DNA of 64,000 nucleotides from Sulfolobaceae archaeon (GTDB lineage Archaea; Thermoproteota; Thermoprotei_A; Sulfolobales; Sulfolobaceae), in contig JAWARQ010000002.1 of assembly GCA_038893355.1 (NCBI GenBank), positions 96,001 to 160,000 of the forward strand, read 5' to 3'. A program made the translations under genes and the position numbers. Each line of letters begins with the position of its first letter. Within the stretch, counting starts at the first letter, position 1. The notes below the pieces were generated by a model. The model had not been told where the DNA came from. It searched no databases and saw nothing but the letters and a program-made list of their open reading frames with translations. This document shows, piece after piece, positions 1 through 64,000 of the stretch.

Positions 1-27
1 ATAGAATTCTTCTCAGAAGTATTATAG

Positions 28-1017
28 TTAATAAAGCCAGCAGGCAACATAATGACCTTTCTTAACTTCCACTAGTTTAGGTTCTTCAAGTTTACATTTA
101 TCTAATGCAAATGGACATCTTGGATAAAATCTACAACCGTTCTCAGGAATTATTAACTCGTCTTTTATCCTTATCCTTATTAACTCATTTCTCCTTTCTG
201 GCCTAATTTTAGGATAAGCCTCAATTAATGCTTGAGTATAAGGATGAAGTGGATTGTTTATTAGCTCTTCTGTATCACCAATCTCTAATACTTTACCAGC
301 ATACATAATTGCAATTCTATCCGAAATCACTTTTGCTACTGGAATTTCATGAGTTATTAGTAAGAAGGAAGTAGATTTCATATTTCTTATATTATCAATA
401 ACCTTAAGTATTTCGCCTTTTAATGAAACGTCTAGCATTGTAACTGGCTCATCAGCAACTATATATTTTGGATCTAAAATTATAGCCCTTGCTATACTTA
501 ATCTTTGCCGCTGACCACCAGAAAGTTGGAATACGTAATTATCCAGTAACTCTTCTGGTAATCCTACAATTTCCATCGCACTTCTAATCTTTTCATTTAC
601 CTCCTCCTTCGATTTAATACCATGATATTGTAATGGAATTCTTAATGTATCATAAACTCTCATATATGGATCTATAGAGGAATAAGGATCTTGATAAACC
701 ATTTGTAAATAACTTCTTAACTCTCTCCATTTTTTACCCTTAACTCTAGTGATATCTATCTCTTCATTCTCCATATATAAGATTACATTCCCTTGCGTAG
801 GCTTGATTAAACCAATACTTGCTTTACCTAAAGTAGTTTTACCAGAACCACTTTCTCCAACTAATCCTAAAATTTCGCCCTTTCCGATTTCTAGATTCAC
901 ACCATCTACAGCCTTAGTAATACTCTTTTTCGATAGAATTCCTCCCCTAGTAAAATATACTTTTAAATTCCTTATTTCTAAAAGTTTAGTAGAGCCAACA
1001 TGCAACTTCCTCACCAT
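28..1017 (-). CDS. dppF: Peptide ABC transporter ATP-binding subunit (true start may be a few codons downstream)
   Basis: Walker A GESGSGKT, LSGGQRQR signature, ADEP Walker B, C-terminal GCRFYPRCP oligopeptide-ABC motif. Confidence 0.92.
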   Translation of the reverse strand: MVRKLHVGSTKLLEIRNLKVYFTRGGILSKKSITKAVDGVNLEIGKGEILGLVGESGSGKTTLGKASIGLIKPTQGNVILYMENEEIDITRVKGKKWRELRSYLQMVYQDPYSSIDPYMRVYDTLRIPLQYHGIKSKEEVNEKIRSAMEIVGLPEELLDNYVFQLSGGQRQRLSIARAIILDPKYIVADEPVTMLDVSLKGEILKVIDNIRNMKSTSFLLITHEIPVAKVISDRIAIMYAGKVLEIGDTEELINNPLHPYTQALIEAYPKIRPERRNELIRIRIKDELIIPENGCRFYPRCPFALDKCKLEEPKLVEVKKGHYVACWLY

Positions 1018-1927
1018 TGTTTAATTGCTTAAGTTTTGGCTCTTCCCTTTTACAAATATCCTTCACGAATGGACACCTTGGAAAGAATTTACAGCCTAAA
1101 GGAAGACTAGTTAAATCTGGCATATGACCGGGAATACCTTCTATTTTATCATTTTCTAAGGTTGGAATAGATTTAAGTAAAAGCTGAGTATAGGGATGCT
1201 TAGGATTCTTGTATATAATCTCTGAAGGTGAAGATTCCACAATCCTACCAGCATACATAATATATATCCTATCGGCCAATTCTGACATTAAAGCCAAATC
1301 ATGAGTAATAAAGATCATTGAAATTTCCAATTCTTTTCTAAGCGTCTTTAAAAGATTAATAATGTGAGCTTGTGTTATTACATCCAGGGCAGTTGTAGGC
1401 TCATCTGCTATTAATATCTCTGGATTTAGGGCTAAAGCCATTGCTATAAATGCCCTCTGCTTTTGTCCTCCAGAAAGCTCGTGAGGATACTTGTCAGCTA
1501 TTGAAGGATCCAGTCTTACCATCTTCAAAAGCTCTCTAACTCTTTCTTCATAATCACCTTTCCATCCATGGACTTCTAACACCTCCTTAATCTGGGCCCC
1601 TATTTTGTATACTGGTGTAAAGCCATTCATAGAGCCTTGGAAGACCATTGCTATCTTCTTCCACCTATATTTACTATTAAATTCATTTTCACTTAATTTA
1701 AGTAAATCTACACCATTATAAATTATCTCTCCACCAACTATCTTTCCTGGCGGTAAAATTAACCTCATTATTCCTAAACCAAAAGTACTTTTGCCAGATC
1801 CACTTTCCCCTGCTAGGCCAACTACTTCACCCTTCTCTAAATATAGGCTTACATTATCTACAGCCTTAATTATACCTCTTTTTAAATAATAATATATTTT
1901 TAAATTTTTCACTTCCAAAATTTTCAT
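986..1927 (-). CDS. dppD: Peptide ABC transporter ATP-binding subunit
   Basis: GESGSGKS, YPHELSGGQKQR, ADEPTTALD, HPYT...GCKFFPRCP. Confidence 0.93.
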   Translation of the reverse strand: MKILEVKNLKIYYYLKRGIIKAVDNVSLYLEKGEVVGLAGESGSGKSTFGLGIMRLILPPGKIVGGEIIYNGVDLLKLSENEFNSKYRWKKIAMVFQGSMNGFTPVYKIGAQIKEVLEVHGWKGDYEERVRELLKMVRLDPSIADKYPHELSGGQKQRAFIAMALALNPEILIADEPTTALDVITQAHIINLLKTLRKELEISMIFITHDLALMSELADRIYIMYAGRIVESSPSEIIYKNPKHPYTQLLLKSIPTLENDKIEGIPGHMPDLTSLPLGCKFFPRCPFVKDICKREEPKLKQLNNGEEVACWLY

Positions 1928-3300
1928 TATCTACCACCATATATAATTTTCTCTAAAGCAAGACCTACTAATACAAAAGGTAAAGAGACAATAACTATGG
2001 CTGCACCAGGGAATACGATCCACCACCACCAACCATTTACTGCAGCTTGATAAGCTTCAGCATCACTTAATATCTTTCCCCAAGTTATAATACCTGCAGG
2101 CTCAATTCCAATAAAAGCTAAAGTTTGTGATAATATTATTGCAGCAGGAATACCTAGTGCCATATACGCAGTAGCAAAAGGAATAAGCCTTGGAATAAAG
2201 TGAGTAAAAAATATCCTTCTTGCTGGGATTCCAAGTACCTTATCAGCCTCTACAAACGTTTGAGATCTAATTGATAGTGCCGTAGATCTCGCTATTATTG
2301 CATAAAAGGGCCATGATAAGAAAGCTATAAGTAAAGATTCTATTATAAGATCTGGTTTATACACAAATGAAACAGCAACTAAAAAAGGAAGTGCAGGTAA
2401 TGCTAGGAAGACTAAGATAACCCACTGAATTACATCATCCTTCTTACCGCCTAAATATCCAGATATACCACCAACCAAAACACCAATGACTACAGATACT
2501 ACAGACGTAAGGGAACCAATTAATAATGCAGGCCCCAATCCTATTAATATTCCTAGGTCTATAGGTCTTCCAAAGAAGTCGGTACCCATAAGACCGTATG
2601 CAGTTCCTACTAATATTATCTTATTTTGAATGGTGGATAATGGAGTAGTAGAAGTTATAATAATTTCAATATTATAATTACCTTTCTGAACAGGGTTATC
2701 TAGTAAACTTTTTCCATCTTGATTAAATAATGCCTTAGCTAGGGTTTGTGTTAAAACGTAAGTAGGAGTGCTTCCAGTTTCTTCGCTAATAAAGTTTACT
2801 ATAGTAGATTGGACGGAAATTAGATCAAATTGAGTATTAAAGAGGTTAGGAGGAACATTAATCGTTAAATTATTACCAGAAGGCTTTATCCACGTAATAG
2901 AAATCGTAGAAGGTGATGAATTGAATTTCAGAATGAAATATACGTCAGATGGTGGTACATCTTTATCCCAATTAAAGTTAAAGTTATCAATATAAATATA
3001 AATAGTTTGATTCGAAGATATAGGTATAATTTGAAATAGTCTAAAATTACCATAAATTTCTTGTGAAGAGAAATAAACTGAGGGATTAAACAGAGAGTAC
3101 CAGATTGGAGGGGCAGACTGAGGATTAGTAAGAAAACCAGTACCACTTAGCCATTCAGAATACAAAGTTGGGGGAACTACTATTGAAGATAATAATGAGA
3201 TGATAAAAAAGATTATTATCAAGATTATACCAGCCTTACCCATCTTAGACCTCCATAATTCTCTTAGATAATATCTCATTCCAAATGACTTGTAGGACAT
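1927..3300 (-). CDS. dppC: Peptide ABC transporter permease with large extracytoplasmic loop
   Basis: LMGTDFFGR motif, EAA-like FVEADKVLG loop, WWWIVFPG; operon context. Confidence 0.88.
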   Translation of the reverse strand: MSYKSFGMRYYLRELWRSKMGKAGIILIIIFFIISLLSSIVVPPTLYSEWLSGTGFLTNPQSAPPIWYSLFNPSVYFSSQEIYGNFRLFQIIPISSNQTIYIYIDNFNFNWDKDVPPSDVYFILKFNSSPSTISITWIKPSGNNLTINVPPNLFNTQFDLISVQSTIVNFISEETGSTPTYVLTQTLAKALFNQDGKSLLDNPVQKGNYNIEIIITSTTPLSTIQNKIILVGTAYGLMGTDFFGRPIDLGILIGLGPALLIGSLTSVVSVVIGVLVGGISGYLGGKKDDVIQWVILVFLALPALPFLVAVSFVYKPDLIIESLLIAFLSWPFYAIIARSTALSIRSQTFVEADKVLGIPARRIFFTHFIPRLIPFATAYMALGIPAAIILSQTLAFIGIEPAGIITWGKILSDAEAYQAAVNGWWWWIVFPGAAIVIVSLPFVLVGLALEKIIYGGR

Positions 3301-3302
3301 TG

Positions 3303-4355
3303 TTACTCACTCACTTTAGTCCTAGGATCTAACAATCCATATATTAATTCTCCTATGAAGAGTCCTATTAATAAGACGATAGTAAGAACATAAGCTAATG
3401 CTAATATCACTGGTAAATCTTGCTGCTGTACTGCGAGATAAGTTAATAATCCTACGCCAGGCCATAAGAATACTATTTCCGTAACGATACCACCTGCAAA
3501 AGAACCAGCAATTGCTAATATAGCCTGAGTAGCTATAGGCGGAGATGCCGTCCTTAAAACATGCCTATATATTATCCTTCTCTCTGGTAAGCCCCTAGCT
3601 TTCGCTGTTAAGGTAAAATCTTCTTTCATAACGGATAGTACTAATCCTCTAACTACGTAAGCAAATCCACCAACATTTATTATAAAGAATGTTATTAAAG
3701 GTAGAATAAGATGATAAAGAACATCTAAAGTATAATTTAGTGGATCTTTAGGAGGAGGTATAGAATTCATTCCCCCTGGAGGGAATATCCTAACTCCATA
3801 AGCTAACGCCGCTATTAATACAAAACCAAGCCACCATGTAGGAATGCTATTATGTATAATCGCAATTGGTGGTAATATTTTATCCCAGATTGAACCAGAG
3901 TACCTAGCAGCTAACAATCCAATAATAGTTCCCGCAAAAATTACAAGTAAAGTACCAGTCGTAAAAAGTAATATTGTATTAGGAAGATAAGCCATTATAA
4001 TATCAGCTACAGAGCTTGAACCTTGAGGAGTTGTTAAGAAGTAAGATTTTCCAAAGTTAAATGTAAGTAAATTTTTCATTTGGATGAAATATTGAGATAG
4101 AATGGGTTGATTAACACCATATGCCTCATACAGACTTTCCTTATATTTTTGTATACTTTCAACTATTTCTTGTTGTGATAAACCCTTTGCATGGGTAGCT
4201 AAATAAGCTTGATATTGCTGAACATCATTATTTATATTATTAATCAATATTTGTTGTAAAACTGGATAAGTGAAAATATATAAAATTGTAATTGTAGCAA
4301 TAAGAACTGAAAAATAAATAATTGCCTTTTTAACAAGAAATTTTATATAACCCAT
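3303..4355 (-). CDS. dppB: Peptide ABC transporter permease
   Basis: FNFGKS, TAKARGL EAA loop, EIVFLWPGVG, C-terminal LDPR. Confidence 0.9.
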   Translation of the reverse strand: MGYIKFLVKKAIIYFSVLIATITILYIFTYPVLQQILINNINNDVQQYQAYLATHAKGLSQQEIVESIQKYKESLYEAYGVNQPILSQYFIQMKNLLTFNFGKSYFLTTPQGSSSVADIIMAYLPNTILLFTTGTLLVIFAGTIIGLLAARYSGSIWDKILPPIAIIHNSIPTWWLGFVLIAALAYGVRIFPPGGMNSIPPPKDPLNYTLDVLYHLILPLITFFIINVGGFAYVVRGLVLSVMKEDFTLTAKARGLPERRIIYRHVLRTASPPIATQAILAIAGSFAGGIVTEIVFLWPGVGLLTYLAVQQQDLPVILALAYVLTIVLLIGLFIGELIYGLLDPRTKVSE

Positions 4356-4356
4356 C

Positions 4357-6993
4357 TTACCTCCTCCTAAGAAGTATTACGGCTATAATTATTATTATAA
4401 TTATAACTACTACTGCTATTATAATAGAAGTACTTATCCCACCGCCAGCAGATGTAGTTGTAGTTGTTGGTAGAGATGGAGGAGTCGTTAAAGTAGTTGT
4501 AGTTGGAAGTGTAGTGGTTGTAGTCATTGTAGTTGTTGGTGGAGGAGTAACTATAGTTGAGTACATATAAGGATATACTAATACACTATCCTGCGTATAA
4601 GCATACATTATTAGATTATATCTTCCTGCCGGCAATTGAGATGGTATCTTAAGGCTAAATGAACCATCACTACCAGTATTTGTAATTAAGGTGGATAACA
4701 CTTTTCCTGCAGATGTAATTTGAATTACTACAGTAACATTAGGTGCTGGTGAAGAGGTTGATGAACCCATTAGTGTCTGCAATACTTTCCCTGATATGCT
4801 ACTTCCTGCAGAAATTACACTTGGAATAGAAATACTTATACTGAATAATCTACCTGGCTTAGTAATAACATCTGGTACGTTCATGGCAAAATACGGGCTC
4901 TTAACTAAAACTGCCTGTGGCGGTGAAAGTTGTGGAGAGTACTGAGATAATATGTATGGACCAGAACCTATTAATGCATGACCATATTGCTTTATAAAGG
5001 ATATAGCAGCAGAATATTCTGCTTTTGCAGTAGAATTATCAATTAAGGTAATCCCACTTAATTTCTGTGCATCTAATAACGGTTTAGGTATATAAGGTAT
5101 TGACGAGTAATTCCCTAAAGCATATAATATTAATTTGACATGTTGAGGATTAACTAAACTTAACCAATCAATACCTTTTGCTGCTGCTGTAGATCTGAAC
5201 CAGGCAGCCTTACCATCCTGAACAACCTTTTCCATTCCAACATAAAGCACCCAGGGCAGATTTCCACCCCATGGTAATGCATTGCCTAATGGAATAAAAC
5301 TACCTAGAGTATTGTAAGCTATGTAGTTTGGATCAAAATACCATACATTACTCCAGATTTCTATAGCTGTAGAATTTAATATCTTAAAACCTACTATTTG
5401 TTGTAAGGATGGAGCATAAACTGCATTTGCAGCACTTTCATAAACACCACTTGCATTATCTAATGCAACCCTAGCTGCAGCAATATATTGATATATAATG
5501 TCAGCTAAGGTCACGGGTTGACCATCCTGCCATTTTGTATTCTTAAGATAAGGCGAAAAGTCAAATATTATATCTGCCTTAGCCTTAACACCTTTTCCTA
5601 CAGTAGTAATTGTATGCGCAGAAACATTATAAATTAATGCATTAGAAGGAACACTTATTGATGGTGTTTGAGAATATGAAACAATCTTAAAAGTAAATCC
5701 GAATGGTATCGCATAACCATTAGAAGGAATTGTAGTAGTCATAGGAACAATAGTTCCTAATGCTATTTGATCTGTGTAAGCATCAGAGAATCCGCCCACT
5801 GGGTTCCAAGCACCTCTACTTAAGAATCTAACTCCAAATTTTGCTTCTCCAGTTGGCGAAGAAATTGTTAAATAACTTTGAAAGCCTAATAAACTGCCAA
5901 ATGCAAAATCTGGATTAACACCACTTAATTGAGGTGAAGCAAATACTGGTAAAATACTTTGAGCTATAAATACTCGTATAGAGGAATTGATACCTAAATC
6001 CACTAATTGGTTGAGTAATGAATCCCTTTCTGCCTTACTTGAATAATTATAGTTAATTAATTTCATTGCTACTAAATCAATTTTATTTATAGTTGAAATT
6101 AGAGAAGGTAATTCATACTTAGAATCATTATATGTACCCCAAGTTAATCCATAATAGTCTGTAGCTGGTAAGTTCCCTACTTGTGTAGAATACATATTTA
6201 TTGCTAAACCTTCGTCATAATAACTATAAACTCCACCCCAGGCTTCTACATATATATTCCATGTTGAATTAACTGGATCTGGACCATAAACTACGTCATA
6301 TGCCTTGGCTAAATCTCCCTCTATAGTTTGTACATTAAATCCTAATTTTTTAAGTTGCTGTACTAGATATAAACCAAATTGTTGCCTTACTGTATCATCA
6401 ATTCTTATAAATACATATATCGTTATTGGTTTATTTCCGTAATACCACATTCCATTTACTAACTTTGCGCCATGTGCAGTGAGGGTTTTGTATATCGTTA
6501 AGTTCGCATAAGTGAGGTTATAAGTTATGAATGAATACTTTCCAGTTGTATTAGCAACTACTATAGCATCCAATTCACCACCATAAGGAGATATTATTGG
6601 AATTCCATAACCACCTAATAATGTATTAACGAAATAGTTTCTATCTATTATGAAATTCATAGCAAACCTAACTTCTTGAAACATAAATGGGTTAAAGCCA
6701 AAACTAGTGTTTAACGGGTTCAGAACTATATCATATAAAGTTCCTGGAAATGGGTATGCTGATACGTTTTTCGGAAATGAGCCACCAAAAACATTAGGAG
6801 GAACTTGGAAAAGATATGCGTTAATATCTCCCTTAATGAATGCTGTAGCACCTGCTTGATCATTTCCTTGATATGATATAAACGTTATTTTATTTAACTT
6901 TGGGTAAGACTCTGCTATTGAAATTAGGGAAGGTATTAAGGACAGGACAAGGACTGCTAGTATTGCGAGACCAACTAGAGACTTATACTGCAT
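4357..6993 (-). CDS. dppA: Peptide ABC transporter substrate-binding protein (family 5), C-terminally anchored
   Basis: N-terminal signal peptide; NPF..EVRFAMN..IDR and WQDGQPVT..DI motifs; Thr-rich linker, TM helix and RRR at C-terminus. Confidence 0.85.
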   Translation of the reverse strand: MQYKSLVGLAILAVLVLSLIPSLISIAESYPKLNKITFISYQGNDQAGATAFIKGDINAYLFQVPPNVFGGSFPKNVSAYPFPGTLYDIVLNPLNTSFGFNPFMFQEVRFAMNFIIDRNYFVNTLLGGYGIPIISPYGGELDAIVVANTTGKYSFITYNLTYANLTIYKTLTAHGAKLVNGMWYYGNKPITIYVFIRIDDTVRQQFGLYLVQQLKKLGFNVQTIEGDLAKAYDVVYGPDPVNSTWNIYVEAWGGVYSYYDEGLAINMYSTQVGNLPATDYYGLTWGTYNDSKYELPSLISTINKIDLVAMKLINYNYSSKAERDSLLNQLVDLGINSSIRVFIAQSILPVFASPQLSGVNPDFAFGSLLGFQSYLTISSPTGEAKFGVRFLSRGAWNPVGGFSDAYTDQIALGTIVPMTTTIPSNGYAIPFGFTFKIVSYSQTPSISVPSNALIYNVSAHTITTVGKGVKAKADIIFDFSPYLKNTKWQDGQPVTLADIIYQYIAAARVALDNASGVYESAANAVYAPSLQQIVGFKILNSTAIEIWSNVWYFDPNYIAYNTLGSFIPLGNALPWGGNLPWVLYVGMEKVVQDGKAAWFRSTAAAKGIDWLSLVNPQHVKLILYALGNYSSIPYIPKPLLDAQKLSGITLIDNSTAKAEYSAAISFIKQYGHALIGSGPYILSQYSPQLSPPQAVLVKSPYFAMNVPDVITKPGRLFSISISIPSVISAGSSISGKVLQTLMGSSTSSPAPNVTVVIQITSAGKVLSTLITNTGSDGSFSLKIPSQLPAGRYNLIMYAYTQDSVLVYPYMYSTIVTPPPTTTMTTTTTLPTTTTLTTPPSLPTTTTTSAGGGISTSIIIAVVVIIIIIIIAVILLRRR

Positions 6994-7152
6994 AAATAAT
7001 TTGATTCAGAAAACCTTAAAAAACTTACTTAAAGCTCATTTTAAGCTAAACACTAGAATAAATAACAATTATGATTGCCTAAATTGTATTTAATTTCATT
7101 ATATCACAATTATTATTTTTTAGCTTTATTTTATAAATAAAATTATTTTAAT

Positions 7153-7587
7153 TTAAAATTTTTTATTAACTACAATATCTAAAAGTAATTCCATAACTTC
7201 TTCATTCTTCTGATTTTTACCTACAATCTTAAGTAATACTTTGCCTCTTTTGCCCAAATCTTCCTTCTGTACTACTTCAACAGTAGCCCTTATCGTATCT
7301 CCTATCCTAACGGGCTTTTTAGCCTCCATTTCAAGCTTTCGTAAAGCTATAAAACCTTCACCGAATGGGTCTGAATTCAGTTGATAAGTTAACCCTACTA
7401 GAATCGAAGCTGTTAATAATCCAGGAGCTATTCTTCCCTCAAATCCTACTTTTCTAGCATATTCGTCACTTAAGAATAATGGATTTGTAGCCCCAGTATG
7501 TGTAGAGAATATAACTATATCTGCCTCAGTAATCATTCTCTCTTTAGTCTCCCATTTCTGACCAATTTGAAAATCTTCATAATACAT
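7153..7587 (-). CDS. MaoC-family (hotdog-fold) dehydratase
   Basis: YYEDF..G, ITEADI..F...TG..NPL, GRIAPG, PVRIGDT. Confidence 0.85.
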   Translation of the reverse strand: MYYEDFQIGQKWETKERMITEADIVIFSTHTGATNPLFLSDEYARKVGFEGRIAPGLLTASILVGLTYQLNSDPFGEGFIALRKLEMEAKKPVRIGDTIRATVEVVQKEDLGKRGKVLLKIVGKNQKNEEVMELLLDIVVNKKF

Positions 7588-7649
7588 GTTAGAGTAGTTC
7601 TAAAAGTCTTCTAATAAATTTATCCTTAAGTAATAAAATCTCCTTATTA

Positions 7650-8783
7650 TTAGCCTTTTGGTAAACCTAGTATTACCTCGCCAATAACATTTCTAAGTAT
7701 TTCAGAAGTACCACCAGCTATAGTTCTACCTCTTGATCCTAATAAACCAATTATCCAACTGTTAGGAAAGCCCTCTTCAATTACTAGAGCTTCAATTCCC
7801 ATATTCTTTACTGCCTCCTCATAAACTCTCTGTAAACTTTCTGAACCTTTAATTTTAATTGGAGTTATTTCCGGCCCTACATCATAACCCTTCTTGATTT
7901 TCTCTATTATTCTCTTATAGTAGCTTTTAACTGCATATATTTCTACTGCCAAATCTTTAATCTCCTCATGGTCAGCAGTAAATAACGATAATAGTTGCCT
8001 CATTACTCTTTCTGCTGCAAAAACTGTAGCTATTCCTACATTTAATCTTTCTCTATTTAGGGTACTCATTGCTATCTTCCAACCATCACCAATTTTTCCT
8101 ATCATATTTTCCTTAGGAACTTTAACTTTATCTAGATATACTATATTAAAATCAGCATTCCCAGTAATTTGTCTAATAGGTGAAACCTTAACGCCTTGAG
8201 ATTTCATATCTACTATTAACATTACTAGACCCTTATGTCTATCTGAAACACTACCAGTTCTGGCAAGTAGTAACATAAAATCAGCTACATGTGCAAAGCT
8301 GCTCCAGATTTTTTGACCAGAAACTTCAAAATACTCACCTTTATCTTCAGCTTTTGTTTGTATATTAGCTAAATCTGAGCCAGCAGTAGGTTCGGAAAAG
8401 CCTTGACACCATATTTCTTCAGCAGTTAATATCTTCTTTATATACCTCTTCTTTTGCTCCTCGGTACCATGAGCTAGAAGTGTTGGACCAACAACCGGTA
8501 TCCCTAGCCCTATACCATCATAAGGTACATTAAACTTAGCAAATTCCTCTCTAACTATTATCTCCTTAAAAGGATCCTCCCCCCAACCTCCATACTCTTT
8601 AGGCCAAGATATTCCTATAAAACCAGCTTCATAAGCCTTTCTTTGCCACCTCCTTACTAACTCAATATCAACCGAAAACCAACCACTAAACCAACCGCCA
8701 CTACTCATTCTAAGCTGCGGAGGGGCATTTTCTTCTAACCAATTCCTAACCTTCTCTCTAAACTTCTTATACTCGTCCATCAA
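7650..8783 (-). CDS. Acyl-CoA dehydrogenase
   Basis: WCQGFSEPTAGSDLA, GQKIWSS, TIAGGTSEI. Confidence 0.92.
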   Translation of the reverse strand: MMDEYKKFREKVRNWLEENAPPQLRMSSGGWFSGWFSVDIELVRRWQRKAYEAGFIGISWPKEYGGWGEDPFKEIIVREEFAKFNVPYDGIGLGIPVVGPTLLAHGTEEQKKRYIKKILTAEEIWCQGFSEPTAGSDLANIQTKAEDKGEYFEVSGQKIWSSFAHVADFMLLLARTGSVSDRHKGLVMLIVDMKSQGVKVSPIRQITGNADFNIVYLDKVKVPKENMIGKIGDGWKIAMSTLNRERLNVGIATVFAAERVMRQLLSLFTADHEEIKDLAVEIYAVKSYYKRIIEKIKKGYDVGPEITPIKIKGSESLQRVYEEAVKNMGIEALVIEEGFPNSWIIGLLGSRGRTIAGGTSEILRNVIGEVILGLPKG

Positions 8784-8828
8784 GACATATATCTGAAAAA
8801 TTAAAATATAAGTTAAACCTTATAGTTA

Positions 8829-9746
8829 GTGAAGTATGTGATAAAAAGGATAGTAACAACAGAACCTTCATCTACGGAACTTGTAGCTTATTTAGATGGG
8901 CTGAGAAGACTTGTTGGAGTAAGTGATAAATGTAGTTTCCCTCCAGAGGTTATAAGATTAAGAAAGGTAGTTAAAACTAGATTAGAGACTGATAACCTTT
9001 CGTCTAAGGAAATAGATGAAAAGGTTAGGGAGTTTATTAAGAGTAATAAAGCAATATTTGAGGTAGACTGGAACGCTATAGAAGAACTTAATCCAGATTT
9101 AATCATAGGTCAAGGTTTATGTGAAGTTTGTGCATTGCCCATAAAATCTTTTTTAAATAGTAAAATTAAACTAAAAATTCCTAAAAAGTTTAGGGTTTAT
9201 AAAGTATTTGAATATAGCCCTAAAGGTTTCCTCGAAATTGCAGAATATGCATATAAACTATCTAAATTATTAGATGTGGAGGAAAAAGGAAAGGAATTAT
9301 TAAATAGGTTTATAAGTGAATACAATTCACTAACTGGAATAGGCCACGGGAAAAGAATCTTGGTTATCGAATGGCTAGATCCTATATATGTAGCAGGATT
9401 ATGGATTTCTGATCTAATAACAGCTACTGGTTCTCAGACCTTGATTAGACCAAAAGAGTTTGGGAAAAGGGTTTCATTAGAGGAAATTAAAAAATTTTCA
9501 CCTTCTTTATTAATAATTTCTCCCTGCGGATTTGACATTAGACGAACGTTAAAGGAAATTGACTTAATACATAAAATAATTAATGATGTTAAGAGTATCA
9601 GGGAGGCTTACGTAGTAGATTCTGCGTATACAGCTAACCCTGCTCCTAGAATTCTGAAATTCGTTGAATTCTTAAGAGGTGTATTAACAAATATTTACGA
9701 TAATAACGAGAAGAATTTAGACAAAATTGGAGTAAAATTGTTATGA
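8829..9746 (+). CDS. BtuF/Fe-siderophore-type binding-protein homologue lacking a signal peptide
   Basis: RIV...PS.TE N-terminal motif, PDLII, LCEVCA, EWLDPI..AG.W, PCGF. Confidence 0.7.
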   Translation: MKYVIKRIVTTEPSSTELVAYLDGLRRLVGVSDKCSFPPEVIRLRKVVKTRLETDNLSSKEIDEKVREFIKSNKAIFEVDWNAIEELNPDLIIGQGLCEVCALPIKSFLNSKIKLKIPKKFRVYKVFEYSPKGFLEIAEYAYKLSKLLDVEEKGKELLNRFISEYNSLTGIGHGKRILVIEWLDPIYVAGLWISDLITATGSQTLIRPKEFGKRVSLEEIKKFSPSLLIISPCGFDIRRTLKEIDLIHKIINDVKSIREAYVVDSAYTANPAPRILKFVEFLRGVLTNIYDNNEKNLDKIGVKLL

Positions 9747-10408
9747 ATTATGAAGAATTTTTATCAAGACTAATTTCATGCCAGAAATGTAAAAGACTCG
9801 TAGAATTTAGGAGTAGATTCCCAGATAATTACTGGAAGAGACCCGTTCCTCCAAACGGAAGTTTAGATGCTGAAATAGTGATTATAGGTATTGCACCAGC
9901 ACCAGAGGGAGGAAATAGAACCGGTAGAATGTTTACTGGAGATGAGAGCGGGAACAATTTAGCTAGAGCACTTTATGAAGCTGGACTCGCTAATCAACCT
10001 TATTCAGTTTCAAAAAACGACAATCTAGTTCTTTACAATATTTATATTACCTCAGCAGTAAAATGTGCCCCGCCAAATCATAAGCCGACTAGAGAAGAAA
10101 TAAAAAATTGTACAGAATATTTGAAGAGCGAAATAAAATTTTTAAAAAATGCAAAAGTTTTTGTTACTCTAGGGAGAGTAGCATATGAAACTTTAATTAG
10201 TATTCTCGAAGAACTCTATGGAATAAAAATTAATAAAAAATTTTTGCATCAAAATATAATAAAAATGGAAATAGGAAATAGGAAAATTTATATTATAACA
10301 TCATATCACCCTAGCCCCAGAAATGTTAGAACTGGTAGATTGAAAATTGAAGAGTTAGTAAAAATTTTTGAGAGGGCTAAAATTCTTGTGGAAGAGGCTA
10401 GACAATAG
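9743..10408 (+). CDS. Uracil-DNA glycosylase, family 5 (Fe-S)
   Basis: C-x2-C near N-terminus, GIAPA..GGNRTGRMFTGD, KCAPP, YHPSPRN. Confidence 0.9.
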   Translation: MNYEEFLSRLISCQKCKRLVEFRSRFPDNYWKRPVPPNGSLDAEIVIIGIAPAPEGGNRTGRMFTGDESGNNLARALYEAGLANQPYSVSKNDNLVLYNIYITSAVKCAPPNHKPTREEIKNCTEYLKSEIKFLKNAKVFVTLGRVAYETLISILEELYGIKINKKFLHQNIIKMEIGNRKIYIITSYHPSPRNVRTGRLKIEELVKIFERAKILVEEARQ

Positions 10409-10478
10409 TCTTATATCATTCTTATCAGTTGTCTAAACAAACCTCACAATTTATATACTTTACTCATGACTTAAGTAT

Positions 10479-11740
<1,262 letters not shown>

Positions 11741-11747
<7 letters not shown>

Positions 11748-12211
11748 TGATAAGAAGGGCAAGAAAAGAAGAGATAGATATAGTTGCTAATCTATTATCT
11801 AGGATGTATAGATTAAATAGTGAATTCGATCCATTACTTCAAGTTCCAGAAGATCTTGAAGAGAGAATGAAAAAATCTCTAGAAATTAGTATGATCGACG
11901 ATAATTTCATTATAGTAGTAGCTGAAGAGGAGGGAAAAATAGTGGGGGCTGCTAGAGTTAGAATAGCTAATAGAGAATTTTATGTCCCAGAAAGAGAAGG
12001 TATAATAGAAGAGATCTATGTACATCCCTCTTACAGAAGGAGAGGGATAGGTGAAGCAATAATAAATTATATTCAGAGGGAATTATCTAACAAGGGTATA
12101 AAGATTATATCTGCACATTTTCCAGCAAAGAATGTAATTGCAGTATCATTCTATAATAAATTAGGATTTATAGAAGAACATTATCATTTTATAAAATATA
12201 TTTCAAAATAG
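11741..12211 (+). CDS. GNAT-family N-acetyltransferase
   Basis: V.P.YRRRGIG acetyl-CoA motif, N..A..FY.KLGF; overlaps end of malic enzyme gene. Confidence 0.9.
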
Positions 12212-12226
12212 CTAATTAAAAAGGTG

Positions 12227-12859
12227 TTAAGTAGTACCTCCTAAACGTCTTATAGTACTAGAAGTAGCGATATAGAACAAAATCATTCCAATAAATGTCG
12301 CTAACCCTATGAATATCCCTATTATAAATAGAATTCCTGCAGCAAGATATAATCCTTCACCATACTTTGAATTTAACCTAAATGCACCAACTATTAATGC
12401 TAAAATCTCACCTATGAATAAAATTATGGCACCTAAAATGAATATTGGTATGCCTATTAATATTATTGTAAGCAAAGCACCAACTATTACTAAAATAAGA
12501 CCTATAAGGATTAAAGTTGTACCAGTATAGCATATTCCAAATTCGCTATGAATATTTTTAAGTTTAGAATAACCACTTCTTAGCCTAAATAATGCAATTA
12601 AATATATTATAGCACCTATAATTACTAGGATTATGAGTATACTAAGGGCGGCAAGACCAGTAGATAATCCTACTCTAGGTGCAGGGATAAAGAGAAAACC
12701 AAAAAATATTGAAATACTACCTATTCCTATTAATAAAGTGGCAATTATTGCTAATAGAGAAAAGCTTCTTATATCTCTTAAAGCCTCAATTTCCGCTTGA
12801 GGTGGTTGACTCGGAGGAGGCGGTGGAGTAGGTGGCGGAGGTATGGAATTAATCTTCAT
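12227..12859 (-). CDS. DUF973/DUF996-like membrane protein with N-terminal poly-Pro tract
   Basis: About 5 hydrophobic helices with Gly-rich G.IL..IG pattern; PPPPTPPPPPSQPP. Confidence 0.65.
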   Translation of the reverse strand: MKINSIPPPPTPPPPPSQPPQAEIEALRDIRSFSLLAIIATLLIGIGSISIFFGFLFIPAPRVGLSTGLAALSILIILVIIGAIIYLIALFRLRSGYSKLKNIHSEFGICYTGTTLILIGLILVIVGALLTIILIGIPIFILGAIILFIGEILALIVGAFRLNSKYGEGLYLAAGILFIIGIFIGLATFIGMILFYIATSSTIRRLGGTT

Positions 12860-13412
12860 AATGTAGAGTATGATAATCTAATATATAAATATTTCGTTCA
12901 TTACGTAATTCTTATATATAATATATATAAAATATAATTTATTAAATATTTTATATATAGTTTTTTATAAGGTTACAGTACCAGAAGGAAGGATAGAGTA
13001 TACAATACCACTAATAGGAGTGTTCTCAAAAAGTCATCAATTTTGAAAAGTATTTGTTAATAATATATCAAATTACTATATAATATGCTTAACAATCTTC
13101 AAATAAACATCATTTAAAGGTGTTGCCTAGCTAGAGAAGATAAGAGGATAAATAACCTTTAGTTTTTCATTTAGTCGTACAAGGACATCACATAGCATTT
13201 ACACAAATGAAAAAATAATACTTACTTCACATTTCTAAATCATTTCAGCGACTCAAGACATCAAAAACGTCTTTATGGCTACTGTAATATTTTTACAAGA
13301 AATTATCGAATTTCATGACTGTTTGAGAACAGTCCCCCCACTAATAAAAACCTAACTATTAAATAGTAAAACTTAAAAGTAACTTTTTACAATTACGACA
13401 AGGCGAAAAGAA

Positions 13413-14189
13413 ATGGATCCCTATCCTCTAATCTTAGGTCTAATAGCAGGGGGCACAGTAATTATTGGTGCATTACCTATAGTGAAAAGTAAGGCTAGCA
13501 AAACCACTTTGGGTTACTTAGGTGCATTGGCAGGAGGAATTTTGTCATATTTAGCACTAGATACTGGAAGTTCTGCAGAAGAGATAGTAGAAGGATTTTT
13601 AGAACATAGAGAATGGTTAAACTTCGGTATAGCATTAATAGTTACTTCAGTAGCCTTAATTGGTACTTGGTTAATATTGAGCTCTTTTGAGAAAAAAGAG
13701 AACTCAACTACTTCTACGACCTCTTCATCCTTACCATTAATATTAGCGTTAGGCTTAGGTGTGCATAATATTGGTGAAGGTTTCGCAATAGCATCAGCAT
13801 TACTTACTGGTGCAATAGCATCAGCATGGACTTTTACAATAGGCTTTGCAATTCATAACGCAACAGAGGGTATAGCTATTGCCTCACCTAGTACAATTAT
13901 TAAAACTAAGTGGGGTAGTTTAAGAAATATTATCCTCCTCTCATTAATAGCTGGATTGCCAACTACCTTAGGAGCTTCAATATATTATTTAGGAATTAAC
14001 AATCCCCACCTACTAGCAGTGCTAGATACAATAGCTACTGCATCGTTGGTATTCGTAATGATTCGAATTAATATAATTTCAGCAGGTTTATTAGGAGGAT
14101 TTAGGGCAAAGTTTTGGACATGGTTATTCTTAGGAATTGCGTTAACTTTTGGGCTAGAAAGTTTAATGAGCATTTTGAGTATGATGTAA
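13413..14189 (+). CDS. ZIP-family (ZupT/GufA) divalent-metal transporter
   Basis: Paired HNIGEG and HNATEG metal-binding motifs in a multi-TM protein. Confidence 0.92.
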   Translation: MDPYPLILGLIAGGTVIIGALPIVKSKASKTTLGYLGALAGGILSYLALDTGSSAEEIVEGFLEHREWLNFGIALIVTSVALIGTWLILSSFEKKENSTTSTTSSSLPLILALGLGVHNIGEGFAIASALLTGAIASAWTFTIGFAIHNATEGIAIASPSTIIKTKWGSLRNIILLSLIAGLPTTLGASIYYLGINNPHLLAVLDTIATASLVFVMIRINIISAGLLGGFRAKFWTWLFLGIALTFGLESLMSILSMM

Positions 14190-14414
14190 AGGGAAAATGA
14201 GGAAGAGCCTATTATTTTTTACTTTTCAAATTCATCAATCTAAACTTTTCATATTGTTTCTTATTATTTATGGAGTAATATAGATTTTAATAGTATAAGA
14301 GATTAATGATGATAAAGCTATAGTCGTATTAATTTATTTTAACTTGAATGTAATATCTTGAGAGTTTTGAGATAATTTTATAAAAGTTAAAACTGAATAT
14401 TAGTATAGATAAAT

Positions 14415-14765
14415 ATGAGTGTGGAATTAGTAGAACAACAAAAGTTAATTTTAAAAAGATTTCTGGAGGTAGCATATGGTCTTTCTGATGCAGATGTAGA
14501 AATGTTCTTAAGGATATTGAAGACTCAAGAAGGAAAAGATGTAGACACAATTTCCAAAGAACTTAATATAAGCAAGAGTAGAGCTAGTCTAATACTTAAG
14601 AAACTAAATGATGCGGGCTTAATAGAAAAACAGAAAATGAGCCAAAGTAAAGGTGGAAGACCTAAGTACGTTTATTATGTTAATAAGTCAGAATTGAAGG
14701 ATAAGTTATCTAGAAGAGCAGACGAGCTTTGTAAAAGTCTTGCTGATATGTTAAAGTCATTGTAA
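14415..14765 (+). CDS. Lrs14-family winged-helix DNA-binding protein
   Basis: YGLS..DV, ISKSRAS..LKKL..AGL, GGRPKYVY wing, C-terminal Cys; typical of Sulfolobales Lrs14/AbfR1-like proteins. Confidence 0.8.
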   Translation: MSVELVEQQKLILKRFLEVAYGLSDADVEMFLRILKTQEGKDVDTISKELNISKSRASLILKKLNDAGLIEKQKMSQSKGGRPKYVYYVNKSELKDKLSRRADELCKSLADMLKSL

Positions 14766-14824
14766 TTTTTTATAAAGCTAAATTTCTTTTTATCTTTTTT
14801 TAATACTGAAAATTAAGAGTAAGC

Positions 14825-14830
14825 TTTTAA
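14825..14830 (+). promoter_or_regulatory. Probable TATA box of tRNA-Ile
   Basis: TTTTAA about 27-32 nt upstream of the tRNA 5' end. Confidence 0.55.
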
Positions 14831-14856
14831 GTGTACTATTACTACCTTATTATTGA

Positions 14857-14930
14857 GGGCCCGTAGCTTAGCCTGGTTGAGCGCCCGGCTGATAACCGGG
14901 AGGTCCAGGGTTCAAATCCCTGCGGGCCCA
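14857..14930 (+). tRNA. tRNA-Ile (GAT), intronless, CCA not encoded
   Basis: Acceptor GGGCCCG/CGGGCCC; anticodon arm CCCGG-CT GAT AA-CCGGG (GAT at 14891-14893); T-loop TTCAAAT. Confidence 0.97.
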
Positions 14931-14950
14931 TTTTAGAGCTGAATTTTTTT
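14931..14950 (+). terminator. T-rich archaeal terminator after tRNA-Ile
   Basis: TTTT immediately after the tRNA and T7 at 14944-14950. Confidence 0.5.
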
Positions 14951-15019
14951 ACACTAACAGAAATTTTTAATATTTGTTTATGTTAAAATAGTGACTTGGG
15001 GATATGTAGTTCAGTGCGA

Positions 15020-15151
15020 GGACGCTTATTTTCACTATGACCATGAAAGTAAGCTTCTCCGCACTTTATTAGTAGCATAACCTCAAACTATTAAAATTGA
15101 TTAAAAATCTTTACCCGCCCTATAGGGCGAGGCTTGTCGTTCGTTTTGTCA
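15020..15151 (-). mobile_element. Probable IS200/IS605-family (tnpB-type) end remnant
   Basis: GC-rich perfect palindrome CGCCCTATAGGGCG (15116-15129) within TGACAAAACG...GCCTCGCCCT..AGGGCGGGTAAAG (minus strand), resembling Sulfolobales IS605-type ends as recalled; no transposase; inner boundary uncertain. Confidence 0.5.
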
Positions 15152-15366
15152 TTTAGCTAAAGACATCCTATATAGGAGTTCCATGAGCCATAGTGAGTGA
15201 TTACTAAGTCCATAACTTCAGTCATGAAATATCGAAATGAAACTGCAGGGACAAACGGATACTCTTGATACTAGATATCATAGAGTTAATTAATTTGGAA
15301 ATAACTATAAGATATAATTATATATAGATAGAGATTTCTATTTAATATTAGTTGATAATTAATATT

Positions 15367-16005
15367 TTATCTAAGAAATGTTTTAGCTTTTTCTATAATA
15401 TTTATAAAAAGATTAAAATTCTTTCTACTGATTGGTATTAAAAGTAGTTGATAATTTTTCATGAATACATCATAGAGAAGTAAATATGAATTTACATTAT
15501 ATAAATAGGCATAGACTAAGGATTGAATTATATCAGATTTTTTAAAATCGAACCTAGTTTTAATCTCAAATACAGCGTCATTCACACAAAGATCTGGTTC
15601 GCCAACAATTTTAAGATCGAAAATAAAAGCCTGAGTCTTCTTACACTTAGTAAAATTATTTCCGAATTTTTTTAATACATATTCAGCATGTTTAATATTT
15701 TCAATAACTTTTAGATATATTTTATTTTTTTCTTTTATAATTTTAAAAAATTTATCAAAAGAATCTATTTCTTCATCCAAATCCTTCAAGAAGTCAAAAT
15801 TAAGTTCTTTCATTATCTTTATTAAGGAATTTAGTTTTAACCCTTCAGTAATGTCTTCTATAAGTAGTTTATGAAAGAGAAGTCCTATCTTCTCAGAACT
15901 CCTACTCATGAATGGTGAGTAAACTTGTGATTCTATAACGTAATACTCTACATCATCATATCTTACCAAGACACTTAATGCCCTCTTTGGTAAAACTCTT
16001 ATCAT
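15367..16005 (-). CDS. PD-(D/E)xK nuclease, Cas4/RecB-like, stand-alone
   Basis: G..FH motif I, G.PD...FEIKT catalytic motif, Q...YAY motif; lacks the C-terminal three-Cys Fe-S motif of Cas4. Confidence 0.65.
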   Translation of the reverse strand: MIRVLPKRALSVLVRYDDVEYYVIESQVYSPFMSRSSEKIGLLFHKLLIEDITEGLKLNSLIKIMKELNFDFLKDLDEEIDSFDKFFKIIKEKNKIYLKVIENIKHAEYVLKKFGNNFTKCKKTQAFIFDLKIVGEPDLCVNDAVFEIKTRFDFKKSDIIQSLVYAYLYNVNSYLLLYDVFMKNYQLLLIPISRKNFNLFINIIEKAKTFLR

Positions 16006-16088
16006 TCAACTTCAATTCAAATTCTTCATATTTATTTATTTCGTATTATTAATATAAGTACTACACTCTTAAAAAGTATAATAATACT

Positions 16089-17069
16089 TTACTTCCGATT
16101 ATTTAATTTTATCAAAACTTCTTCTAAAATTCCAAATAATTCTTTAGTCCCATAGTTTAGAGAAACTCTTGCATGAGTTTTTCTAAGTCCGATAAAACCA
16201 TTTGGTTCTCTTATTTTGTAATTATATCTTTTTAATTCATTATTAACTAAACTAGCCTCAACTGGGAACTCTAAGAGAATGAATGGTGCAGTTGTTCTAT
16301 ATATTTTGAAAAAATTATACTTTATAGATTCTATATCATTTATTAGTCTGCTTACCTCACTTTTACTTATCGTTAAAAATCTTCTAACCTCTTTAGCATC
16401 AATATGTGAAAAGACGTAGTAAGAGATAGAATTTATTCGCCATGGTATTGTTTTTGATTCTATTTCTCTCGAAGATTTACCTATACTAAATCCAATTCTT
16501 AACCCTGGTATTGCTAAACTTTTAGTAAATGTTGAAATTATGAGTAAATTATCATAATCCTCAATTAATTTTATTGCTGATTCACATTTGCTAATATCGA
16601 CGAATGCTTCGTCAAGTACCAAAAATTTATTGTTCTGAAGAAAGTTCTCTATTTCCTCTAATGGGAAACAGAATCCCGTAGGATTTATGGGATTTCCTGT
16701 TATTACATTTTCACCCTTTAATTTACAATGAAAGCTATTTTCAAACTCTTCGCATAAATAGCTTGATTTCCTTGGATATTCTGAAAAATTTGGCTCTGGT
16801 ACGTTAAATATCTTAGGCAAGAGTTTCAATGCCTCTATTGAACCATTGTATACACCTATGTATTCAGGATTTGTATTATAAATTTCTGCTATTTTTTCTT
16901 TTAAGTACTTATAATCATCTGGATAATATCTGTATACTTTCTTTTTTATTGCATCAAATAACAAATCTTCAATAAAGCTAGGAGTTCCGAGAGGATTTAA
17001 GTTAACACTAAAGTCTTTTATAGTCTCTGGTGGTTCACCATTTAGCCACTCTGAACCCCCGTGAAACAT
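16089..17069 (-). CDS. cobD: Threonine-phosphate decarboxylase-like PLP enzyme (CobD/HisC family)
   Basis: N-terminal HGG, DFSVNLNPLG, NP.NPTG, DEAF, STFTK..AIPGLRIG. Confidence 0.75.
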   Translation of the reverse strand: MFHGGSEWLNGEPPETIKDFSVNLNPLGTPSFIEDLLFDAIKKKVYRYYPDDYKYLKEKIAEIYNTNPEYIGVYNGSIEALKLLPKIFNVPEPNFSEYPRKSSYLCEEFENSFHCKLKGENVITGNPINPTGFCFPLEEIENFLQNNKFLVLDEAFVDISKCESAIKLIEDYDNLLIISTFTKSLAIPGLRIGFSIGKSSREIESKTIPWRINSISYYVFSHIDAKEVRRFLTISKSEVSRLINDIESIKYNFFKIYRTTAPFILLEFPVEASLVNNELKRYNYKIREPNGFIGLRKTHARVSLNYGTKELFGILEEVLIKLNNRK

Positions 17070-17654
17070 CTATTCTTTTAACCTAAAGTAGTTTAAAATA
17101 ACTTTCTTTTCAGCCCTTCTTATAATTTCTAAAAGATTTGAAGGAGACATATTTAGTTCCCTAGCTAATTCTCTCAATCCAACTTTTCTAGGATAATCAA
17201 AATATCCTGCTTCGAGTGCTACTAAGAGAATTCTTTCTTGCTTCGGCGTTAATAATTCCTTTTTAGATAGCTTTACGACCTTTAATACTTTTACATTATA
17301 TCCACCTTCCGATAGTTCTCTTAACAATCTCCTTAACTCTTCGTAACCATTAAGTATAATTGACCATCTTATTACACCTTGAATAAGGTCACCTCTTATT
17401 ATCATATATTTACTCATAATCTCCATAAGTTTAGAAGTTATATTAATAGTACCCATAAATTTATTTTTAGAAACTCTGGTAAATTTTCCTTTTAAATCCT
17501 CTTCACTTCGATCTACATTTGTTACTTCTATTAATACCCTACAGTTTGAATTATCTATCTTTTTAATATCTAATATAGTAATTGAATTTTTTGAGTCTGA
17601 AAATCTTAATATCCATTCCTCTGCGAGAGTATTAATGATTACGTGTAATATCAT
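17070..17654 (-). CDS. Bacterio-opsin-activator-type (HTH_10) transcriptional regulator
   Basis: C-terminal LTPKQERIL..A...GYFDYPR...LRELA..L. Confidence 0.88.
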   Translation of the reverse strand: MILHVIINTLAEEWILRFSDSKNSITILDIKKIDNSNCRVLIEVTNVDRSEEDLKGKFTRVSKNKFMGTINITSKLMEIMSKYMIIRGDLIQGVIRWSIILNGYEELRRLLRELSEGGYNVKVLKVVKLSKKELLTPKQERILLVALEAGYFDYPRKVGLRELARELNMSPSNLLEIIRRAEKKVILNYFRLKE

Positions 17655-17717
17655 CCCGAATATGTTAGGGGTTTAATTATTTAATGATTTCTTTCTTTAC
17701 ATTTAAACTGGGACTAA

Positions 17718-18035
<318 letters not shown>

Positions 18036-18087
18036 GTTCTTTTTTAATAATATTTTTAACCTAGATTTAAAATTATTAACTGGGAAA

Positions 18088-19332
18088 ATGAAATTTGAAG
18101 ACCTATGGATATGGAAATACTTGAAGGAAGACCTTGAGTGGTATTATGAAGTAGCAACAAATAGAAAACCTGCCAAGTACTTAATAGCTAAAAGGGTAGA
18201 AGCGGATTTTGATGAGACAGAGAAGATAGATAAGTTATGGATGGAATTTGATAAGAGATTATCAGAGTTCTTAAGATTATGGGAGGATATTAAGAATGGA
18301 GAAAAACTTCATAAAATTGAAGTGCCAAAGAAGACATTATTAGATTTAATGGAATTAATTACTACTAAGTGGCTTGAATCTTGTTCCTTCTGCAGATGGA
18401 GATGTAGGGTAAACAGAATTGAGGCTAAAAAGTTAGGAGCTTGTATGTTAGATACAACTTCAAGAGTTGGAGCATATTTCCATCATAGAGGAGAAGAGTT
18501 AGTATTTCGAGGCACAAAAGGTTCTGGAACAATTTTCTTTACATCATGCAATATGAGATGTGCATTTTGCCAGAATAGTGACATCTCAACAGATAGATTT
18601 AATGGCGTAATAGTGACCCCTAGAGATTTAGCTTACATAATGCTTCAGTTAAGGTTAGAAGGTGTCCATAATATTAATTTAGTTGGAGGCGAACCGACCG
18701 TTCACCTCCATACTATAATCAACGCTATAAATTTACTTAGTAAATACGGTATCAATATTATCCCAGACAATCCTTTATCTATACAAGAAGTTAAGTCTGA
18801 TATATTTATACATTATCCTATCAAAATAGAAAATGCAATTTATCAAGGAGAAGTTAATGTTCCAATTCTTTGGAATAGTAATTTCTATATGAGCGAGGAA
18901 GCTACTAGATTATTAAGAGTAGTAGTTGACATTTGGTTACCCGACTTTAAGTTTGGTAATAACAAGTGTGCACTTAGGATATCAAGAACACCTTGGTATG
19001 TTGAAACTGTTACTAAGAATTTGTTAATGGTGAGGAACTGGGGAGAGAATATGATAATAAGGCATTTAATAATGCCAAACCATGTTCAAGACGATACAAT
19101 TCCAGTATTGGAGTGGATTGCTAAGAATATGCCAGAAGTCTGGGTTAATATAATGGATCAGTACCATCCTGATAATTATACTGACCCAAGTTCTGAAAGG
19201 TTTAAAGTAGAATATGAAGATCTTGCCAGATATCCATATCCATCTGAAATAGAAGAAGCATGGAATTATGCTAGAAAGCTTGGAATAAAATTTGATATTA
19301 TAACTCTAGAGAAAAAATTAAATTATCTCTAA
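18088..19332 (+). CDS. Radical SAM protein, PflX-like
   Basis: CNMRCAFCQN cluster motif, SGTIFF, extra C-x2-C-x3-C, GGEPT, RHLIMP. Confidence 0.85.
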   Translation: MKFEDLWIWKYLKEDLEWYYEVATNRKPAKYLIAKRVEADFDETEKIDKLWMEFDKRLSEFLRLWEDIKNGEKLHKIEVPKKTLLDLMELITTKWLESCSFCRWRCRVNRIEAKKLGACMLDTTSRVGAYFHHRGEELVFRGTKGSGTIFFTSCNMRCAFCQNSDISTDRFNGVIVTPRDLAYIMLQLRLEGVHNINLVGGEPTVHLHTIINAINLLSKYGINIIPDNPLSIQEVKSDIFIHYPIKIENAIYQGEVNVPILWNSNFYMSEEATRLLRVVVDIWLPDFKFGNNKCALRISRTPWYVETVTKNLLMVRNWGENMIIRHLIMPNHVQDDTIPVLEWIAKNMPEVWVNIMDQYHPDNYTDPSSERFKVEYEDLARYPYPSEIEEAWNYARKLGIKFDIITLEKKLNYL

Positions 19333-19389
19333 AACTTTTCATATATATTAAGAGAAAAAATTATTAGGGATAAAATTAACTATCCAGTT

Positions 19390-20289
19390 ATGGAGGAAGT
19401 ATCTGAGATAGTCGAGAAAGCCGGAAAATCAGTTGTTGCAATTACTACTAGAGGTATTACTTTTGATGACATCTTTAACATTCATGTAACGAGGGGTATA
19501 GGATCTGGATTTATAGTAGAAAAAGGTCTTGTTATAACTTCATTTCATGTTATAGAAAATGCACAAGAAATAAGGGTAATTAGCAGAGAAGGTATCTCAA
19601 AAAGAGGATACTTGTTAGCAGTAAACCCATATAACGATTTAGCATTAATAGGTACTGATTTAGATCTACCGCCCTTAAAACTCTCTAGAGAATATAAAAT
19701 AGGAGAATTTGTTATTGCAATAGGGAATCCTTTAGGGATGGAGAGTGTTACTTTTGGAATAATAAGTGGTTCTAGTAGGCTAATTAGATCACCTGCTGGA
19801 AATCCATTATATGTATTACAAACAGATGCTGCAGTAAACCCAGGGAATAGCGGTGGTCCGTTAGTTAACATGAAAGGACAAGTAGTTGGCGTAGTTACTG
19901 CAATGATACCTTATGCTCAAGGTATAGGATTTGCAATACCAGCAAGACTCGTTGAAAGCTTCATAAATAACTATAAAAAGTTTGGAAGGTATGTTAGACC
20001 GTACGTTGGAATAAGTATAGTAAATCTCACCTCGGCGATAGCTAGATATTTTGAGTTGCCAGTAGAAGAAGGTATATTAATCATAGATGTATCACCTAAT
20101 AGTCCCGCCTATTTTGCAGGAATTAGAAGAGGTGATATAATTATTGAGGTAGATGGTAAGAAAGTTAAAGAAGTATTGGACTTCCTAGCATTAATAGACG
20201 AAAAGGGGGCTCCAGCAGTATTAAATTTACAAATAGTTAGGGGCAATAAAAAAATAGGGATTGAATTAGAAACAGTACCTATAGACTAA
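19390..20289 (+). CDS. htrA: HtrA/DegP-family serine protease with one PDZ domain, no signal peptide
   Basis: GSGF, TSFHV, DLAL, QTDAAVNPGNSGGPL; C-terminal SPA..AGI..GD.I. Confidence 0.92.
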   Translation: MEEVSEIVEKAGKSVVAITTRGITFDDIFNIHVTRGIGSGFIVEKGLVITSFHVIENAQEIRVISREGISKRGYLLAVNPYNDLALIGTDLDLPPLKLSREYKIGEFVIAIGNPLGMESVTFGIISGSSRLIRSPAGNPLYVLQTDAAVNPGNSGGPLVNMKGQVVGVVTAMIPYAQGIGFAIPARLVESFINNYKKFGRYVRPYVGISIVNLTSAIARYFELPVEEGILIIDVSPNSPAYFAGIRRGDIIIEVDGKKVKEVLDFLALIDEKGAPAVLNLQIVRGNKKIGIELETVPID

Positions 20290-20795
20290 TCTTCTGTTTC
20301 GTTCTCTTCATCATTATTATTTATAGGATGTATAACCAATATAGGTTCTTTTTTAACATGAAGATCTCCTTTTGGATGCTGACTTACTTTATAGTATATA
20401 GTTATTTTTACGTTATAAGTTCCTGAAGTTAAATTTACTTTTGCTATTGGCGATTCTAAGGTCAATAGTAAATTATGATTATCTATATTTATAGATACAT
20501 TAAAATAACTAAATACTTTCTCTAATTTTTCCTTATGAAGTAACATGATTACATATGTTCCATTCTCTTTTACAGTTATAGATGCAGTTACAGTTACATT
20601 GCCAGACTTCCCTGGCGTTAAATTCCCTAAGTCAATATACGCCGGACTTATCGTAAATGTCTGATTCTGTTTAGGTACAATTATATTATATGATAGGTAT
20701 GCTAATGGCCCATATCCATAAGTTCCTGCTATCACTACGCCTGCAACTCCAGAAGATGCTATTATTGTCGCTATTAAGAGTGGTAGATATTTCAT
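20286..20795 (-). CDS. Hypothetical secreted or membrane-anchored protein
   Basis: N-terminal hydrophobic segment, beta-rich body with several N-x-S/T sequons. Confidence 0.7.
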   Translation of the reverse strand: MKYLPLLIATIIASSGVAGVVIAGTYGYGPLAYLSYNIIVPKQNQTFTISPAYIDLGNLTPGKSGNVTVTASITVKENGTYVIMLLHKEKLEKVFSYFNVSINIDNHNLLLTLESPIAKVNLTSGTYNVKITIYYKVSQHPKGDLHVKKEPILVIHPINNNDEENETED

Positions 20796-20883
20796 AGGTT
20801 AACGTTTTATATTCAACTATTTAAGAATATAATGAAACTCTTGAATTTTCATTATTCAAAGTAGTGATAACTGAATTTTTAAA

Positions 20884-21921
<1,038 letters not shown>

Positions 21922-21931
21922 ATTTAGTTTA

Positions 21932-22372
21932 ATGAGAGTTAAAATAAAGCCGATTGTTAATGTCGTAGGTGAAGAAGAGCTAATAATAATACCTATTACA
22001 AAGTCTAGAGATTACTATCTATGCCTTAATTTTTTTGAAGATATTCCAGAAGGCAGACTAGCAAGATTAGTAGTAGTTTTAGATAAGTATGATGAAATTA
22101 ATAATAATATAGTAAAAATTGCTGGAAAAAAGACATTTGTTGAGGCAGAAGAAGTAGAAGAGGCTTATACGGAGTTAAGTAAAGTTATAGTAATAGAGAG
22201 AAAAGCACCATCATATGTTATTCCATTATATTTTAATATTGAGGTAACTGAAGTTTCGTTAACGGAAAGTGAAGGCGTAAAGGGTTATTTTAATTATATT
22301 AAAAAATACGGTGAGATAAAGATTGAAAGACTAAGAAATATCATTCCTTTCTCCGTTAATGAATTGGTTTAA
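21932..22372 (+). CDS. Hypothetical protein
   Basis: 146-aa ORF with normal codon usage, divergent from rtcA. Confidence 0.7.
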
Positions 22373-23407
22373 ATTATAATATTTTTGTAATTTACTAACT
22401 CTAACTCCGACTCTTCTAACATTTCTTTTATCAATTTCTAAAATCTCTCGTAATAATTCTATTGCTTTAAATACTGCCGAATCTTTATTAATGCCATACT
22501 TATATGTTCTACTTCTACTTACTATATCAAGATCTTCCATAATAGTAAATACGGAAATTGTCCTAGGAATTCCATCTATTTTAGAGTAAACCTCTTCTAT
22601 TGCCTTAATTAAATAAAGTTTGATCTCATCCAAATTTCTAGTATTTTTAGGCAATGTAAGCGTTCTTGCAATACTCTTCTTATTTTTAGGAGTTATTGGT
22701 TCAAAAATTTTAAGTTCTAATAATTTAATTAGATACTTTGCTTTACTTTCTCCAATTAATTTTTTTAGTTCATTATATTTTATATTTCTCACATCTGAAA
22801 GCTTATTAACACCTATCTCCTTTAGTTTTTTACTTAAAACATCACCTAGGCCAGGTATTTCATCTATACTCAAACTCTCTACAAGACTCTTCGCCTCATC
22901 ATAATCTATTACTTTTAAACCATTAGGCTTTACTAACTCTGCAGCAATTTTCGCCAAAACTTTATTAAAACTTATTCCTACAGTTACTTTTAAACCAAGT
23001 TCATTTAATATACTTTCTTTAATTTTCCTACCTATTAATTCTGCCTCTTTAAAATCTTTCACGACCTCAGTTATATCTAAATAAGCTTCATCAATGCTAG
23101 CTACTTCTATTTTATTCGTAAATCTCGAAAGAACTTTAATAACATTTTCAGAAAATTGCTTATAAAGTTCCTTACGCATAGGCAAAAATATTGCAAAAGG
23201 TGCTATCTTTTTGGCTTGCGAGATTGGCATTCCAGCCTTTATCCCTAATTTTCTTGCTTCATAATTAGCAGTAGCCACTGCACCACTATCTTTTGATCTC
23301 CCAGAATAAACACAAACTACGATCGGCTTACCCTTTAAGGAAGGATCTAAAATTTCCTCTACTTGTGCAAAAAAATAATCAATATCAATAAAAGCTATTA
23401 TATTCAT
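22331..23407 (-). CDS. dbh: Y-family DNA polymerase IV (Dbh/Dpo4)
   Basis: FIDIDYFFAQVE, VCVYSGR..SGAVATANYEARK, SIDEAYLD, little-finger RRVGVR. Confidence 0.97.
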   Translation of the reverse strand: MNIIAFIDIDYFFAQVEEILDPSLKGKPIVVCVYSGRSKDSGAVATANYEARKLGIKAGMPISQAKKIAPFAIFLPMRKELYKQFSENVIKVLSRFTNKIEVASIDEAYLDITEVVKDFKEAELIGRKIKESILNELGLKVTVGISFNKVLAKIAAELVKPNGLKVIDYDEAKSLVESLSIDEIPGLGDVLSKKLKEIGVNKLSDVRNIKYNELKKLIGESKAKYLIKLLELKIFEPITPKNKKSIARTLTLPKNTRNLDEIKLYLIKAIEEVYSKIDGIPRTISVFTIMEDLDIVSRSRTYKYGINKDSAVFKAIELLREILEIDKRNVRRVGVRVSKLQKYYNLNQFINGERNDIS

Positions 23408-24264
23408 TTACATCTAACTTTAGGTGGATTTGTTTTTAAGACTTTCACTACTTCTTGTAAAGTGGGTGAACTAATGCCACCAAACCTAGTAACTTTAATT
23501 CCAGCTGCAATGTTAGCAAATGCTAAACTACTCTCTATACCCATTCCTTCAAGATATGCATAATTAAAAGCAGCATCAAATACATCTCCTGCACCAGTGG
23601 TATCAACCACATTATCTACTGCATAAGCCTCAGCTTCACATTCTTCCTTATCACTAATAAGCTTTGCACCTTTCCTGCCCATTTTTATTATCATTATTTT
23701 AAAATCTACTTTATCCTTTAATAACTTGTATTCATTCTCGTTAACATAAAGTATATCAACTCTTATATTCTCAACTTCAGAAGCATAGGGACCGGGATCA
23801 TATGATGTTAATTTTGTACCCCTATTATTAACTATTAGAGAAGGATGAACAGAGGAATAATGTACAACATCAAATAAGCCAGAAAGCTTGCTAACTTCTT
23901 CGCTGGTTAATAATAGTAGAGGTCTAATTTTTCTCACAATAGATATTTTTCCCTCATCTCTTAAGAATATTAAGGAAATATTATTACTCTTTTCCTCAAG
24001 AACTTCAATTATATTTTCTAAATTAACTCCCATTTCTGCTATTATACTCATTAAAGCCTTTACTACGGGATTATTCCCTACTTTTGCAAGCAACCTTACT
24101 GGATGTCCAAATTTATTAACTGCAACTGCATAATTCGTAGCAGATCCGCCTGGAAAAATTTCTATTATATCAGAGTACCCTGCCGAATTTTCTGAGGGAA
24201 TTTTTTCAATCTTTGCAATTATATCTATATTAAATCTACCTACAGCTAAATGAAGAGGCTTCAA
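23404..24264 (-). CDS. PfkB-family carbohydrate kinase (ribokinase-like)
   Basis: PGGSATN, NENE, DTTGAGDVF. Confidence 0.92.
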   Translation of the reverse strand: MKPLHLAVGRFNIDIIAKIEKIPSENSAGYSDIIEIFPGGSATNYAVAVNKFGHPVRLLAKVGNNPVVKALMSIIAEMGVNLENIIEVLEEKSNNISLIFLRDEGKISIVRKIRPLLLLTSEEVSKLSGLFDVVHYSSVHPSLIVNNRGTKLTSYDPGPYASEVENIRVDILYVNENEYKLLKDKVDFKIMIIKMGRKGAKLISDKEECEAEAYAVDNVVDTTGAGDVFDAAFNYAYLEGMGIESSLAFANIAAGIKVTRFGGISSPTLQEVVKVLKTNPPKVRCK

Positions 24265-24271
24265 TTTATCA

Positions 24272-24321
24272 CCTCAGACAGCCGCCACTTCATCACAATT
24301 CAGTCCCAAAGGTCATCAGCA
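24272..24321 (-). ncRNA. C/D-box methylation guide sRNA
   Basis: Minus strand: C CTGATGA (24319-24313), CCTTTGGGA, D' CTGA (24303-24300), C' GTGATGA (24296-24290), AGTGGCGGCTGT, D CTGA (24277-24274); GC-rich and intergenic. Confidence 0.85.
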
Positions 24322-24322
24322 T

Positions 24323-24595
24323 TTATTCCTTTGATACATATATTTTTCTTCCATCTTTTAACTCTATTAGTAGACAATTCCTCCCTGGAGTTACGTTATA
24401 ATACGAAACCTTTCCATCTATAGTAGAACCTGCAATAATAACACCTAATTCCCTCAATTTAACAACTAAGTTACATACTTCATCTGGTGGAATTACTTCT
24501 TCTATCTTCTTTACTTGACTCCTCTTTATTACTACTTTCTGCTTTAATTCTGGAATTTCAATAACTATCTCTTCTGTACCTATTTGAACACCCAT
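24323..24595 (-). CDS. Small hypothetical protein
   Basis: 90-aa ORF heading the sRNA-pfkB-dbh run. Confidence 0.7.
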   Translation of the reverse strand: MGVQIGTEEIVIEIPELKQKVVIKRSQVKKIEEVIPPDEVCNLVVKLRELGVIIAGSTIDGKVSYYNVTPGRNCLLIELKDGRKIYVSKE

Positions 24596-24780
24596 ATATG
24601 AGCATATTCGTAGAAAGAAATAATAAACTTAAGGTAGAATTGTACTTAAGATTGTAAACTAGTTATTCTTCTAATAAATTAGTTGAGCTAAAAAGTTTAT
24701 AAATATTTTAAATCAAAAAAATACTCAAATAAAATTTTATATAGCTAAAGCTTATAATCTGATTATTAAGTAAGTTATAT

Positions 24781-26076
24781 ATGCCCACTAGAATACAAAT
24801 TGCAAAAAGCGGAAATATTACAGAAGAAATGAAGATAATTTCCGAATATGAAGGAATTGACGTAAATAAGATAAGAAATTTATTGGCAAGTGGAAAGATT
24901 GTTATTTTAAAAAATGAAAAAAGAACAAATATTAAGAAATTAACTGGAGTAGGGGAAGGTTTATTTACAAAAGTTAATGTGAATATTGGAGCCTCAACAG
25001 TCCATTATAACCCTAAAGAAGAATTGATGAAGATAGAGATCGCAAATAAATTTGGTGCTGATGCAATAATGGATCTAACTGACGGTGGTGATATAGATTA
25101 TATGAGAAGATTAGTTTTAGAGAAGGCAGAAATGGCAGTAGGAACTGTACCAATCTATCAAGTATACTATGAGATGGTAGTAAAGAAAAAATATGCTATT
25201 GAATTTAATGAAGATGAGATATTCAGTACTATAGAAAGACACCTTAAAGATGGAGTAGACTTCATTACTGTTCACACTGGGATAACTCTAGAATTAGTTA
25301 AAAAATATATAAAGGTAGGGCGAACAGCAGGAATAGTTAGCAGAGGAGGTACAATAATAGCAGCATGGATGCTTATGCAAGATAAGGAAAATCCACTATA
25401 TTCTAATTTCGATTACTTATTAGAGATTGCACGCGAATATGATGCTACATTAAGTTTAGGAGATGCATTAAGGCCAGGAGGAATAGATGACTCGCATGAT
25501 GAATTCCATGTGGCTGAACTTATTAACAATGCTAGATTATCCAAAATTGCAATAGAAAAAGGTGTTCAAGTTATGATAGAGGGTCCAGGGCATGTACCTT
25601 TAGACGAAATAGAAATGGATGTGAAATTAGAAAAGAAGTTAACAAATGGTGTTCCATATTATGTTTTGGGAATGTTACCTACTGACATAGCAGCTGGTTA
25701 TGATCACATAGCAGGGGCTATTGGTGGAGCAATAGCAGCTATGGCAGGAGCTGATATGTTATGTTATTTAACACCTGCCGAACATCTCTCATTACCTAAT
25801 CCAGAGCAAGTGAAAGAGGGTTTAATAGCATTTAAGATAGCAGCACATGTAGGAGATATTGTAAAATTAGGAGATAGGGCTAGGAAGAAAGATACTATGA
25901 TGAGTAAAGCTAGAGCATCTTTAGACTGGAGAACAATGTTCAACTTAAGTTTTGATCCAGAAAGAGCTAAAGAAATATATAAACAGTATAAAAGCATCGA
26001 GGCAGGTTCTTGTAGTATGTGCGGAGATTTATGTGTATATTTGGTATTACCTAGAGCTATGAAGAATAAACGTTAA
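24781..26076 (+). CDS. thiC: ThiC-family radical enzyme (phosphomethylpyrimidine synthase; BzaF-type paralogue not excluded)
   Basis: [43 protein letters not shown]-terminal CSMCGDLC. Confidence 0.88.
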
Positions 26077-26122
26077 ATGGAACAAGCCAATACTTTAAAA
26101 AATCTAAAAATATAGTTCCCTT

Positions 26123-26806
26123 ATGGATCTTTTTACCGCAATTAGATTAAGAAGAGACATAAGATCGTACTATAAACCAGATCCTATTCCAGATGAGGTA
26201 TTAGCTAAAATATTATCTGCAGCACATATGGCACCGTCTGTTGGATATTCTCAGCCGTGGGATTTTATTATTATTAAGGATAAAGAAATTAAAAGAAAAA
26301 TAAAGGAAATAGTAGAAGAAGAAAGGAAAAAATTTAGAGAATTATTAGATAGTAATAGAAGAGATTTATTTGATAAATTAAAAATAGAAGCAATTATTGA
26401 GACACCAGTTAACATTGCGGTAACATATGATAGCGAAAGATTTGGACCCTATGTATTAGGTAGAGAAAGTATGCCAGAAACTGGACTATATAGTGTAATA
26501 TTAGCAATTAGTAATTTATGGCTAGCAGCTACCGCTGAAGGCATTGGAATCGGATGGGTTTCATTCCTAAATAAAGAAAAAGTCAAAGAAATATTACAAA
26601 TTCCTAAAAACATTGAATTAGTAGCTTATTTAACTTTAGGATATGTTACTAAATTTCCTAAAATTCCAGAGTTAGAGGAAAAAGGATGGAATAAAAGAAT
26701 TAGATTATCTAGTGTCGTATTTGAGAACCGTTACGGGAATAGACCTAATCAGAACTTTCTCGAATTATTAGATAAAACATTTAATGAGTTATTTTGGAAG
26801 CTTTAA
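26123..26806 (+). CDS. bluB: 5,6-dimethylbenzimidazole synthase (nitroreductase fold)
   Basis: RRDIR, APSVG.SQPW, LK.E.I, LGR..MPE..YS, NLWLAA.AEG.G.GWVS. Confidence 0.88.
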
Positions 26807-27386
26807 TACATAAATACGAACCATCAGAACTTTCCCTAGGTTCTTCAATTCTTTCCTCTTCAAAAGGAGAATAGAATAATGTTGAAATTATCTTTTCTAC
26901 TTTAAAATAATTGGATAATAATTTGAAGAGTTCATCTTTAGATATGAACCTTGCTCTAGAATAATATTTATGACCCTTCTTTCCTAACTCTTCATAAAAT
27001 TTACCCCACTGGGAGTCCCTTGGAATTATACAAATCCCTATATATTGTTTAGTTATCCTATATAATTCAATTATAAATTTTTCCAAATTTTCTAAGAAAC
27101 ATAATGTTACGGATATAAAGGCACATTTAATTCCATTATCTCTAAAGGGCATATAATGCGCGTCTGCCTGTACTCGCTCACCTTTAGCCTCCTTTAATAC
27201 AAATTCGGAAATGTCTAATAAAATAGAATCTTCTCCTAGTACATCTTTAAATATGCCAGGGCCAGAGCCTATATCTAAACAGTTAACTAAACCAAGAGCT
27301 TTAATTGCCTTCTTTTCACTTTCATAAATTTTATAATGAATTTCATACCATTTTCTGTAACTTGCTGGATCATTAAATAATTCCAT
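26781..27386 (-). CDS. Class I SAM-dependent methyltransferase
   Basis: [25 protein letters not shown]. Confidence 0.85.
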
Positions 27387-27727
27387 AAAAATTTATATAT
27401 ACAGAACTCTTTAAAATTTCAGACTCTATATCTTCTATAGAAAATTAAATTTATGAATCAGTTCTTATATTCTTTATTTAGTGAAAAAATTCATAAATAT
27501 TTATTCTTTCTAATTCTAAAATTTATTCTATATAAAATACTTCTACTTCTTAATTTTATTTTAAAATTTTAAGATAATTTAAAAATTTTAAAATAAATAT
27601 AATATTTAAATTTTATAATATAAAGAAAAAATTGAATATAAATTTTTAATGATATAGGTATATTTATTATCTATAGGTTAACATAATTAATCTAAATAAA
27701 AGTATGTGGATATAGGGGAAGGAATAT

Positions 27728-28342
27728 ATGATAGCAAAGTATTTGGATGAGGAGATTAAAAGAAGAGAAGATTATAGTTTAAGAAGGTTAAAGGGTATAC
27801 CAAATGATAGAAGGCTGTGGATATTAACATGTATGGATGAGAGAGTGCATATAGAGGAAGTATTAGGAATTAAACCAGAAGATGCACATATTTATAGAAA
27901 TGCTGGAGGCATAGTAACAGATGATGCTATTAGATCAGCAGCATTAACTACGAACTTCTTTGGAACTAAGGAAATAATAGTTATTACTCATACAGACTGT
28001 GGGATGTTAAGGTTTACTGGAGATGAAGTAGCAAAATACTTCTTAGATAAGGGTGTTAAATTAAGTGAGTTACAAATAGATCCTTTATTACCCTCTTTAA
28101 AGATTCAAAGTGAAGGGGAGTTTATTAAATGGTTTAAATTCTTTAAGGATTTAGGTGCTAATACTCCAGATGAGATTGCATTAAAAAATGTTGAAATACT
28201 TAAAAATCACCCACTAATACCAAAAGATGTTACTATTAGCGCATATGTATATGAGGTAGAAACTCATAAATTAAGGAAACCTGGACAAAGAATATATGAA
28301 TTAACATCTAAATATGAACATGGAACAATAGTTAAGGAGTAA
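27728..28342 (+). CDS. Carbon disulfide hydrolase (beta-carbonic anhydrase fold)
   Basis: CMDER and HTDC Zn ligands, NFFG double-Phe motif; 204 aa with termini (EDY.LRR.KGIPN...EHGTIVKE) matching the Acidianus CS2 hydrolase as recalled. Confidence 0.9.
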   Translation: MIAKYLDEEIKRREDYSLRRLKGIPNDRRLWILTCMDERVHIEEVLGIKPEDAHIYRNAGGIVTDDAIRSAALTTNFFGTKEIIVITHTDCGMLRFTGDEVAKYFLDKGVKLSELQIDPLLPSLKIQSEGEFIKWFKFFKDLGANTPDEIALKNVEILKNHPLIPKDVTISAYVYEVETHKLRKPGQRIYELTSKYEHGTIVKE

Positions 28343-29101
28343 TTAAATATTTAGATCTTCATAGAAAACTTCAGAACTTCCACAATTACATGCTGGACCA
28401 TTTACTATAGCTCGACATAAGGCACATCTCACTACAATTTTTTCTTCCTCATTCATTATCCTTATTGAATTTTTAATTAATTCATTCCATTCTCTTTCAA
28501 AACTTTTTAAATTATATTTAGTAAAAATTTCCTCTGGGATCATCTGGCCTAATATTGTTACAGCATATAATCCAGCAGTAAAAGCTAAACTCTCCCAATT
28601 TTTAGCCCTAGATATCGAGAGTTCTCTTATCTTTTCAACACAATTTACCCATAAGATCTTAGAGAATAATAAGGGAAGAGAATATACTTTAATATGCTTA
28701 GCGTCTTCGATTAAATTATATTTAATTAATTTTAATAATGAAAAACTCTCCTCGGGTATCTTTGCATAAGATTTTAAGGAAACGATTAACATTAATATTC
28801 CTAGAGTTTTTAAGATAATTCTCACATCGTCATGAAGATTTATGATATTTAAAATAGCTTCAGCATTCTTTTTCTTTAATACTCGTTTTATATATTTTTC
28901 ATTATCTATTATAGTTCCTTGATAATAGTACCATTTATACAAATCTTTTACTCTTAAATAATAATTTTCTAGATTTTTATTAATAATTTTATTTTCTAAT
29001 ATTTCTTTAATTAATTTACTAGGTTTAATATTTAAAAATTTTGCTAGTTCTTCTAGATCTTCATAGGTCTTAGGATTAATCCAAATAGATAAAGTTGGCA
29101 T
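28343..29101 (-). CDS. Hypothetical protein with N-terminal ribbon-helix-helix-like segment and C-terminal Cys cluster
   Basis: Likely start ATG 29101 (MPTLSIWINPKTYEDLEELAK...PSKLIKEIL); C-terminal CALC-x8-CNC. Confidence 0.7.
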   Translation of the reverse strand: MPTLSIWINPKTYEDLEELAKFLNIKPSKLIKEILENKIINKNLENYYLRVKDLYKWYYYQGTIIDNEKYIKRVLKKKNAEAILNIINLHDDVRIILKTLGILMLIVSLKSYAKIPEESFSLLKLIKYNLIEDAKHIKVYSLPLLFSKILWVNCVEKIRELSISRAKNWESLAFTAGLYAVTILGQMIPEEIFTKYNLKSFEREWNELIKNSIRIMNEEEKIVVRCALCRAIVNGPACNCGSSEVFYEDLNI

Positions 29102-29234
29102 ATATTTATAAATACCACTTCTTAATTTTAAATTTTTCTTTAAATGCAAAAAATTACCAAAACTAAATCTTTTTATTTTAGGTATTTAAGGATCAATACC
29201 TCTAACTTAAAAATCTTTGATTCTATAAACTGTT

Positions 29235-30767
29235 ATGCTTTTAGAAAAGGCTAAAATAGAAATAAAGGATCATAGATTTAAGGATATATTTGAGGAAAAG
29301 GATGGGATTTATAACTTTAAAACTTATATTGCTGGAAAATGGGTAGATTCTGAAGATAAAGTATTAGTTAAAAGTCCAATAGATGGTAGTATTATAGCAT
29401 CAGTACCTAAATTAGATAAAAAGATAATAGATAACGCATTAGACATAATTTCTTCAAAAGGTAAGTGGAGTATTAGGGATTTACCAGGAGAGAAGAGGCT
29501 AAGAGTTTTTCATAGAGTTGCAGATATATTAGAGGAACTAAAGGAAGAATTTGCAGACGTTTTAGTAGTTGGAAATGGTAAGACTAAAAGTGCAGCTATA
29601 GGAGAAATAAATGCATCAATAGAGAGACTAAGGAGATCGGATTTAGATGTTAGAAAATTGTATGGTGAGTATATTCCAGGCGACTGGAGTACTGAGAGTC
29701 TAGAAAGTGAGGCAATAGTTAGAAGGGAACCACTAGGCGTTGTTCTAGCTATAACGCCCTTTAATTACCCATTATTCGATGCTATAAATAAATTAGTTTA
29801 TTCTTCTGTTGCAGGGAATGCTATAGTTTTAAAGCCTTCTACACTAACTCCATTACCAGCCATACTATTAGCTAGAATTTTAGAAATTAGTGGATTTCCG
29901 AAAGAATCGTTAGCAGTATTTACAGTCCCAGGAAGTGAAATGAAGGAAATCGTTAAAGATAGTAGAATAAATGTGATTTCATTTACTGGAAGTTCAGAAA
30001 CAGGTAAAGAGGTAATTAAATCAGGTGGAATTAAATCATATATTATGGAACTTGGTGGGGGAGACCCAGTGATAGTATTAGATGATGCAGAACCTCAGTT
30101 TACGGCTTCTAAAATAGTGACTGGAATAACTGCCTATGCAGGGCAAAGATGCGATGCAATAAAGCTAATCTTATCAGAGCCAAAGATTTATGATGATTTA
30201 AAAAGTAATTTAATAAATGAAATTAAAAAAATCAAGGTTGGTGACCCAAGATCACCAGAAACTAATATGGGCCCACTTATAGAAGAAAAAACTGCTGAGG
30301 AATTTGAGTTGGCGATTAAAGATGCTATTTCAATGGGTGGAAAAGTATTATATGGTGGGAAAAGAATATATGGCAATTATGTTGAGCCGACAATAATAGA
30401 GATTAGTAAGGAGAAAGTCAAGAATACGTATCTCTATCATAAGGAGGTATTTGCACCAATAGCATTATTGGTAGAAGTAGAAAATTTTGAAGAAGCGATA
30501 AAATTATCTAATGATAGAAGGTATGGTCTAGATGCTGCTATATTTGGAAATAATATGTACAAGATAAGGAAGATAATAAGGTATTTGGATGTAGGTGCAA
30601 TTTACATTAATGAATATCCAAGACATGGTATAGGTTACTTTCCATTTGGTGGTCGTAAGGATTCTGGAATTGGAAAGGAGGGTATAGGATATCCTATAGA
30701 GTACGTTACTGGATATAAGACTATAGTATATAACTATAAGGGTAAGGGTATTTGGGAATATTTATAA
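29235..30767 (+). CDS. gapN: Non-phosphorylating glyceraldehyde-3-phosphate dehydrogenase
   Basis: ALDH motifs PFNYPL, FTGS, ELGG, GQRCDA; GAPN-type YIPGDW, PRHGIGYFPFGGRKDSG and YKGKGIW tail. Confidence 0.9.
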   Translation: MLLEKAKIEIKDHRFKDIFEEKDGIYNFKTYIAGKWVDSEDKVLVKSPIDGSIIASVPKLDKKIIDNALDIISSKGKWSIRDLPGEKRLRVFHRVADILEELKEEFADVLVVGNGKTKSAAIGEINASIERLRRSDLDVRKLYGEYIPGDWSTESLESEAIVRREPLGVVLAITPFNYPLFDAINKLVYSSVAGNAIVLKPSTLTPLPAILLARILEISGFPKESLAVFTVPGSEMKEIVKDSRINVISFTGSSETGKEVIKSGGIKSYIMELGGGDPVIVLDDAEPQFTASKIVTGITAYAGQRCDAIKLILSEPKIYDDLKSNLINEIKKIKVGDPRSPETNMGPLIEEKTAEEFELAIKDAISMGGKVLYGGKRIYGNYVEPTIIEISKEKVKNTYLYHKEVFAPIALLVEVENFEEAIKLSNDRRYGLDAAIFGNNMYKIRKIIRYLDVGAIYINEYPRHGIGYFPFGGRKDSGIGKEGIGYPIEYVTGYKTIVYNYKGKGIWEYL

Positions 30768-30772
30768 ACATG

Positions 30773-31807
30773 CTAACCTGCTGACTTTTCAGTTATTTTA
30801 GGTTTAACTAAAATTCTTGATTTCTCTTGAAAGATTCCTTTTGGTCTAAGAATTAATATTACAACTAAAATAGTACCAAATAATGCATATTGTAACCAAA
30901 TAGGATCAAAGTGTAAGAAGGCTCCTATCTCATCCTTATAAATGTCTATTAAGTGATAGAGTGTTGAGTAAAATAACGTGCCTACTATAGCACCTATTGA
31001 TGTTCCTGCACCACCTAATACTAACATTAAATAAGGAATAAAGGACCATGTTAAATTATCAAACGAGCCTGCATAAACTGATCCAACATAAAATGCATAA
31101 AGAGCTCCTGCTATACCTGCAAAAAATCCGCCTAATGCCATAGCCTTACCTCTTATTACTCCTATATCTCTCCCTAAAGACTCGATTAAGTCCTCATTCT
31201 CCCTAACTGCTCTTAATACTCTACCCATTGGTGAATTTGAAATAAGGTTAAATATTAATAACATAAGTAGTGCAAAAGCTAGTAGCACTATCGCTAATCT
31301 GTAATAGAGGACTGAGCCTTGACCTAATAATGCTACAAACACAGCAGGAACCTGGACACCTACTGTTCCACCAACTAATGGAGGATAGTTAATTCCTATT
31401 ACAACTAGCGAAGTTCCTACTACTAAGAGTAAAATACCTAAATAGTCCTCTCTTAATCTCAGGGCTGGATAAGAAGAAATATAACCTAAAGCAGCTCCTA
31501 TAAGCCCCGCTATAGCTAGTGTTAATAGTAATAACAAGAACGCTATAAGAGGTTCGTTTACTAATCTAAGGTTTATTTCACCAACAATCGTTGGATTAAA
31601 TACAATATAATCCCCCTTTATACCATATACCGCAGCCATTATTCTGCCGGGTACTGAGCCCGCAACAAATGCACCACCAGCATAAGCTAATACTCGACCA
31701 AAATTAGGTACGCCAGTTAAACCTATTTCTATATTTAATGATATTGCTATCATTAAATATATTGAGAAGTCAAGTGTTATTGCTAATAATAGTGATAATA
31801 TATCCAT
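30773..31807 (-). CDS. livM: Branched-chain amino acid ABC transporter permease
   Basis: SLN...G.TG..NFG, LRLREDYL, SPMGR.LRAVRENE, LRPKG. Confidence 0.9.
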   Translation of the reverse strand: MDILSLLLAITLDFSIYLMIAISLNIEIGLTGVPNFGRVLAYAGGAFVAGSVPGRIMAAVYGIKGDYIVFNPTIVGEINLRLVNEPLIAFLLLLLTLAIAGLIGAALGYISSYPALRLREDYLGILLLVVGTSLVVIGINYPPLVGGTVGVQVPAVFVALLGQGSVLYYRLAIVLLAFALLMLLIFNLISNSPMGRVLRAVRENEDLIESLGRDIGVIRGKAMALGGFFAGIAGALYAFYVGSVYAGSFDNLTWSFIPYLMLVLGGAGTSIGAIVGTLFYSTLYHLIDIYKDEIGAFLHFDPIWLQYALFGTILVVILILRPKGIFQEKSRILVKPKITEKSAG

Positions 31808-32724
31808 TATCTCACCCTAGAACCCATAATACCTTTAGGTAAAAATAATAGAACTACTGCAACAACTATAAGGGGAACAAGGGTAGAATATTGATTAATT
31901 ACGTACGGGTTAACTCCTATTATAGGGGAAAGGTATATAGAAAGTTGCGTCATTACATACTTTTCTAAGAAACCTTCTATTACTCCCCCTATAAATCCAC
32001 CAAATAAACTATTTAAACCTCCTAAAACACTCGCTGCAAAAATGCTTAACAATAAACTATAAGCAAGATAAGGAGAGAAAACAAGCTGTAAGGGATAAAG
32101 TGAACCTGCAAGACATGTAATACCTCCAGATAAAAACCACGATAGTGCATAAACAATTTTCGTATTTACACCTAAACCTTCAGCTAAAGAAGAATTTTCT
32201 ACCGTGGCCCTTATAGATATTCCGATTTTTGTTTTATTTAAGAATAAATATAATGATGATACAATTAATACTGCCAATATAATTGATACAATTAATACTG
32301 CCCTAACTTCGCCTATGTTATAATCTAAGTAACTTATCGTAACGTCTCTTGACTGAACGTTGAAAGTATAAGTTAAATAACTTGCATATGCATTTAAGAT
32401 CCCGTACATTGCTATAGAAAATGCTAAAGTCGCAACCATTTGAGACACTAAATCGCCTCCTCTTTTGGAAAGTGGAAATAATACTGCAAAATATTCAAGC
32501 AAACCTAATGCACCTCCTAATAAGAATGCTAAAGGTAATGAATAGTATGGATTTAAACCTAATGCTGCACCGAATGTGAAAGTTAGATAAGATCCAAATA
32601 TTAAAAATATACCGTGTGCAAAATTAGGAACTTTAGTCGTTATATAGGTTAATGTAAGCCCTAAGCTTGATAGTCCAATAATACTACTATATATTACTGT
32701 ATTAATAATTAAAGGGTCTATCAA
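31807..32724 (-). CDS. livH: Branched-chain amino acid ABC transporter permease
   Basis: GLTL.Y...VPNFAHG, TKIG..IRA, VLGG. Confidence 0.9.
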   Translation of the reverse strand: MIDPLIINTVIYSSIIGLSSLGLTLTYITTKVPNFAHGIFLIFGSYLTFTFGAALGLNPYYSLPLAFLLGGALGLLEYFAVLFPLSKRGGDLVSQMVATLAFSIAMYGILNAYASYLTYTFNVQSRDVTISYLDYNIGEVRAVLIVSIILAVLIVSSLYLFLNKTKIGISIRATVENSSLAEGLGVNTKIVYALSWFLSGGITCLAGSLYPLQLVFSPYLAYSLLLSIFAASVLGGLNSLFGGFIGGVIEGFLEKYVMTQLSIYLSPIIGVNPYVINQYSTLVPLIVVAVVLLFLPKGIMGSRVR

Positions 32725-33443
32725 CTACTAACACCACCACTTAAACCCAAGAAAAGTTTACCTAGCTCAGGATGATTTAAAAGAGTATGAGAAGGACCTT
32801 CAAAATATACTTTCCCACTTACAAATAAATAAGCCTTATCAGCAATTTCTAAAGCCTTTCTAGCGTTTTGTTCAACTAATACCACACCTACACCTAATGA
32901 ATCCCTCATTTCAACTATCTTCTTAAAAACTTCACTTGCTACCTTAGGTGCCAATTGTGCTGTAGGCTCGTCTAATAATACAAATTTTGGTTTCCTTATT
33001 AGAGCTAAGGAAAAAGCAACCATCTGCCTTTGCCCACCACTTAACTGATATACTCTCTTCTTAAAAATATCTTTAAGTTGTGGAAATATTGAGAAAATGG
33101 ATTCTAATCTATCCTTAAATTCACTCTCATCCAAATCAAATGACGCTAACTTAAGATTCTCTTCTACTGTTAATGATTTAAACACATTATCTATCTGTGC
33201 AACATAAGCTAAGCCTTCTCTCGATCTACGATGAGGTGGCCATTTTGTTATATCATTACCCATAAGGAATATCTTTCCAGAGAGTATATTAGTAAGACCA
33301 ATTAGTGTTTTAAGGAATGTGGATTTACCACTACCATTAGGGCCAACTATTGCTACAATTTGTCTCTTATCTGCAGAAAAATTTATATCAAATATTATAT
33401 GTAATTTTCCATAACCCGCATTAACTTCCTTAGCTTCAAGCAT
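32721..33443 (-). CDS. livF: Branched-chain amino acid ABC transporter ATP-binding subunit
   Basis: GPNGSGKS, LTVEENL, LSGGQRQM, LVEQN. Confidence 0.92.
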   Translation of the reverse strand: MLEAKEVNAGYGKLHIIFDINFSADKRQIVAIVGPNGSGKSTFLKTLIGLTNILSGKIFLMGNDITKWPPHRRSREGLAYVAQIDNVFKSLTVEENLKLASFDLDESEFKDRLESIFSIFPQLKDIFKKRVYQLSGGQRQMVAFSLALIRKPKFVLLDEPTAQLAPKVASEVFKKIVEMRDSLGVGVVLVEQNARKALEIADKAYLFVSGKVYFEGPSHTLLNHPELGKLFLGLSGGVSS

Positions 33444-33447
33444 ACTC

Positions 33448-34197
33448 TCACCCTAAATATGCTTTAATAACCTCTGGATTATTTAATACTTCATTAACAG
33501 AACCACTCGCGATAATCTTACCCATAGACATTGCATATACATAATCTACATAATCAACAACTATATCAAGCCTATGTTCTATAACTAAAATAGCCATATT
33601 CTTTTTTAAATCAGTAATTATTTTTAATATTTCTTTAGCTAGCTGAGGATTAATACCTGCAAGCGGTTCATCCATCAGAAGTACCCTTGCCCTTGCCATT
33701 AATGCTCTTGCTATTTCTAAAAGCTTAAGTTGACCGCCACTTAATTCCTTAGCTGGCCTATCCCATAATTTCTCTAACCTTAGCATCTTTAAAATCTTAT
33801 ATGCCTCATTTGCTAATTCTTCTTCCTCTTTAATCCAAAAAGATTTCAGTATGGATCTAAGTACAGATTCTGACCTAATAGGATTTCTACCTAAAATTAC
33901 ATTATCTAAGACTGATAGATTTGGAAATATTTGAGGATTCTGAAAAGTCCTCACTATACCTAACTTAAATATTTCATGTGGTTTCCAGCCCGTAATATCC
34001 TTACCATCAAAGTAAACTCTTCCAGAATCTGGTTTGTATAACCCAGTAATTACATTAACTAGGGTAGACTTACCACTACCATTAGGACCTATTAATAAAG
34101 TTAATCTTGAATAAGGAATTTCTAAGGAAACACTATCTAAAACTAAAAAACCACCAAAACGCTTAGAAATTGAATTAACTTTGAGCAAAAAAATCAC
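33448..34197 (-). CDS. livG: Branched-chain amino acid ABC transporter ATP-binding subunit
   Basis: GPNGSGKS, RTFQ, DEPLAG, IEH, V..AYLG. Confidence 0.92.
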   Translation of the reverse strand: MIFLLKVNSISKRFGGFLVLDSVSLEIPYSRLTLLIGPNGSGKSTLVNVITGLYKPDSGRVYFDGKDITGWKPHEIFKLGIVRTFQNPQIFPNLSVLDNVILGRNPIRSESVLRSILKSFWIKEEEELANEAYKILKMLRLEKLWDRPAKELSGGQLKLLEIARALMARARVLLMDEPLAGINPQLAKEILKIITDLKKNMAILVIEHRLDIVVDYVDYVYAMSMGKIIASGSVNEVLNNPEVIKAYLG

Positions 34198-35592
34198 CTA
34201 ACTTATGCTACTTAATTTACTTAAAGCTTGTGGATCTGCAGGCACTAAATACCCTGCTGGAGTAGGAGATGCAGGAGGAAAGCCTATAATTAGTTTACTA
34301 GAATTTATATCATAAACACCATAAATTGCCCATTGATATCCTGAAGCAGTTTTATTTACAATTTCAAGTTCATAAGCTCCAGAGATTCTGTCACCATATT
34401 TATCGAATATATGATAGCCTGAAGCACCATAGAATTTTGCCGCAATTTTTGGTAAAACTTGCCTTATCTGATCAGGGTTATCACTCCCAACTTTCAATAT
34501 CGAGTAAAAGTATATCCAGAATATGTCATAAGTTATATAACTATAAGCTTGAAGTGTTTTACCAAAGTATCTAGTTAAATTATCATAATACACCGTATGA
34601 ACTGGGGCTGCTATTGGATTCAAAAACTGAGTTTGGTATGCTACTTGTGCTGCTACTGGATTTTGTACAATTGAACCGACACCTGCAGTACCATCTGAGC
34701 CGTACCATCTAACTTGAGTAAGTTGAGGATATTGGCTAGCTAATTGTAATATACTAGCACCCTCTTCAAAAGATACATCATAAACAGCAACCTTATCAGC
34801 GCCGTACTGACTAATTAGTTGACTTACTGCATTAGCTAATGCTGCAACATAGCTGGAAAAATCAGTAGTAGAAATATCGTATCTAGCTACTAGTTTTACT
34901 GTCCCACCTAATGCAATAAATGTCTTAGCAGTTCTATTTACTAAACCATCGCCATAAGTATCACCTCTCCAAATTACTGCAATAGCCCTAATACCTTGAT
35001 CATACATTATTTTAGCTATCACAGCACCTTGATAGGTATCATTAGGAACATCTCTAAATACATATCCAATTCTATCCGGAGTTGCAAGTGCAGGAGAAGT
35101 TGAGGATGGTGAAAATGCTATCATATCATTACTTTCTATATAGGACAATATGTTTCTTAACTCTCCACTAGAAAACGGACCAATAATTAGCCTAACACCT
35201 TGAGAATATAAAGTCTGCGTATCAGTTAATGCTACTTGTGGATTAGTTTGCGTATCTTCAAAAATGATCTGTATTCTCATATTAACTCCTAAACTTTGTA
35301 ACAAAGAATTGGCTTGATTCTGAGCATATGTAAGGACATCTCTAGCCTCTTGACCTATAGAGGATAACTGACCAGTAAGAGGTAATAATGCACCTATATA
35401 AATTGTCTTAACTTGCTGTGTAGTTCCCGTAGGTGTAGGAGAAGTTATAGTTCCTCCTCCAGTAGTTGTTGGAGTTGTTGATGGTCTTTGTTGTGTTATA
35501 AAAATCACAGCACCTATTATTATTAATATAATTATTACAACTACTATTGCTATTGTGGTTCGCGAAACTGCAGATTTATTTCTTGACCTCAT
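34198..35592 (-). CDS. LivK-type ABC substrate-binding protein
   Basis: Basic N-terminus, TM helix and Thr/Pro linker; IG...PLTG, SPSSTSP.L, FR..P.D..QG. Confidence 0.88.
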   Translation of the reverse strand: MRSRNKSAVSRTTIAIVVVIIILIIIGAVIFITQQRPSTTPTTTGGGTITSPTPTGTTQQVKTIYIGALLPLTGQLSSIGQEARDVLTYAQNQANSLLQSLGVNMRIQIIFEDTQTNPQVALTDTQTLYSQGVRLIIGPFSSGELRNILSYIESNDMIAFSPSSTSPALATPDRIGYVFRDVPNDTYQGAVIAKIMYDQGIRAIAVIWRGDTYGDGLVNRTAKTFIALGGTVKLVARYDISTTDFSSYVAALANAVSQLISQYGADKVAVYDVSFEEGASILQLASQYPQLTQVRWYGSDGTAGVGSIVQNPVAAQVAYQTQFLNPIAAPVHTVYYDNLTRYFGKTLQAYSYITYDIFWIYFYSILKVGSDNPDQIRQVLPKIAAKFYGASGYHIFDKYGDRISGAYELEIVNKTASGYQWAIYGVYDINSSKLIIGFPPASPTPAGYLVPADPQALSKLSSIS

Positions 35593-35721
35593 GCTATTTA
35601 TTAAATCCTCAAAGTGGTATAAATTAATTATGTTTTATAATTCAATACATAGTTTAGAACAATTTTTAGGTAAAATTGTTTTTAGTTATATAATGTTTTC
35701 AACTTCTTTCCATAATTACTG

Positions 35722-36078
35722 CTATATGAAAGTATTAGGCTTTAACTCGGTATAAGAGCTCTTGATCATATTTAGAATTATCAAATTTCCATTACTCAAT
35801 TTATAAATACCGTGTAATAAGAGTACTCTTATTTTATTCTCTCTACATCGTATCATTTCCCTAATTACTTCCTTATACTCTTTAGAAAAGGGTGAAGTAC
35901 GTAATGCAATGCTTTCATCATCCTTAATATCCCTTAACTCTTTTTCAATTTGATAAGAAATGTTAAGCAACTCCTCATCATCCTCTTTTTCTTTTACTAA
36001 TTCTAGGAAATGTTTTCCTGCACTCTGCACATCGCCTTGATTTAATTTCTGAATTATTTGAATTAGATCTTCAAACAT
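35722..36078 (-). CDS. Hypothetical protein
   Basis: 118-aa helical ORF downstream of rhodanese. Confidence 0.65.
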   Translation of the reverse strand: MFEDLIQIIQKLNQGDVQSAGKHFLELVKEKEDDEELLNISYQIEKELRDIKDDESIALRTSPFSKEYKEVIREMIRCRENKIRVLLLHGIYKLSNGNLIILNMIKSSYTELKPNTFI

Positions 36079-36140
36079 TAAATATATCTTAGTTCTAAAT
36101 CCTTTATTTCTTTTATCTAAAGCCAGAACTTGATATTAAA

Positions 36141-36548
36141 TTAATAGTTTAGTTTTAACAATTCATAATAATTCCTACTATTCATTCCTTTCTCTATTTC
36201 ATACCCTAATTTCATCCATAAGCTAACTCCGCCTAACATGTTAAATACTCTATAGCCTTTCAACAACTCTGCATATGTATTTACTAAATAAGTACTTCTA
36301 TTACCATGCTCACATACAATCACAATTTCCTTATCCTTAACGTTTAACTTTGGAAATAGTACTGGAAATAAATTCATTGGGATGAGCACTGAATTAGGAA
36401 TATGATGATCTTCATATTCCCATGGCTCTCTAATATCTATTATAATAATCTTATTCTTATTATCCTCTGATAACTTTCTTCTAATTACAGAGGGCCATTC
36501 ATGTAGTATATTTGGATAAAAAGGTGATCTATTGCTAGTAATTATCAT
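36141..36548 (-). CDS. Single-domain rhodanese (sulfurtransferase)
   Basis: IDIRE..EY...HIP, active-site loop CEHGNRS, GG..W. Confidence 0.9.
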   Translation of the reverse strand: MIITSNRSPFYPNILHEWPSVIRRKLSEDNKNKIIIIDIREPWEYEDHHIPNSVLIPMNLFPVLFPKLNVKDKEIVIVCEHGNRSTYLVNTYAELLKGYRVFNMLGGVSLWMKLGYEIEKGMNSRNYYELLKLNY

Positions 36549-36653
36549 ATGAAAGTTAGGATTTATTGGCTAGACTATAAGCATGACCCCCACAGATTTA
36601 TGATGAATATTACTCACAAGAATTATTAAAATCTTGAAAGATTTGATTTAAAA

Positions 36654-37571
36654 TTATATACTTAATTTACCTTCATAAATATTCTTTAATCTTTGCCACA
36701 TATTATCTATATATTCCTCTAGCAATTTAACCTCATCTTCAGCTAGTCTTTTAAATCTACCTTGACTCTTTATGAAATCTATAATTGGTCTTCTTGTTCT
36801 TCTATCTAAGCAATGTAAAGATTCTGATGAAATATTAAGTTTGCCATTTTCATACTCAAATAACGGCCAATAACACGTCTGAACGGCTAATTTACCAATT
36901 TCTACAGTTTTTGAAGGTTCAAAAAGCCAGCCGTAAGGGTCTGGTGTAAGTATATGGACATATCTAAAACCTTTTATATTTTTTGCCTTTTTCAGCTTAT
37001 TTATTAAATCGTGAGGATAGCCTATAGAAGCAGTAGCAACATATGGGACTTTGTGGGCCATCATTAAGAATGGGAGATCTTTTTTATTCTCTTTTTTACC
37101 CTCAGGGGTAGTAGTAGTTATTGCGCCAATTGGAGTTGCGCCACTTCTTTGTCCACCAGAATTCATATATGCCTCATTATCTACACAAATGTAAATGAAA
37201 TCCTCATTTCTCTCTGCAGCACCACTTAATGATGCAAAACCAATATCAGCAGTACCACCATCTCCTGCCCATACTACTACTGTAACATCCTTATTCCTTA
37301 ATTTATATGCTCTAGACATCCCTGAAGCAGCAGCAGGTCCTGCAGCAAATGCTATATTAAGTACGGGATAATTAAACGCGTTCTTAGGCCCTAAACCTTG
37401 TATAATAGAAGAACATCCTGCTACAACGATAAGAGCTACATTATCACCTAATGCAAAACCTAACATCCTCATTGCCATATTCTCTGGACATCCAGGGCAT
37501 GCAGAAGTTCCTGATAATAAGGAGTTCTTCTTATTCAATATGTCTCGGAGTCCTAAGCTCAATCTTTTCAC
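36654..37571 (-). CDS. porB: 2-oxoacid:ferredoxin oxidoreductase beta subunit
   Basis: ACPGC, GC, TPP motif GDGG...DNEAYMNSG.QRS. Confidence 0.9.
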   Translation of the reverse strand: MKRLSLGLRDILNKKNSLLSGTSACPGCPENMAMRMLGFALGDNVALIVVAGCSSIIQGLGPKNAFNYPVLNIAFAAGPAAASGMSRAYKLRNKDVTVVVWAGDGGTADIGFASLSGAAERNEDFIYICVDNEAYMNSGGQRSGATPIGAITTTTPEGKKENKKDLPFLMMAHKVPYVATASIGYPHDLINKLKKAKNIKGFRYVHILTPDPYGWLFEPSKTVEIGKLAVQTCYWPLFEYENGKLNISSESLHCLDRRTRRPIIDFIKSQGRFKRLAEDEVKLLEEYIDNMWQRLKNIYEGKLSI

Positions 37572-38745
37572 CTTCTAAAGGATAATACCATTCAACATTG
37601 TTTGCGATTCCCTTTTTAGCTTCCTCTACAAAACTTAATATTATTTTTTTAATATCGTTTTTATTTATTGAAACACCGCCAAGCCCAGTTATAATTCCTT
37701 TAATCTGCTTTACATCCCTTAACGTAGAAGACACTTCAAGATATAAAATTCCACCTCTACTAAAACTTACAGACCTGTCAAGAACTAATATCGCATCTTT
37801 ATCTTCTAATTCCCTTCTAATCTCCTGATAAGCCCAAGGTCTAATATATCTTATTCTATATAATCCGATTTTTAAACCATCTCGCCTTAATTCATCGATA
37901 GCTTCCATTGCATCACCAGCCCATGCACCCATTAAAACTACAGCATACCTTGAATCATCTAATTTATAACTCTGATTAAGAGTTGAGTAACCTCTCGTAT
38001 ATCCGAAGAATTCCTCATACTGCCTTCCTATTTCTGGAATTAATTCCCTAGCATTTATCATCCCAATATCTATGGAATTCCTCATCTTCATATACTCTAA
38101 CGGAGGAAACATATTTCCTAAACCTATTGGAGCTTCAGGATCTAATACATATGGTTGCCTTCGTTCTGGTAAATACTTATCAACTTCTTCTTGTGATGGT
38201 ACATAAACTTTCGTTTTAACATGGGATAGGATAAAACCATCCATACCTACCATCATCGGTAGGAATATATTCTCATTCTCAGAAATTCTAAAAGCCTGAA
38301 GAGTCAAATCAAGTACTTCTTGCGGATCCATAGCAAAAGCCATTATCCAACCACTATCCCTTTCAGTCATAAAATCAGTATGATCGTTCCATATATTCCA
38401 TGGAGCACCTACCGCCCTCGTTCCAACAACCATTACTAGCGGTATTCTACTCCCAGAAACCCACCATATCATTTCATGCATATATAATAAACCTTGTGAA
38501 GCAGTTGCTGTGAAAGCTCTAACACCCGCTACTGCAGCACCATAACATGTTGCCATTGCAGAATGTTCACTTTCAACTCTTATAATTTCAGCATCAAGTT
38601 CGCCCTTAGCCTTCATTTCTGCAAGTTTTTCAATAATAGTAGTTTGTGGTGTAATTGGATAGACTCCAATAACCTTTACCCTAGCAAGCTTTACAGCTAA
38701 TGCTACTGCCTCATTACCAGATATTATTCTATAACTCACTCTCAC
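37531..38745 (-). CDS. porA: 2-oxoacid:ferredoxin oxidoreductase alpha subunit
   Basis: GNEA, YPITPQT, ESEHSA, TASQGL. Confidence 0.92.
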   Translation of the reverse strand: MRVSYRIISGNEAVALAVKLARVKVIGVYPITPQTTIIEKLAEMKAKGELDAEIIRVESEHSAMATCYGAAVAGVRAFTATASQGLLYMHEMIWWVSGSRIPLVMVVGTRAVGAPWNIWNDHTDFMTERDSGWIMAFAMDPQEVLDLTLQAFRISENENIFLPMMVGMDGFILSHVKTKVYVPSQEEVDKYLPERRQPYVLDPEAPIGLGNMFPPLEYMKMRNSIDIGMINARELIPEIGRQYEEFFGYTRGYSTLNQSYKLDDSRYAVVLMGAWAGDAMEAIDELRRDGLKIGLYRIRYIRPWAYQEIRRELEDKDAILVLDRSVSFSRGGILYLEVSSTLRDVKQIKGIITGLGGVSINKNDIKKIILSFVEEAKKGIANNVEWYYPLEGEKIELRTPRHIE

Positions 38746-38992
38746 TCACCATAGAAATTGCTTTAGCAGGGCATACATTAGCACAAACTCCACATCCTTT
38801 ACAATACTCATAATCAATTTCAACTCTGTCATTTCTATCTAAAATTGTAGCTTCAGGGCACCACAAATAACAAGCCTTACAGCTTATACATTTATTATAA
38901 TCTATAACTGGCCTCATAACTCTCCAATTTCCGGTCTTTCCACCAGCACCCTTAGCTGGATAACTTACTGGTAAATATAAGTTAACTGACAA
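38729..38992 (-). CDS. porD: 2-oxoacid:ferredoxin oxidoreductase delta subunit (2x[4Fe-4S])
   Basis: KTG.WR..RP, CISCKAC..WCP, CKGCGVC..VCP. Confidence 0.92.
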   Translation of the reverse strand: MSVNLYLPVSYPAKGAGGKTGNWRVMRPVIDYNKCISCKACYLWCPEATILDRNDRVEIDYEYCKGCGVCANVCPAKAISMVSESEL

Positions 38993-39551
38993 CTAGTTCT
39001 ACCTCCTTAATACTATCATAAGCAATTTCTACTGCCTTAGCATTTAATTCTGCAATTTTCCCTTCAAATTCTTCAAATATTGCTTTCTTAAGTGAGTTTA
39101 AACTTATAATCTTTATAACTTTTATTAGAGCACCTAATATAACAATATTTACCATAGGCCAACCTGATTTAACTAAACCTAATTCCTTAGCTATTTTTGT
39201 AGCATTTATTATATATAATTTGTTTTTAATATTATCTAACATAATATTTGATTTAAAAGAATTTATTATAAACTCAGTAGTCGGCTTAATTCCTCTATAT
39301 ACATTTTGGGAGATATATAATAATGTAGGATCTATAACTACAATATAATCTGGATTTTCAATAGGTGAAGTAATTCTAATAGGTTTGTCAGAAATTCTAC
39401 AATATGCCTCTATTTCTGCACCTCTTCTTTCTGCGCCATAGATAGGAAAGGAAGAAGACCAAAGACCCTCAAAATAAGCTGCTTCTGCTAAAACGTTAGC
39501 TGCAGTAACAACACCTTGACCACCTCTTCCGTGAAATCTTATTTCGAGCAA
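38982..39551 (-). CDS. porG: 2-oxoacid:ferredoxin oxidoreductase gamma subunit
   Basis: EIRFHGRGGQG, YGAERRGA. Confidence 0.92.
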   Translation of the reverse strand: MLEIRFHGRGGQGVVTAANVLAEAAYFEGLWSSSFPIYGAERRGAEIEAYCRISDKPIRITSPIENPDYIVVIDPTLLYISQNVYRGIKPTTEFIINSFKSNIMLDNIKNKLYIINATKIAKELGLVKSGWPMVNIVILGALIKVIKIISLNSLKKAIFEEFEGKIAELNAKAVEIAYDSIKEVELVVS

Positions 39552-39613
39552 TAACTATCACGCTCTATAAAATATGTTGATTTTTAGAGTAATAAAGCTT
39601 GATACAAAAAAGT

Positions 39614-40846
39614 TTAAATGTATGGAAGGGCATAAGTTAAAATCTTTTTGAAGAATATTCTTCTATAATATATTTCAGATATTAAAGATATTAATATTGA
39701 AATTATTGATAAATATGGAACTATTGGTAAAGAAATTAAATTGAAAATTATAGCTGAAATATTAAAATATGTCCTAACTTTAAAGTCATTTCTGTATATT
39801 AAGTACTTTTTACTCTTATAATACGCTGAGAATATTTCTAGAGACAAAAACATGATTGCTAAAATAATTGCTAAGAAGTTCTGATTTAGATAATAGGAAA
39901 GGGGTCCAGAAATAGTAAATATTGAACCTATAAAAGAAATTGGAGTATCAATATTATACCATGAAGGTCTAGTCTTAACTAAGTATATCATTAAACTAGA
40001 TATAAAGCTTAATAGGAGAAAGATCGAGGCTAGTATTAAAGTTGATGGTAGGATCAAGTTTATTAAAAATAGAAGCAACGCTAATGCGCCTGTTGCTACT
40101 TCTCTACTTAACCAAGAGGATTTAAGATTAAAAATTACCCTAAATAACCTTTCCCTTCTAGTTACATGAAAAATTGAAGGAATAAATCCTAAGAATAAAA
40201 ATATTATAATGAAAATATTATAATGAGGTATATTAAATATTAAGAATCCGAGTGAAATTTCTATTAAAATAGTATATAATAATAATCCTATATAATTTCT
40301 CTCTTCTACTTGTTTCAAAGTCTTAAATTGACCCTTAACTAATTCAGATGACTTTACTAATAATCTGGGTTTCGTTATCTCCTTAGGAGCTAGATAATTT
40401 ACATCTACTGCAATGTTCTCTTCTAGCCATCCAAAACTTAGAGCACCAGTCGGACATGCTTCTACACAATATGGTAAACCCTTATTTGACTTAATTCTAT
40501 CATAACAGAAATGACATTTTGTCATTATTCCAACTTCATTAATTGTAGGAGCTTCATAAGGACAAGCCCATTGACAATATCTACAGCCTATGCACTTATT
40601 CGGATTTATCCTTAATATTCCAAATTCTTGATCTAATTCATATGCAGAAGCTGGGCACACTTTCATACATAATGGGTTCTCGCAGTGGTTACATGAAATA
40701 GAAAGTGCTGTCTTATAATTGTCTGTAACCAAAATCGGTAACTTTCTCCAATTTAAATTACCATAAGCTTTATTACAAGCATCTACACATGCGTTGCAGA
40801 CTATGCATTTTTGATGATCAAATATAAATGCAAGTTTTCGACTCAT
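39614..40846 (-). CDS. DmsB-like 4x[4Fe-4S] domain fused to DmsC-like membrane anchor
   Basis: CIVCNAC..AC, CNHC..P.C..VCP, CIGC.YC..ACP, CHFC...CVEACP; then about 8 TM helices with H....R.....NL.SSWLSRE. Confidence 0.88.
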   Translation of the reverse strand: MSRKLAFIFDHQKCIVCNACVDACNKAYGNLNWRKLPILVTDNYKTALSISCNHCENPLCMKVCPASAYELDQEFGILRINPNKCIGCRYCQWACPYEAPTINEVGIMTKCHFCYDRIKSNKGLPYCVEACPTGALSFGWLEENIAVDVNYLAPKEITKPRLLVKSSELVKGQFKTLKQVEERNYIGLLLYTILIEISLGFLIFNIPHYNIFIIIFLFLGFIPSIFHVTRRERLFRVIFNLKSSWLSREVATGALALLLFLINLILPSTLILASIFLLLSFISSLMIYLVKTRPSWYNIDTPISFIGSIFTISGPLSYYLNQNFLAIILAIMFLSLEIFSAYYKSKKYLIYRNDFKVRTYFNISAIIFNLISLPIVPYLSIISILISLISEIYYRRIFFKKILTYALPYI

Positions 40847-40923
40847 ATATACTCCTTCATGAAATCATACTCGTAAAAGTATAATATTTATACATATAAG
40901 GTTCTTATATAATGTTAAAGTAA

Positions 40924-41190
40924 ATGGAGACTGAGTTCTATAGATTTGCTTTAATTAGAAATTATCTAAGTAAAGTTATACAAAGCATTGAAGGTGGAAA
41001 AAGCATAAAAGAATCTGTTATTACTGAATTTGATGATAGTACTAAGTCTAGAATCTGCAAAGAAGATATTAATGAGGAAGTAATTTATAATTTAGCTAAA
41101 GAAGTTTCAGAATTTATATTGGTCAAGAATATTGATGAGAGTACGTTACATGAAATAGCTAAGGAGGTGATTAGATTATGCAGAGAATGA
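40924..41190 (+). CDS. Small hypothetical protein
   Basis: 88-aa ORF overlapping the start of the CitE-family gene. Confidence 0.65.
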   Translation: METEFYRFALIRNYLSKVIQSIEGGKSIKESVITEFDDSTKSRICKEDINEEVIYNLAKEVSEFILVKNIDESTLHEIAKEVIRLCRE

Positions 41191-41999
41191 GAAGGTCACA
41201 ATTGTATGTGCCATCAATAAGTGAAAAAATGATTAGAAAGAGTCTAGAAATACCTGCAGATAGTATAATATTTGACCTAGAAGACTCTGTACCTCCAGAA
41301 GAAAAACAACAGGCAAGGGAAATTTTAGAAAGAATGGTGAAGGAGAATGAATGGAAGGGAAAAGAATTAGCAGTTAGAATAAATCCGCTTTATACTTCTG
41401 AAAGTTTAAAAGATTTATTAACAATAATTAAACTGGAAAAGATAGATTTAATAATTATACCAAAAGCTGAAAATGATCTTTCATTTATTTATAAATTAAC
41501 TGGAAAAAATATACTACCAATTATAGAAACTGCTAAGGGATTAGTTAGAATTGAAGAAATAGTTAGATCAGAAGGAATAGTAGGGATAACTTATGGAATA
41601 GCAGATTATGCACTTTCTGTTGGTGGAGAGGTTAGGAAGTATGAATATAACGAGTATATAAAGACAAAAATAGTTTCAGTTGCAAGGACTTACGATATAG
41701 ATCCAATAGATAAAGTTTATTTCGATTTGAAAAATTTGGAAGGCTTCAAAAATGAATGTATCGAAGCTAAGAAACTAGGATTTGAGGGAAAGCAAGTAAT
41801 TCATCCCTCACAAGTTGAAATAGCAAATCAGATCTTTTCATTATCTGAAGAAGAAATAAAGTGGGCAAAAGAAGTAGTAAGCGCATATGAGAAGGCAATA
41901 CGAGAGGGAAGGGGCGCAATAAGACTTAATGATCAGTTAATTGATGCAGTACATTATAGATTAGCTAAAAGAATTTTAAATAAATATAAGATTAGCTAA
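41178..41999 (+). CDS. CitE/malyl-CoA lyase family CoA-ester lyase
   Basis: RRSQLYVP, DLEDSV, VRIN, IET..G, G..D, GK..IHPSQ. Confidence 0.9.
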   Translation: MQRMRRSQLYVPSISEKMIRKSLEIPADSIIFDLEDSVPPEEKQQAREILERMVKENEWKGKELAVRINPLYTSESLKDLLTIIKLEKIDLIIIPKAENDLSFIYKLTGKNILPIIETAKGLVRIEEIVRSEGIVGITYGIADYALSVGGEVRKYEYNEYIKTKIVSVARTYDIDPIDKVYFDLKNLEGFKNECIEAKKLGFEGKQVIHPSQVEIANQIFSLSEEEIKWAKEVVSAYEKAIREGRGAIRLNDQLIDAVHYRLAKRILNKYKIS

Positions 42000-42019
42000 A
42001 AGAATTTTAAATAAATATA
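41958..42019 (+). repeat. Perfect 31-bp tandem duplication
   Basis: AGATTAGCTAAAAGAATTTTAAATAAATATA at 41958-41988 and 41989-42019. Confidence 0.95.
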
Positions 42020-42020
42020 T

Positions 42021-44312
42021 TTATTTAACTCTTTTTCTCTTAATAATATTAAGAATAAACTCTGGCGTAATAGGTATCTCTATATAATCTAACGTAGTTC
42101 CAATTGCATCCTCAATTGCATTAACAATTGCAGCAGGCGGGACAGTAGCACCACCCTCTGCAACTCCCTTAGTTCCAAGGGGAGTGAAAGGAGATGGGGT
42201 ATAAAGATGATGGAGTTCTATTGAACTAGGAACTTCCATAGTTGACGGTAACCAGTACTCAGAGAACGAGGTCTGTAGAGGATAGCCCTCTTCGTTATAT
42301 TTAACCATTTCAAATAATGAAGCACCTATTCCCATTACAGTTCCTCCTAATAACTGACCATCGACGATTAAAGGATTTATTAAATTACCTGCATCACTAA
42401 CCACAATATACTTTAAAATGCTAATAAATCCAGTTTCTTCATCTATTCTAATTATGACTCCATGGGCATTTACACCATAAGTTGATGAGAAATTTACTCT
42501 TCTCTTTTCATCAGCAACATTAACGTTAGGTGAATTTAGAACTACAGAAGCTTCAATTCCAATTTCATCACCTATTAAATAGGATCTGTTATATATCATA
42601 TTTGCTATCTCTTTAATAGAATAAGATTTATTTCCTACTAAAACCTTACCATCTTCAATCTTAATTTCCGATTTCTCCACATTGAAAAGTTTTGAGGCTA
42701 ATTCTCTAATTCTCTCCTTTAATTTAATAGCAGCAAGATAAACTGCTGAAGCTCCAACTACACTAAACCTACTACCATAAAATCCAGTCCCTGGGGGTCC
42801 TGCAGTATCACCTAATATTACCTTAACATCCTCTAAATCTAAACCTAATACATCTGCTACGATTTGTGAAATAGTTGTTTCATGACCTGTTCCCATACTA
42901 TTTGTGCTTAGATTTACTAAAACCTCTCCACTGCTTTCCATCTTCATATAAACTCCTTCATAATAAGGCGTTCTCGGCTTCTTTACTACTAAGGTCTGAA
43001 ATGCTAACGATGAACCAGGTTCTAATGCAAATGCAATACCAACTCCAATGAGACCTTCCATACTCTTATATTTTTCTATTTCCAGGTAGTTTACTAGCAG
43101 CTCTAGAGCCTTCTTATAATCTCCACTATCATATATCGCACCAGTAATAGTCGTTGCTGGAAAATCAGTAATGAAATTTTCCTTCCTTAATTTAAATCTA
43201 TCATAATTCGTAACTCTTGCTACAGAATCTACAAGATTCTCTAGGACTAAGACCGCAGGAGGAATTCCTAACCCTCTATATGGTCCTGTTGGTGGCTTAT
43301 TAGTTACTACACCTTTTACTTCAAATTTTAGATACTTCATCTTATAAGCTCCAGTTAGATGATAAATTTGCCTAAGTATCGGTAACGGTTGATAAGTATG
43401 TAAATACGCCCCGAAGTCTTCTAATAAGGAAACTTCAATACCTAATAGTTGATTATCCTTATAAAGTATCTTTGCAGTATAATGCCTATCTGGACCATGA
43501 ACTGCAGAAATTATATGTTCACTCCTCGTTTCAATATATTTTACAGTCTTCCCAGTTATAATTGATGCAGCTACTGTCATTACTATTGGCTTTAAAAATA
43601 TTTTACCGCCAAATCCTCCACCAGAATCGGGGACTATTATTCTTATTTTACTCCTTGGAATGTTAAATACTATACTAACTGCAGTTTTGAAAACTTGAGG
43701 GACTTGAGTATTTGCTATTATTGTAAGTTCTCCACTTATTTTATTATATTCAGCAATTACAGCATTCGGCTCTATCGGTGAAGGGAGAATTCTATTATAC
43801 CTAAACTGCTTAGTAATCTCCTTATACTCAAAAGGTTTTTCACCATATATAAATTCGTCCTTATAAATTAAATTAGTACCAAATTCCTGATGAATTACTG
43901 GTGCATTAGGTTCTAAGGACTTAAACGGATCGATTACTGCTTCTAGAGGTTCATATTCAATTTCTATTTCATCAATAGCATCTTGCACAGAATATCTATC
44001 ACGGCCTACAACTATAGCTATAGGTTCTCCATAATAATTTGCAATATTTCTTGGAAGTATGTATTCTTTAGGTGCATTTTCAATAAAAAAGTTTGGTAAT
44101 GGATTGAAGGTCTTTATGTCATCAAAAGTTATAAGAGTTATATTACTTGAGGATGGTTCTTTAGTAATTCTAAATTTAGCGCGAGGATAGTTCGACCTTA
44201 TAACCGCCATATGAAGCATTCCAGATTGTTGAAAGTCATCAACATATTTTCCCCTTCCAGCTAAAAATCTAAGATCCTCTATTCTTTTTATCGGCTTACC
44301 TATATACTTCAC
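42021..44312 (-). CDS. Xanthine-oxidase-family molybdopterin-binding large subunit (CutA/CoxL/HmfA-like)
   Basis: IG....R.ED.RFL.G.G.YVDD, GGGFGGK, PYRGLG active-site loop (not the AYxCSFR of true CO dehydrogenase), KGVAEGG. Confidence 0.9.
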   Translation of the reverse strand: MKYIGKPIKRIEDLRFLAGRGKYVDDFQQSGMLHMAVIRSNYPRAKFRITKEPSSSNITLITFDDIKTFNPLPNFFIENAPKEYILPRNIANYYGEPIAIVVGRDRYSVQDAIDEIEIEYEPLEAVIDPFKSLEPNAPVIHQEFGTNLIYKDEFIYGEKPFEYKEITKQFRYNRILPSPIEPNAVIAEYNKISGELTIIANTQVPQVFKTAVSIVFNIPRSKIRIIVPDSGGGFGGKIFLKPIVMTVAASIITGKTVKYIETRSEHIISAVHGPDRHYTAKILYKDNQLLGIEVSLLEDFGAYLHTYQPLPILRQIYHLTGAYKMKYLKFEVKGVVTNKPPTGPYRGLGIPPAVLVLENLVDSVARVTNYDRFKLRKENFITDFPATTITGAIYDSGDYKKALELLVNYLEIEKYKSMEGLIGVGIAFALEPGSSLAFQTLVVKKPRTPYYEGVYMKMESSGEVLVNLSTNSMGTGHETTISQIVADVLGLDLEDVKVILGDTAGPPGTGFYGSRFSVVGASAVYLAAIKLKERIRELASKLFNVEKSEIKIEDGKVLVGNKSYSIKEIANMIYNRSYLIGDEIGIEASVVLNSPNVNVADEKRRVNFSSTYGVNAHGVIIRIDEETGFISILKYIVVSDAGNLINPLIVDGQLLGGTVMGIGASLFEMVKYNEEGYPLQTSFSEYWLPSTMEVPSSIELHHLYTPSPFTPLGTKGVAEGGATVPPAAIVNAIEDAIGTTLDYIEIPITPEFILNIIKRKRVK

Positions 44313-44703
44313 TCTTTCTCACCACATACCAAGTACCTATTCCCTTGACACTAAGCTTATCATCATCATATCCATTTAATTCTACAAATACAATTCTCTT
44401 ACCTTCTTCTATCACCTTTGCTATTCCAACAAATTTCTGACCCCTTACGGGCTTCATAAAATTTATTTTTACTTCTATGGTATACTGATCTACAACATTA
44501 TCTAGAGTATGTACAGCTATACTTCCAGCATAGTCTAATGTAGAAAAGATTGCCCCACCATGTAAGATATTTCCTTTCCTCTTTAGATTATCTGTAATAG
44601 AAATATAAACTTTAGCATAACCCTTATCTATCTCTAATATATGAAGATCTAAGAATTTAAAGAAGCCCTCCTCTTCTAAATTCATTTCTTTTATTATATT
44701 CAA
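44296..44703 (-). CDS. PaaI-family thioesterase
   Basis: G.LHGG.....D motif, T.E.KINF..P. Confidence 0.88.
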   Translation of the reverse strand: MNIIKEMNLEEEGFFKFLDLHILEIDKGYAKVYISITDNLKRKGNILHGGAIFSTLDYAGSIAVHTLDNVVDQYTIEVKINFMKPVRGQKFVGIAKVIEEGKRIVFVELNGYDDDKLSVKGIGTWYVVRKSEVYR

Positions 44704-45905
44704 ACCTTAACACCAAAATATCTATAATAATACTGTCTAGCTACAGTTATTCTTTGAATATCATTAGTTCCTTCATACGTCTTTAAAATCTGAAGATCCC
44801 TCAACATTCTCTCTAAGCTCGATGAGGTAGAAACGCCATAACCACCTAATGTACCCATTGCCCGTAAAACTATTCTCTCCATTGCCTCTGTTACAAAGAA
44901 CTTTGCCAAAGAAGCTGCAATTATATACTCTTTCATTTTATTATTTTTAAATAAGCTCCCTGCCCAATATGTAAGTAATCTAGAAGCTTCTAAATCTGCA
45001 AGACTCTCAGCTATCTTATTTTGTACAATCTGAAACTCTGCAATTTTCTTTTCAAAAGCTTTTCTATCTAAAGAGTATTTCGACATTAACTCGAAGGCAG
45101 CTTGCCCTATCCCTAAAGCTTGACTTGCTACTATAGTTCTAGTATAGTCAAAAGTTTCTATAGCGTATTTAAATCCCATACCCTCCTCTCCTACTAAATT
45201 CTCTTCAGGAACCTTAACCTCATTTAATTCAATTTCTGCAGTATGTGAAGCTTTTAATCCAGTAGTTTCTATTCTGCTTATCACCCTTAATCCGTCACTT
45301 TCTCTACGATCAATTACGAACATAGAAATCCCTTTCCACCTAGCCTCTGAGGATGGCGGAGAAGTTCTTGCAGTTATTATTAATGTATCCGCTATATCGC
45401 CGTTAGTTATGAATATCTTCCTACCAGTTATGATATAATATCCACCTACTTTTTTAGCTACTGAAGATATCCCTGCAACATCTGAACCTGCCCCCGGCTC
45501 AGTATTTGCAAAGGCCACAATTCTCTTACCACTTGCAACATCTGGAATATATCTTCTCTTTAACTCCTCATTACCCCATTTCATAATAGCATAATTAAAC
45601 ATCCAGTGAATCATTATATAGGTACTAAAAGATGGCCATATTCTTGAAATTTCTTCAATAGCAATTAAGAGAGAAATATAGTCACTACCTTGGCCTCCGA
45701 GTTCTGTAGGTACATCTAATGCTAAAAGACCTAATTCTACAGCCTTCTTCCTAAGTTCTAGTGGTATCTCTCTAGATCTTTCACCTTCTTCTACATACTT
45801 ACTAATCTCCCTTTCTGAAAATTCTCTCATAGCCTTCCTAAAGACTTCGTGATCCGGTTGAATCTCTAGCCTTAAATCCTCTATCGAGGAAAGCGGAAAT
45901 ACCAT
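44700..45905 (-). CDS. Acyl-CoA dehydrogenase (short/branched-chain type)
   Basis: FANTEPGAGSD, G.K.FITNG, GGYG, YEGT.DIQR. Confidence 0.93.
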   Translation of the reverse strand: MVFPLSSIEDLRLEIQPDHEVFRKAMREFSEREISKYVEEGERSREIPLELRKKAVELGLLALDVPTELGGQGSDYISLLIAIEEISRIWPSFSTYIMIHWMFNYAIMKWGNEELKRRYIPDVASGKRIVAFANTEPGAGSDVAGISSVAKKVGGYYIITGRKIFITNGDIADTLIITARTSPPSSEARWKGISMFVIDRRESDGLRVISRIETTGLKASHTAEIELNEVKVPEENLVGEEGMGFKYAIETFDYTRTIVASQALGIGQAAFELMSKYSLDRKAFEKKIAEFQIVQNKIAESLADLEASRLLTYWAGSLFKNNKMKEYIIAASLAKFFVTEAMERIVLRAMGTLGGYGVSTSSSLERMLRDLQILKTYEGTNDIQRITVARQYYYRYFGVKV

Positions 45906-45927
45906 ATTTTCTCACTGATTCTAATTC

Positions 45928-47655
45928 TTACTTAAAGATAAATTCATACTTTGAAATTTCCCCTTTCTTCTTTCTTTCTTCCTCTAATCTTCTTAACTCA
46001 TTTCGCCTTATCTTACCACTTATTGTTTTAGGTAATTCGTTTACAAATTCAATTATTCTAGGAACTTTATAACTCGGTAAAAGTTTCTTTACAAACTCAA
46101 AAATTTCTCTTGCTAACTTTTCACTAGGTTCATAGCCAGGCTTTAATACTACAAAAGCCTTAACAACTTGCCATCTAACAGGGTCTGGACTTCCAATCAC
46201 TGCAGCCTCTGCTACTGCAGGATGCTCTAATAATGCACTTTCTACCTCAAATGGACCTACTCTATAATCGGATGTCTTAATAACATCATCAGCTCTTCCT
46301 ACAAAATACCAGTAACCGTTTTCGTCAAAGTATGCCTTATCTCCAGTGAAGTAGTATCCATTCTTAAATGCTTCCTCATTTCTATGAATATCTGAATAAC
46401 CTCTAAATAGTCCGATTGGTCTCCACTTTGTTAATCGTACTGCAATATGTCCAATCTCATACGGCCTAGTAATTTCGTTACCTTGATCGTCTAATAATAC
46501 TATATCATACATTGGAATTGGCTTTCCAAATGATCCTGGTTTTACTTCCATATTAGGTAAATTACCTATCATTGCAGTTGTTTCAGTTTGACCATAAAAG
46601 TCCCTAATTACATTACCAAACCTATTTTTCCAAACTTTTATTATCTCTGGATTTAATGGTTCACCTGCAGATACAACATTTCTTAATTTATCAAATTTGT
46701 ATTGTTTTAAATCTAAAATTATAAACTGCCTCCATGCTGTAGGTGGTGCACAGAATGAGGTAATATTATATGAATCTGCGACTTCAAGATATTTTGCAGG
46801 ATCTAATTTTCCAGAGTAATTAATCCCGAGAACAGTAGAACCTACAATAAAAGGAGAGAAGAATGAGCTCCATGCAAATTTAGCCCAGCCTGGTGCACTA
46901 AGATTTAAATGTAGATCATCAGGAGAAAGACCTATTATTGTTGCAGTAGATATATGGCCTATTGGATAAGATATCGCAGTATGTATTACCCTTTTCGGCA
47001 TCCCAGTAGTTCCAGAGGTAAAGTAATTTAAACTCTCGTCTTCAGAAGAAGTATCCGCAGGACTTGCATTATTACTCTCATCTTCAACTTTCTCATAACT
47101 TATCCATCCTTCTCTTTTTCCTCTAACTATAATTTTAATAATATCTGAAGATGAAGGCAGGACAGAATCGATGCGTTCAGCACTAGCTTCATCTGCTATT
47201 ATAGCTCTAGGCCTAAGTTCAGAGAATCTATATTTTAATTCATAAGGAGTAAGATTAGTAGCATTAGGAACTCCAACTATTCCGCCCTTTATTATGGCGA
47301 CAAAGGTTATCCATTGTTCAGGTAGAGTGGGCATCATAATATATAATGGATCTCCTTTATTAATATTATATTTTCTAAGAAAATTTAATAATTTATTTGA
47401 TTTTTGAATAATATCAATATAACTATATTTCTCTTCAATATTCTTATCAATATCATACCATATGAGTGCTGTTCGTGAAGGATGTTCCTTAACGTGATAT
47501 TCTTCAAAGAAATCGGATACCCAATTAAATTTCTGTGGAAGTTTTATATTATTAAGTTTCTCAATAAATTTAATTATTTTAAATATTTTTTCTTCTGATT
47601 TTTCATTAATAATCTTTAAATATTCACCTAGAATACTCTTTAAATCATTACTCAT
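45928..47655 (-). CDS. AMP-forming acyl-CoA synthetase (medium-chain/aryl type)
   Basis: Likely start ATG 47655 (MSNDL); YFTSGTTGMPK, SAGEPLN, YGQTET, TGD, PKTISGKIRR. Confidence 0.92.
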   Translation of the reverse strand: MSNDLKSILGEYLKIINEKSEEKIFKIIKFIEKLNNIKLPQKFNWVSDFFEEYHVKEHPSRTALIWYDIDKNIEEKYSYIDIIQKSNKLLNFLRKYNINKGDPLYIMMPTLPEQWITFVAIIKGGIVGVPNATNLTPYELKYRFSELRPRAIIADEASAERIDSVLPSSSDIIKIIVRGKREGWISYEKVEDESNNASPADTSSEDESLNYFTSGTTGMPKRVIHTAISYPIGHISTATIIGLSPDDLHLNLSAPGWAKFAWSSFFSPFIVGSTVLGINYSGKLDPAKYLEVADSYNITSFCAPPTAWRQFIILDLKQYKFDKLRNVVSAGEPLNPEIIKVWKNRFGNVIRDFYGQTETTAMIGNLPNMEVKPGSFGKPIPMYDIVLLDDQGNEITRPYEIGHIAVRLTKWRPIGLFRGYSDIHRNEEAFKNGYYFTGDKAYFDENGYWYFVGRADDVIKTSDYRVGPFEVESALLEHPAVAEAAVIGSPDPVRWQVVKAFVVLKPGYEPSEKLAREIFEFVKKLLPSYKVPRIIEFVNELPKTISGKIRRNELRRLEEERKKKGEISKYEFIFK

Positions 47656-47752
47656 ACATATATATGTGATTACATAATAAATAAATTTTAAAGGATGATA
47701 CTTTAACACTAATACTTAAATCTCTTTTACCTTTACTTATATTGGGTTTCAA

Positions 47753-48481
47753 ATGTTAGTAATAGTAGGATTTAAGATTGTACCAGATGATTCTCTAATA
47801 AAAATAGTTGGGAATGAATTAAAAACTGATGTACCAGTTAAGATAAGTACTTATGATAAAAATGCTATTGAAGAGGCTATTAAAATAAAAGAGGCTACAA
47901 ATGGAAAGGCCATAGGCATCACTGTAGGTATCACTGATCGAAAAAGTATTAGAGAGGCATTAGCAATGGGTCTTGATGAGATTATAGCAATAAATACTCA
48001 ATATGCAGATGTTAAAAACACGGCATTAATAATAGCAGAACATGCAAAGCAATTAAATCCAGACGTTATTTTATTCGGTGAATCAACAACAGATAGTAGT
48101 ACTGGTAGCTTAGGAGGTTATGTAGCAGGAGTTCTAGAATACCCTTATGTTTCATATGTAAGAAAGCTTAAGATTGAGGGTAAAAAGTTAATTTTAGAAA
48201 GAGCATTAACACCAATTTATGAAAAAGTTGAAGTTGAAACCCCTGTAGTAATTTCGGTAACTGGTGAAATAAATGTTCCAAGAATACCTACCGTTAGACA
48301 AATAATGGAAGCATCTAAGAAGCCAGTAAAAGAAATTAAAATAGATAAATTAGATAATTCTGCAAAAATTCACTCAATAAAGCCATATATCGTTACTAGA
48401 AAGAGAATAATAATTGAAAAGCCAATGGACGAGGCTGTAGAAATATTATTAGATTACTTAAAGAAGGAGGGTGTACTATGA
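47753..48481 (+). CDS. fixA: Electron transfer flavoprotein beta subunit
   Basis: K.VPD, D.NA.EEA, ALAMG.D, G....D..TG, N.PR.P. Confidence 0.9.
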   Translation: MLVIVGFKIVPDDSLIKIVGNELKTDVPVKISTYDKNAIEEAIKIKEATNGKAIGITVGITDRKSIREALAMGLDEIIAINTQYADVKNTALIIAEHAKQLNPDVILFGESTTDSSTGSLGGYVAGVLEYPYVSYVRKLKIEGKKLILERALTPIYEKVEVETPVVISVTGEINVPRIPTVRQIMEASKKPVKEIKIDKLDNSAKIHSIKPYIVTRKRIIIEKPMDEAVEILLDYLKKEGVL

Positions 48482-49341
48482 GAGTAGTCGTATATTCAGA
48501 AGACGAGAGTTATTTCTATGTTGCGGCAGGTATAGCTAGGAGTTTAAGTAACTATATTATAGGAGTTTCACTATCTAGTAAATTGAATGTAGTTGATGAG
48601 TTATATGTTGTAAAGAAAATTGATGAAGAATTTCTCTCTAACTATATCGCGTCCCTAAAACCAGATCTTGTGATTACTGGAAATACTAAGAGAGATAGGT
48701 CTATAGCAAGTAGAATAGCAGGATTGCTAAGATCTTCCTTTTCATCTGATATTAATTCAATAAAAGTAATTAACAATAAATTAATAGTATCCAGAATAGC
48801 ATATAGTGGAATGGGTCTTGTTGAATTAGAGCTAGATCTACCCGCAGTGGTTACCATATCTCGGCAAGAAGTTAAAGTAACTGAGGTAAATTCTAAGATA
48901 TCTGAGGTAGAAGTAAGGCCAGGAAGAGTCAAAGTAATAGAAGTTTCGTCCCAAGGAGGATCAATTGAAGATATATCTTCGGCACAAATTATAGTTTCTG
49001 TAGGTAGAGGAATAGGATCTAAAGAAAATATAAAATACGCTGAGGAATTAGCAAAACTTTTAGGAGGTACAGTAGGAGGTAGCAGACCAGTTACAACTGA
49101 ATTAGGCTGGTTACCAGAAAATAAACAGATTGGATTATCTGGAACAAAGGTTAAGCCCAAATTATATATTGCGCTAGGAATATCTGGACAACCACAGCAC
49201 CTAGCTGGAATAAAAGATTCGAAAATAATAGTTGCTGTAAATAAGGATAAGAATGCACCAATAGTAGAAAATGCTGATTATATAATAGTAGGAGATGCAG
49301 TAGAATTTTGTAAAGCAATGATAAAGAGGCTATCTAAATGA
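48478..49341 (+). CDS. fixB: Electron transfer flavoprotein alpha subunit
   Basis: VSVGRG, GGSRP, QIGLSG, GISGQPQH..G, AVNKD.NAPI. Confidence 0.92.
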   Translation: MRVVVYSEDESYFYVAAGIARSLSNYIIGVSLSSKLNVVDELYVVKKIDEEFLSNYIASLKPDLVITGNTKRDRSIASRIAGLLRSSFSSDINSIKVINNKLIVSRIAYSGMGLVELELDLPAVVTISRQEVKVTEVNSKISEVEVRPGRVKVIEVSSQGGSIEDISSAQIIVSVGRGIGSKENIKYAEELAKLLGGTVGGSRPVTTELGWLPENKQIGLSGTKVKPKLYIALGISGQPQHLAGIKDSKIIVAVNKDKNAPIVENADYIIVGDAVEFCKAMIKRLSK

Positions 49342-50567
49342 GTTATGATGCAGATGTTATAATAGTAGGCGGAGGTTTAGGAGGATTATCAGCAGCTATT
49401 TCAGCTGCTAAGAAAGGATTATCCGCAATAGTTTTAGAGAGAGGAGAATATAGTGGGGCAAAAAATGTAAGTGGGGGTAGAATGTATGTACATGCGTTAC
49501 TTAAATTAATACCAGATGCATTAGAGAGGGCACCATTAGAGAGGCCGATAACTAGAGAAACTTTTGAAGTTTATTGTGAAAAGGGGAGGAAAGTTATATT
49601 TAGCTACGAAAACAAAAATAAAAAGGAAAGTTACTCAGTATTAAGGGCAAAATTTGATCAATGGCTTGCAAAGGAAGCAGAGAATCTTGGTGCTTTAATA
49701 TCATACTCAACACAAGTAGTTTATGTAAAGAGAGAGGATAATTTCTTCTTAATATCTACAAATAGAGGAGACCTTAAGTCACCATTAATAATAGATGCTG
49801 GAGGCGTTACTGCACCAGTTTCAAGATCATTAGGTCTTAGAAACTTATCTCCAGAAAATTTTATGATAGGAGTTAAAGAAGTTATTAATATTAAGCCAGA
49901 AATTCCAGAAGATGAAGGAGAAGCTAAAGCGATTCTTGGTTTGTTAGATGGACTAAAAGGTGGAGTATTTTATTATACAAACAAAGATACCATTTCCATA
50001 GGCTATACTGCAAAGGTCGAATCGCTTCAAAAATCAGAAAAACCAGCATATGAAATAATAGAGGATGTAAGAGAAAAGTTAGGATTAAATGGCGAGATTT
50101 TGGAGTATTCAGCACATTTAATACCATATTATGGCTATGAGAAAGCTCCTAGATTATGGGATAAAGGGTTAATGATAGTAGGTGATGCGGCAGGTTTACT
50201 TATTAATGACGGATTCACAATAAGAGGTATGGATCTTGCAATAACTTCTGGAATGGTAGCCGGAGAAGTTGCTGCTGAGTTAAAGAATATTAACGATTAT
50301 ACTAAAACTTATATTTATGAAGAAAGGCTTAAAGAAACTCCAGCATATCAAGATTTTATAAATGCAAAAAATGCATTTAAAGTATTAAATTCAGAAAGAT
50401 TATTTATAAAATATCCTAAAATTTTATGTGACAGTTTAGAAGAATTATTTAGTGTAAGTGGTATAGCACCAAGAAGGAGACCAATTAAAGTATTAATAGA
50501 AAAAATGAAAGAAAATCAAGTGAATTCAAGTGAATTAATAATAGATGCTTGGAGGTTTGTCACATGA
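49338..50567 (+). CDS. fixC: FixC ETF:quinone oxidoreductase-like flavoprotein
   Basis: GGG..G, ERGEY.GAKNVSGG, R.KFD.WL, GDAAG, RGMDLA. Confidence 0.9.
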   Translation: MSYDADVIIVGGGLGGLSAAISAAKKGLSAIVLERGEYSGAKNVSGGRMYVHALLKLIPDALERAPLERPITRETFEVYCEKGRKVIFSYENKNKKESYSVLRAKFDQWLAKEAENLGALISYSTQVVYVKREDNFFLISTNRGDLKSPLIIDAGGVTAPVSRSLGLRNLSPENFMIGVKEVINIKPEIPEDEGEAKAILGLLDGLKGGVFYYTNKDTISIGYTAKVESLQKSEKPAYEIIEDVREKLGLNGEILEYSAHLIPYYGYEKAPRLWDKGLMIVGDAAGLLINDGFTIRGMDLAITSGMVAGEVAAELKNINDYTKTYIYEERLKETPAYQDFINAKNAFKVLNSERLFIKYPKILCDSLEELFSVSGIAPRRRPIKVLIEKMKENQVNSSELIIDAWRFVT

Positions 50568-50836
50568 AAATAGATTTATTAAAGAGGTTAGGTTTAAATA
50601 AGTACACTGTTGATCCAGATCCTCATATTACTGTAAATGATAAAATATGTATAGAATGTAAAGAAAAACCATGTACTAAGGCTTGCCCTGCTGGGACGTA
50701 TGAGGCCTTACCAGATGGAAGAATAATCGTGCATTATGAAAGATGCTTAGAATGTGGAGGTGCATTAGTTATATGTCCATTTAATTCAATACAATTTAGA
50801 TTCCCAAATAATGGAATAAGTTATAGGTATGGATAA
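50564..50836 (+). CDS. fixX: FixX ferredoxin-like protein
   Basis: Likely start ATG 50564; C..C...PC...CPA, CLECG, G..YRYG. Confidence 0.88.
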   Translation: MKIDLLKRLGLNKYTVDPDPHITVNDKICIECKEKPCTKACPAGTYEALPDGRIIVHYERCLECGGALVICPFNSIQFRFPNNGISYRYG

Positions 50837-50837
50837 C

Positions 50838-51050
50838 TTAGCTTTCCCTAATCATTACATATCCTACATATGCTATAAAACTGAATACTCCTAAGATTAT
50901 TAAAAAATTTATAATTTTTATAAAATACGGTGAAATGTTAAATTGGCCAATATTTATTTGGAAATCTAAAAATATAATTAAAAAACTTATAATTACAATA
51001 AATATAGATAGAGATATTAATAGTGCACCAAGAATTTTATACTTTAGCAA
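50838..51050 (-). CDS. Small two-TM membrane protein
   Basis: Two hydrophobic helices; overlaps the end of the epimerase gene. Confidence 0.55.
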
Positions 51051-51960
51051 TTAAATCCCTCACAGCCTTTCTTACTGCCTCTTTCGAGCTAAATTTAGGC
51101 TTCCATCCCAGCTTCTTAATTTTAGAAATGTCAAGTAGCATAACCCTTACATCACCCGCCCATCCCCTTCCATCTCCAGTATCTATATAAACATGCTCAG
51201 GAGAAACCCCCATTTCTTCTTCTACTATTCTTGCTATTTCATTAACACTAATATAATCCTCATTACCTAAGTTGAATTCTTCATAACTTTCATTTACTTT
51301 AGATTCAAGAAGTAAAAATCCATCTATTACATCAGAAATATAGATATAACTTTTCTTCTGCTTACCATTACCTAAAATTTCTAATCTTTTGTTATCATTT
51401 CTTAATTTTTTAATAAAATCTACAATTACACCATGATTCATTCTTCCTCCAACAACATTAGCTAACCTAATTACTATACTCCTTAATCCATATACCCTTG
51501 AATAATATTCTATCATATTTTCACAAATTAATTTAAATAAACCGTAATTAGATATAGGTTTCTTCTCTGCATTTTCAGGGGTAGGAAGTATCTTAGCCTC
51601 TCCGTAAACCGTTGAAGAAGAAGTAAAGATTAATTTCGTAGCATCAAGTCTTCTAGCAAGTTCTAATACCACTAATGTAGCCTTTACATCACTTTCAAAG
51701 TGAGTGAAAACATCTAACATAGAATCTTTAACACTTGGATTTGCTGCTAAATGATATATTATAGAATTTTTATAATTAATAAAAATATTATCATTAATTT
51801 CCAAAAATCTTAAGTCTTGTTTTATTAGTCTAGCTTTAGGATTAACATAATTTCCAGAGGAGAAGTTATCTATAACTAGAACCTCCTCCTTATATACTTC
51901 AACTAGTCTATCTACTAAATGCCCACCTATATATCCTGCACCACCAGTTATTATATACAT
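51037..51960 (-). CDS. galE: NAD-dependent epimerase/dehydratase (UDP-glucose 4-epimerase-like)
   Basis: [20 protein letters not shown] (YxxxK), GRGW.GDV. Confidence 0.85.
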
Positions 51961-51986
51961 AAGAACTCACCATATTATCTAAATAT

Positions 51987-52077
<91 letters not shown>

Positions 52078-52112
52078 TTAGTAATTATAAGGGAGAGGTA
52101 TATAAATTCACT

Positions 52113-52406
52113 TTAAGTTTTAGTTAATCCCTTACGTTTACATAATTCATTGTAAATCATTTTTAGTGTATACTGCTTACTCTTAATTTTTTTAACTACA
52201 ATAAGTATAGAGTATTGTTTGTCTGCTGGATGATATTTATTATTTATAATAATTGGATCTAATCCTAAAATCTTCGAAACTTCAATAATATCATTTACTG
52301 ATATCTTCTGAATTAACTTAAACCTCCTACCCTTTCTTCTACTCTCGCCTAAAAAATATACAGGCCATATTACTACCCTTTCACCTTCAAACTCCCTAAG
52401 ACTCAT
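52113..52406 (-). CDS. srp19: Signal recognition particle protein Srp19
   Basis: VIWP.YF...SRRKGRR, K.HP, K...LK.I; follows rps8e. Confidence 0.88.
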   Translation of the reverse strand: MSLREFEGERVVIWPVYFLGESRRKGRRFKLIQKISVNDIIEVSKILGLDPIIINNKYHPADKQYSILIVVKKIKSKQYTLKMIYNELCKRKGLTKT

Positions 52407-52792
52407 TACTCCTTAACCAACACAGCATTTATTACACCATCTTGACCAGGTCGTGAGGTTACTATTGCGTTACCAATTTCTGTCTTTATTTTAGCACCTT
52501 TAACTATTATTCCCCTTCTCGCATACTCCCTATTAGCTGGAGTTTCCAAAATTCCTAATATTTTAACTTTTTTAGAAGATTTAGAAGCAGGATCATATAC
52601 ATTCGCAAAAGCTGCATATTTTAATCTTATCTTATAATTTCCACCCATAACTCTCTCACGAACTCTAACGTCCTCATTAGATAACTTAGTCTCAGTTGGT
52701 GGAGAGCCCATTTCATATTTTCTTTTGTCACGTCGTGGACTTTTCATTCCACCGGTTATTTTCCTTAAATCATTACCTTGATAAACACCCAT
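52406..52792 (-). CDS. rps8e: 30S ribosomal protein S8e
   Basis: RK.TGG, KRKYEMG, R.MGGN.K, TSRPGQDG.INAVL. Confidence 0.97.
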   Translation of the reverse strand: MGVYQGNDLRKITGGMKSPRRDKRKYEMGSPPTETKLSNEDVRVRERVMGGNYKIRLKYAAFANVYDPASKSSKKVKILGILETPANREYARRGIIVKGAKIKTEIGNAIVTSRPGQDGVINAVLVKE

Positions 52793-52921
52793 TTCGAGTA
52801 CTAACTTTAGTCATGGAATAAATAAAATTGAGGGTTATGATAGTTAAGAGCTAAAATTACGATTAATTTTTAGTTAATATCTTTTTTATTAATATTTAGT
52901 TAAATAATATATAAACTAAGT

Positions 52922-53710
52922 TTATGCTCCGAAATTTCTTTTTCGTTTTTGGTAAGACCTAATTGCCCTCCATAAGTCTATCTTTCTGAAGTCCGGCCAA
53001 TATGCCTCACAAAAGAACAGTTCTGAATAGGCTATGTGCCAAAGTAGGAAATTACTTATCCTTACTTCTCCTGAAGTTCTAATTACGAGATCTAAGTCTT
53101 GTAACTCTTCATCATAAAAATACTTTTTAATAGACTCCTCATTTATCTCTATTTGCTCATTACCCTTTTTCTTTTGGTCTTCCAATAATCTCTTTATTGC
53201 ATCAAGAATTTCCTGTCTACCACCATAACAGATTGCAAACGTAAGCCTTCTCTCATTATACTTTTCAGTTCGAGAGATCAATTGATTAATAATCTCTAAT
53301 AAATCTTTTGGAATTTGATCTAATTTTCCTATAAATTTTACTTTAATTTTATATTTATCTAAAAAATCACTATTATTTAAATCTAATAAACCTTTTCTAA
53401 CATGCTGATAGATGTATTGAAGCTCTTCTTCGCTCCTTTTATTACAATTTTCAGTAGAGAGTACAAAAACTGTAACTTGTTTAATTCCTAATTCTAGTAA
53501 CCACAATAATACCTCCTTTAATTTAAGATAACCATAATAGTAACCTTCATATAAACTTAACTTATTTTGCCTAGACCATCTTCTATTTCCATCAGGAATA
53601 ATTCCAACGTGCAATGGCATTGGGCCATTTTTTATTTGATTCCATAATATTCTTTCGTAAAGCTTATATATCGGTAATATTAACAATCCTTTAATTTTTC
53701 CAAACCACAT
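52922..53710 (-). CDS. uppS: cis-prenyltransferase (polyprenyl diphosphate synthase)
   Basis: [40 protein letters not shown]. Confidence 0.95.
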
Positions 53711-54729
53711 AGCTCTTCTATTAATGTTTTATATATTAGGAATCCCTTATATAATTCATCTAAAGATATAACTTCATTAGGTGTATGCTCAAGAGATGAA
53801 TCACCAGGACCTATCGTAATAATGTTTTCGGTCATTTTATATAATATATTCATATCACTAGTTCCTAACTTTCTTACTATTCTAGGTCTTTCCCCAATTT
53901 TCAAAATTGCACGCATAGTTGCCCTAACTAAGGGAGAAGATAGAGGGACCTTTACGGGCTTTATTTCCTGAAGTGTTCTAAAATTACATTCATTAAATAT
54001 TATTTTTAAATCTTCAAGAAGTTTTCCAATATTGAAGCCATAAGGATATCTTATATCAAAGCATATTTTTACTGAAGATGGAGTGACATTTATAGAATCG
54101 CCTGCTGAAATAATAGTAGGCTGAATAGTTGGGCTGTCAAAATTTTCATAATATCTCGAGATCCTTATTACTTTTTTCATAATTTCTAAGAGTAAATTCT
54201 CTCTAGCCGAAGATGAGTGATAAGAATTACCTTTACATAATAACTCTAATTGAAGTAAGCCTCTGTATTCTATAGCTATTTGATTATTCGTAGGTTCTCC
54301 AACTATAATATACTTGTAATTATACTTGCTTAATAATTCCTTTGCACCACTACTTTCTCCTTCTTCATCTGCTAGTGCAGCAACTGTTACATTGATTCCG
54401 TTTTCTTTCAGTACATAAGCTGTGAAAATCATAGAAACTAAAGGTCCTTTTGCATCTACTACACCCCTTCCAAAAATCTTACCATTATCTTCTCTAACTG
54501 GAATATAGCCAGGTACTGTGTCTATATGAGATACTAAAAGTATTTCTTTACTATTTCCAAGGATATATGAATTCGTATCTGAGATCTTCAATTCTAAATT
54601 TAAATCATTTGATACTCTAGTAAAGAAATTTTCCGCAAGCCTTTCATTTCCAGAGGGAGTATATATTGCTGCTAAATCAACTAATAGCTGCCTTAGCTTC
54701 TGTTTGACGAATTCCTTCTCGAATTGCAT
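53680..54729 (-). CDS. lysK: [LysW]-lysine/ornithine hydrolase (M20)
   Basis: HIDTV, GRG.VDAKG, DEE, GEP, GTSDMN, GPGDS.LEH. Confidence 0.93.
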
Positions 54730-55843
54730 TTACCGCCATCTCCATATCATCTAATGAAATCATATACGGTGGAAGTAATCTAATAACAGTATTTCCAGCT
54801 TTTAAAACAAGAACTTTCATATCTTGTGCAATCTTTATCGCTAAGCCGGGGTTAAATCTTATATCAATTCCTAACATTAATCCTAAACCCCTAATTTCCC
54901 TTACTGCTTTTAAATCTTGTAACGATTCTCTTAACTTTTTCATAAAAACCTCACCCTTATATCTCGCTTGCTCTACTACATTCTCCTCCATAAGTGTCTT
55001 AACAGATGCTATTATAGCTGCAGCTGCTAGAGGACCTCCCCCATATGTACTACCATGATCACCTTCTTCTAATTTTTCTGAAATCCAGTCTGGTAAGAAG
55101 ACACAACTTACTGGAAATCCTCCGCCAATTGCTTTAGCTGAAGTTAGAATATCTGGTGCTACATTATAGTATTGATGAGCCCATAAATATCCAGTTCTTC
55201 CAAATCCAGTTTGTATTTCATCAAATATTAATATACTTCCAACTTCTGTCGCAACTTCCCGTAATGCTTTAAGAAATTCATGCTTAGCAGGAATTATTCC
55301 TCCTTCTCCTTGAATTGGTTCTACTATTATTGCTGCTACGTCCTCAAACTTATCTCTTTTTATTTCATCAATATTATTAAAATTTAAAAATTCCACATGC
55401 TCAAGCAATGGTTCAAAAGGTTCTCTATATTTCTTATTCCAAGTTACAGATAACGCACCTATTGTCCTACCATGAAATGAATTTTTAAATGCTATAATTT
55501 TTTTCCTTCGAGTAATTTTTCTTGCAACTTTTAATGCAAATTCTACTGCTTCAGATCCGCTATTTAAGAGATACACGTTATCCATTTTTTCTGGCTTAAC
55601 TAAATCTAATACTTTCTCTAATTCATCTCTTATTGGGGTTTCAAAAGCTGTAGATACTACATAAATCTCGTCTAATTGTTTCTTCAAGTATTCTATAAAT
55701 CTTCTATTTCTATGACCTAAAAAAGCAATTCCTATTCCAGTATGAAGGTCAAGATACTTATTACCCTTATCGTCCCACACGTATTGATCTTGACCTTTAA
55801 CTATTCTTATACCTCTACTCTGATAAAATCTGACTAGCTTCAT
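54677..55843 (-). CDS. lysJ: [LysW]-aminoadipate semialdehyde transaminase
   Basis: Start ATG 55843 overlapping the lysX stop (ATGA); [29 protein letters not shown]. Confidence 0.93.
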
Positions 55844-56691
55844 CTCTTTAGCTCTACCTCTATACACTTAATTAGTTTCTCTGATATATTATAATTCGTA
55901 ACTCTTACGGTATTTTTAAATTCAGGGACAGGATTTACTTCGTTCACTAGATAACCATTTTCTCTATCTTCAAAAATATCAATACCTAAAAATAAACCTC
56001 CTATCGTATCCTTAACTTTTAATGCCAATTCTTCTAATTCTTTATCTATCTTCAATGGTTCTGCTTTAGCTCCTAGTGCGGTATTAGTTTTCCAGTTACT
56101 ATAATTTACCCTATATATACCGACTGGAGCTTCATCACCTATTGTAAATATTCTTATATCTCTATTAGGTTTATTTACATATTTTTGTATATAATAAATT
56201 GTTCTAAAATTAGAAACTGTATAATCTTGATATTCCATAAGATCTAGGAGATTATATTTGTCATAAGCTCTAGCAACCATTCTCCCCCAACTACCTTCAA
56301 TCGGCTTTATTACTACTGGGTATCCTAAATCTTCGGCAACCTTCAATGCATTCTCCTTATCAAAACTTATAGCGAAATCTGGTGTAGGAATTTTGTTTTT
56401 TCTTAAAATTAGGGAAGTAAAAAATTTATTATATGATTTAAATAAAGTTTCATAACTATTGATAACTTTTAATCCTAGATTCTCAAAGAGTACTGATGAA
56501 ATTAATGCCCTTGAATGACTTACACTTCTCTGTATAAAAACGTTAGATCCTAAAAAAACGTTAGATAACTTTGAAGAAAAACTAAAACTTTTAAGGTAAA
56601 CTAAGTTAACATTATGACCTAATCTCTTTGCTTGTGCTATTATATCCTTCTCTTCCCATCTTAACATATCATATATTACTCCTAAGTTCAC
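55840..56691 (-). CDS. lysX: Alpha-aminoadipate-LysW ligase (ATP-grasp)
   Basis: RWEEK, KP..GSWGR, RDIR, W.TN.ALG, EVN.VPEFKN. Confidence 0.95.
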
Positions 56692-56858
56692 TCTCCCCAG
56701 TCCTCTCCAATTTGTTCTGCTAATCTTAACGCTAGCTTACCATTATCGTTATATACCTCGAGCTGTGCACCACATTCATGCTCTATTAATTCTCCTGGCA
56801 AAGCATCATCTGGTACATTTACCTCCTCACTACATACTGGACATTTTAGCTTAGTCAT
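56688..56858 (-). CDS. lysW: Amino-group carrier protein LysW (56 aa; absent from ORF track)
   Basis: Hand translation [56 protein letters not shown]; invariant C-terminal EDWGE. Confidence 0.97.
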
Positions 56859-56913
56859 ATTGGTCGAGTATGATGTTTTAAGTTTTGAGTTGAAAAAGTT
56901 TTATGAAAAAGAT

Positions 56914-56930
56914 GGTTTGAAGTTAGTACC
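56914..56930 (-). promoter_or_regulatory. Probable LysM operator upstream of the lysW promoter
   Basis: GGTACTAACTTCAAACC (GGT-N11-ACC) just upstream of the BRE/TATA region of lysW, overlapping the lysM stop; same layout as the known Sulfolobus LysM site. Confidence 0.75.
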
Positions 56931-57348
56931 ATACTCGCAAAACTATCGTACTATTCGTACCAACTATTCCTTGAATCCCTCTTATTTCGTCTATTGTTCT
57001 ATTTATTGAAGCAATACTATCCCCTCTTATTAATGCTATTATATCATAATCACCGGTAGTCTCATAAACAACTTCAACTCCATGGATCTTTATCATCTTT
57101 TTAGAAATTTCTGGAGTTGGTATTTGAGGTGTACTTTTGATCATAACTATTGCCTTTATTTCATTCTCTAATTCATACTCTATAGTGAACCTCTTCACAA
57201 TTCCTAATCTAATTAATTTATCTATCCTCTTTCTAACAGCGGTTTCACTTATCTTTAAATCTTTAGCAATAACAGTATATGGTGTTCTAGCATTCTTTTT
57301 TAACGTCTCAAGAATTTTTAAATCAACCTCATCCACTTCAGCCGGCAT
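56923..57348 (-). CDS. lysM: Lrp/AsnC-family regulator LysM
   Basis: DEVD.KIL..LK.NAR..Y..IA..L..SE.AVRKRI HTH, TGDYD RAM domain; lys cluster. Confidence 0.95.
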   Translation of the reverse strand: MPAEVDEVDLKILETLKKNARTPYTVIAKDLKISETAVRKRIDKLIRLGIVKRFTIEYELENEIKAIVMIKSTPQIPTPEISKKMIKIHGVEVVYETTGDYDIIALIRGDSIASINRTIDEIRGIQGIVGTNSTIVLRVWY

Positions 57349-58136
57349 TACTCTATCACCGTCCCATTAAGTTGTAAAGCGTTCATTATTGGATCTTTTT
57401 TGTATCCAGAGCTTATTATAACTCTTTTAACTCCTTTCTCTACTGCTTCCGCAGCCATTAGTAATTTTCTATTCATACCAGGGCCAATTTTTGCTGATAA
57501 TTCTCTTGCTTCATTAACTGAAAGTTTTTTTACTACTTCACCATTAACTAAAACTCCATCTACATCGGTTAGTAATATTAATGTTTCAGCTTTTATAGAT
57601 GTAGCTACTGAGAAAGCAGTTTGATCTCCATCTACATTAAGGGGTACCCCCTCATCTAGATCTAAAGCTATTGGAGACATTACTATCACATTAAATTTTT
57701 CTATAAAACCCTCAATTAAATCTTTTCTAACCTCTTTTATCTTGCCAGTATAGCCACCGTCGATAATTCTCTTCCTTCCTCTTTCGTCTATTATAACTAT
57801 TTTCTTCTTCCTTTCTGCTATTAATAGTGATCCATCAACACCGCTAAGTCCGATTGCAAATTTACCTTTAGAGTTTAACTTTGATACTATATTTTTATTA
57901 ATTAAGCTCATTGTCATTACATAAACTTGTAGTTCATCATAAGTAGTATATCTACTTCTTATACCTTCTGGAGAAGTAACAAATTTAGGTTCTATTCCTA
58001 ACCTCTTACTATACTCTGTTACTTGATCCCCGCCACCATGAATCAAGATAATTTTACCATTATAATTTACTATACTATCTATCAAATTATCTAGTGAATT
58101 TTTTATAACCCTACCTCCTGCCTTTACAACTATCAT
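57348..58136 (-). CDS. lysZ: [LysW]-aminoadipate/glutamate kinase
   Basis: VVKAGG, HGGG, SRYT, GGYTGK, NVDGD, GM.RK. Confidence 0.94.
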   Translation of the reverse strand: MIVVKAGGRVIKNSLDNLIDSIVNYNGKIILIHGGGDQVTEYSKRLGIEPKFVTSPEGIRSRYTTYDELQVYVMTMSLINKNIVSKLNSKGKFAIGLSGVDGSLLIAERKKKIVIIDERGRKRIIDGGYTGKIKEVRKDLIEGFIEKFNVIVMSPIALDLDEGVPLNVDGDQTAFSVATSIKAETLILLTDVDGVLVNGEVVKKLSVNEARELSAKIGPGMNRKLLMAAEAVEKGVKRVIISSGYKKDPIMNALQLNGTVIE

Positions 58137-58137
58137 T

Positions 58138-59196
58138 TTAGACAGGCCTCAAGGGTGGGATTTTTAAACCTTCGTCTTCAGGAAATCCGTTAGCTATATT
58201 AAAAGCTTGAACAGCTTGGCCTGCAGCGCCCTTCATCAGATTATCGATAGCCACAAATACCGTTAATCTATTTACCCTCTTCTCTATAGCAAATCCAATA
58301 TCAGCAAAATTACTTCCTATAACGTATTTAGGATCCGGATATGGGTGAATTCCACCTCTTATTACTCTTATAAATCTTTTTCCTTTATAGAATTCAACTA
58401 TCTTTCTCCAAATTTCAATTTCTTCAACGGTATCATTAAGTATAAAATGTATTGAAGCTAAAGCACCTCTTATACTACTAACTGCATGCGGTATTAAGCT
58501 TACTTTAATCTCATCTTCAGAAATTAAATTTAATTCTTGTTCTGCCTCAGCAGCATGTCTATGACCATCTGCATCGTATGGTCTAATTGCATTCTCTCTT
58601 TCTGGATGATGACTACCTTCAGTTGGTTTAGCACCACCTTCACTACTTCCAACTTTAACGTCACTTATTATGATATTCAAAAACTTCTTTGTAATACCTT
58701 TTATAATAGGTGCTGCACCTAATATTGTAGCAGTTGCATTACAGCCTGGAGCTGCTATTAATTTTGCCCCCTTTAACTCCTCATTATGAAGTTCTGGTAA
58801 TCCATAAACTGCCTTTTGGAGAAGATCAGGGTAAGGATGCTCATAACCATACCAAATTTTATATAATTCATGATTTTTCAACCTAAAATCTGCACTTAAA
58901 TCTATAATCTGGAGCCCTATTTCTAGAATCTTTGGAACATAATTTAATGAGACTCCATGCGGTAGTGCAAGAAATACTGCATCCGCCTTATCTCCTAATC
59001 TGTTTATAGATAATTCTTCAAAATTTTTAGAAATTAGCCCCTTTAAATTAGGATGAACAAGTGATACTGGTTTTCCTGCATATTCTCGAGAAGTTAAATA
59101 TGTTAGTTCTACTCTAGGATGAAAGAGAAGTAGTCTAATTAGCTCTCCTCCAGTATATCCAGATGCACCAATTATACCTATTCTCATCTTATTCAA
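58138..59196 (-). CDS. lysY: [LysW]-aminoadipyl/glutamyl-phosphate reductase
   Basis: GASGYTG.EL, DLSADFR, PGCNAT, HRH, DNLMKGAAGQAVQ. Confidence 0.94.
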   Translation of the reverse strand: MNKMRIGIIGASGYTGGELIRLLLFHPRVELTYLTSREYAGKPVSLVHPNLKGLISKNFEELSINRLGDKADAVFLALPHGVSLNYVPKILEIGLQIIDLSADFRLKNHELYKIWYGYEHPYPDLLQKAVYGLPELHNEELKGAKLIAAPGCNATATILGAAPIIKGITKKFLNIIISDVKVGSSEGGAKPTEGSHHPERENAIRPYDADGHRHAAEAEQELNLISEDEIKVSLIPHAVSSIRGALASIHFILNDTVEEIEIWRKIVEFYKGKRFIRVIRGGIHPYPDPKYVIGSNFADIGFAIEKRVNRLTVFVAIDNLMKGAAGQAVQAFNIANGFPEDEGLKIPPLRPV

Positions 59197-59249
59197 TTCA
59201 ACTACAAGACACGTAGTTTATAAATAATTATGAAATAAATATAGACTGA

Positions 59250-59708
59250 ATGTCAGAAAAAAGCATCAGTATAGATGAATTGAAAAAATATATAGAAAAT
59301 AAGATAAATGAAGTAGATAAAGAGAAACAATATTATGAATATTTATTATATTTACTAGAAAACTGTGAGCATACCAATTTCAGAGGTAGCAAAGGTCAAT
59401 CTGAAATAATAAAAAATAGAAGAGGAGAAATAATAGCTGAAGTTATTTTTACACCGCCACTACTTAAAATACAAACAAGAAAAGAATTGAGCTTTGATAA
59501 AAGGTTAATTAATCCTTTATATAGGATACTAGAGGAAGAGAAGATGAGAAATAATATAGATTATAAGATACGTACTGAAACAAAAAAAGCTGAAGGAAAT
59601 AAGGAAATAGTATTATTAAAAGAAATAATTATAGAGAATGTAAAGGATTTTGCAGTGTATCGAGGATTAAAGGACGGAATACAAGCTTTCTTGGAAAGGC
59701 ATAGTTAG
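59250..59708 (+). CDS. Hypothetical protein
   Basis: 152-aa ORF with N-terminal coiled-coil-like segment. Confidence 0.7.
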   Translation: MSEKSISIDELKKYIENKINEVDKEKQYYEYLLYLLENCEHTNFRGSKGQSEIIKNRRGEIIAEVIFTPPLLKIQTRKELSFDKRLINPLYRILEEEKMRNNIDYKIRTETKKAEGNKEIVLLKEIIIENVKDFAVYRGLKDGIQAFLERHS

Positions 59709-61468
59709 TTAATTAATTCAGTCTTTATTATTAATGGTCTAGGATCACCTAAAAATCTAATTAACGCCTCACCTCTCTGCAAGAAAGAGAGTTCTCTTTC
59801 AATCTCTTCTTCATTAATATTTACAAAACGTCTTATTTCCTGCCAGAACTTTTTATCACCATTATTCATAACCACTAAAAGCCCGACGTTATCTAAGTAT
59901 ATATTAGCTAATTCGCCTAAATCCTCAATATTCTGACTTGCCATTGCTATTGAAATTCCATGACCTCTTCCCCTCTTAACTAAATCAGCTATGATGGGAT
60001 AGTCATCATCCTCAGATTTTAACACCGTCCATGCTTCATCAACTACGATCATTAGCCTTAAATTTTCATCTACGGATTTAGAATATTTATTATATAATTC
60101 AGTTATAATTGAATATATTATAAACCTTCTAAGTTCCTCATTTTTTATTAAAGTTAGGTCAATAATGTTAATATTATCATCTAATGAATCTATTATATTG
60201 GAAATACCATTTTCAGTAATTTTTATTATGTTTATTATTCTTCCAAAATATGATAATAATTCATAATCTTCTAGATATTCCTTTAGTTTATAATATACAT
60301 CATCCCATTTTACAATCTTTTTATTATTATTTTCACTAACTACTTCCCTAATCGCTCTATATAGAATAGAGGATTGAATTTTGTCGATCTTGAAAGAATT
60401 ATAGATTATTCTCTCTATTTGTAAAGCCCTAATTTCAGGAAAAATATTATTTGTATTTAATAAATCTAAACGATATAATAATGGGGATAAATTTTTAAAT
60501 GGTATATTCCTCTTTTTTAAACGTAACTTTAAATCTCCTTTTATATCAAATAAAACAACTTTTATATCAAATAAAATTGACATTTTCACTGCTAATGAAA
60601 GTAAGAACTCCGTTTTACCAGAGCCTGTAGGTCCAATAACTAAGATATGCTGATTCTGTGAGTTATTAAAATTCCATAATATATCTACATTTGATTCAAT
60701 ATTTTTACCGAGAATTACACCATCATTAATAAATTCAAACCTAGGAGATTTAGGTATAGAAAATGGTGTTAAAAATGGTAATTGTGAAGAAATTGCAATC
60801 TTTTGTCTTTTTGAACTTGGATTAAGCTGTAAGATACTCAATATCTCATCAACTGTCGCTGACCTAGCTTTTAAACCAATCCCTTCAAGAGCCTTTTTCA
60901 ATACTGAAATTGAAGAATGAACTTCTTGCTCGTTCTTTTCAGTTATTATAAAGAATATACTATATTTAAATGGTAGTTCCCCCTCATTTATCTTTCCGAG
61001 TATAGCCTCGATTATCTCTAACTCTCTTTTAGCCTTCTCATTGCTCGGATCATTAGCTAAAATTATTCTTAAATTTTGAGCTTTATTTATTATTTTAGAT
61101 ATATAATCATTTTTATTAATATAAACTTTTTTAAATATAATATCCAATTCTTTAAAAGAACTAATAGCTTTATAAAAGGCATTTATTTTAGTCTTTATAC
61201 CGCTTTCACTAAAATCTCTATAATCAAATGGGATATCATCAATAACTACAATTCCCTTTACCCAATTTTTCCCTACTATTATTCCCTCTTTTATTTTAAT
61301 ATCTTCTGTAAATCTATTATTTTCCTTAAATAAAGATAAAATTTTTTCTCTAAATATTATTATTAAAAATATTATAGATAATATAATAAAAAATAATTGT
61401 TTTGTAAAGATAAACATAGAAAGCGATAAAATACTCAATATTAGTAAAATCTTATCATTCTCAAACAT
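59705..61468 (-). CDS. cedB: Membrane-anchored HerA/VirB4-like ATPase, probable DNA-import protein CedB
   Basis: Two N-terminal TM helices, GPTGSGKT, VVDEAW, KRGR..G, ASQ; position beside the lys cluster matches cedB as recalled. Confidence 0.75.
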   Translation of the reverse strand: MFENDKILLILSILSLSMFIFTKQLFFIILSIIFLIIIFREKILSLFKENNRFTEDIKIKEGIIVGKNWVKGIVVIDDIPFDYRDFSESGIKTKINAFYKAISSFKELDIIFKKVYINKNDYISKIINKAQNLRIILANDPSNEKAKRELEIIEAILGKINEGELPFKYSIFFIITEKNEQEVHSSISVLKKALEGIGLKARSATVDEILSILQLNPSSKRQKIAISSQLPFLTPFSIPKSPRFEFINDGVILGKNIESNVDILWNFNNSQNQHILVIGPTGSGKTEFLLSLAVKMSILFDIKVVLFDIKGDLKLRLKKRNIPFKNLSPLLYRLDLLNTNNIFPEIRALQIERIIYNSFKIDKIQSSILYRAIREVVSENNNKKIVKWDDVYYKLKEYLEDYELLSYFGRIINIIKITENGISNIIDSLDDNINIIDLTLIKNEELRRFIIYSIITELYNKYSKSVDENLRLMIVVDEAWTVLKSEDDDYPIIADLVKRGRGHGISIAMASQNIEDLGELANIYLDNVGLLVVMNNGDKKFWQEIRRFVNINEEEIERELSFLQRGEALIRFLGDPRPLIIKTELIN

Positions 61469-61520
61469 TCTATAATCTTCTTTTTATTATTATACACCCT
61501 CGGAAAGTCGATAATAATTT

Positions 61521-62153
61521 TTATAATTCAATATTAGCGTGTGCTAATCTTAAATCCTCCTCGGTTTTCTTTAATCTAACCATCAATTCGGCAATTACAC
61601 CGTCTAAAAATATTTGAGTAGTATCTTCAAACAGCGTTCCTAACGGCGCTAAAGGTTCAGTAATACCTAAAATTTGCCTAGCAAAATAATCCTCATTTTT
61701 CGAGTATTTTGTCCTGCCTGGAATTTCTATAACTATATCCGCTATCTTACCTAACGGACTGTCAATATAACTGGTTATCGCTATTAATTTTGCCTTTGCT
61801 TCTTTTCCTGCCTCTGCTGCAGTTAATATTAATTTAGTTCTTCCAGAACCAGATATTGCTATTATTAAATCTCTTTCACCAATTGGCGGTACAATAGTTT
61901 CTCCTAGCACGTAAGCATTAAATCCTAAATGTAACAATCTCATTGCAAAAGCTCTTCCTACAAGCCCGCTTCTTCCAGCACCCATTATTAGAACCTTACC
62001 ATTTCTATTATTAACATACAAATCTACGAGAGCATCTATCATTTTTCTAACTTGATCTGGCTTAATTAGTTTAGTAGCCCTTATAATAAATTCTGTAATA
62101 TCAAACATTGTTTTTATACTTAATGGTAAATCGAGGGATGTAGTTGATTCCAA
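61521..62153 (-). CDS. hxlB: 6-phospho-3-hexuloisomerase
   Basis: GAGRSG...AFAMRL.HLG, ISGSG.T, PLGTLFE, HAN.E. Confidence 0.93.
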
Positions 62154-62217
62154 CTTTTTTCAATAGTGAATTGTATGTAGAATTTTAAACGTTAACTAGT
62201 ATTAACTTTTGCTAATA

Positions 62218-62898
62218 TTATTTTTTAATTATTTTACTTAAAATATGTAAAGGAGACTTTGGTGATGAGATTAAAACTACTTTAATTCCAATTGTTTCTA
62301 ACTCCTCAATAACTTTCATAACCTCTTCCTTCTTAAAAAACCTTTGACCAAGAGATTCTAATAGTTGTAAATTCTTCTCTGTAGCTATTATTATATAGGG
62401 TATTATTTTATCTCTATTCTCTTTAATATTTTTTAACAGTTCTATTGAATAATTTAACGCTAAATAAAAGTCCGCCGGGAACTCTAATCTAACTCTTATC
62501 TCGCTTAAACTTTTTCTGAAACTTAGTATTAAACCAGCCCTTACACCATAAGACTTAGCTATCTTTACCGCATCTTCTGATGAAAGATGTGCAACTTCTT
62601 TCCCAATTTTTGGTTTATCGCCTTTTGTGAATAATAATTCAAGGTTTAATGAGCTTGCAGTAATTGCTAGAGAATGTACATATAGTTCATTAACATCATA
62701 AAGCCTTTGATTTATTATAATTCTTTTTTCCTTTCCTAATCTCTCTCTTAAGATTGCACCTACCGCTATCGGTAATATATTAGGATTACCTAATGGTGAA
62801 TCAGGAATATCAAAGCCGTCGTACATGGATAGCTCATCAATTTCTCTTTTAGTCTTTTCAAGATTCTTATTTGGAACTAGTTCAACTAAATACTGCAT
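62218..62898 (-). CDS. MetF (methylenetetrahydrofolate reductase)-like protein, shortened
   Basis: Likely start ATG 62898; E..P, DIPDSPLG, R..D.N, .GD motifs of the MTHFR barrel. Confidence 0.6.
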   Translation of the reverse strand: MQYLVELVPNKNLEKTKREIDELSMYDGFDIPDSPLGNPNILPIAVGAILRERLGKEKRIIINQRLYDVNELYVHSLAITASSLNLELLFTKGDKPKIGKEVAHLSSEDAVKIAKSYGVRAGLILSFRKSLSEIRVRLEFPADFYLALNYSIELLKNIKENRDKIIPYIIIATEKNLQLLESLGQRFFKKEEVMKVIEELETIGIKVVLISSPKSPLHILSKIIKK

Positions 62899-62941
62899 TA
62901 GGAAAGAGTTAATTAGAAGTATATAAAATAATTTTATCATA

Positions 62942-63430
62942 ATGAAAAGAAAGGAGAGGCAGTATGCTAAGAAATTTGATCTTTATTATCCTAACGATTC
63001 CTATGCAGGCTATGTAATATTTGATGGAATCTATTCTAAAATTTTTGATGAAAATAATAATCTTTTATTTGAAGTCTTAGGAAGATTTCCACCAAAACAA
63101 AGAAAAAATAAGGATAATTATGAGTGGATCGATAAGATAATAGAATTAGGTCTAGAGGACTGTAGAAAGAGATTTATCTTATATGTTGCGAGTAGATACC
63201 TTATTAACGTTAAAGGTCTGGATGATGAGAAAGTTATAGATATTTTGAGAGAATTTTATTATAAAAAAGGTGGAGGGAAAATATATGACTCATGGTTAAG
63301 GTCTGTGATAAAGGGTGTAAGGGAGAAGAAATTACTACCGTGGTCTCTCGATAAAATAAAAAATAAAGATAAGGAGTTATATAACATGATAATTAATAAG
63401 ATCAAAAATGATGCTATTACTCAGAAATAA
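62942..63430 (+). CDS. priX: DNA primase non-catalytic subunit PriX
   Basis: Y.WI.K....GL.D.RKRFILYVASRYL.NVKG...YDSWL.SVI.GV..K.LLPWSL. Confidence 0.92.
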   Translation: MKRKERQYAKKFDLYYPNDSYAGYVIFDGIYSKIFDENNNLLFEVLGRFPPKQRKNKDNYEWIDKIIELGLEDCRKRFILYVASRYLINVKGLDDEKVIDILREFYYKKGGGKIYDSWLRSVIKGVREKKLLPWSLDKIKNKDKELYNMIINKIKNDAITQK

Positions 63431-63647
63431 TTGCTATTACATAGCCTTCTTTAATTGTTGCAACATCAGGATCTATATTAACTGCAGTAATCCTATCATC
63501 TATTTTAGAAAGATCAAGCAATAGTACATCAAAATTACTATATAACCTTTTGGCCAGGCTATATAAGAATTTAGCTTCATTTAGATCCTTAGTTATATCG
63601 AAAATAGCCGAACCTTGAAGTATAACTGGACCAAAAAATGATCTCAT
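63417..63647 (-). CDS. Small hypothetical protein
   Basis: Likely start ATG 63647 (MRSFFGP); convergent with priX. Confidence 0.6.
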   Translation of the reverse strand: MRSFFGPVILQGSAIFDITKDLNEAKFLYSLAKRLYSNFDVLLLDLSKIDDRITAVNIDPDVATIKEGYVIAIISE

Positions 63648-63708
63648 AGTATTATTTAACAACGAACCTTTTAATAATTATTGTTATTGAGTTAGTTTCA
63701 TAGAAGCC

Positions 63709-64000
63709 ATGATAACAATAAAAGTAGTCTTTACACCTACAGATGATCAAGGATTGTTAAGTCTAATTTATTTAAATGTTAATAAATTAAAAAACTTATT
63801 TAAAGATGAAATAAAAATATTGCCTGAAACAGATATTTTAAATAATGGTCCACCATATATTGAATTCTTAAATAAGAGAATATATATAAGTAATATTGGA
63901 GATGATCTAATAGAGATATTTGAGAGAATAATGAATAAAAAGGAGAATAATACGTTTGATGAAAATTTAATAAATTCTATAAAAAGAGATAAGTTACACC
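63709..64000 (+). CDS. Hypothetical protein, truncated by window end
   Basis: ATG 63709, open frame MITIKVVFTPTDDQGLL... with no stop before 64000. Confidence 0.55.
   Translation, partial: MITIKVVFTPTDDQGLLSLIYLNVNKLKNLFKDEIKILPETDILNNGPPYIEFLNKRIYISNIGDDLIEIFERIMNKKENNTFDENLINSIKRDKLH

Follow-up and report, generated by a model that had tools for sequence, protein, structure and literature searches.

A DmsB–DmsC fusion co-inherited with a four-subunit 2-oxoacid oxidoreductase in Sulfolobaceae, a candidate electron exit to the quinone pool

In a Sulfolobaceae archaeon, a DmsB–DmsC fusion gene (dmsBC) is located beside the genes of a four-subunit 2-oxoacid oxidoreductase (Por), a lone molybdenum subunit (MoL), and genes of acyl-CoA metabolism. 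The question is which enzyme the fusion serves and whether these genes form one pathway. The window, i.e., the whole stretch of 64,000 nucleotides that was analyzed, belongs to an assembly of 1.40 Mb in 17 contigs that is 83.8% complete. All genes named in the initial annotation were recovered as open reading frames with the same coordinates and strands, and families were assigned with Pfam and NCBIfam (Table 1). That annotation had modeled the locus on the Pad system, in which a CoA ligase acts together with a membrane Mo enzyme and an oxidoreductase of gamma-delta-alpha-beta type. Among the fix genes, fixA encodes ETF beta, fixB ETF alpha, fixC an ETF:quinone oxidoreductase-like flavoprotein, and fixX a ferredoxin-like protein. 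The genome was compared with 46 other Sulfolobaceae genomes (47 with its own), which as related genomes are non-independent observations, and 22 Sulfolobaceae cluster loci were fetched.

Table 1. Genes of the locus and their coordinates in the window
Feature	Position	Strand	Basis or remark
LivK/G/F/H/M-type ABC transporter	30773-35592	-	
Rhodanese, single-domain	36141-36548	-	Pfam; after porB
porGDAB, four-subunit Por/Vor-type 2-oxoacid:acceptor oxidoreductase	36654-39551	-	
PorB	36654-37571	-	Pfam/NCBIfam
PorA	37531-38745	-	Pfam/NCBIfam
PorD	38729-38992	-	Pfam/NCBIfam
PorG	38982-39551	-	Pfam/NCBIfam
DmsB–DmsC fusion, 410 aa	39614-40846	-	PF13247 residues 49-139; PF04976 residues 210-320
Small ORF, 88 aa, helical, divergent from dmsBC	40924-41190	+	No family
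CitE/HpcH-family acyl-CoA lyase, citramalyl/malyl-CoA lyase-like	41178-41999	+	Pfam/NCBIfam
Xanthine-oxidase-family large (Mo-pterin) subunit MoL, hydroxylase/aldehyde-oxidoreductase type	42021-44312	-	Pfam/NCBIfam
4HBT/PaaI-like hotdog thioesterase	44296-44703	-	Pfam/NCBIfam
Acyl-CoA dehydrogenase (ACAD), short/branched-chain type	44700-45905	-	Pfam/NCBIfam
AMP-forming acyl-CoA synthetase (CoA ligase)	45928-47709	-	Pfam/NCBIfam
fixA, fixB, fixC, fixX	47753-50836	+	Pfam/NCBIfam

The fusion protein comprises a four-cluster ferredoxin domain (residues ~1–180) and an eight-helix NrfD/DmsC-type quinone-binding membrane domain. In the alignment, 16 Cys residues grouped as four CxxCxxCxxxC(P) motifs were invariant, as were H227 and E249, which correspond to H65 and E87 of E. 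coli DmsC, described as quinol-site residues in passages of PMC8076601. The AF2 model (pLDDT 93.6, pTM 0.90) matched PsrB (2vpw_B, E 2.5e-9) and PsrC (2vpw_C, TM 0.61) in a Foldseek search. Retention of the Cys residues, of H227/E249, and of the predicted PsrB plus PsrC fold supports an intact electron-transfer and quinone module. The leader peptide was checked, and neither a signal nor a Tat leader was found, so the Fe–S domain should face the cytoplasm, which would suit a cytoplasmic partner.

As the initial annotation had noticed, no catalytic subunit for DmsBC is encoded locally; PF00384 matches were obtained only at C2:197951, outside the window, and on contig C11. Five Sulfolobaceae genomes were tested for a bis-PGD-like gene that they all share; a single one was found and rejected as a partner, as it is present in all 47 genomes, including the 14 without dmsBC, and has no Fe–S or anchor neighbor. 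Beyond Sulfolobaceae, DmsBC was not found at E ≤ 1e-40 in 107 genomes that represent 12 further families of this order. Distant bacterial fusions share 28–37% identity and the same invariant residues; a bis-PGD catalytic gene adjoined them in 22 of the 25 loci scanned, and Por, XO-large, ACAD, or ETF genes were found beside them in none of 80 loci. In the loci scanned, the bacterial fusion genes thus adjoin bis-PGD molybdoenzyme genes and never por.

dmsBC and a PorA orthologue are both present in 33 of the 47 family genomes, and every genome with dmsBC has PorA (33/33). As 13 genomes have neither, the two are gained and lost together; one further genome (G149) has a PorA orthologue alone, at a contig edge. 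In 32 of the 33 genomes, dmsBC is followed on its own strand by PorA at a distance of 0.8–1.1 kb, and the order dmsBC-porG-porD-porA-porB was found in all 16 fetched loci. The CoA ligase, citE, liv, rhodanese, MoL, and ACAD genes come and go around the pair, while dmsBC and por remain adjacent. Three elements between the two are conserved across 13 loci: a T-run immediately behind the stop codon of dmsBC, and a TATA-like element and a GGTG motif ahead of porG. dmsBC and porGDAB may therefore be transcribed separately, which counts against the unit proposed below.

In the case of Por itself, PorB retains the GDGG...N TPP motif and conserved Cys, and PorD retains eight invariant Cys. In NCBIfam, PorB passed the cut-offs of both the PorB equivalog (468.2 vs. 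405) and the Vor-beta subfamily (418.4 vs. 405). The Pad equivalogs gave 213.7 for PorB and 282 for PorA, far below their cut-off of 700, while the Por/Vor models scored at or near theirs. By profile score, the subunits are therefore Por/Vor-like, unlike the Pad oxidoreductase, and the PorB equivalog score makes pyruvate a possible substrate. Among solved structures, PorA is closest to the alpha subunit of PFOR (9bt4_B). Orthologues are 61–70% identical to PorA and paralogues 33–49%; the further PorA copies in the same genomes sit elsewhere, and the only linked paralogue is the one adjoining dmsBC. In the NCBIfam PadI profile (443 positions), positions 7–135 match the DmsB domain and 149–437 match PorB. 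Therefore, a natural fusion of both parts exists, and by analogy this precedent argues for docking of the DmsB domain on PorB.

The explanation proposed here, to which we give an even chance, is a Sulfolobaceae-specific unit in which PorGDAB has its own acquired electron-exit module, DmsBC, and works as a membrane-bound 2-oxoacid:quinone oxidoreductase feeding an ACAD/ETF step. A 2-oxoacid would be converted to acyl-CoA by oxidative decarboxylation at the TPP site, and two electrons would pass via the [4Fe-4S] clusters of PorB and PorD to the DmsB-like domain, which would face the cytoplasm and carry four clusters. Caldariellaquinone would then be reduced at the DmsC-type site (H227/E249). The physical contact between Por and DmsBC, the direction of the electrons, and quinone as the acceptor are inferred, and such an enzyme would be independent of soluble ferredoxin. 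The acyl-CoA product would be dehydrogenated by the co-clustered ACAD, from which electrons would enter the same pool of quinone by way of FixAB (the ETF) and FixCX. No published description of a DmsBC–Por link or of a Por-linked NrfD-type anchor was found in the literature searches and review passages covered. An argument against the route is that feeding electrons of approximately −500 mV into a high-potential quinone would waste energy; that the NrfD-type domain might conserve part of this energy is speculative.

An unlikely alternative is that DmsBC works on its own as a ferredoxin:quinone oxidoreductase. Soluble ferredoxin would be reduced by Por and re-oxidized by DmsBC, possibly along with ferredoxin from the two two-subunit OFORs that the genome also encodes, and the same electron flow would explain co-inheritance without protein binding. 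The face by which a DmsB-type domain normally binds its catalytic subunit is unoccupied, and the elements between dmsBC and porG allow separate expression. Moreover, PMC2946596 describes the re-oxidation route of reduced ferredoxin in such aerobes as an unsettled question. However, strict pairing with a single Por paralogue is tighter than a general oxidase would give, the 13 family genomes without DmsBC must still re-oxidize ferredoxin, and the PadI-type fusion argues for direct docking on PorB.

As all comparisons were within one family, conservation could reflect descent. Accordingly, a further and improbable reading is that there is no functional unit: Por would be a housekeeping pyruvate oxidoreductase, consistent with its PorB score, ACAD a fatty-acid enzyme, and DmsBC the anchor of an unlinked enzyme, held together by inherited synteny. 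Several genera in which ACAD and por are unlinked favor this reading. ACAD orthologues are far from dmsBC-por in genera g4, g9, and g58, with distances of 25–29 kb in genus g3 and of 180 kb in G136; G128 has a divergent por, and its dmsBC shares the orientation of ACAD instead. The distances in the four genera and the divergent por of G128 were counted against the proposed unit. However, dmsBC and por stay adjacent although DmsBC identity is 45–55% and the surroundings are shuffled, their gain and loss are joint, and a different partner whose distribution fits was looked for in Sulfolobaceae without success.

In the case of the ACAD side of the proposed unit, ACAD orthologues were found in 33 of the 47 genomes, 31 with dmsBC and 2 without; 2 genomes have dmsBC without ACAD, and 12 have neither. 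ACAD is located ≤5 kb from dmsBC in 18 genomes of 6 genera, and directly upstream of MoL in 18 of the 19 genomes with MoL. The conservation of the cluster, as initially annotated, thus stood in part: two tight modules, dmsBC-por and ACAD-MoL, are contiguous or ≤5 kb apart in 18 genomes of 6 genera, but CoA ligase, CitE, rhodanese, and liv are not conserved neighbors. MoL, ACAD, DmsBC, porGDAB, and fixAB do recur together in relatives, with the array fixAB-ACAD-MoL-dmsBC-porGDAB contiguous in 6 of the 13 fetched MoL-orthologue loci; therefore, the clustering is no accident of this genome. Moreover, fixAB adjoins ACAD in loci L011, L015, L032–L034, L036, and L044.

This arrangement also bears on a very improbable reading, electron confurcation, in which Por would give acyl-CoA and low-potential electrons to a bifurcating-type ACAD-FixAB, two NADH would be formed from acyl-CoA and reduced ferredoxin, and DmsBC and FixCX would be alternative quinone outlets. 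The stoichiometry would fit, with one acyl-CoA and two low-potential electrons from each turnover, and many genomes have fixAB-ACAD and dmsBC-por as contiguous blocks. Among solved structures, FixB and FixC come closest to bifurcating or confurcating ETF systems (5ol2, 6fah, 7qh2, and 7koe, with T. maritima FixC as 7koe_C), and a Sulfolobus ETF has been demonstrated to be of the bifurcating type (PMC12042025). However, FixA of the window is only 36% identical to that characterized fused ETF; the same genomes also encode a heterodimeric FixA separate from the fused form, and this one is its orthologue (58–59%). Moreover, confurcation leaves no necessary role for DmsBC, though it is the most tightly linked gene.

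MoL orthologues (58–68% identity) were found in 19 of the 46 genomes, plus one fragment. Among NCBIfam models, glyceraldehyde dehydrogenase alpha comes nearest (514 bits vs. a cut-off of 790), and in alignments the catalytic Glu (E719) and Gln (Q203) are kept and the CODH Cys loop is absent. MoL had been regarded as a lone subunit, and the sole FAD and sole 2Fe-2S subunits of the assembly, which has four xanthine-oxidase-family large subunits, are indeed not local. Both are located on contig C4 as a single M/S (CutB/CutC) pair, accompanied by CoxG and a MocA-like gene but by no L gene next to them, so that MoL is not orphaned. Canonical partners elsewhere were among the findings that the initial annotation itself had named as refuting its idea, and for the Mo half they exist. 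The pair matches the principle of a shared M/S scaffold, shown for S. tokodaii GAOR (PMC4726530). Thus, MoL is most likely an ordinary L-M-S molybdenum hydroxylase using the shared CutB/CutC pair (and CoxG). In the proposed unit, MoL would serve this catabolic route in an accessory role, translationally coupled to ACAD, and family resemblance and neighbors suggest that it probably oxidizes an aldehyde or semialdehyde intermediate.

The initial annotation had instead proposed Pad-like alpha-oxidation, in which an acid is converted to acyl-CoA, MoL oxidizes C2 with DmsBC, the PaaI-like thioesterase hydrolyzes the thioester, and Por decarboxylates the 2-oxoacid so formed to the (n-1) acyl-CoA. 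The clustering behind it is real: where present, MoL is immediately upstream of dmsBC (ACAD-MoL-dmsBC-por), the CoA ligase, ACAD, thioesterase, and MoL genes are arranged operon-style in the window (the thioesterase gene shares 4 nt with ACAD and 17 nt with MoL), and the gene content resembles that of the Pad system. Some xanthine-oxidase-family enzymes also use CoA thioesters, and 4-hydroxybenzoyl-CoA reductase alpha is a detectable relative. However, DmsBC tracks Por and not MoL, as 13 of the 33 genomes with dmsBC and Por have no MoL orthologue and MoL occurs without detected dmsBC in G133 and G149. Across loci, ~300 bp separate MoL from dmsBC, usually with a divergent small ORF inside. We know of no xanthine-oxidase-family enzyme that uses a DmsB/DmsC module, and the bacterial fusions go with bis-PGD enzymes. 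With these points, the separate partners of MoL, the low Pad scores, and a ligase that is not conserved in the cluster, alpha-oxidation is the least probable of the readings, and no result here favors the direction acid to acyl-CoA to 2-oxoacid over the ordinary one from 2-oxoacid to acyl-CoA to enoyl-CoA.

The outer genes vary among relatives. The best model for the CoA ligase is the branched-chain acid ligase MbcS (464 bits vs. a cut-off of 850); orthologues are present in 14 of the 46 relatives, near ACAD or dmsBC in none of the 14, and the ligase is a cluster member in its own lineage only, where 43 bp separate it from the divergent fixABCX. No match to liv or rhodanese was found in any of the 22 fetched loci, and these, with the ligase, were removed from the cluster. 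CitE is adjacent in 3 of the 22 (L015, L036, and L039; 60–62% identity). Since these four are poorly conserved nearby, the first and last steps initially proposed are lineage-specific. A thioesterase gene of 39% identity is located between ACAD and dmsBC in just one other fetched locus (L015). The 88-aa ORF has weak homologues (31–40% identity) at the same position in L017, L018, L032, L033, and L039, no Pfam or NCBIfam match, and no usable lead from an atlas search.

Other neighbors point to the likely use of the proposed Por–DmsBC unit. In all four loci of genus g3, a class-III aminotransferase gene precedes ACAD-MoL, followed by prpD-prpB-CBS-prpC; such a gene also precedes ACAD in L039, and an Opp/Dpp transporter is located beside the ACAD orthologue in L126. 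Together with the liv transporter of the window, these genes are evidence for an amino-acid context, and the probable substrates are short or branched 2-oxoacids and acyl-CoAs that stem from amino acids. A Por that is always beside a DmsBC anchor and usually beside ACAD suggests a direct wire from amino-acid breakdown to the respiratory quinone pool in Sulfolobaceae.

The genes named in the initial annotation were all found at their positions and on their strands, with clear family assignments from the ORF map, Pfam and NCBIfam. The window corresponds to positions 96001-160000 of contig C2 in a genome assembly that comprises 1.40 Mb in 17 contigs, is 83.8% complete and has approximately 32% G+C. 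The acyl-CoA dehydrogenase (ACAD) and thioesterase genes overlap by 4 nt, and the thioesterase and xanthine-oxidase (XO)-family large-subunit (MoL) genes by 17 nt. The observation that MoL lacks FAD and 2Fe-2S partners, and the DmsB-DmsC fusion (DmsBC) a catalytic subunit, was correct locally. The whole genome encodes four XO-family large subunits against a single FAD subunit and a single 2Fe-2S subunit, which are located on contig C4, and its only PF00384 (bis-PGD) matches fall outside the window. The aldehyde dehydrogenase in the window was considered as a methylmalonate-semialdehyde dehydrogenase and rejected; it is GAPN (814.7 bits, equivalog cut-off 780) and is thus unrelated to the cluster.

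Locations of the features discussed (G000, the genome of the window; other G numbers, compared genomes; C, contigs; L, fetched loci)
Feature	Location	Strand	Content
GAPN (housekeeping context)	window 29235-30767	(+)	aldehyde dehydrogenase
liv-type ABC transporter	window 30773-35592	(-)	downstream of the cluster
Rhodanese	window 36141-36548	(-)
porGDAB	window 36654-39551	(-)	PorB, PorA, PorD, PorG; four-subunit Por/Vor-type 2-oxoacid oxidoreductase
dmsBC-porG spacer	window 39552-39613
dmsBC	window 39614-40846	(-)	410-aa DmsB-DmsC fusion
Small helical ORF	window 40924-41190	(+)	88 aa, without family; opposite strand to por
Small helical ORF, relatives	L017, L018, L032, L033, L039, L044:8599-8847		divergent from dmsBC
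CitE/HpcH lyase	window 41178-41999	(+)	opposite strand to por
MoL	window 42021-44312	(-)	XO-family large subunit
Thioesterase	window 44296-44703	(-)	4HBT/PaaI-like
ACAD	window 44700-45905	(-)	acyl-CoA dehydrogenase
CoA ligase	window 45928-47709	(-)	AMP-forming
fixABCX	window 47753-50836	(+)	divergent
Further housekeeping context	window 52113-56691	(-)	SRP19, ribosomal protein S8e, cis-prenyltransferase; lysine/arginine biosynthesis genes lysK (M20), lysJ (class-III aminotransferase), lysX (RimK-type)
XO-large + IOR-like pair	G000:C2:92412-95394		740-aa and 609-aa frames, just upstream of the window start
Bis-PGD-like protein	G000:C2:197774-199573 (L127:5775-7577)		~600 aa, outside the window
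CutB/CutC pair	G000:C4:145321-147651 (L128:4321-6651)		with MocA-like and CoxG genes
Protein divergent from fixA	L044:14028-15911	(+)	627 aa
MoL orthologue, interrupted	G139:C1:987540-989804		in-frame TAG
MoL orthologue, fragment	G144:C28:3864-4739		TGA

The genome was compared with 46 others of the family and with 107 genomes from 12 other families of the order. Of 13 family genomes sampled, nine had dmsBC at E<=1e-40, as against none of the 107 genomes of the other families; the fusion as found here is confined to Sulfolobaceae within the order. Across the family, dmsBC was present in 33 of 47 genomes, the window's own counted, and a PorA orthologue (61-70% identity) occurred in the same 33 genomes and in one more (G149), where it sits approximately 1.5 kb from a contig end. 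In 32 of these 33 genomes, the two genes are co-directional, with PorA 0.8-1.1 kb downstream, the exception being G128, in which por is divergent and dmsBC follows ACAD. The order dmsBC-porG-porD-porA-porB was kept in all 16 loci that were fetched and mapped. In the S. acidocaldarius-like relative G045, dmsBC occupies C1:2091714-2092898, and porGDAB follows downstream. Other four-subunit PorA paralogues of the same genomes showed 33-49% identity and were located elsewhere.

Two smaller features accompany the pair. The small helical ORF (82-88 aa, no family) stands divergent from dmsBC in several genera with 31-40% identity and could serve the dmsBC-por unit specifically, either in its regulation or in its assembly; an atlas search with the 88-aa ORF gave no usable lead. 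The spacer between dmsBC and porG has a conserved layout in the window and 12 other loci (62-73 bp), in which a T-run right after the dmsBC stop is followed by a TATA-like TTTTTAA/TTTATTA and by GGTG; 7-9 nt separate GGTG from the start codon of porG, which is TTG in most loci. This layout suggests partial termination with an internal promoter or a processing site. In public RNA libraries, at least 98% of the sampled words of the corresponding stretch of an S. solfataricus-like relative (L044:4300-14100) were found in 19 runs from 11 studies. The region from fixA to porB was covered entirely by one contig in 2 of 4 RNA-library runs, and gaps in the cover lay between MoL and dmsBC in run X9 and just upstream of fixA in run X10 (uninterpretable). 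Since the Logan contigs reach up to 48 kb, such spanning shows neither transcription nor operon structure.

In the DmsB part of the fusion, the 16 cysteines of four [4Fe-4S] groups (C14/17/20/24, C52/55/60/64, C85/88/91/95 and C111/114/127/131) were invariant in an alignment of 37 sequences, and a PF13247 match of 75.9 bits agrees with a DmsB-type four-cluster ferredoxin. The match to TIGR02951 (DmsB) was 116.8, under the equivalog cut-off of 214; thus, DmsBC is not a DmsB orthologue. The DmsC part matched PF04976 with 34.7 bits (cut-off 22.3) and was aligned to E. coli DmsC by hhalign with a probability of 97.9%, and its invariant H227 and E249 fell on H65 and E87 of that protein. Passages of a survey of NrfD-type complexes (PMC8076601) place these two residues in the quinone site and describe their replacement as blocking quinol oxidation. 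The AlphaFold model of DmsBC built on the 37-row alignment (pLDDT 93.6, pTM 0.90) placed an Fe-S domain at the N-terminus, followed by eight long helices, and its Foldseek matches were PsrB and PsrC of polysulfide reductase, the best ones (TM-score to PsrC 0.61), and ActC of alternative complex III. The anchor accordingly combines the predicted 8-helix haem-free domain with the quinol-site His/Glu of the DmsC/NrfD type. As the first cysteine group lies directly at the N-terminus with no leader, the Fe-S domain should face the cytoplasm, where Por works. DmsBC is therefore built like E. coli DmsBC and Thermus thermophilus PsrBC (PDB 2vpw), with a four-cluster ferredoxin part and an 8-helix haem-free quinone-binding anchor. 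Unlike in these systems, the two parts are joined in a single polypeptide that lacks an export signal. A bis-PGD catalytic gene is absent from the vicinity, where a TPP/Fe-S 2-oxoacid oxidoreductase is encoded instead as the constant neighbour.

Distant DmsB-DmsC fusions (28-37% identity) were also found in bacteria, in MAGs assigned by their labels to Bacteroidales, Gemmatimonadota, Acidobacteriota and other phyla; they are fused in the way seen here and share the invariant Cys, H, SWLSRE, Y, E and R positions. Among the best 80 loci of 601 matched stretches in the genome scan, no Por, XO-large, ACAD or ETF gene was present in the fetched flanks of the bacterial loci. Unlike the Sulfolobaceae gene, the bacterial fusions adjoin a bis-PGD catalytic gene, which was found in 22 of 25 loci by a Pfam scan of hand-picked neighbours and starts, leaderless, at its Fe4S4 domain; other neighbours were among the hand-picked ORFs scanned in L070, L071 and L124. 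The ordinary partner of the fusion family is thus a molybdoenzyme, and from these gene neighbourhoods it appears to have been replaced by Por in Sulfolobaceae. The bacterial partners (L046-L125) are approximately 690 aa long and often stand near genes for sulfite reductase, a CysJ-like flavoprotein, siroheme methylase and Cys/Met PLP enzymes; such a pairing would be in keeping with a SoeABC-like sulfite:quinone enzyme that faces the cytoplasm and has its SoeB and SoeC parts fused. In L065 and L077, the frames of the catalytic protein and of DmsBC seem to be joined (ORFs of 1154 and 1147 aa).

With no PF00384 gene in the window and por neighbours in 16 of 16 loci, the Sulfolobaceae fusion falls outside the DmsABC-like complex iron-sulfur molybdoenzymes. 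The only bis-PGD-like gene common to five genomes tested encodes a protein of approximately 600 aa that matched PF00384 alone (39 bits); neither an Fe4S4-domain nor a dinucleotide-binding-domain match was obtained, and no Fe-S or anchor gene was found beside it. This protein was present in 47 of 47 genomes at 52-68% identity, including 14 without dmsBC; thus, it is not co-distributed with dmsBC, and it was rejected as a hidden partner of DmsBC.

The reading of the cluster that is preferred here, and to which we assign about even chances of being right or wrong, joins a Por-DmsBC-quinone electron path with ACAD/FixABCX and an accessory Mo hydroxylase. From Por, electrons would travel along the DmsB-like clusters and reduce caldariellaquinone at the site of DmsC type; the acyl-CoA product would proceed to ACAD, and the ACAD electrons would pass through FixAB and FixCX to quinone, with the Mo enzyme serving as an accessory L-M-S hydroxylase. 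The reading is computational, and the role of each protein in it is predicted. The large redox drop to quinone counts against it, and the T-run, the TATA-like element and the GGTG before porG may mean separate transcripts. In a stronger form, which is tentative and leans toward the improbable, PorGDAB and DmsBC would constitute one membrane-bound 2-oxoacid:caldariellaquinone oxidoreductase and the first NrfD/DmsC-type anchor recruited by a TPP enzyme, the usual partners being molybdo-, haem- or hydrogenase enzymes. As NrfD-type subunits can be electrogenic, a Por-DmsBC complex might conserve part of the drop of roughly 0.6 V. A complex prediction with PorA, PorB, PorD and the DmsB domain (1-182) gave a score that was not specific against the method's own controls. 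The most probable rival takes DmsBC as a free ferredoxin:quinone oxidoreductase; set beside the constancy of por next to dmsBC, it is considered unlikely.

ACAD orthologues were found in 33 of 47 genomes, 31 of which also carried dmsBC; two genomes had dmsBC alone, two had ACAD alone and 12 had neither. In 18 genomes, representing six genera, no more than 5 kb separated ACAD from dmsBC, and fixA-fixB-ACAD-MoL-dmsBC-porGDAB was contiguous in 6 of 13 fetched MoL loci. The ACAD-MoL and dmsBC-por modules lay 25-29 kb apart in one genus, g3 (180 kb in one genome), and far apart in three others (g4, g9, g58). Against the preferred reading, then, ACAD and por are unlinked in several genera, and the cluster might be a mere inherited neighbourhood, which we regard as highly unlikely given how steadily dmsBC and por stay together. 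The remaining neighbours proved variable: CoA ligase orthologues occurred in 14 of 46 genomes and in none near the cluster, liv and rhodanese had no matches in the other fetched Sulfolobaceae loci, and CitE was adjacent in three loci and the PaaI-like thioesterase in one.

The window's fixABCX matches, in its four gene products and their order, the FixABCX/EtfABCX of T. maritima (PDB 7koe), chain 7koe_C being the best solved relative of FixC. Unlike the T. maritima set, it is clustered with ACAD and Por, and bifurcation by the window's ETF would be a prediction from its nearest solved relatives. A confurcating ACAD-ETF could use up the low-potential electrons of Por: the solved relatives of FixB and FixC are of the bifurcating type, and the characterised, fused Sulfolobus ETF is described as bifurcating in a passage of PMC12042025. 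Identity between that ETF and the FixA of the window is only 36%, and confurcation is judged less probable still than an inherited neighbourhood. In the S. solfataricus-like relative, the 627-aa protein divergent from fixA takes the place of fixCX in the window; its sole recognised domain is a C-terminal 4Fe-4S dicluster, and NCBIfam gave no match at E<=1e-20.

MoL orthologues (58-68% identity) were present in 19 genomes and as one fragment, the next-best paralogues reaching at most 39%. In 18 of these 19 genomes, MoL is preceded on its strand by the ACAD orthologue, which ends no more than approximately 25 nt upstream; the nineteenth (G149) lies on a short contig. Among solved structures, those closest to MoL were CoxL, the large subunit of S. 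tokodaii GAOR2 and quinoline oxidoreductase. MoL E719 fell on the Glu of the CODH and Qor motif KGVGES/KGMGES, and Q203 on the conserved Mo-site Gln. An identity as aerobic CO dehydrogenase (CoxL form I) was rejected, as the loop TGPYRGLG is gapped at the Cys-Ser of the Cu-binding AYRCSFR. With E719 and Q203 kept and the copper loop of CODH absent, MoL looks like a working hydroxylase or aldehyde oxidoreductase.

DmsBC had been proposed as the partner of this Mo subunit; the presence of dmsBC in 13 genomes without a MoL orthologue speaks against it. The four large-subunit genes of the genome are spread over C2, C10 and C12, and the single CutB/CutC (FAD and 2Fe-2S; M/S) pair on C4 has a MocA-like cytidylyltransferase gene and CoxG beside it and no adjacent large subunit. 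PMC4726530 describes for S. tokodaii a single M/S pair that is shared by L genes located far from it, and by this analogy we infer that MoL would assemble with the C4 CutB/CutC. A "lone" MoL is thus ordinary for the family, and DmsBC is not needed. In this respect MoL resembles S. tokodaii GAOR1-3 (PDB 4zoh; PMC4726530), whose XO-family L subunits are encoded apart from a shared M/S pair, and 4zoh_A was its second-best solved relative. Unlike the GAORs, MoL constitutes a separate orthologous group, of which the S. tokodaii-like relative G090 holds only paralogues (at most 36% identity). Its gene is moreover coupled to that of ACAD, a coupling of which we know no report for GAORs. SSO1209 (cutA-1) appears among the detected proteins in published listings, without a function. 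Two MoL orthologues carry a stop codon (in frame in G139; in a fragment in G144), which may reflect decay of an accessory Mo gene while dmsBC-por is intact. A further XO-family large subunit, encoded immediately before the window begins, adjoins an IOR-like gene with a weak POR_N match, a second pairing of Mo-hydroxylase and oxoacid-oxidoreductase genes within this genome.

PorB scored 468.2 against the equivalog cut-off of 405 and also passed the Vor-beta model of NCBIfam; PorD scored 111.2 with TIGR02179 (cut-off 60) and PorG 224.3 with TIGR02175 (cut-off 81), and PorA, with 410, was short of the PorA_Arch cut-off of 550. The Por cysteines and the GDGG motif were invariant. The set has the gamma, delta, alpha and beta subunits and the TPP motif of a four-subunit Por/Vor, with one cluster predicted in beta and two in delta. 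In the Pad system, PadB is a bis-PGD (DMSO-reductase-family) enzyme and PadH an NAD-reducing flavoprotein. Like PadEFGHI (phenylglyoxylate:NAD+ oxidoreductase; NF045762-NF045766), the window encodes a gamma-delta-alpha-beta Por-type core plus a DmsB-like polyferredoxin domain, which in PadI is fused to the beta subunit: positions 7-135 of the NCBIfam PadI profile matched the window's DmsB domain and positions 149-437 matched PorB. PadI thus provides an example from nature of a Por that bears a DmsB-like domain. Unlike in PadEFGHI, the extra domain of the window runs into a membrane quinone anchor and not to an NAD-reducing flavoprotein. The Pad-like alpha-oxidation of the initial annotation, linking CoA ligase, Mo subunit, DmsBC and Por, is the least probable rival, as all four subunits scored far under the Pad cut-offs (PorG 129.3, PorD 76, PorA 282 and PorB 213.7 vs 300, 150, 700 and 700) and the Mo gene belongs to the XO family (PF02738, PF20256, PF01315), not to a bis-PGD type paired with DmsB/DmsC-like subunits. 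PorE and PorF of methanogen por operons are extra Fe-S proteins thought to connect Por to membrane energy converters; they are soluble, lack a membrane anchor and serve anabolic pyruvate synthesis. By description, they and DmsBC are alike as Fe-S proteins encoded with Por, and only DmsBC has an anchor.

The genes around ACAD and MoL offer hints to the pathway. In four of four g3 loci (L035, L037, L038, L043), the order was class-III aminotransferase (PRK05769 family)-ACAD-MoL-prpD-prpB-CBS protein-prpC, an order that would tie the ACAD-Mo pair to the methylcitrate cycle. A PRK05769-family aminotransferase also precedes ACAD-MoL-dmsBC-por in L039, and an Opp/Dpp-type peptide transporter stands beside the ACAD orthologue in an S. 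acidocaldarius-like relative. In the window, the best model of the CoA ligase is a branched-chain acid ligase, under its cut-off, and a liv transporter is present. Together, these hints suggest a catabolic route for short or branched acyl-CoAs that derive from amino acids, with propionyl-CoA as its end point, in which MoL could oxidise an aldehyde or semialdehyde. As a bolder addition, the ACAD-coupled Mo hydroxylase might act on the CoA thioester product of ACAD and not on a free aldehyde. The ACAD-Mo-hydroxylase pair near class-III aminotransferase and methylcitrate-cycle genes may mark an uncharacterised archaeal step of amino-acid or propionyl-CoA metabolism.

Sulfolobales are aerobes, yet they oxidise pyruvate and other 2-oxoacids by ferredoxin-dependent enzymes. 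The route by which reduced ferredoxin is re-oxidised in Sulfolobus has yet to be established, according to a passage in PMC2946596. In the literature searched by title and abstract, no description of a Por-linked DmsC/NrfD anchor was found; passages of the 2021 survey of NrfD-type complexes (PMC8076601) cover many types and no 2-oxoacid oxidoreductase, and a nutrient-limitation paper (PMC6335949) has POR in its abbreviation list only. The modules are known and their combination is new, and it would widen the range of partners of NrfD/DmsC-type anchors. A Por paralogue whose constant partner is a quinone-binding Fe-S membrane protein makes a concrete candidate for direct coupling to the respiratory chain. 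If true, it would explain, for the Por-DmsBC enzyme, how low-potential 2-oxoacid electrons enter the aerobic chain of Sulfolobales. As the dmsBC-por pair is also present in S. acidocaldarius-, S. solfataricus- and S. tokodaii-like relatives, it is genetically testable, and the interest of the finding lies in making an old question about ferredoxin testable in tractable members of the family.
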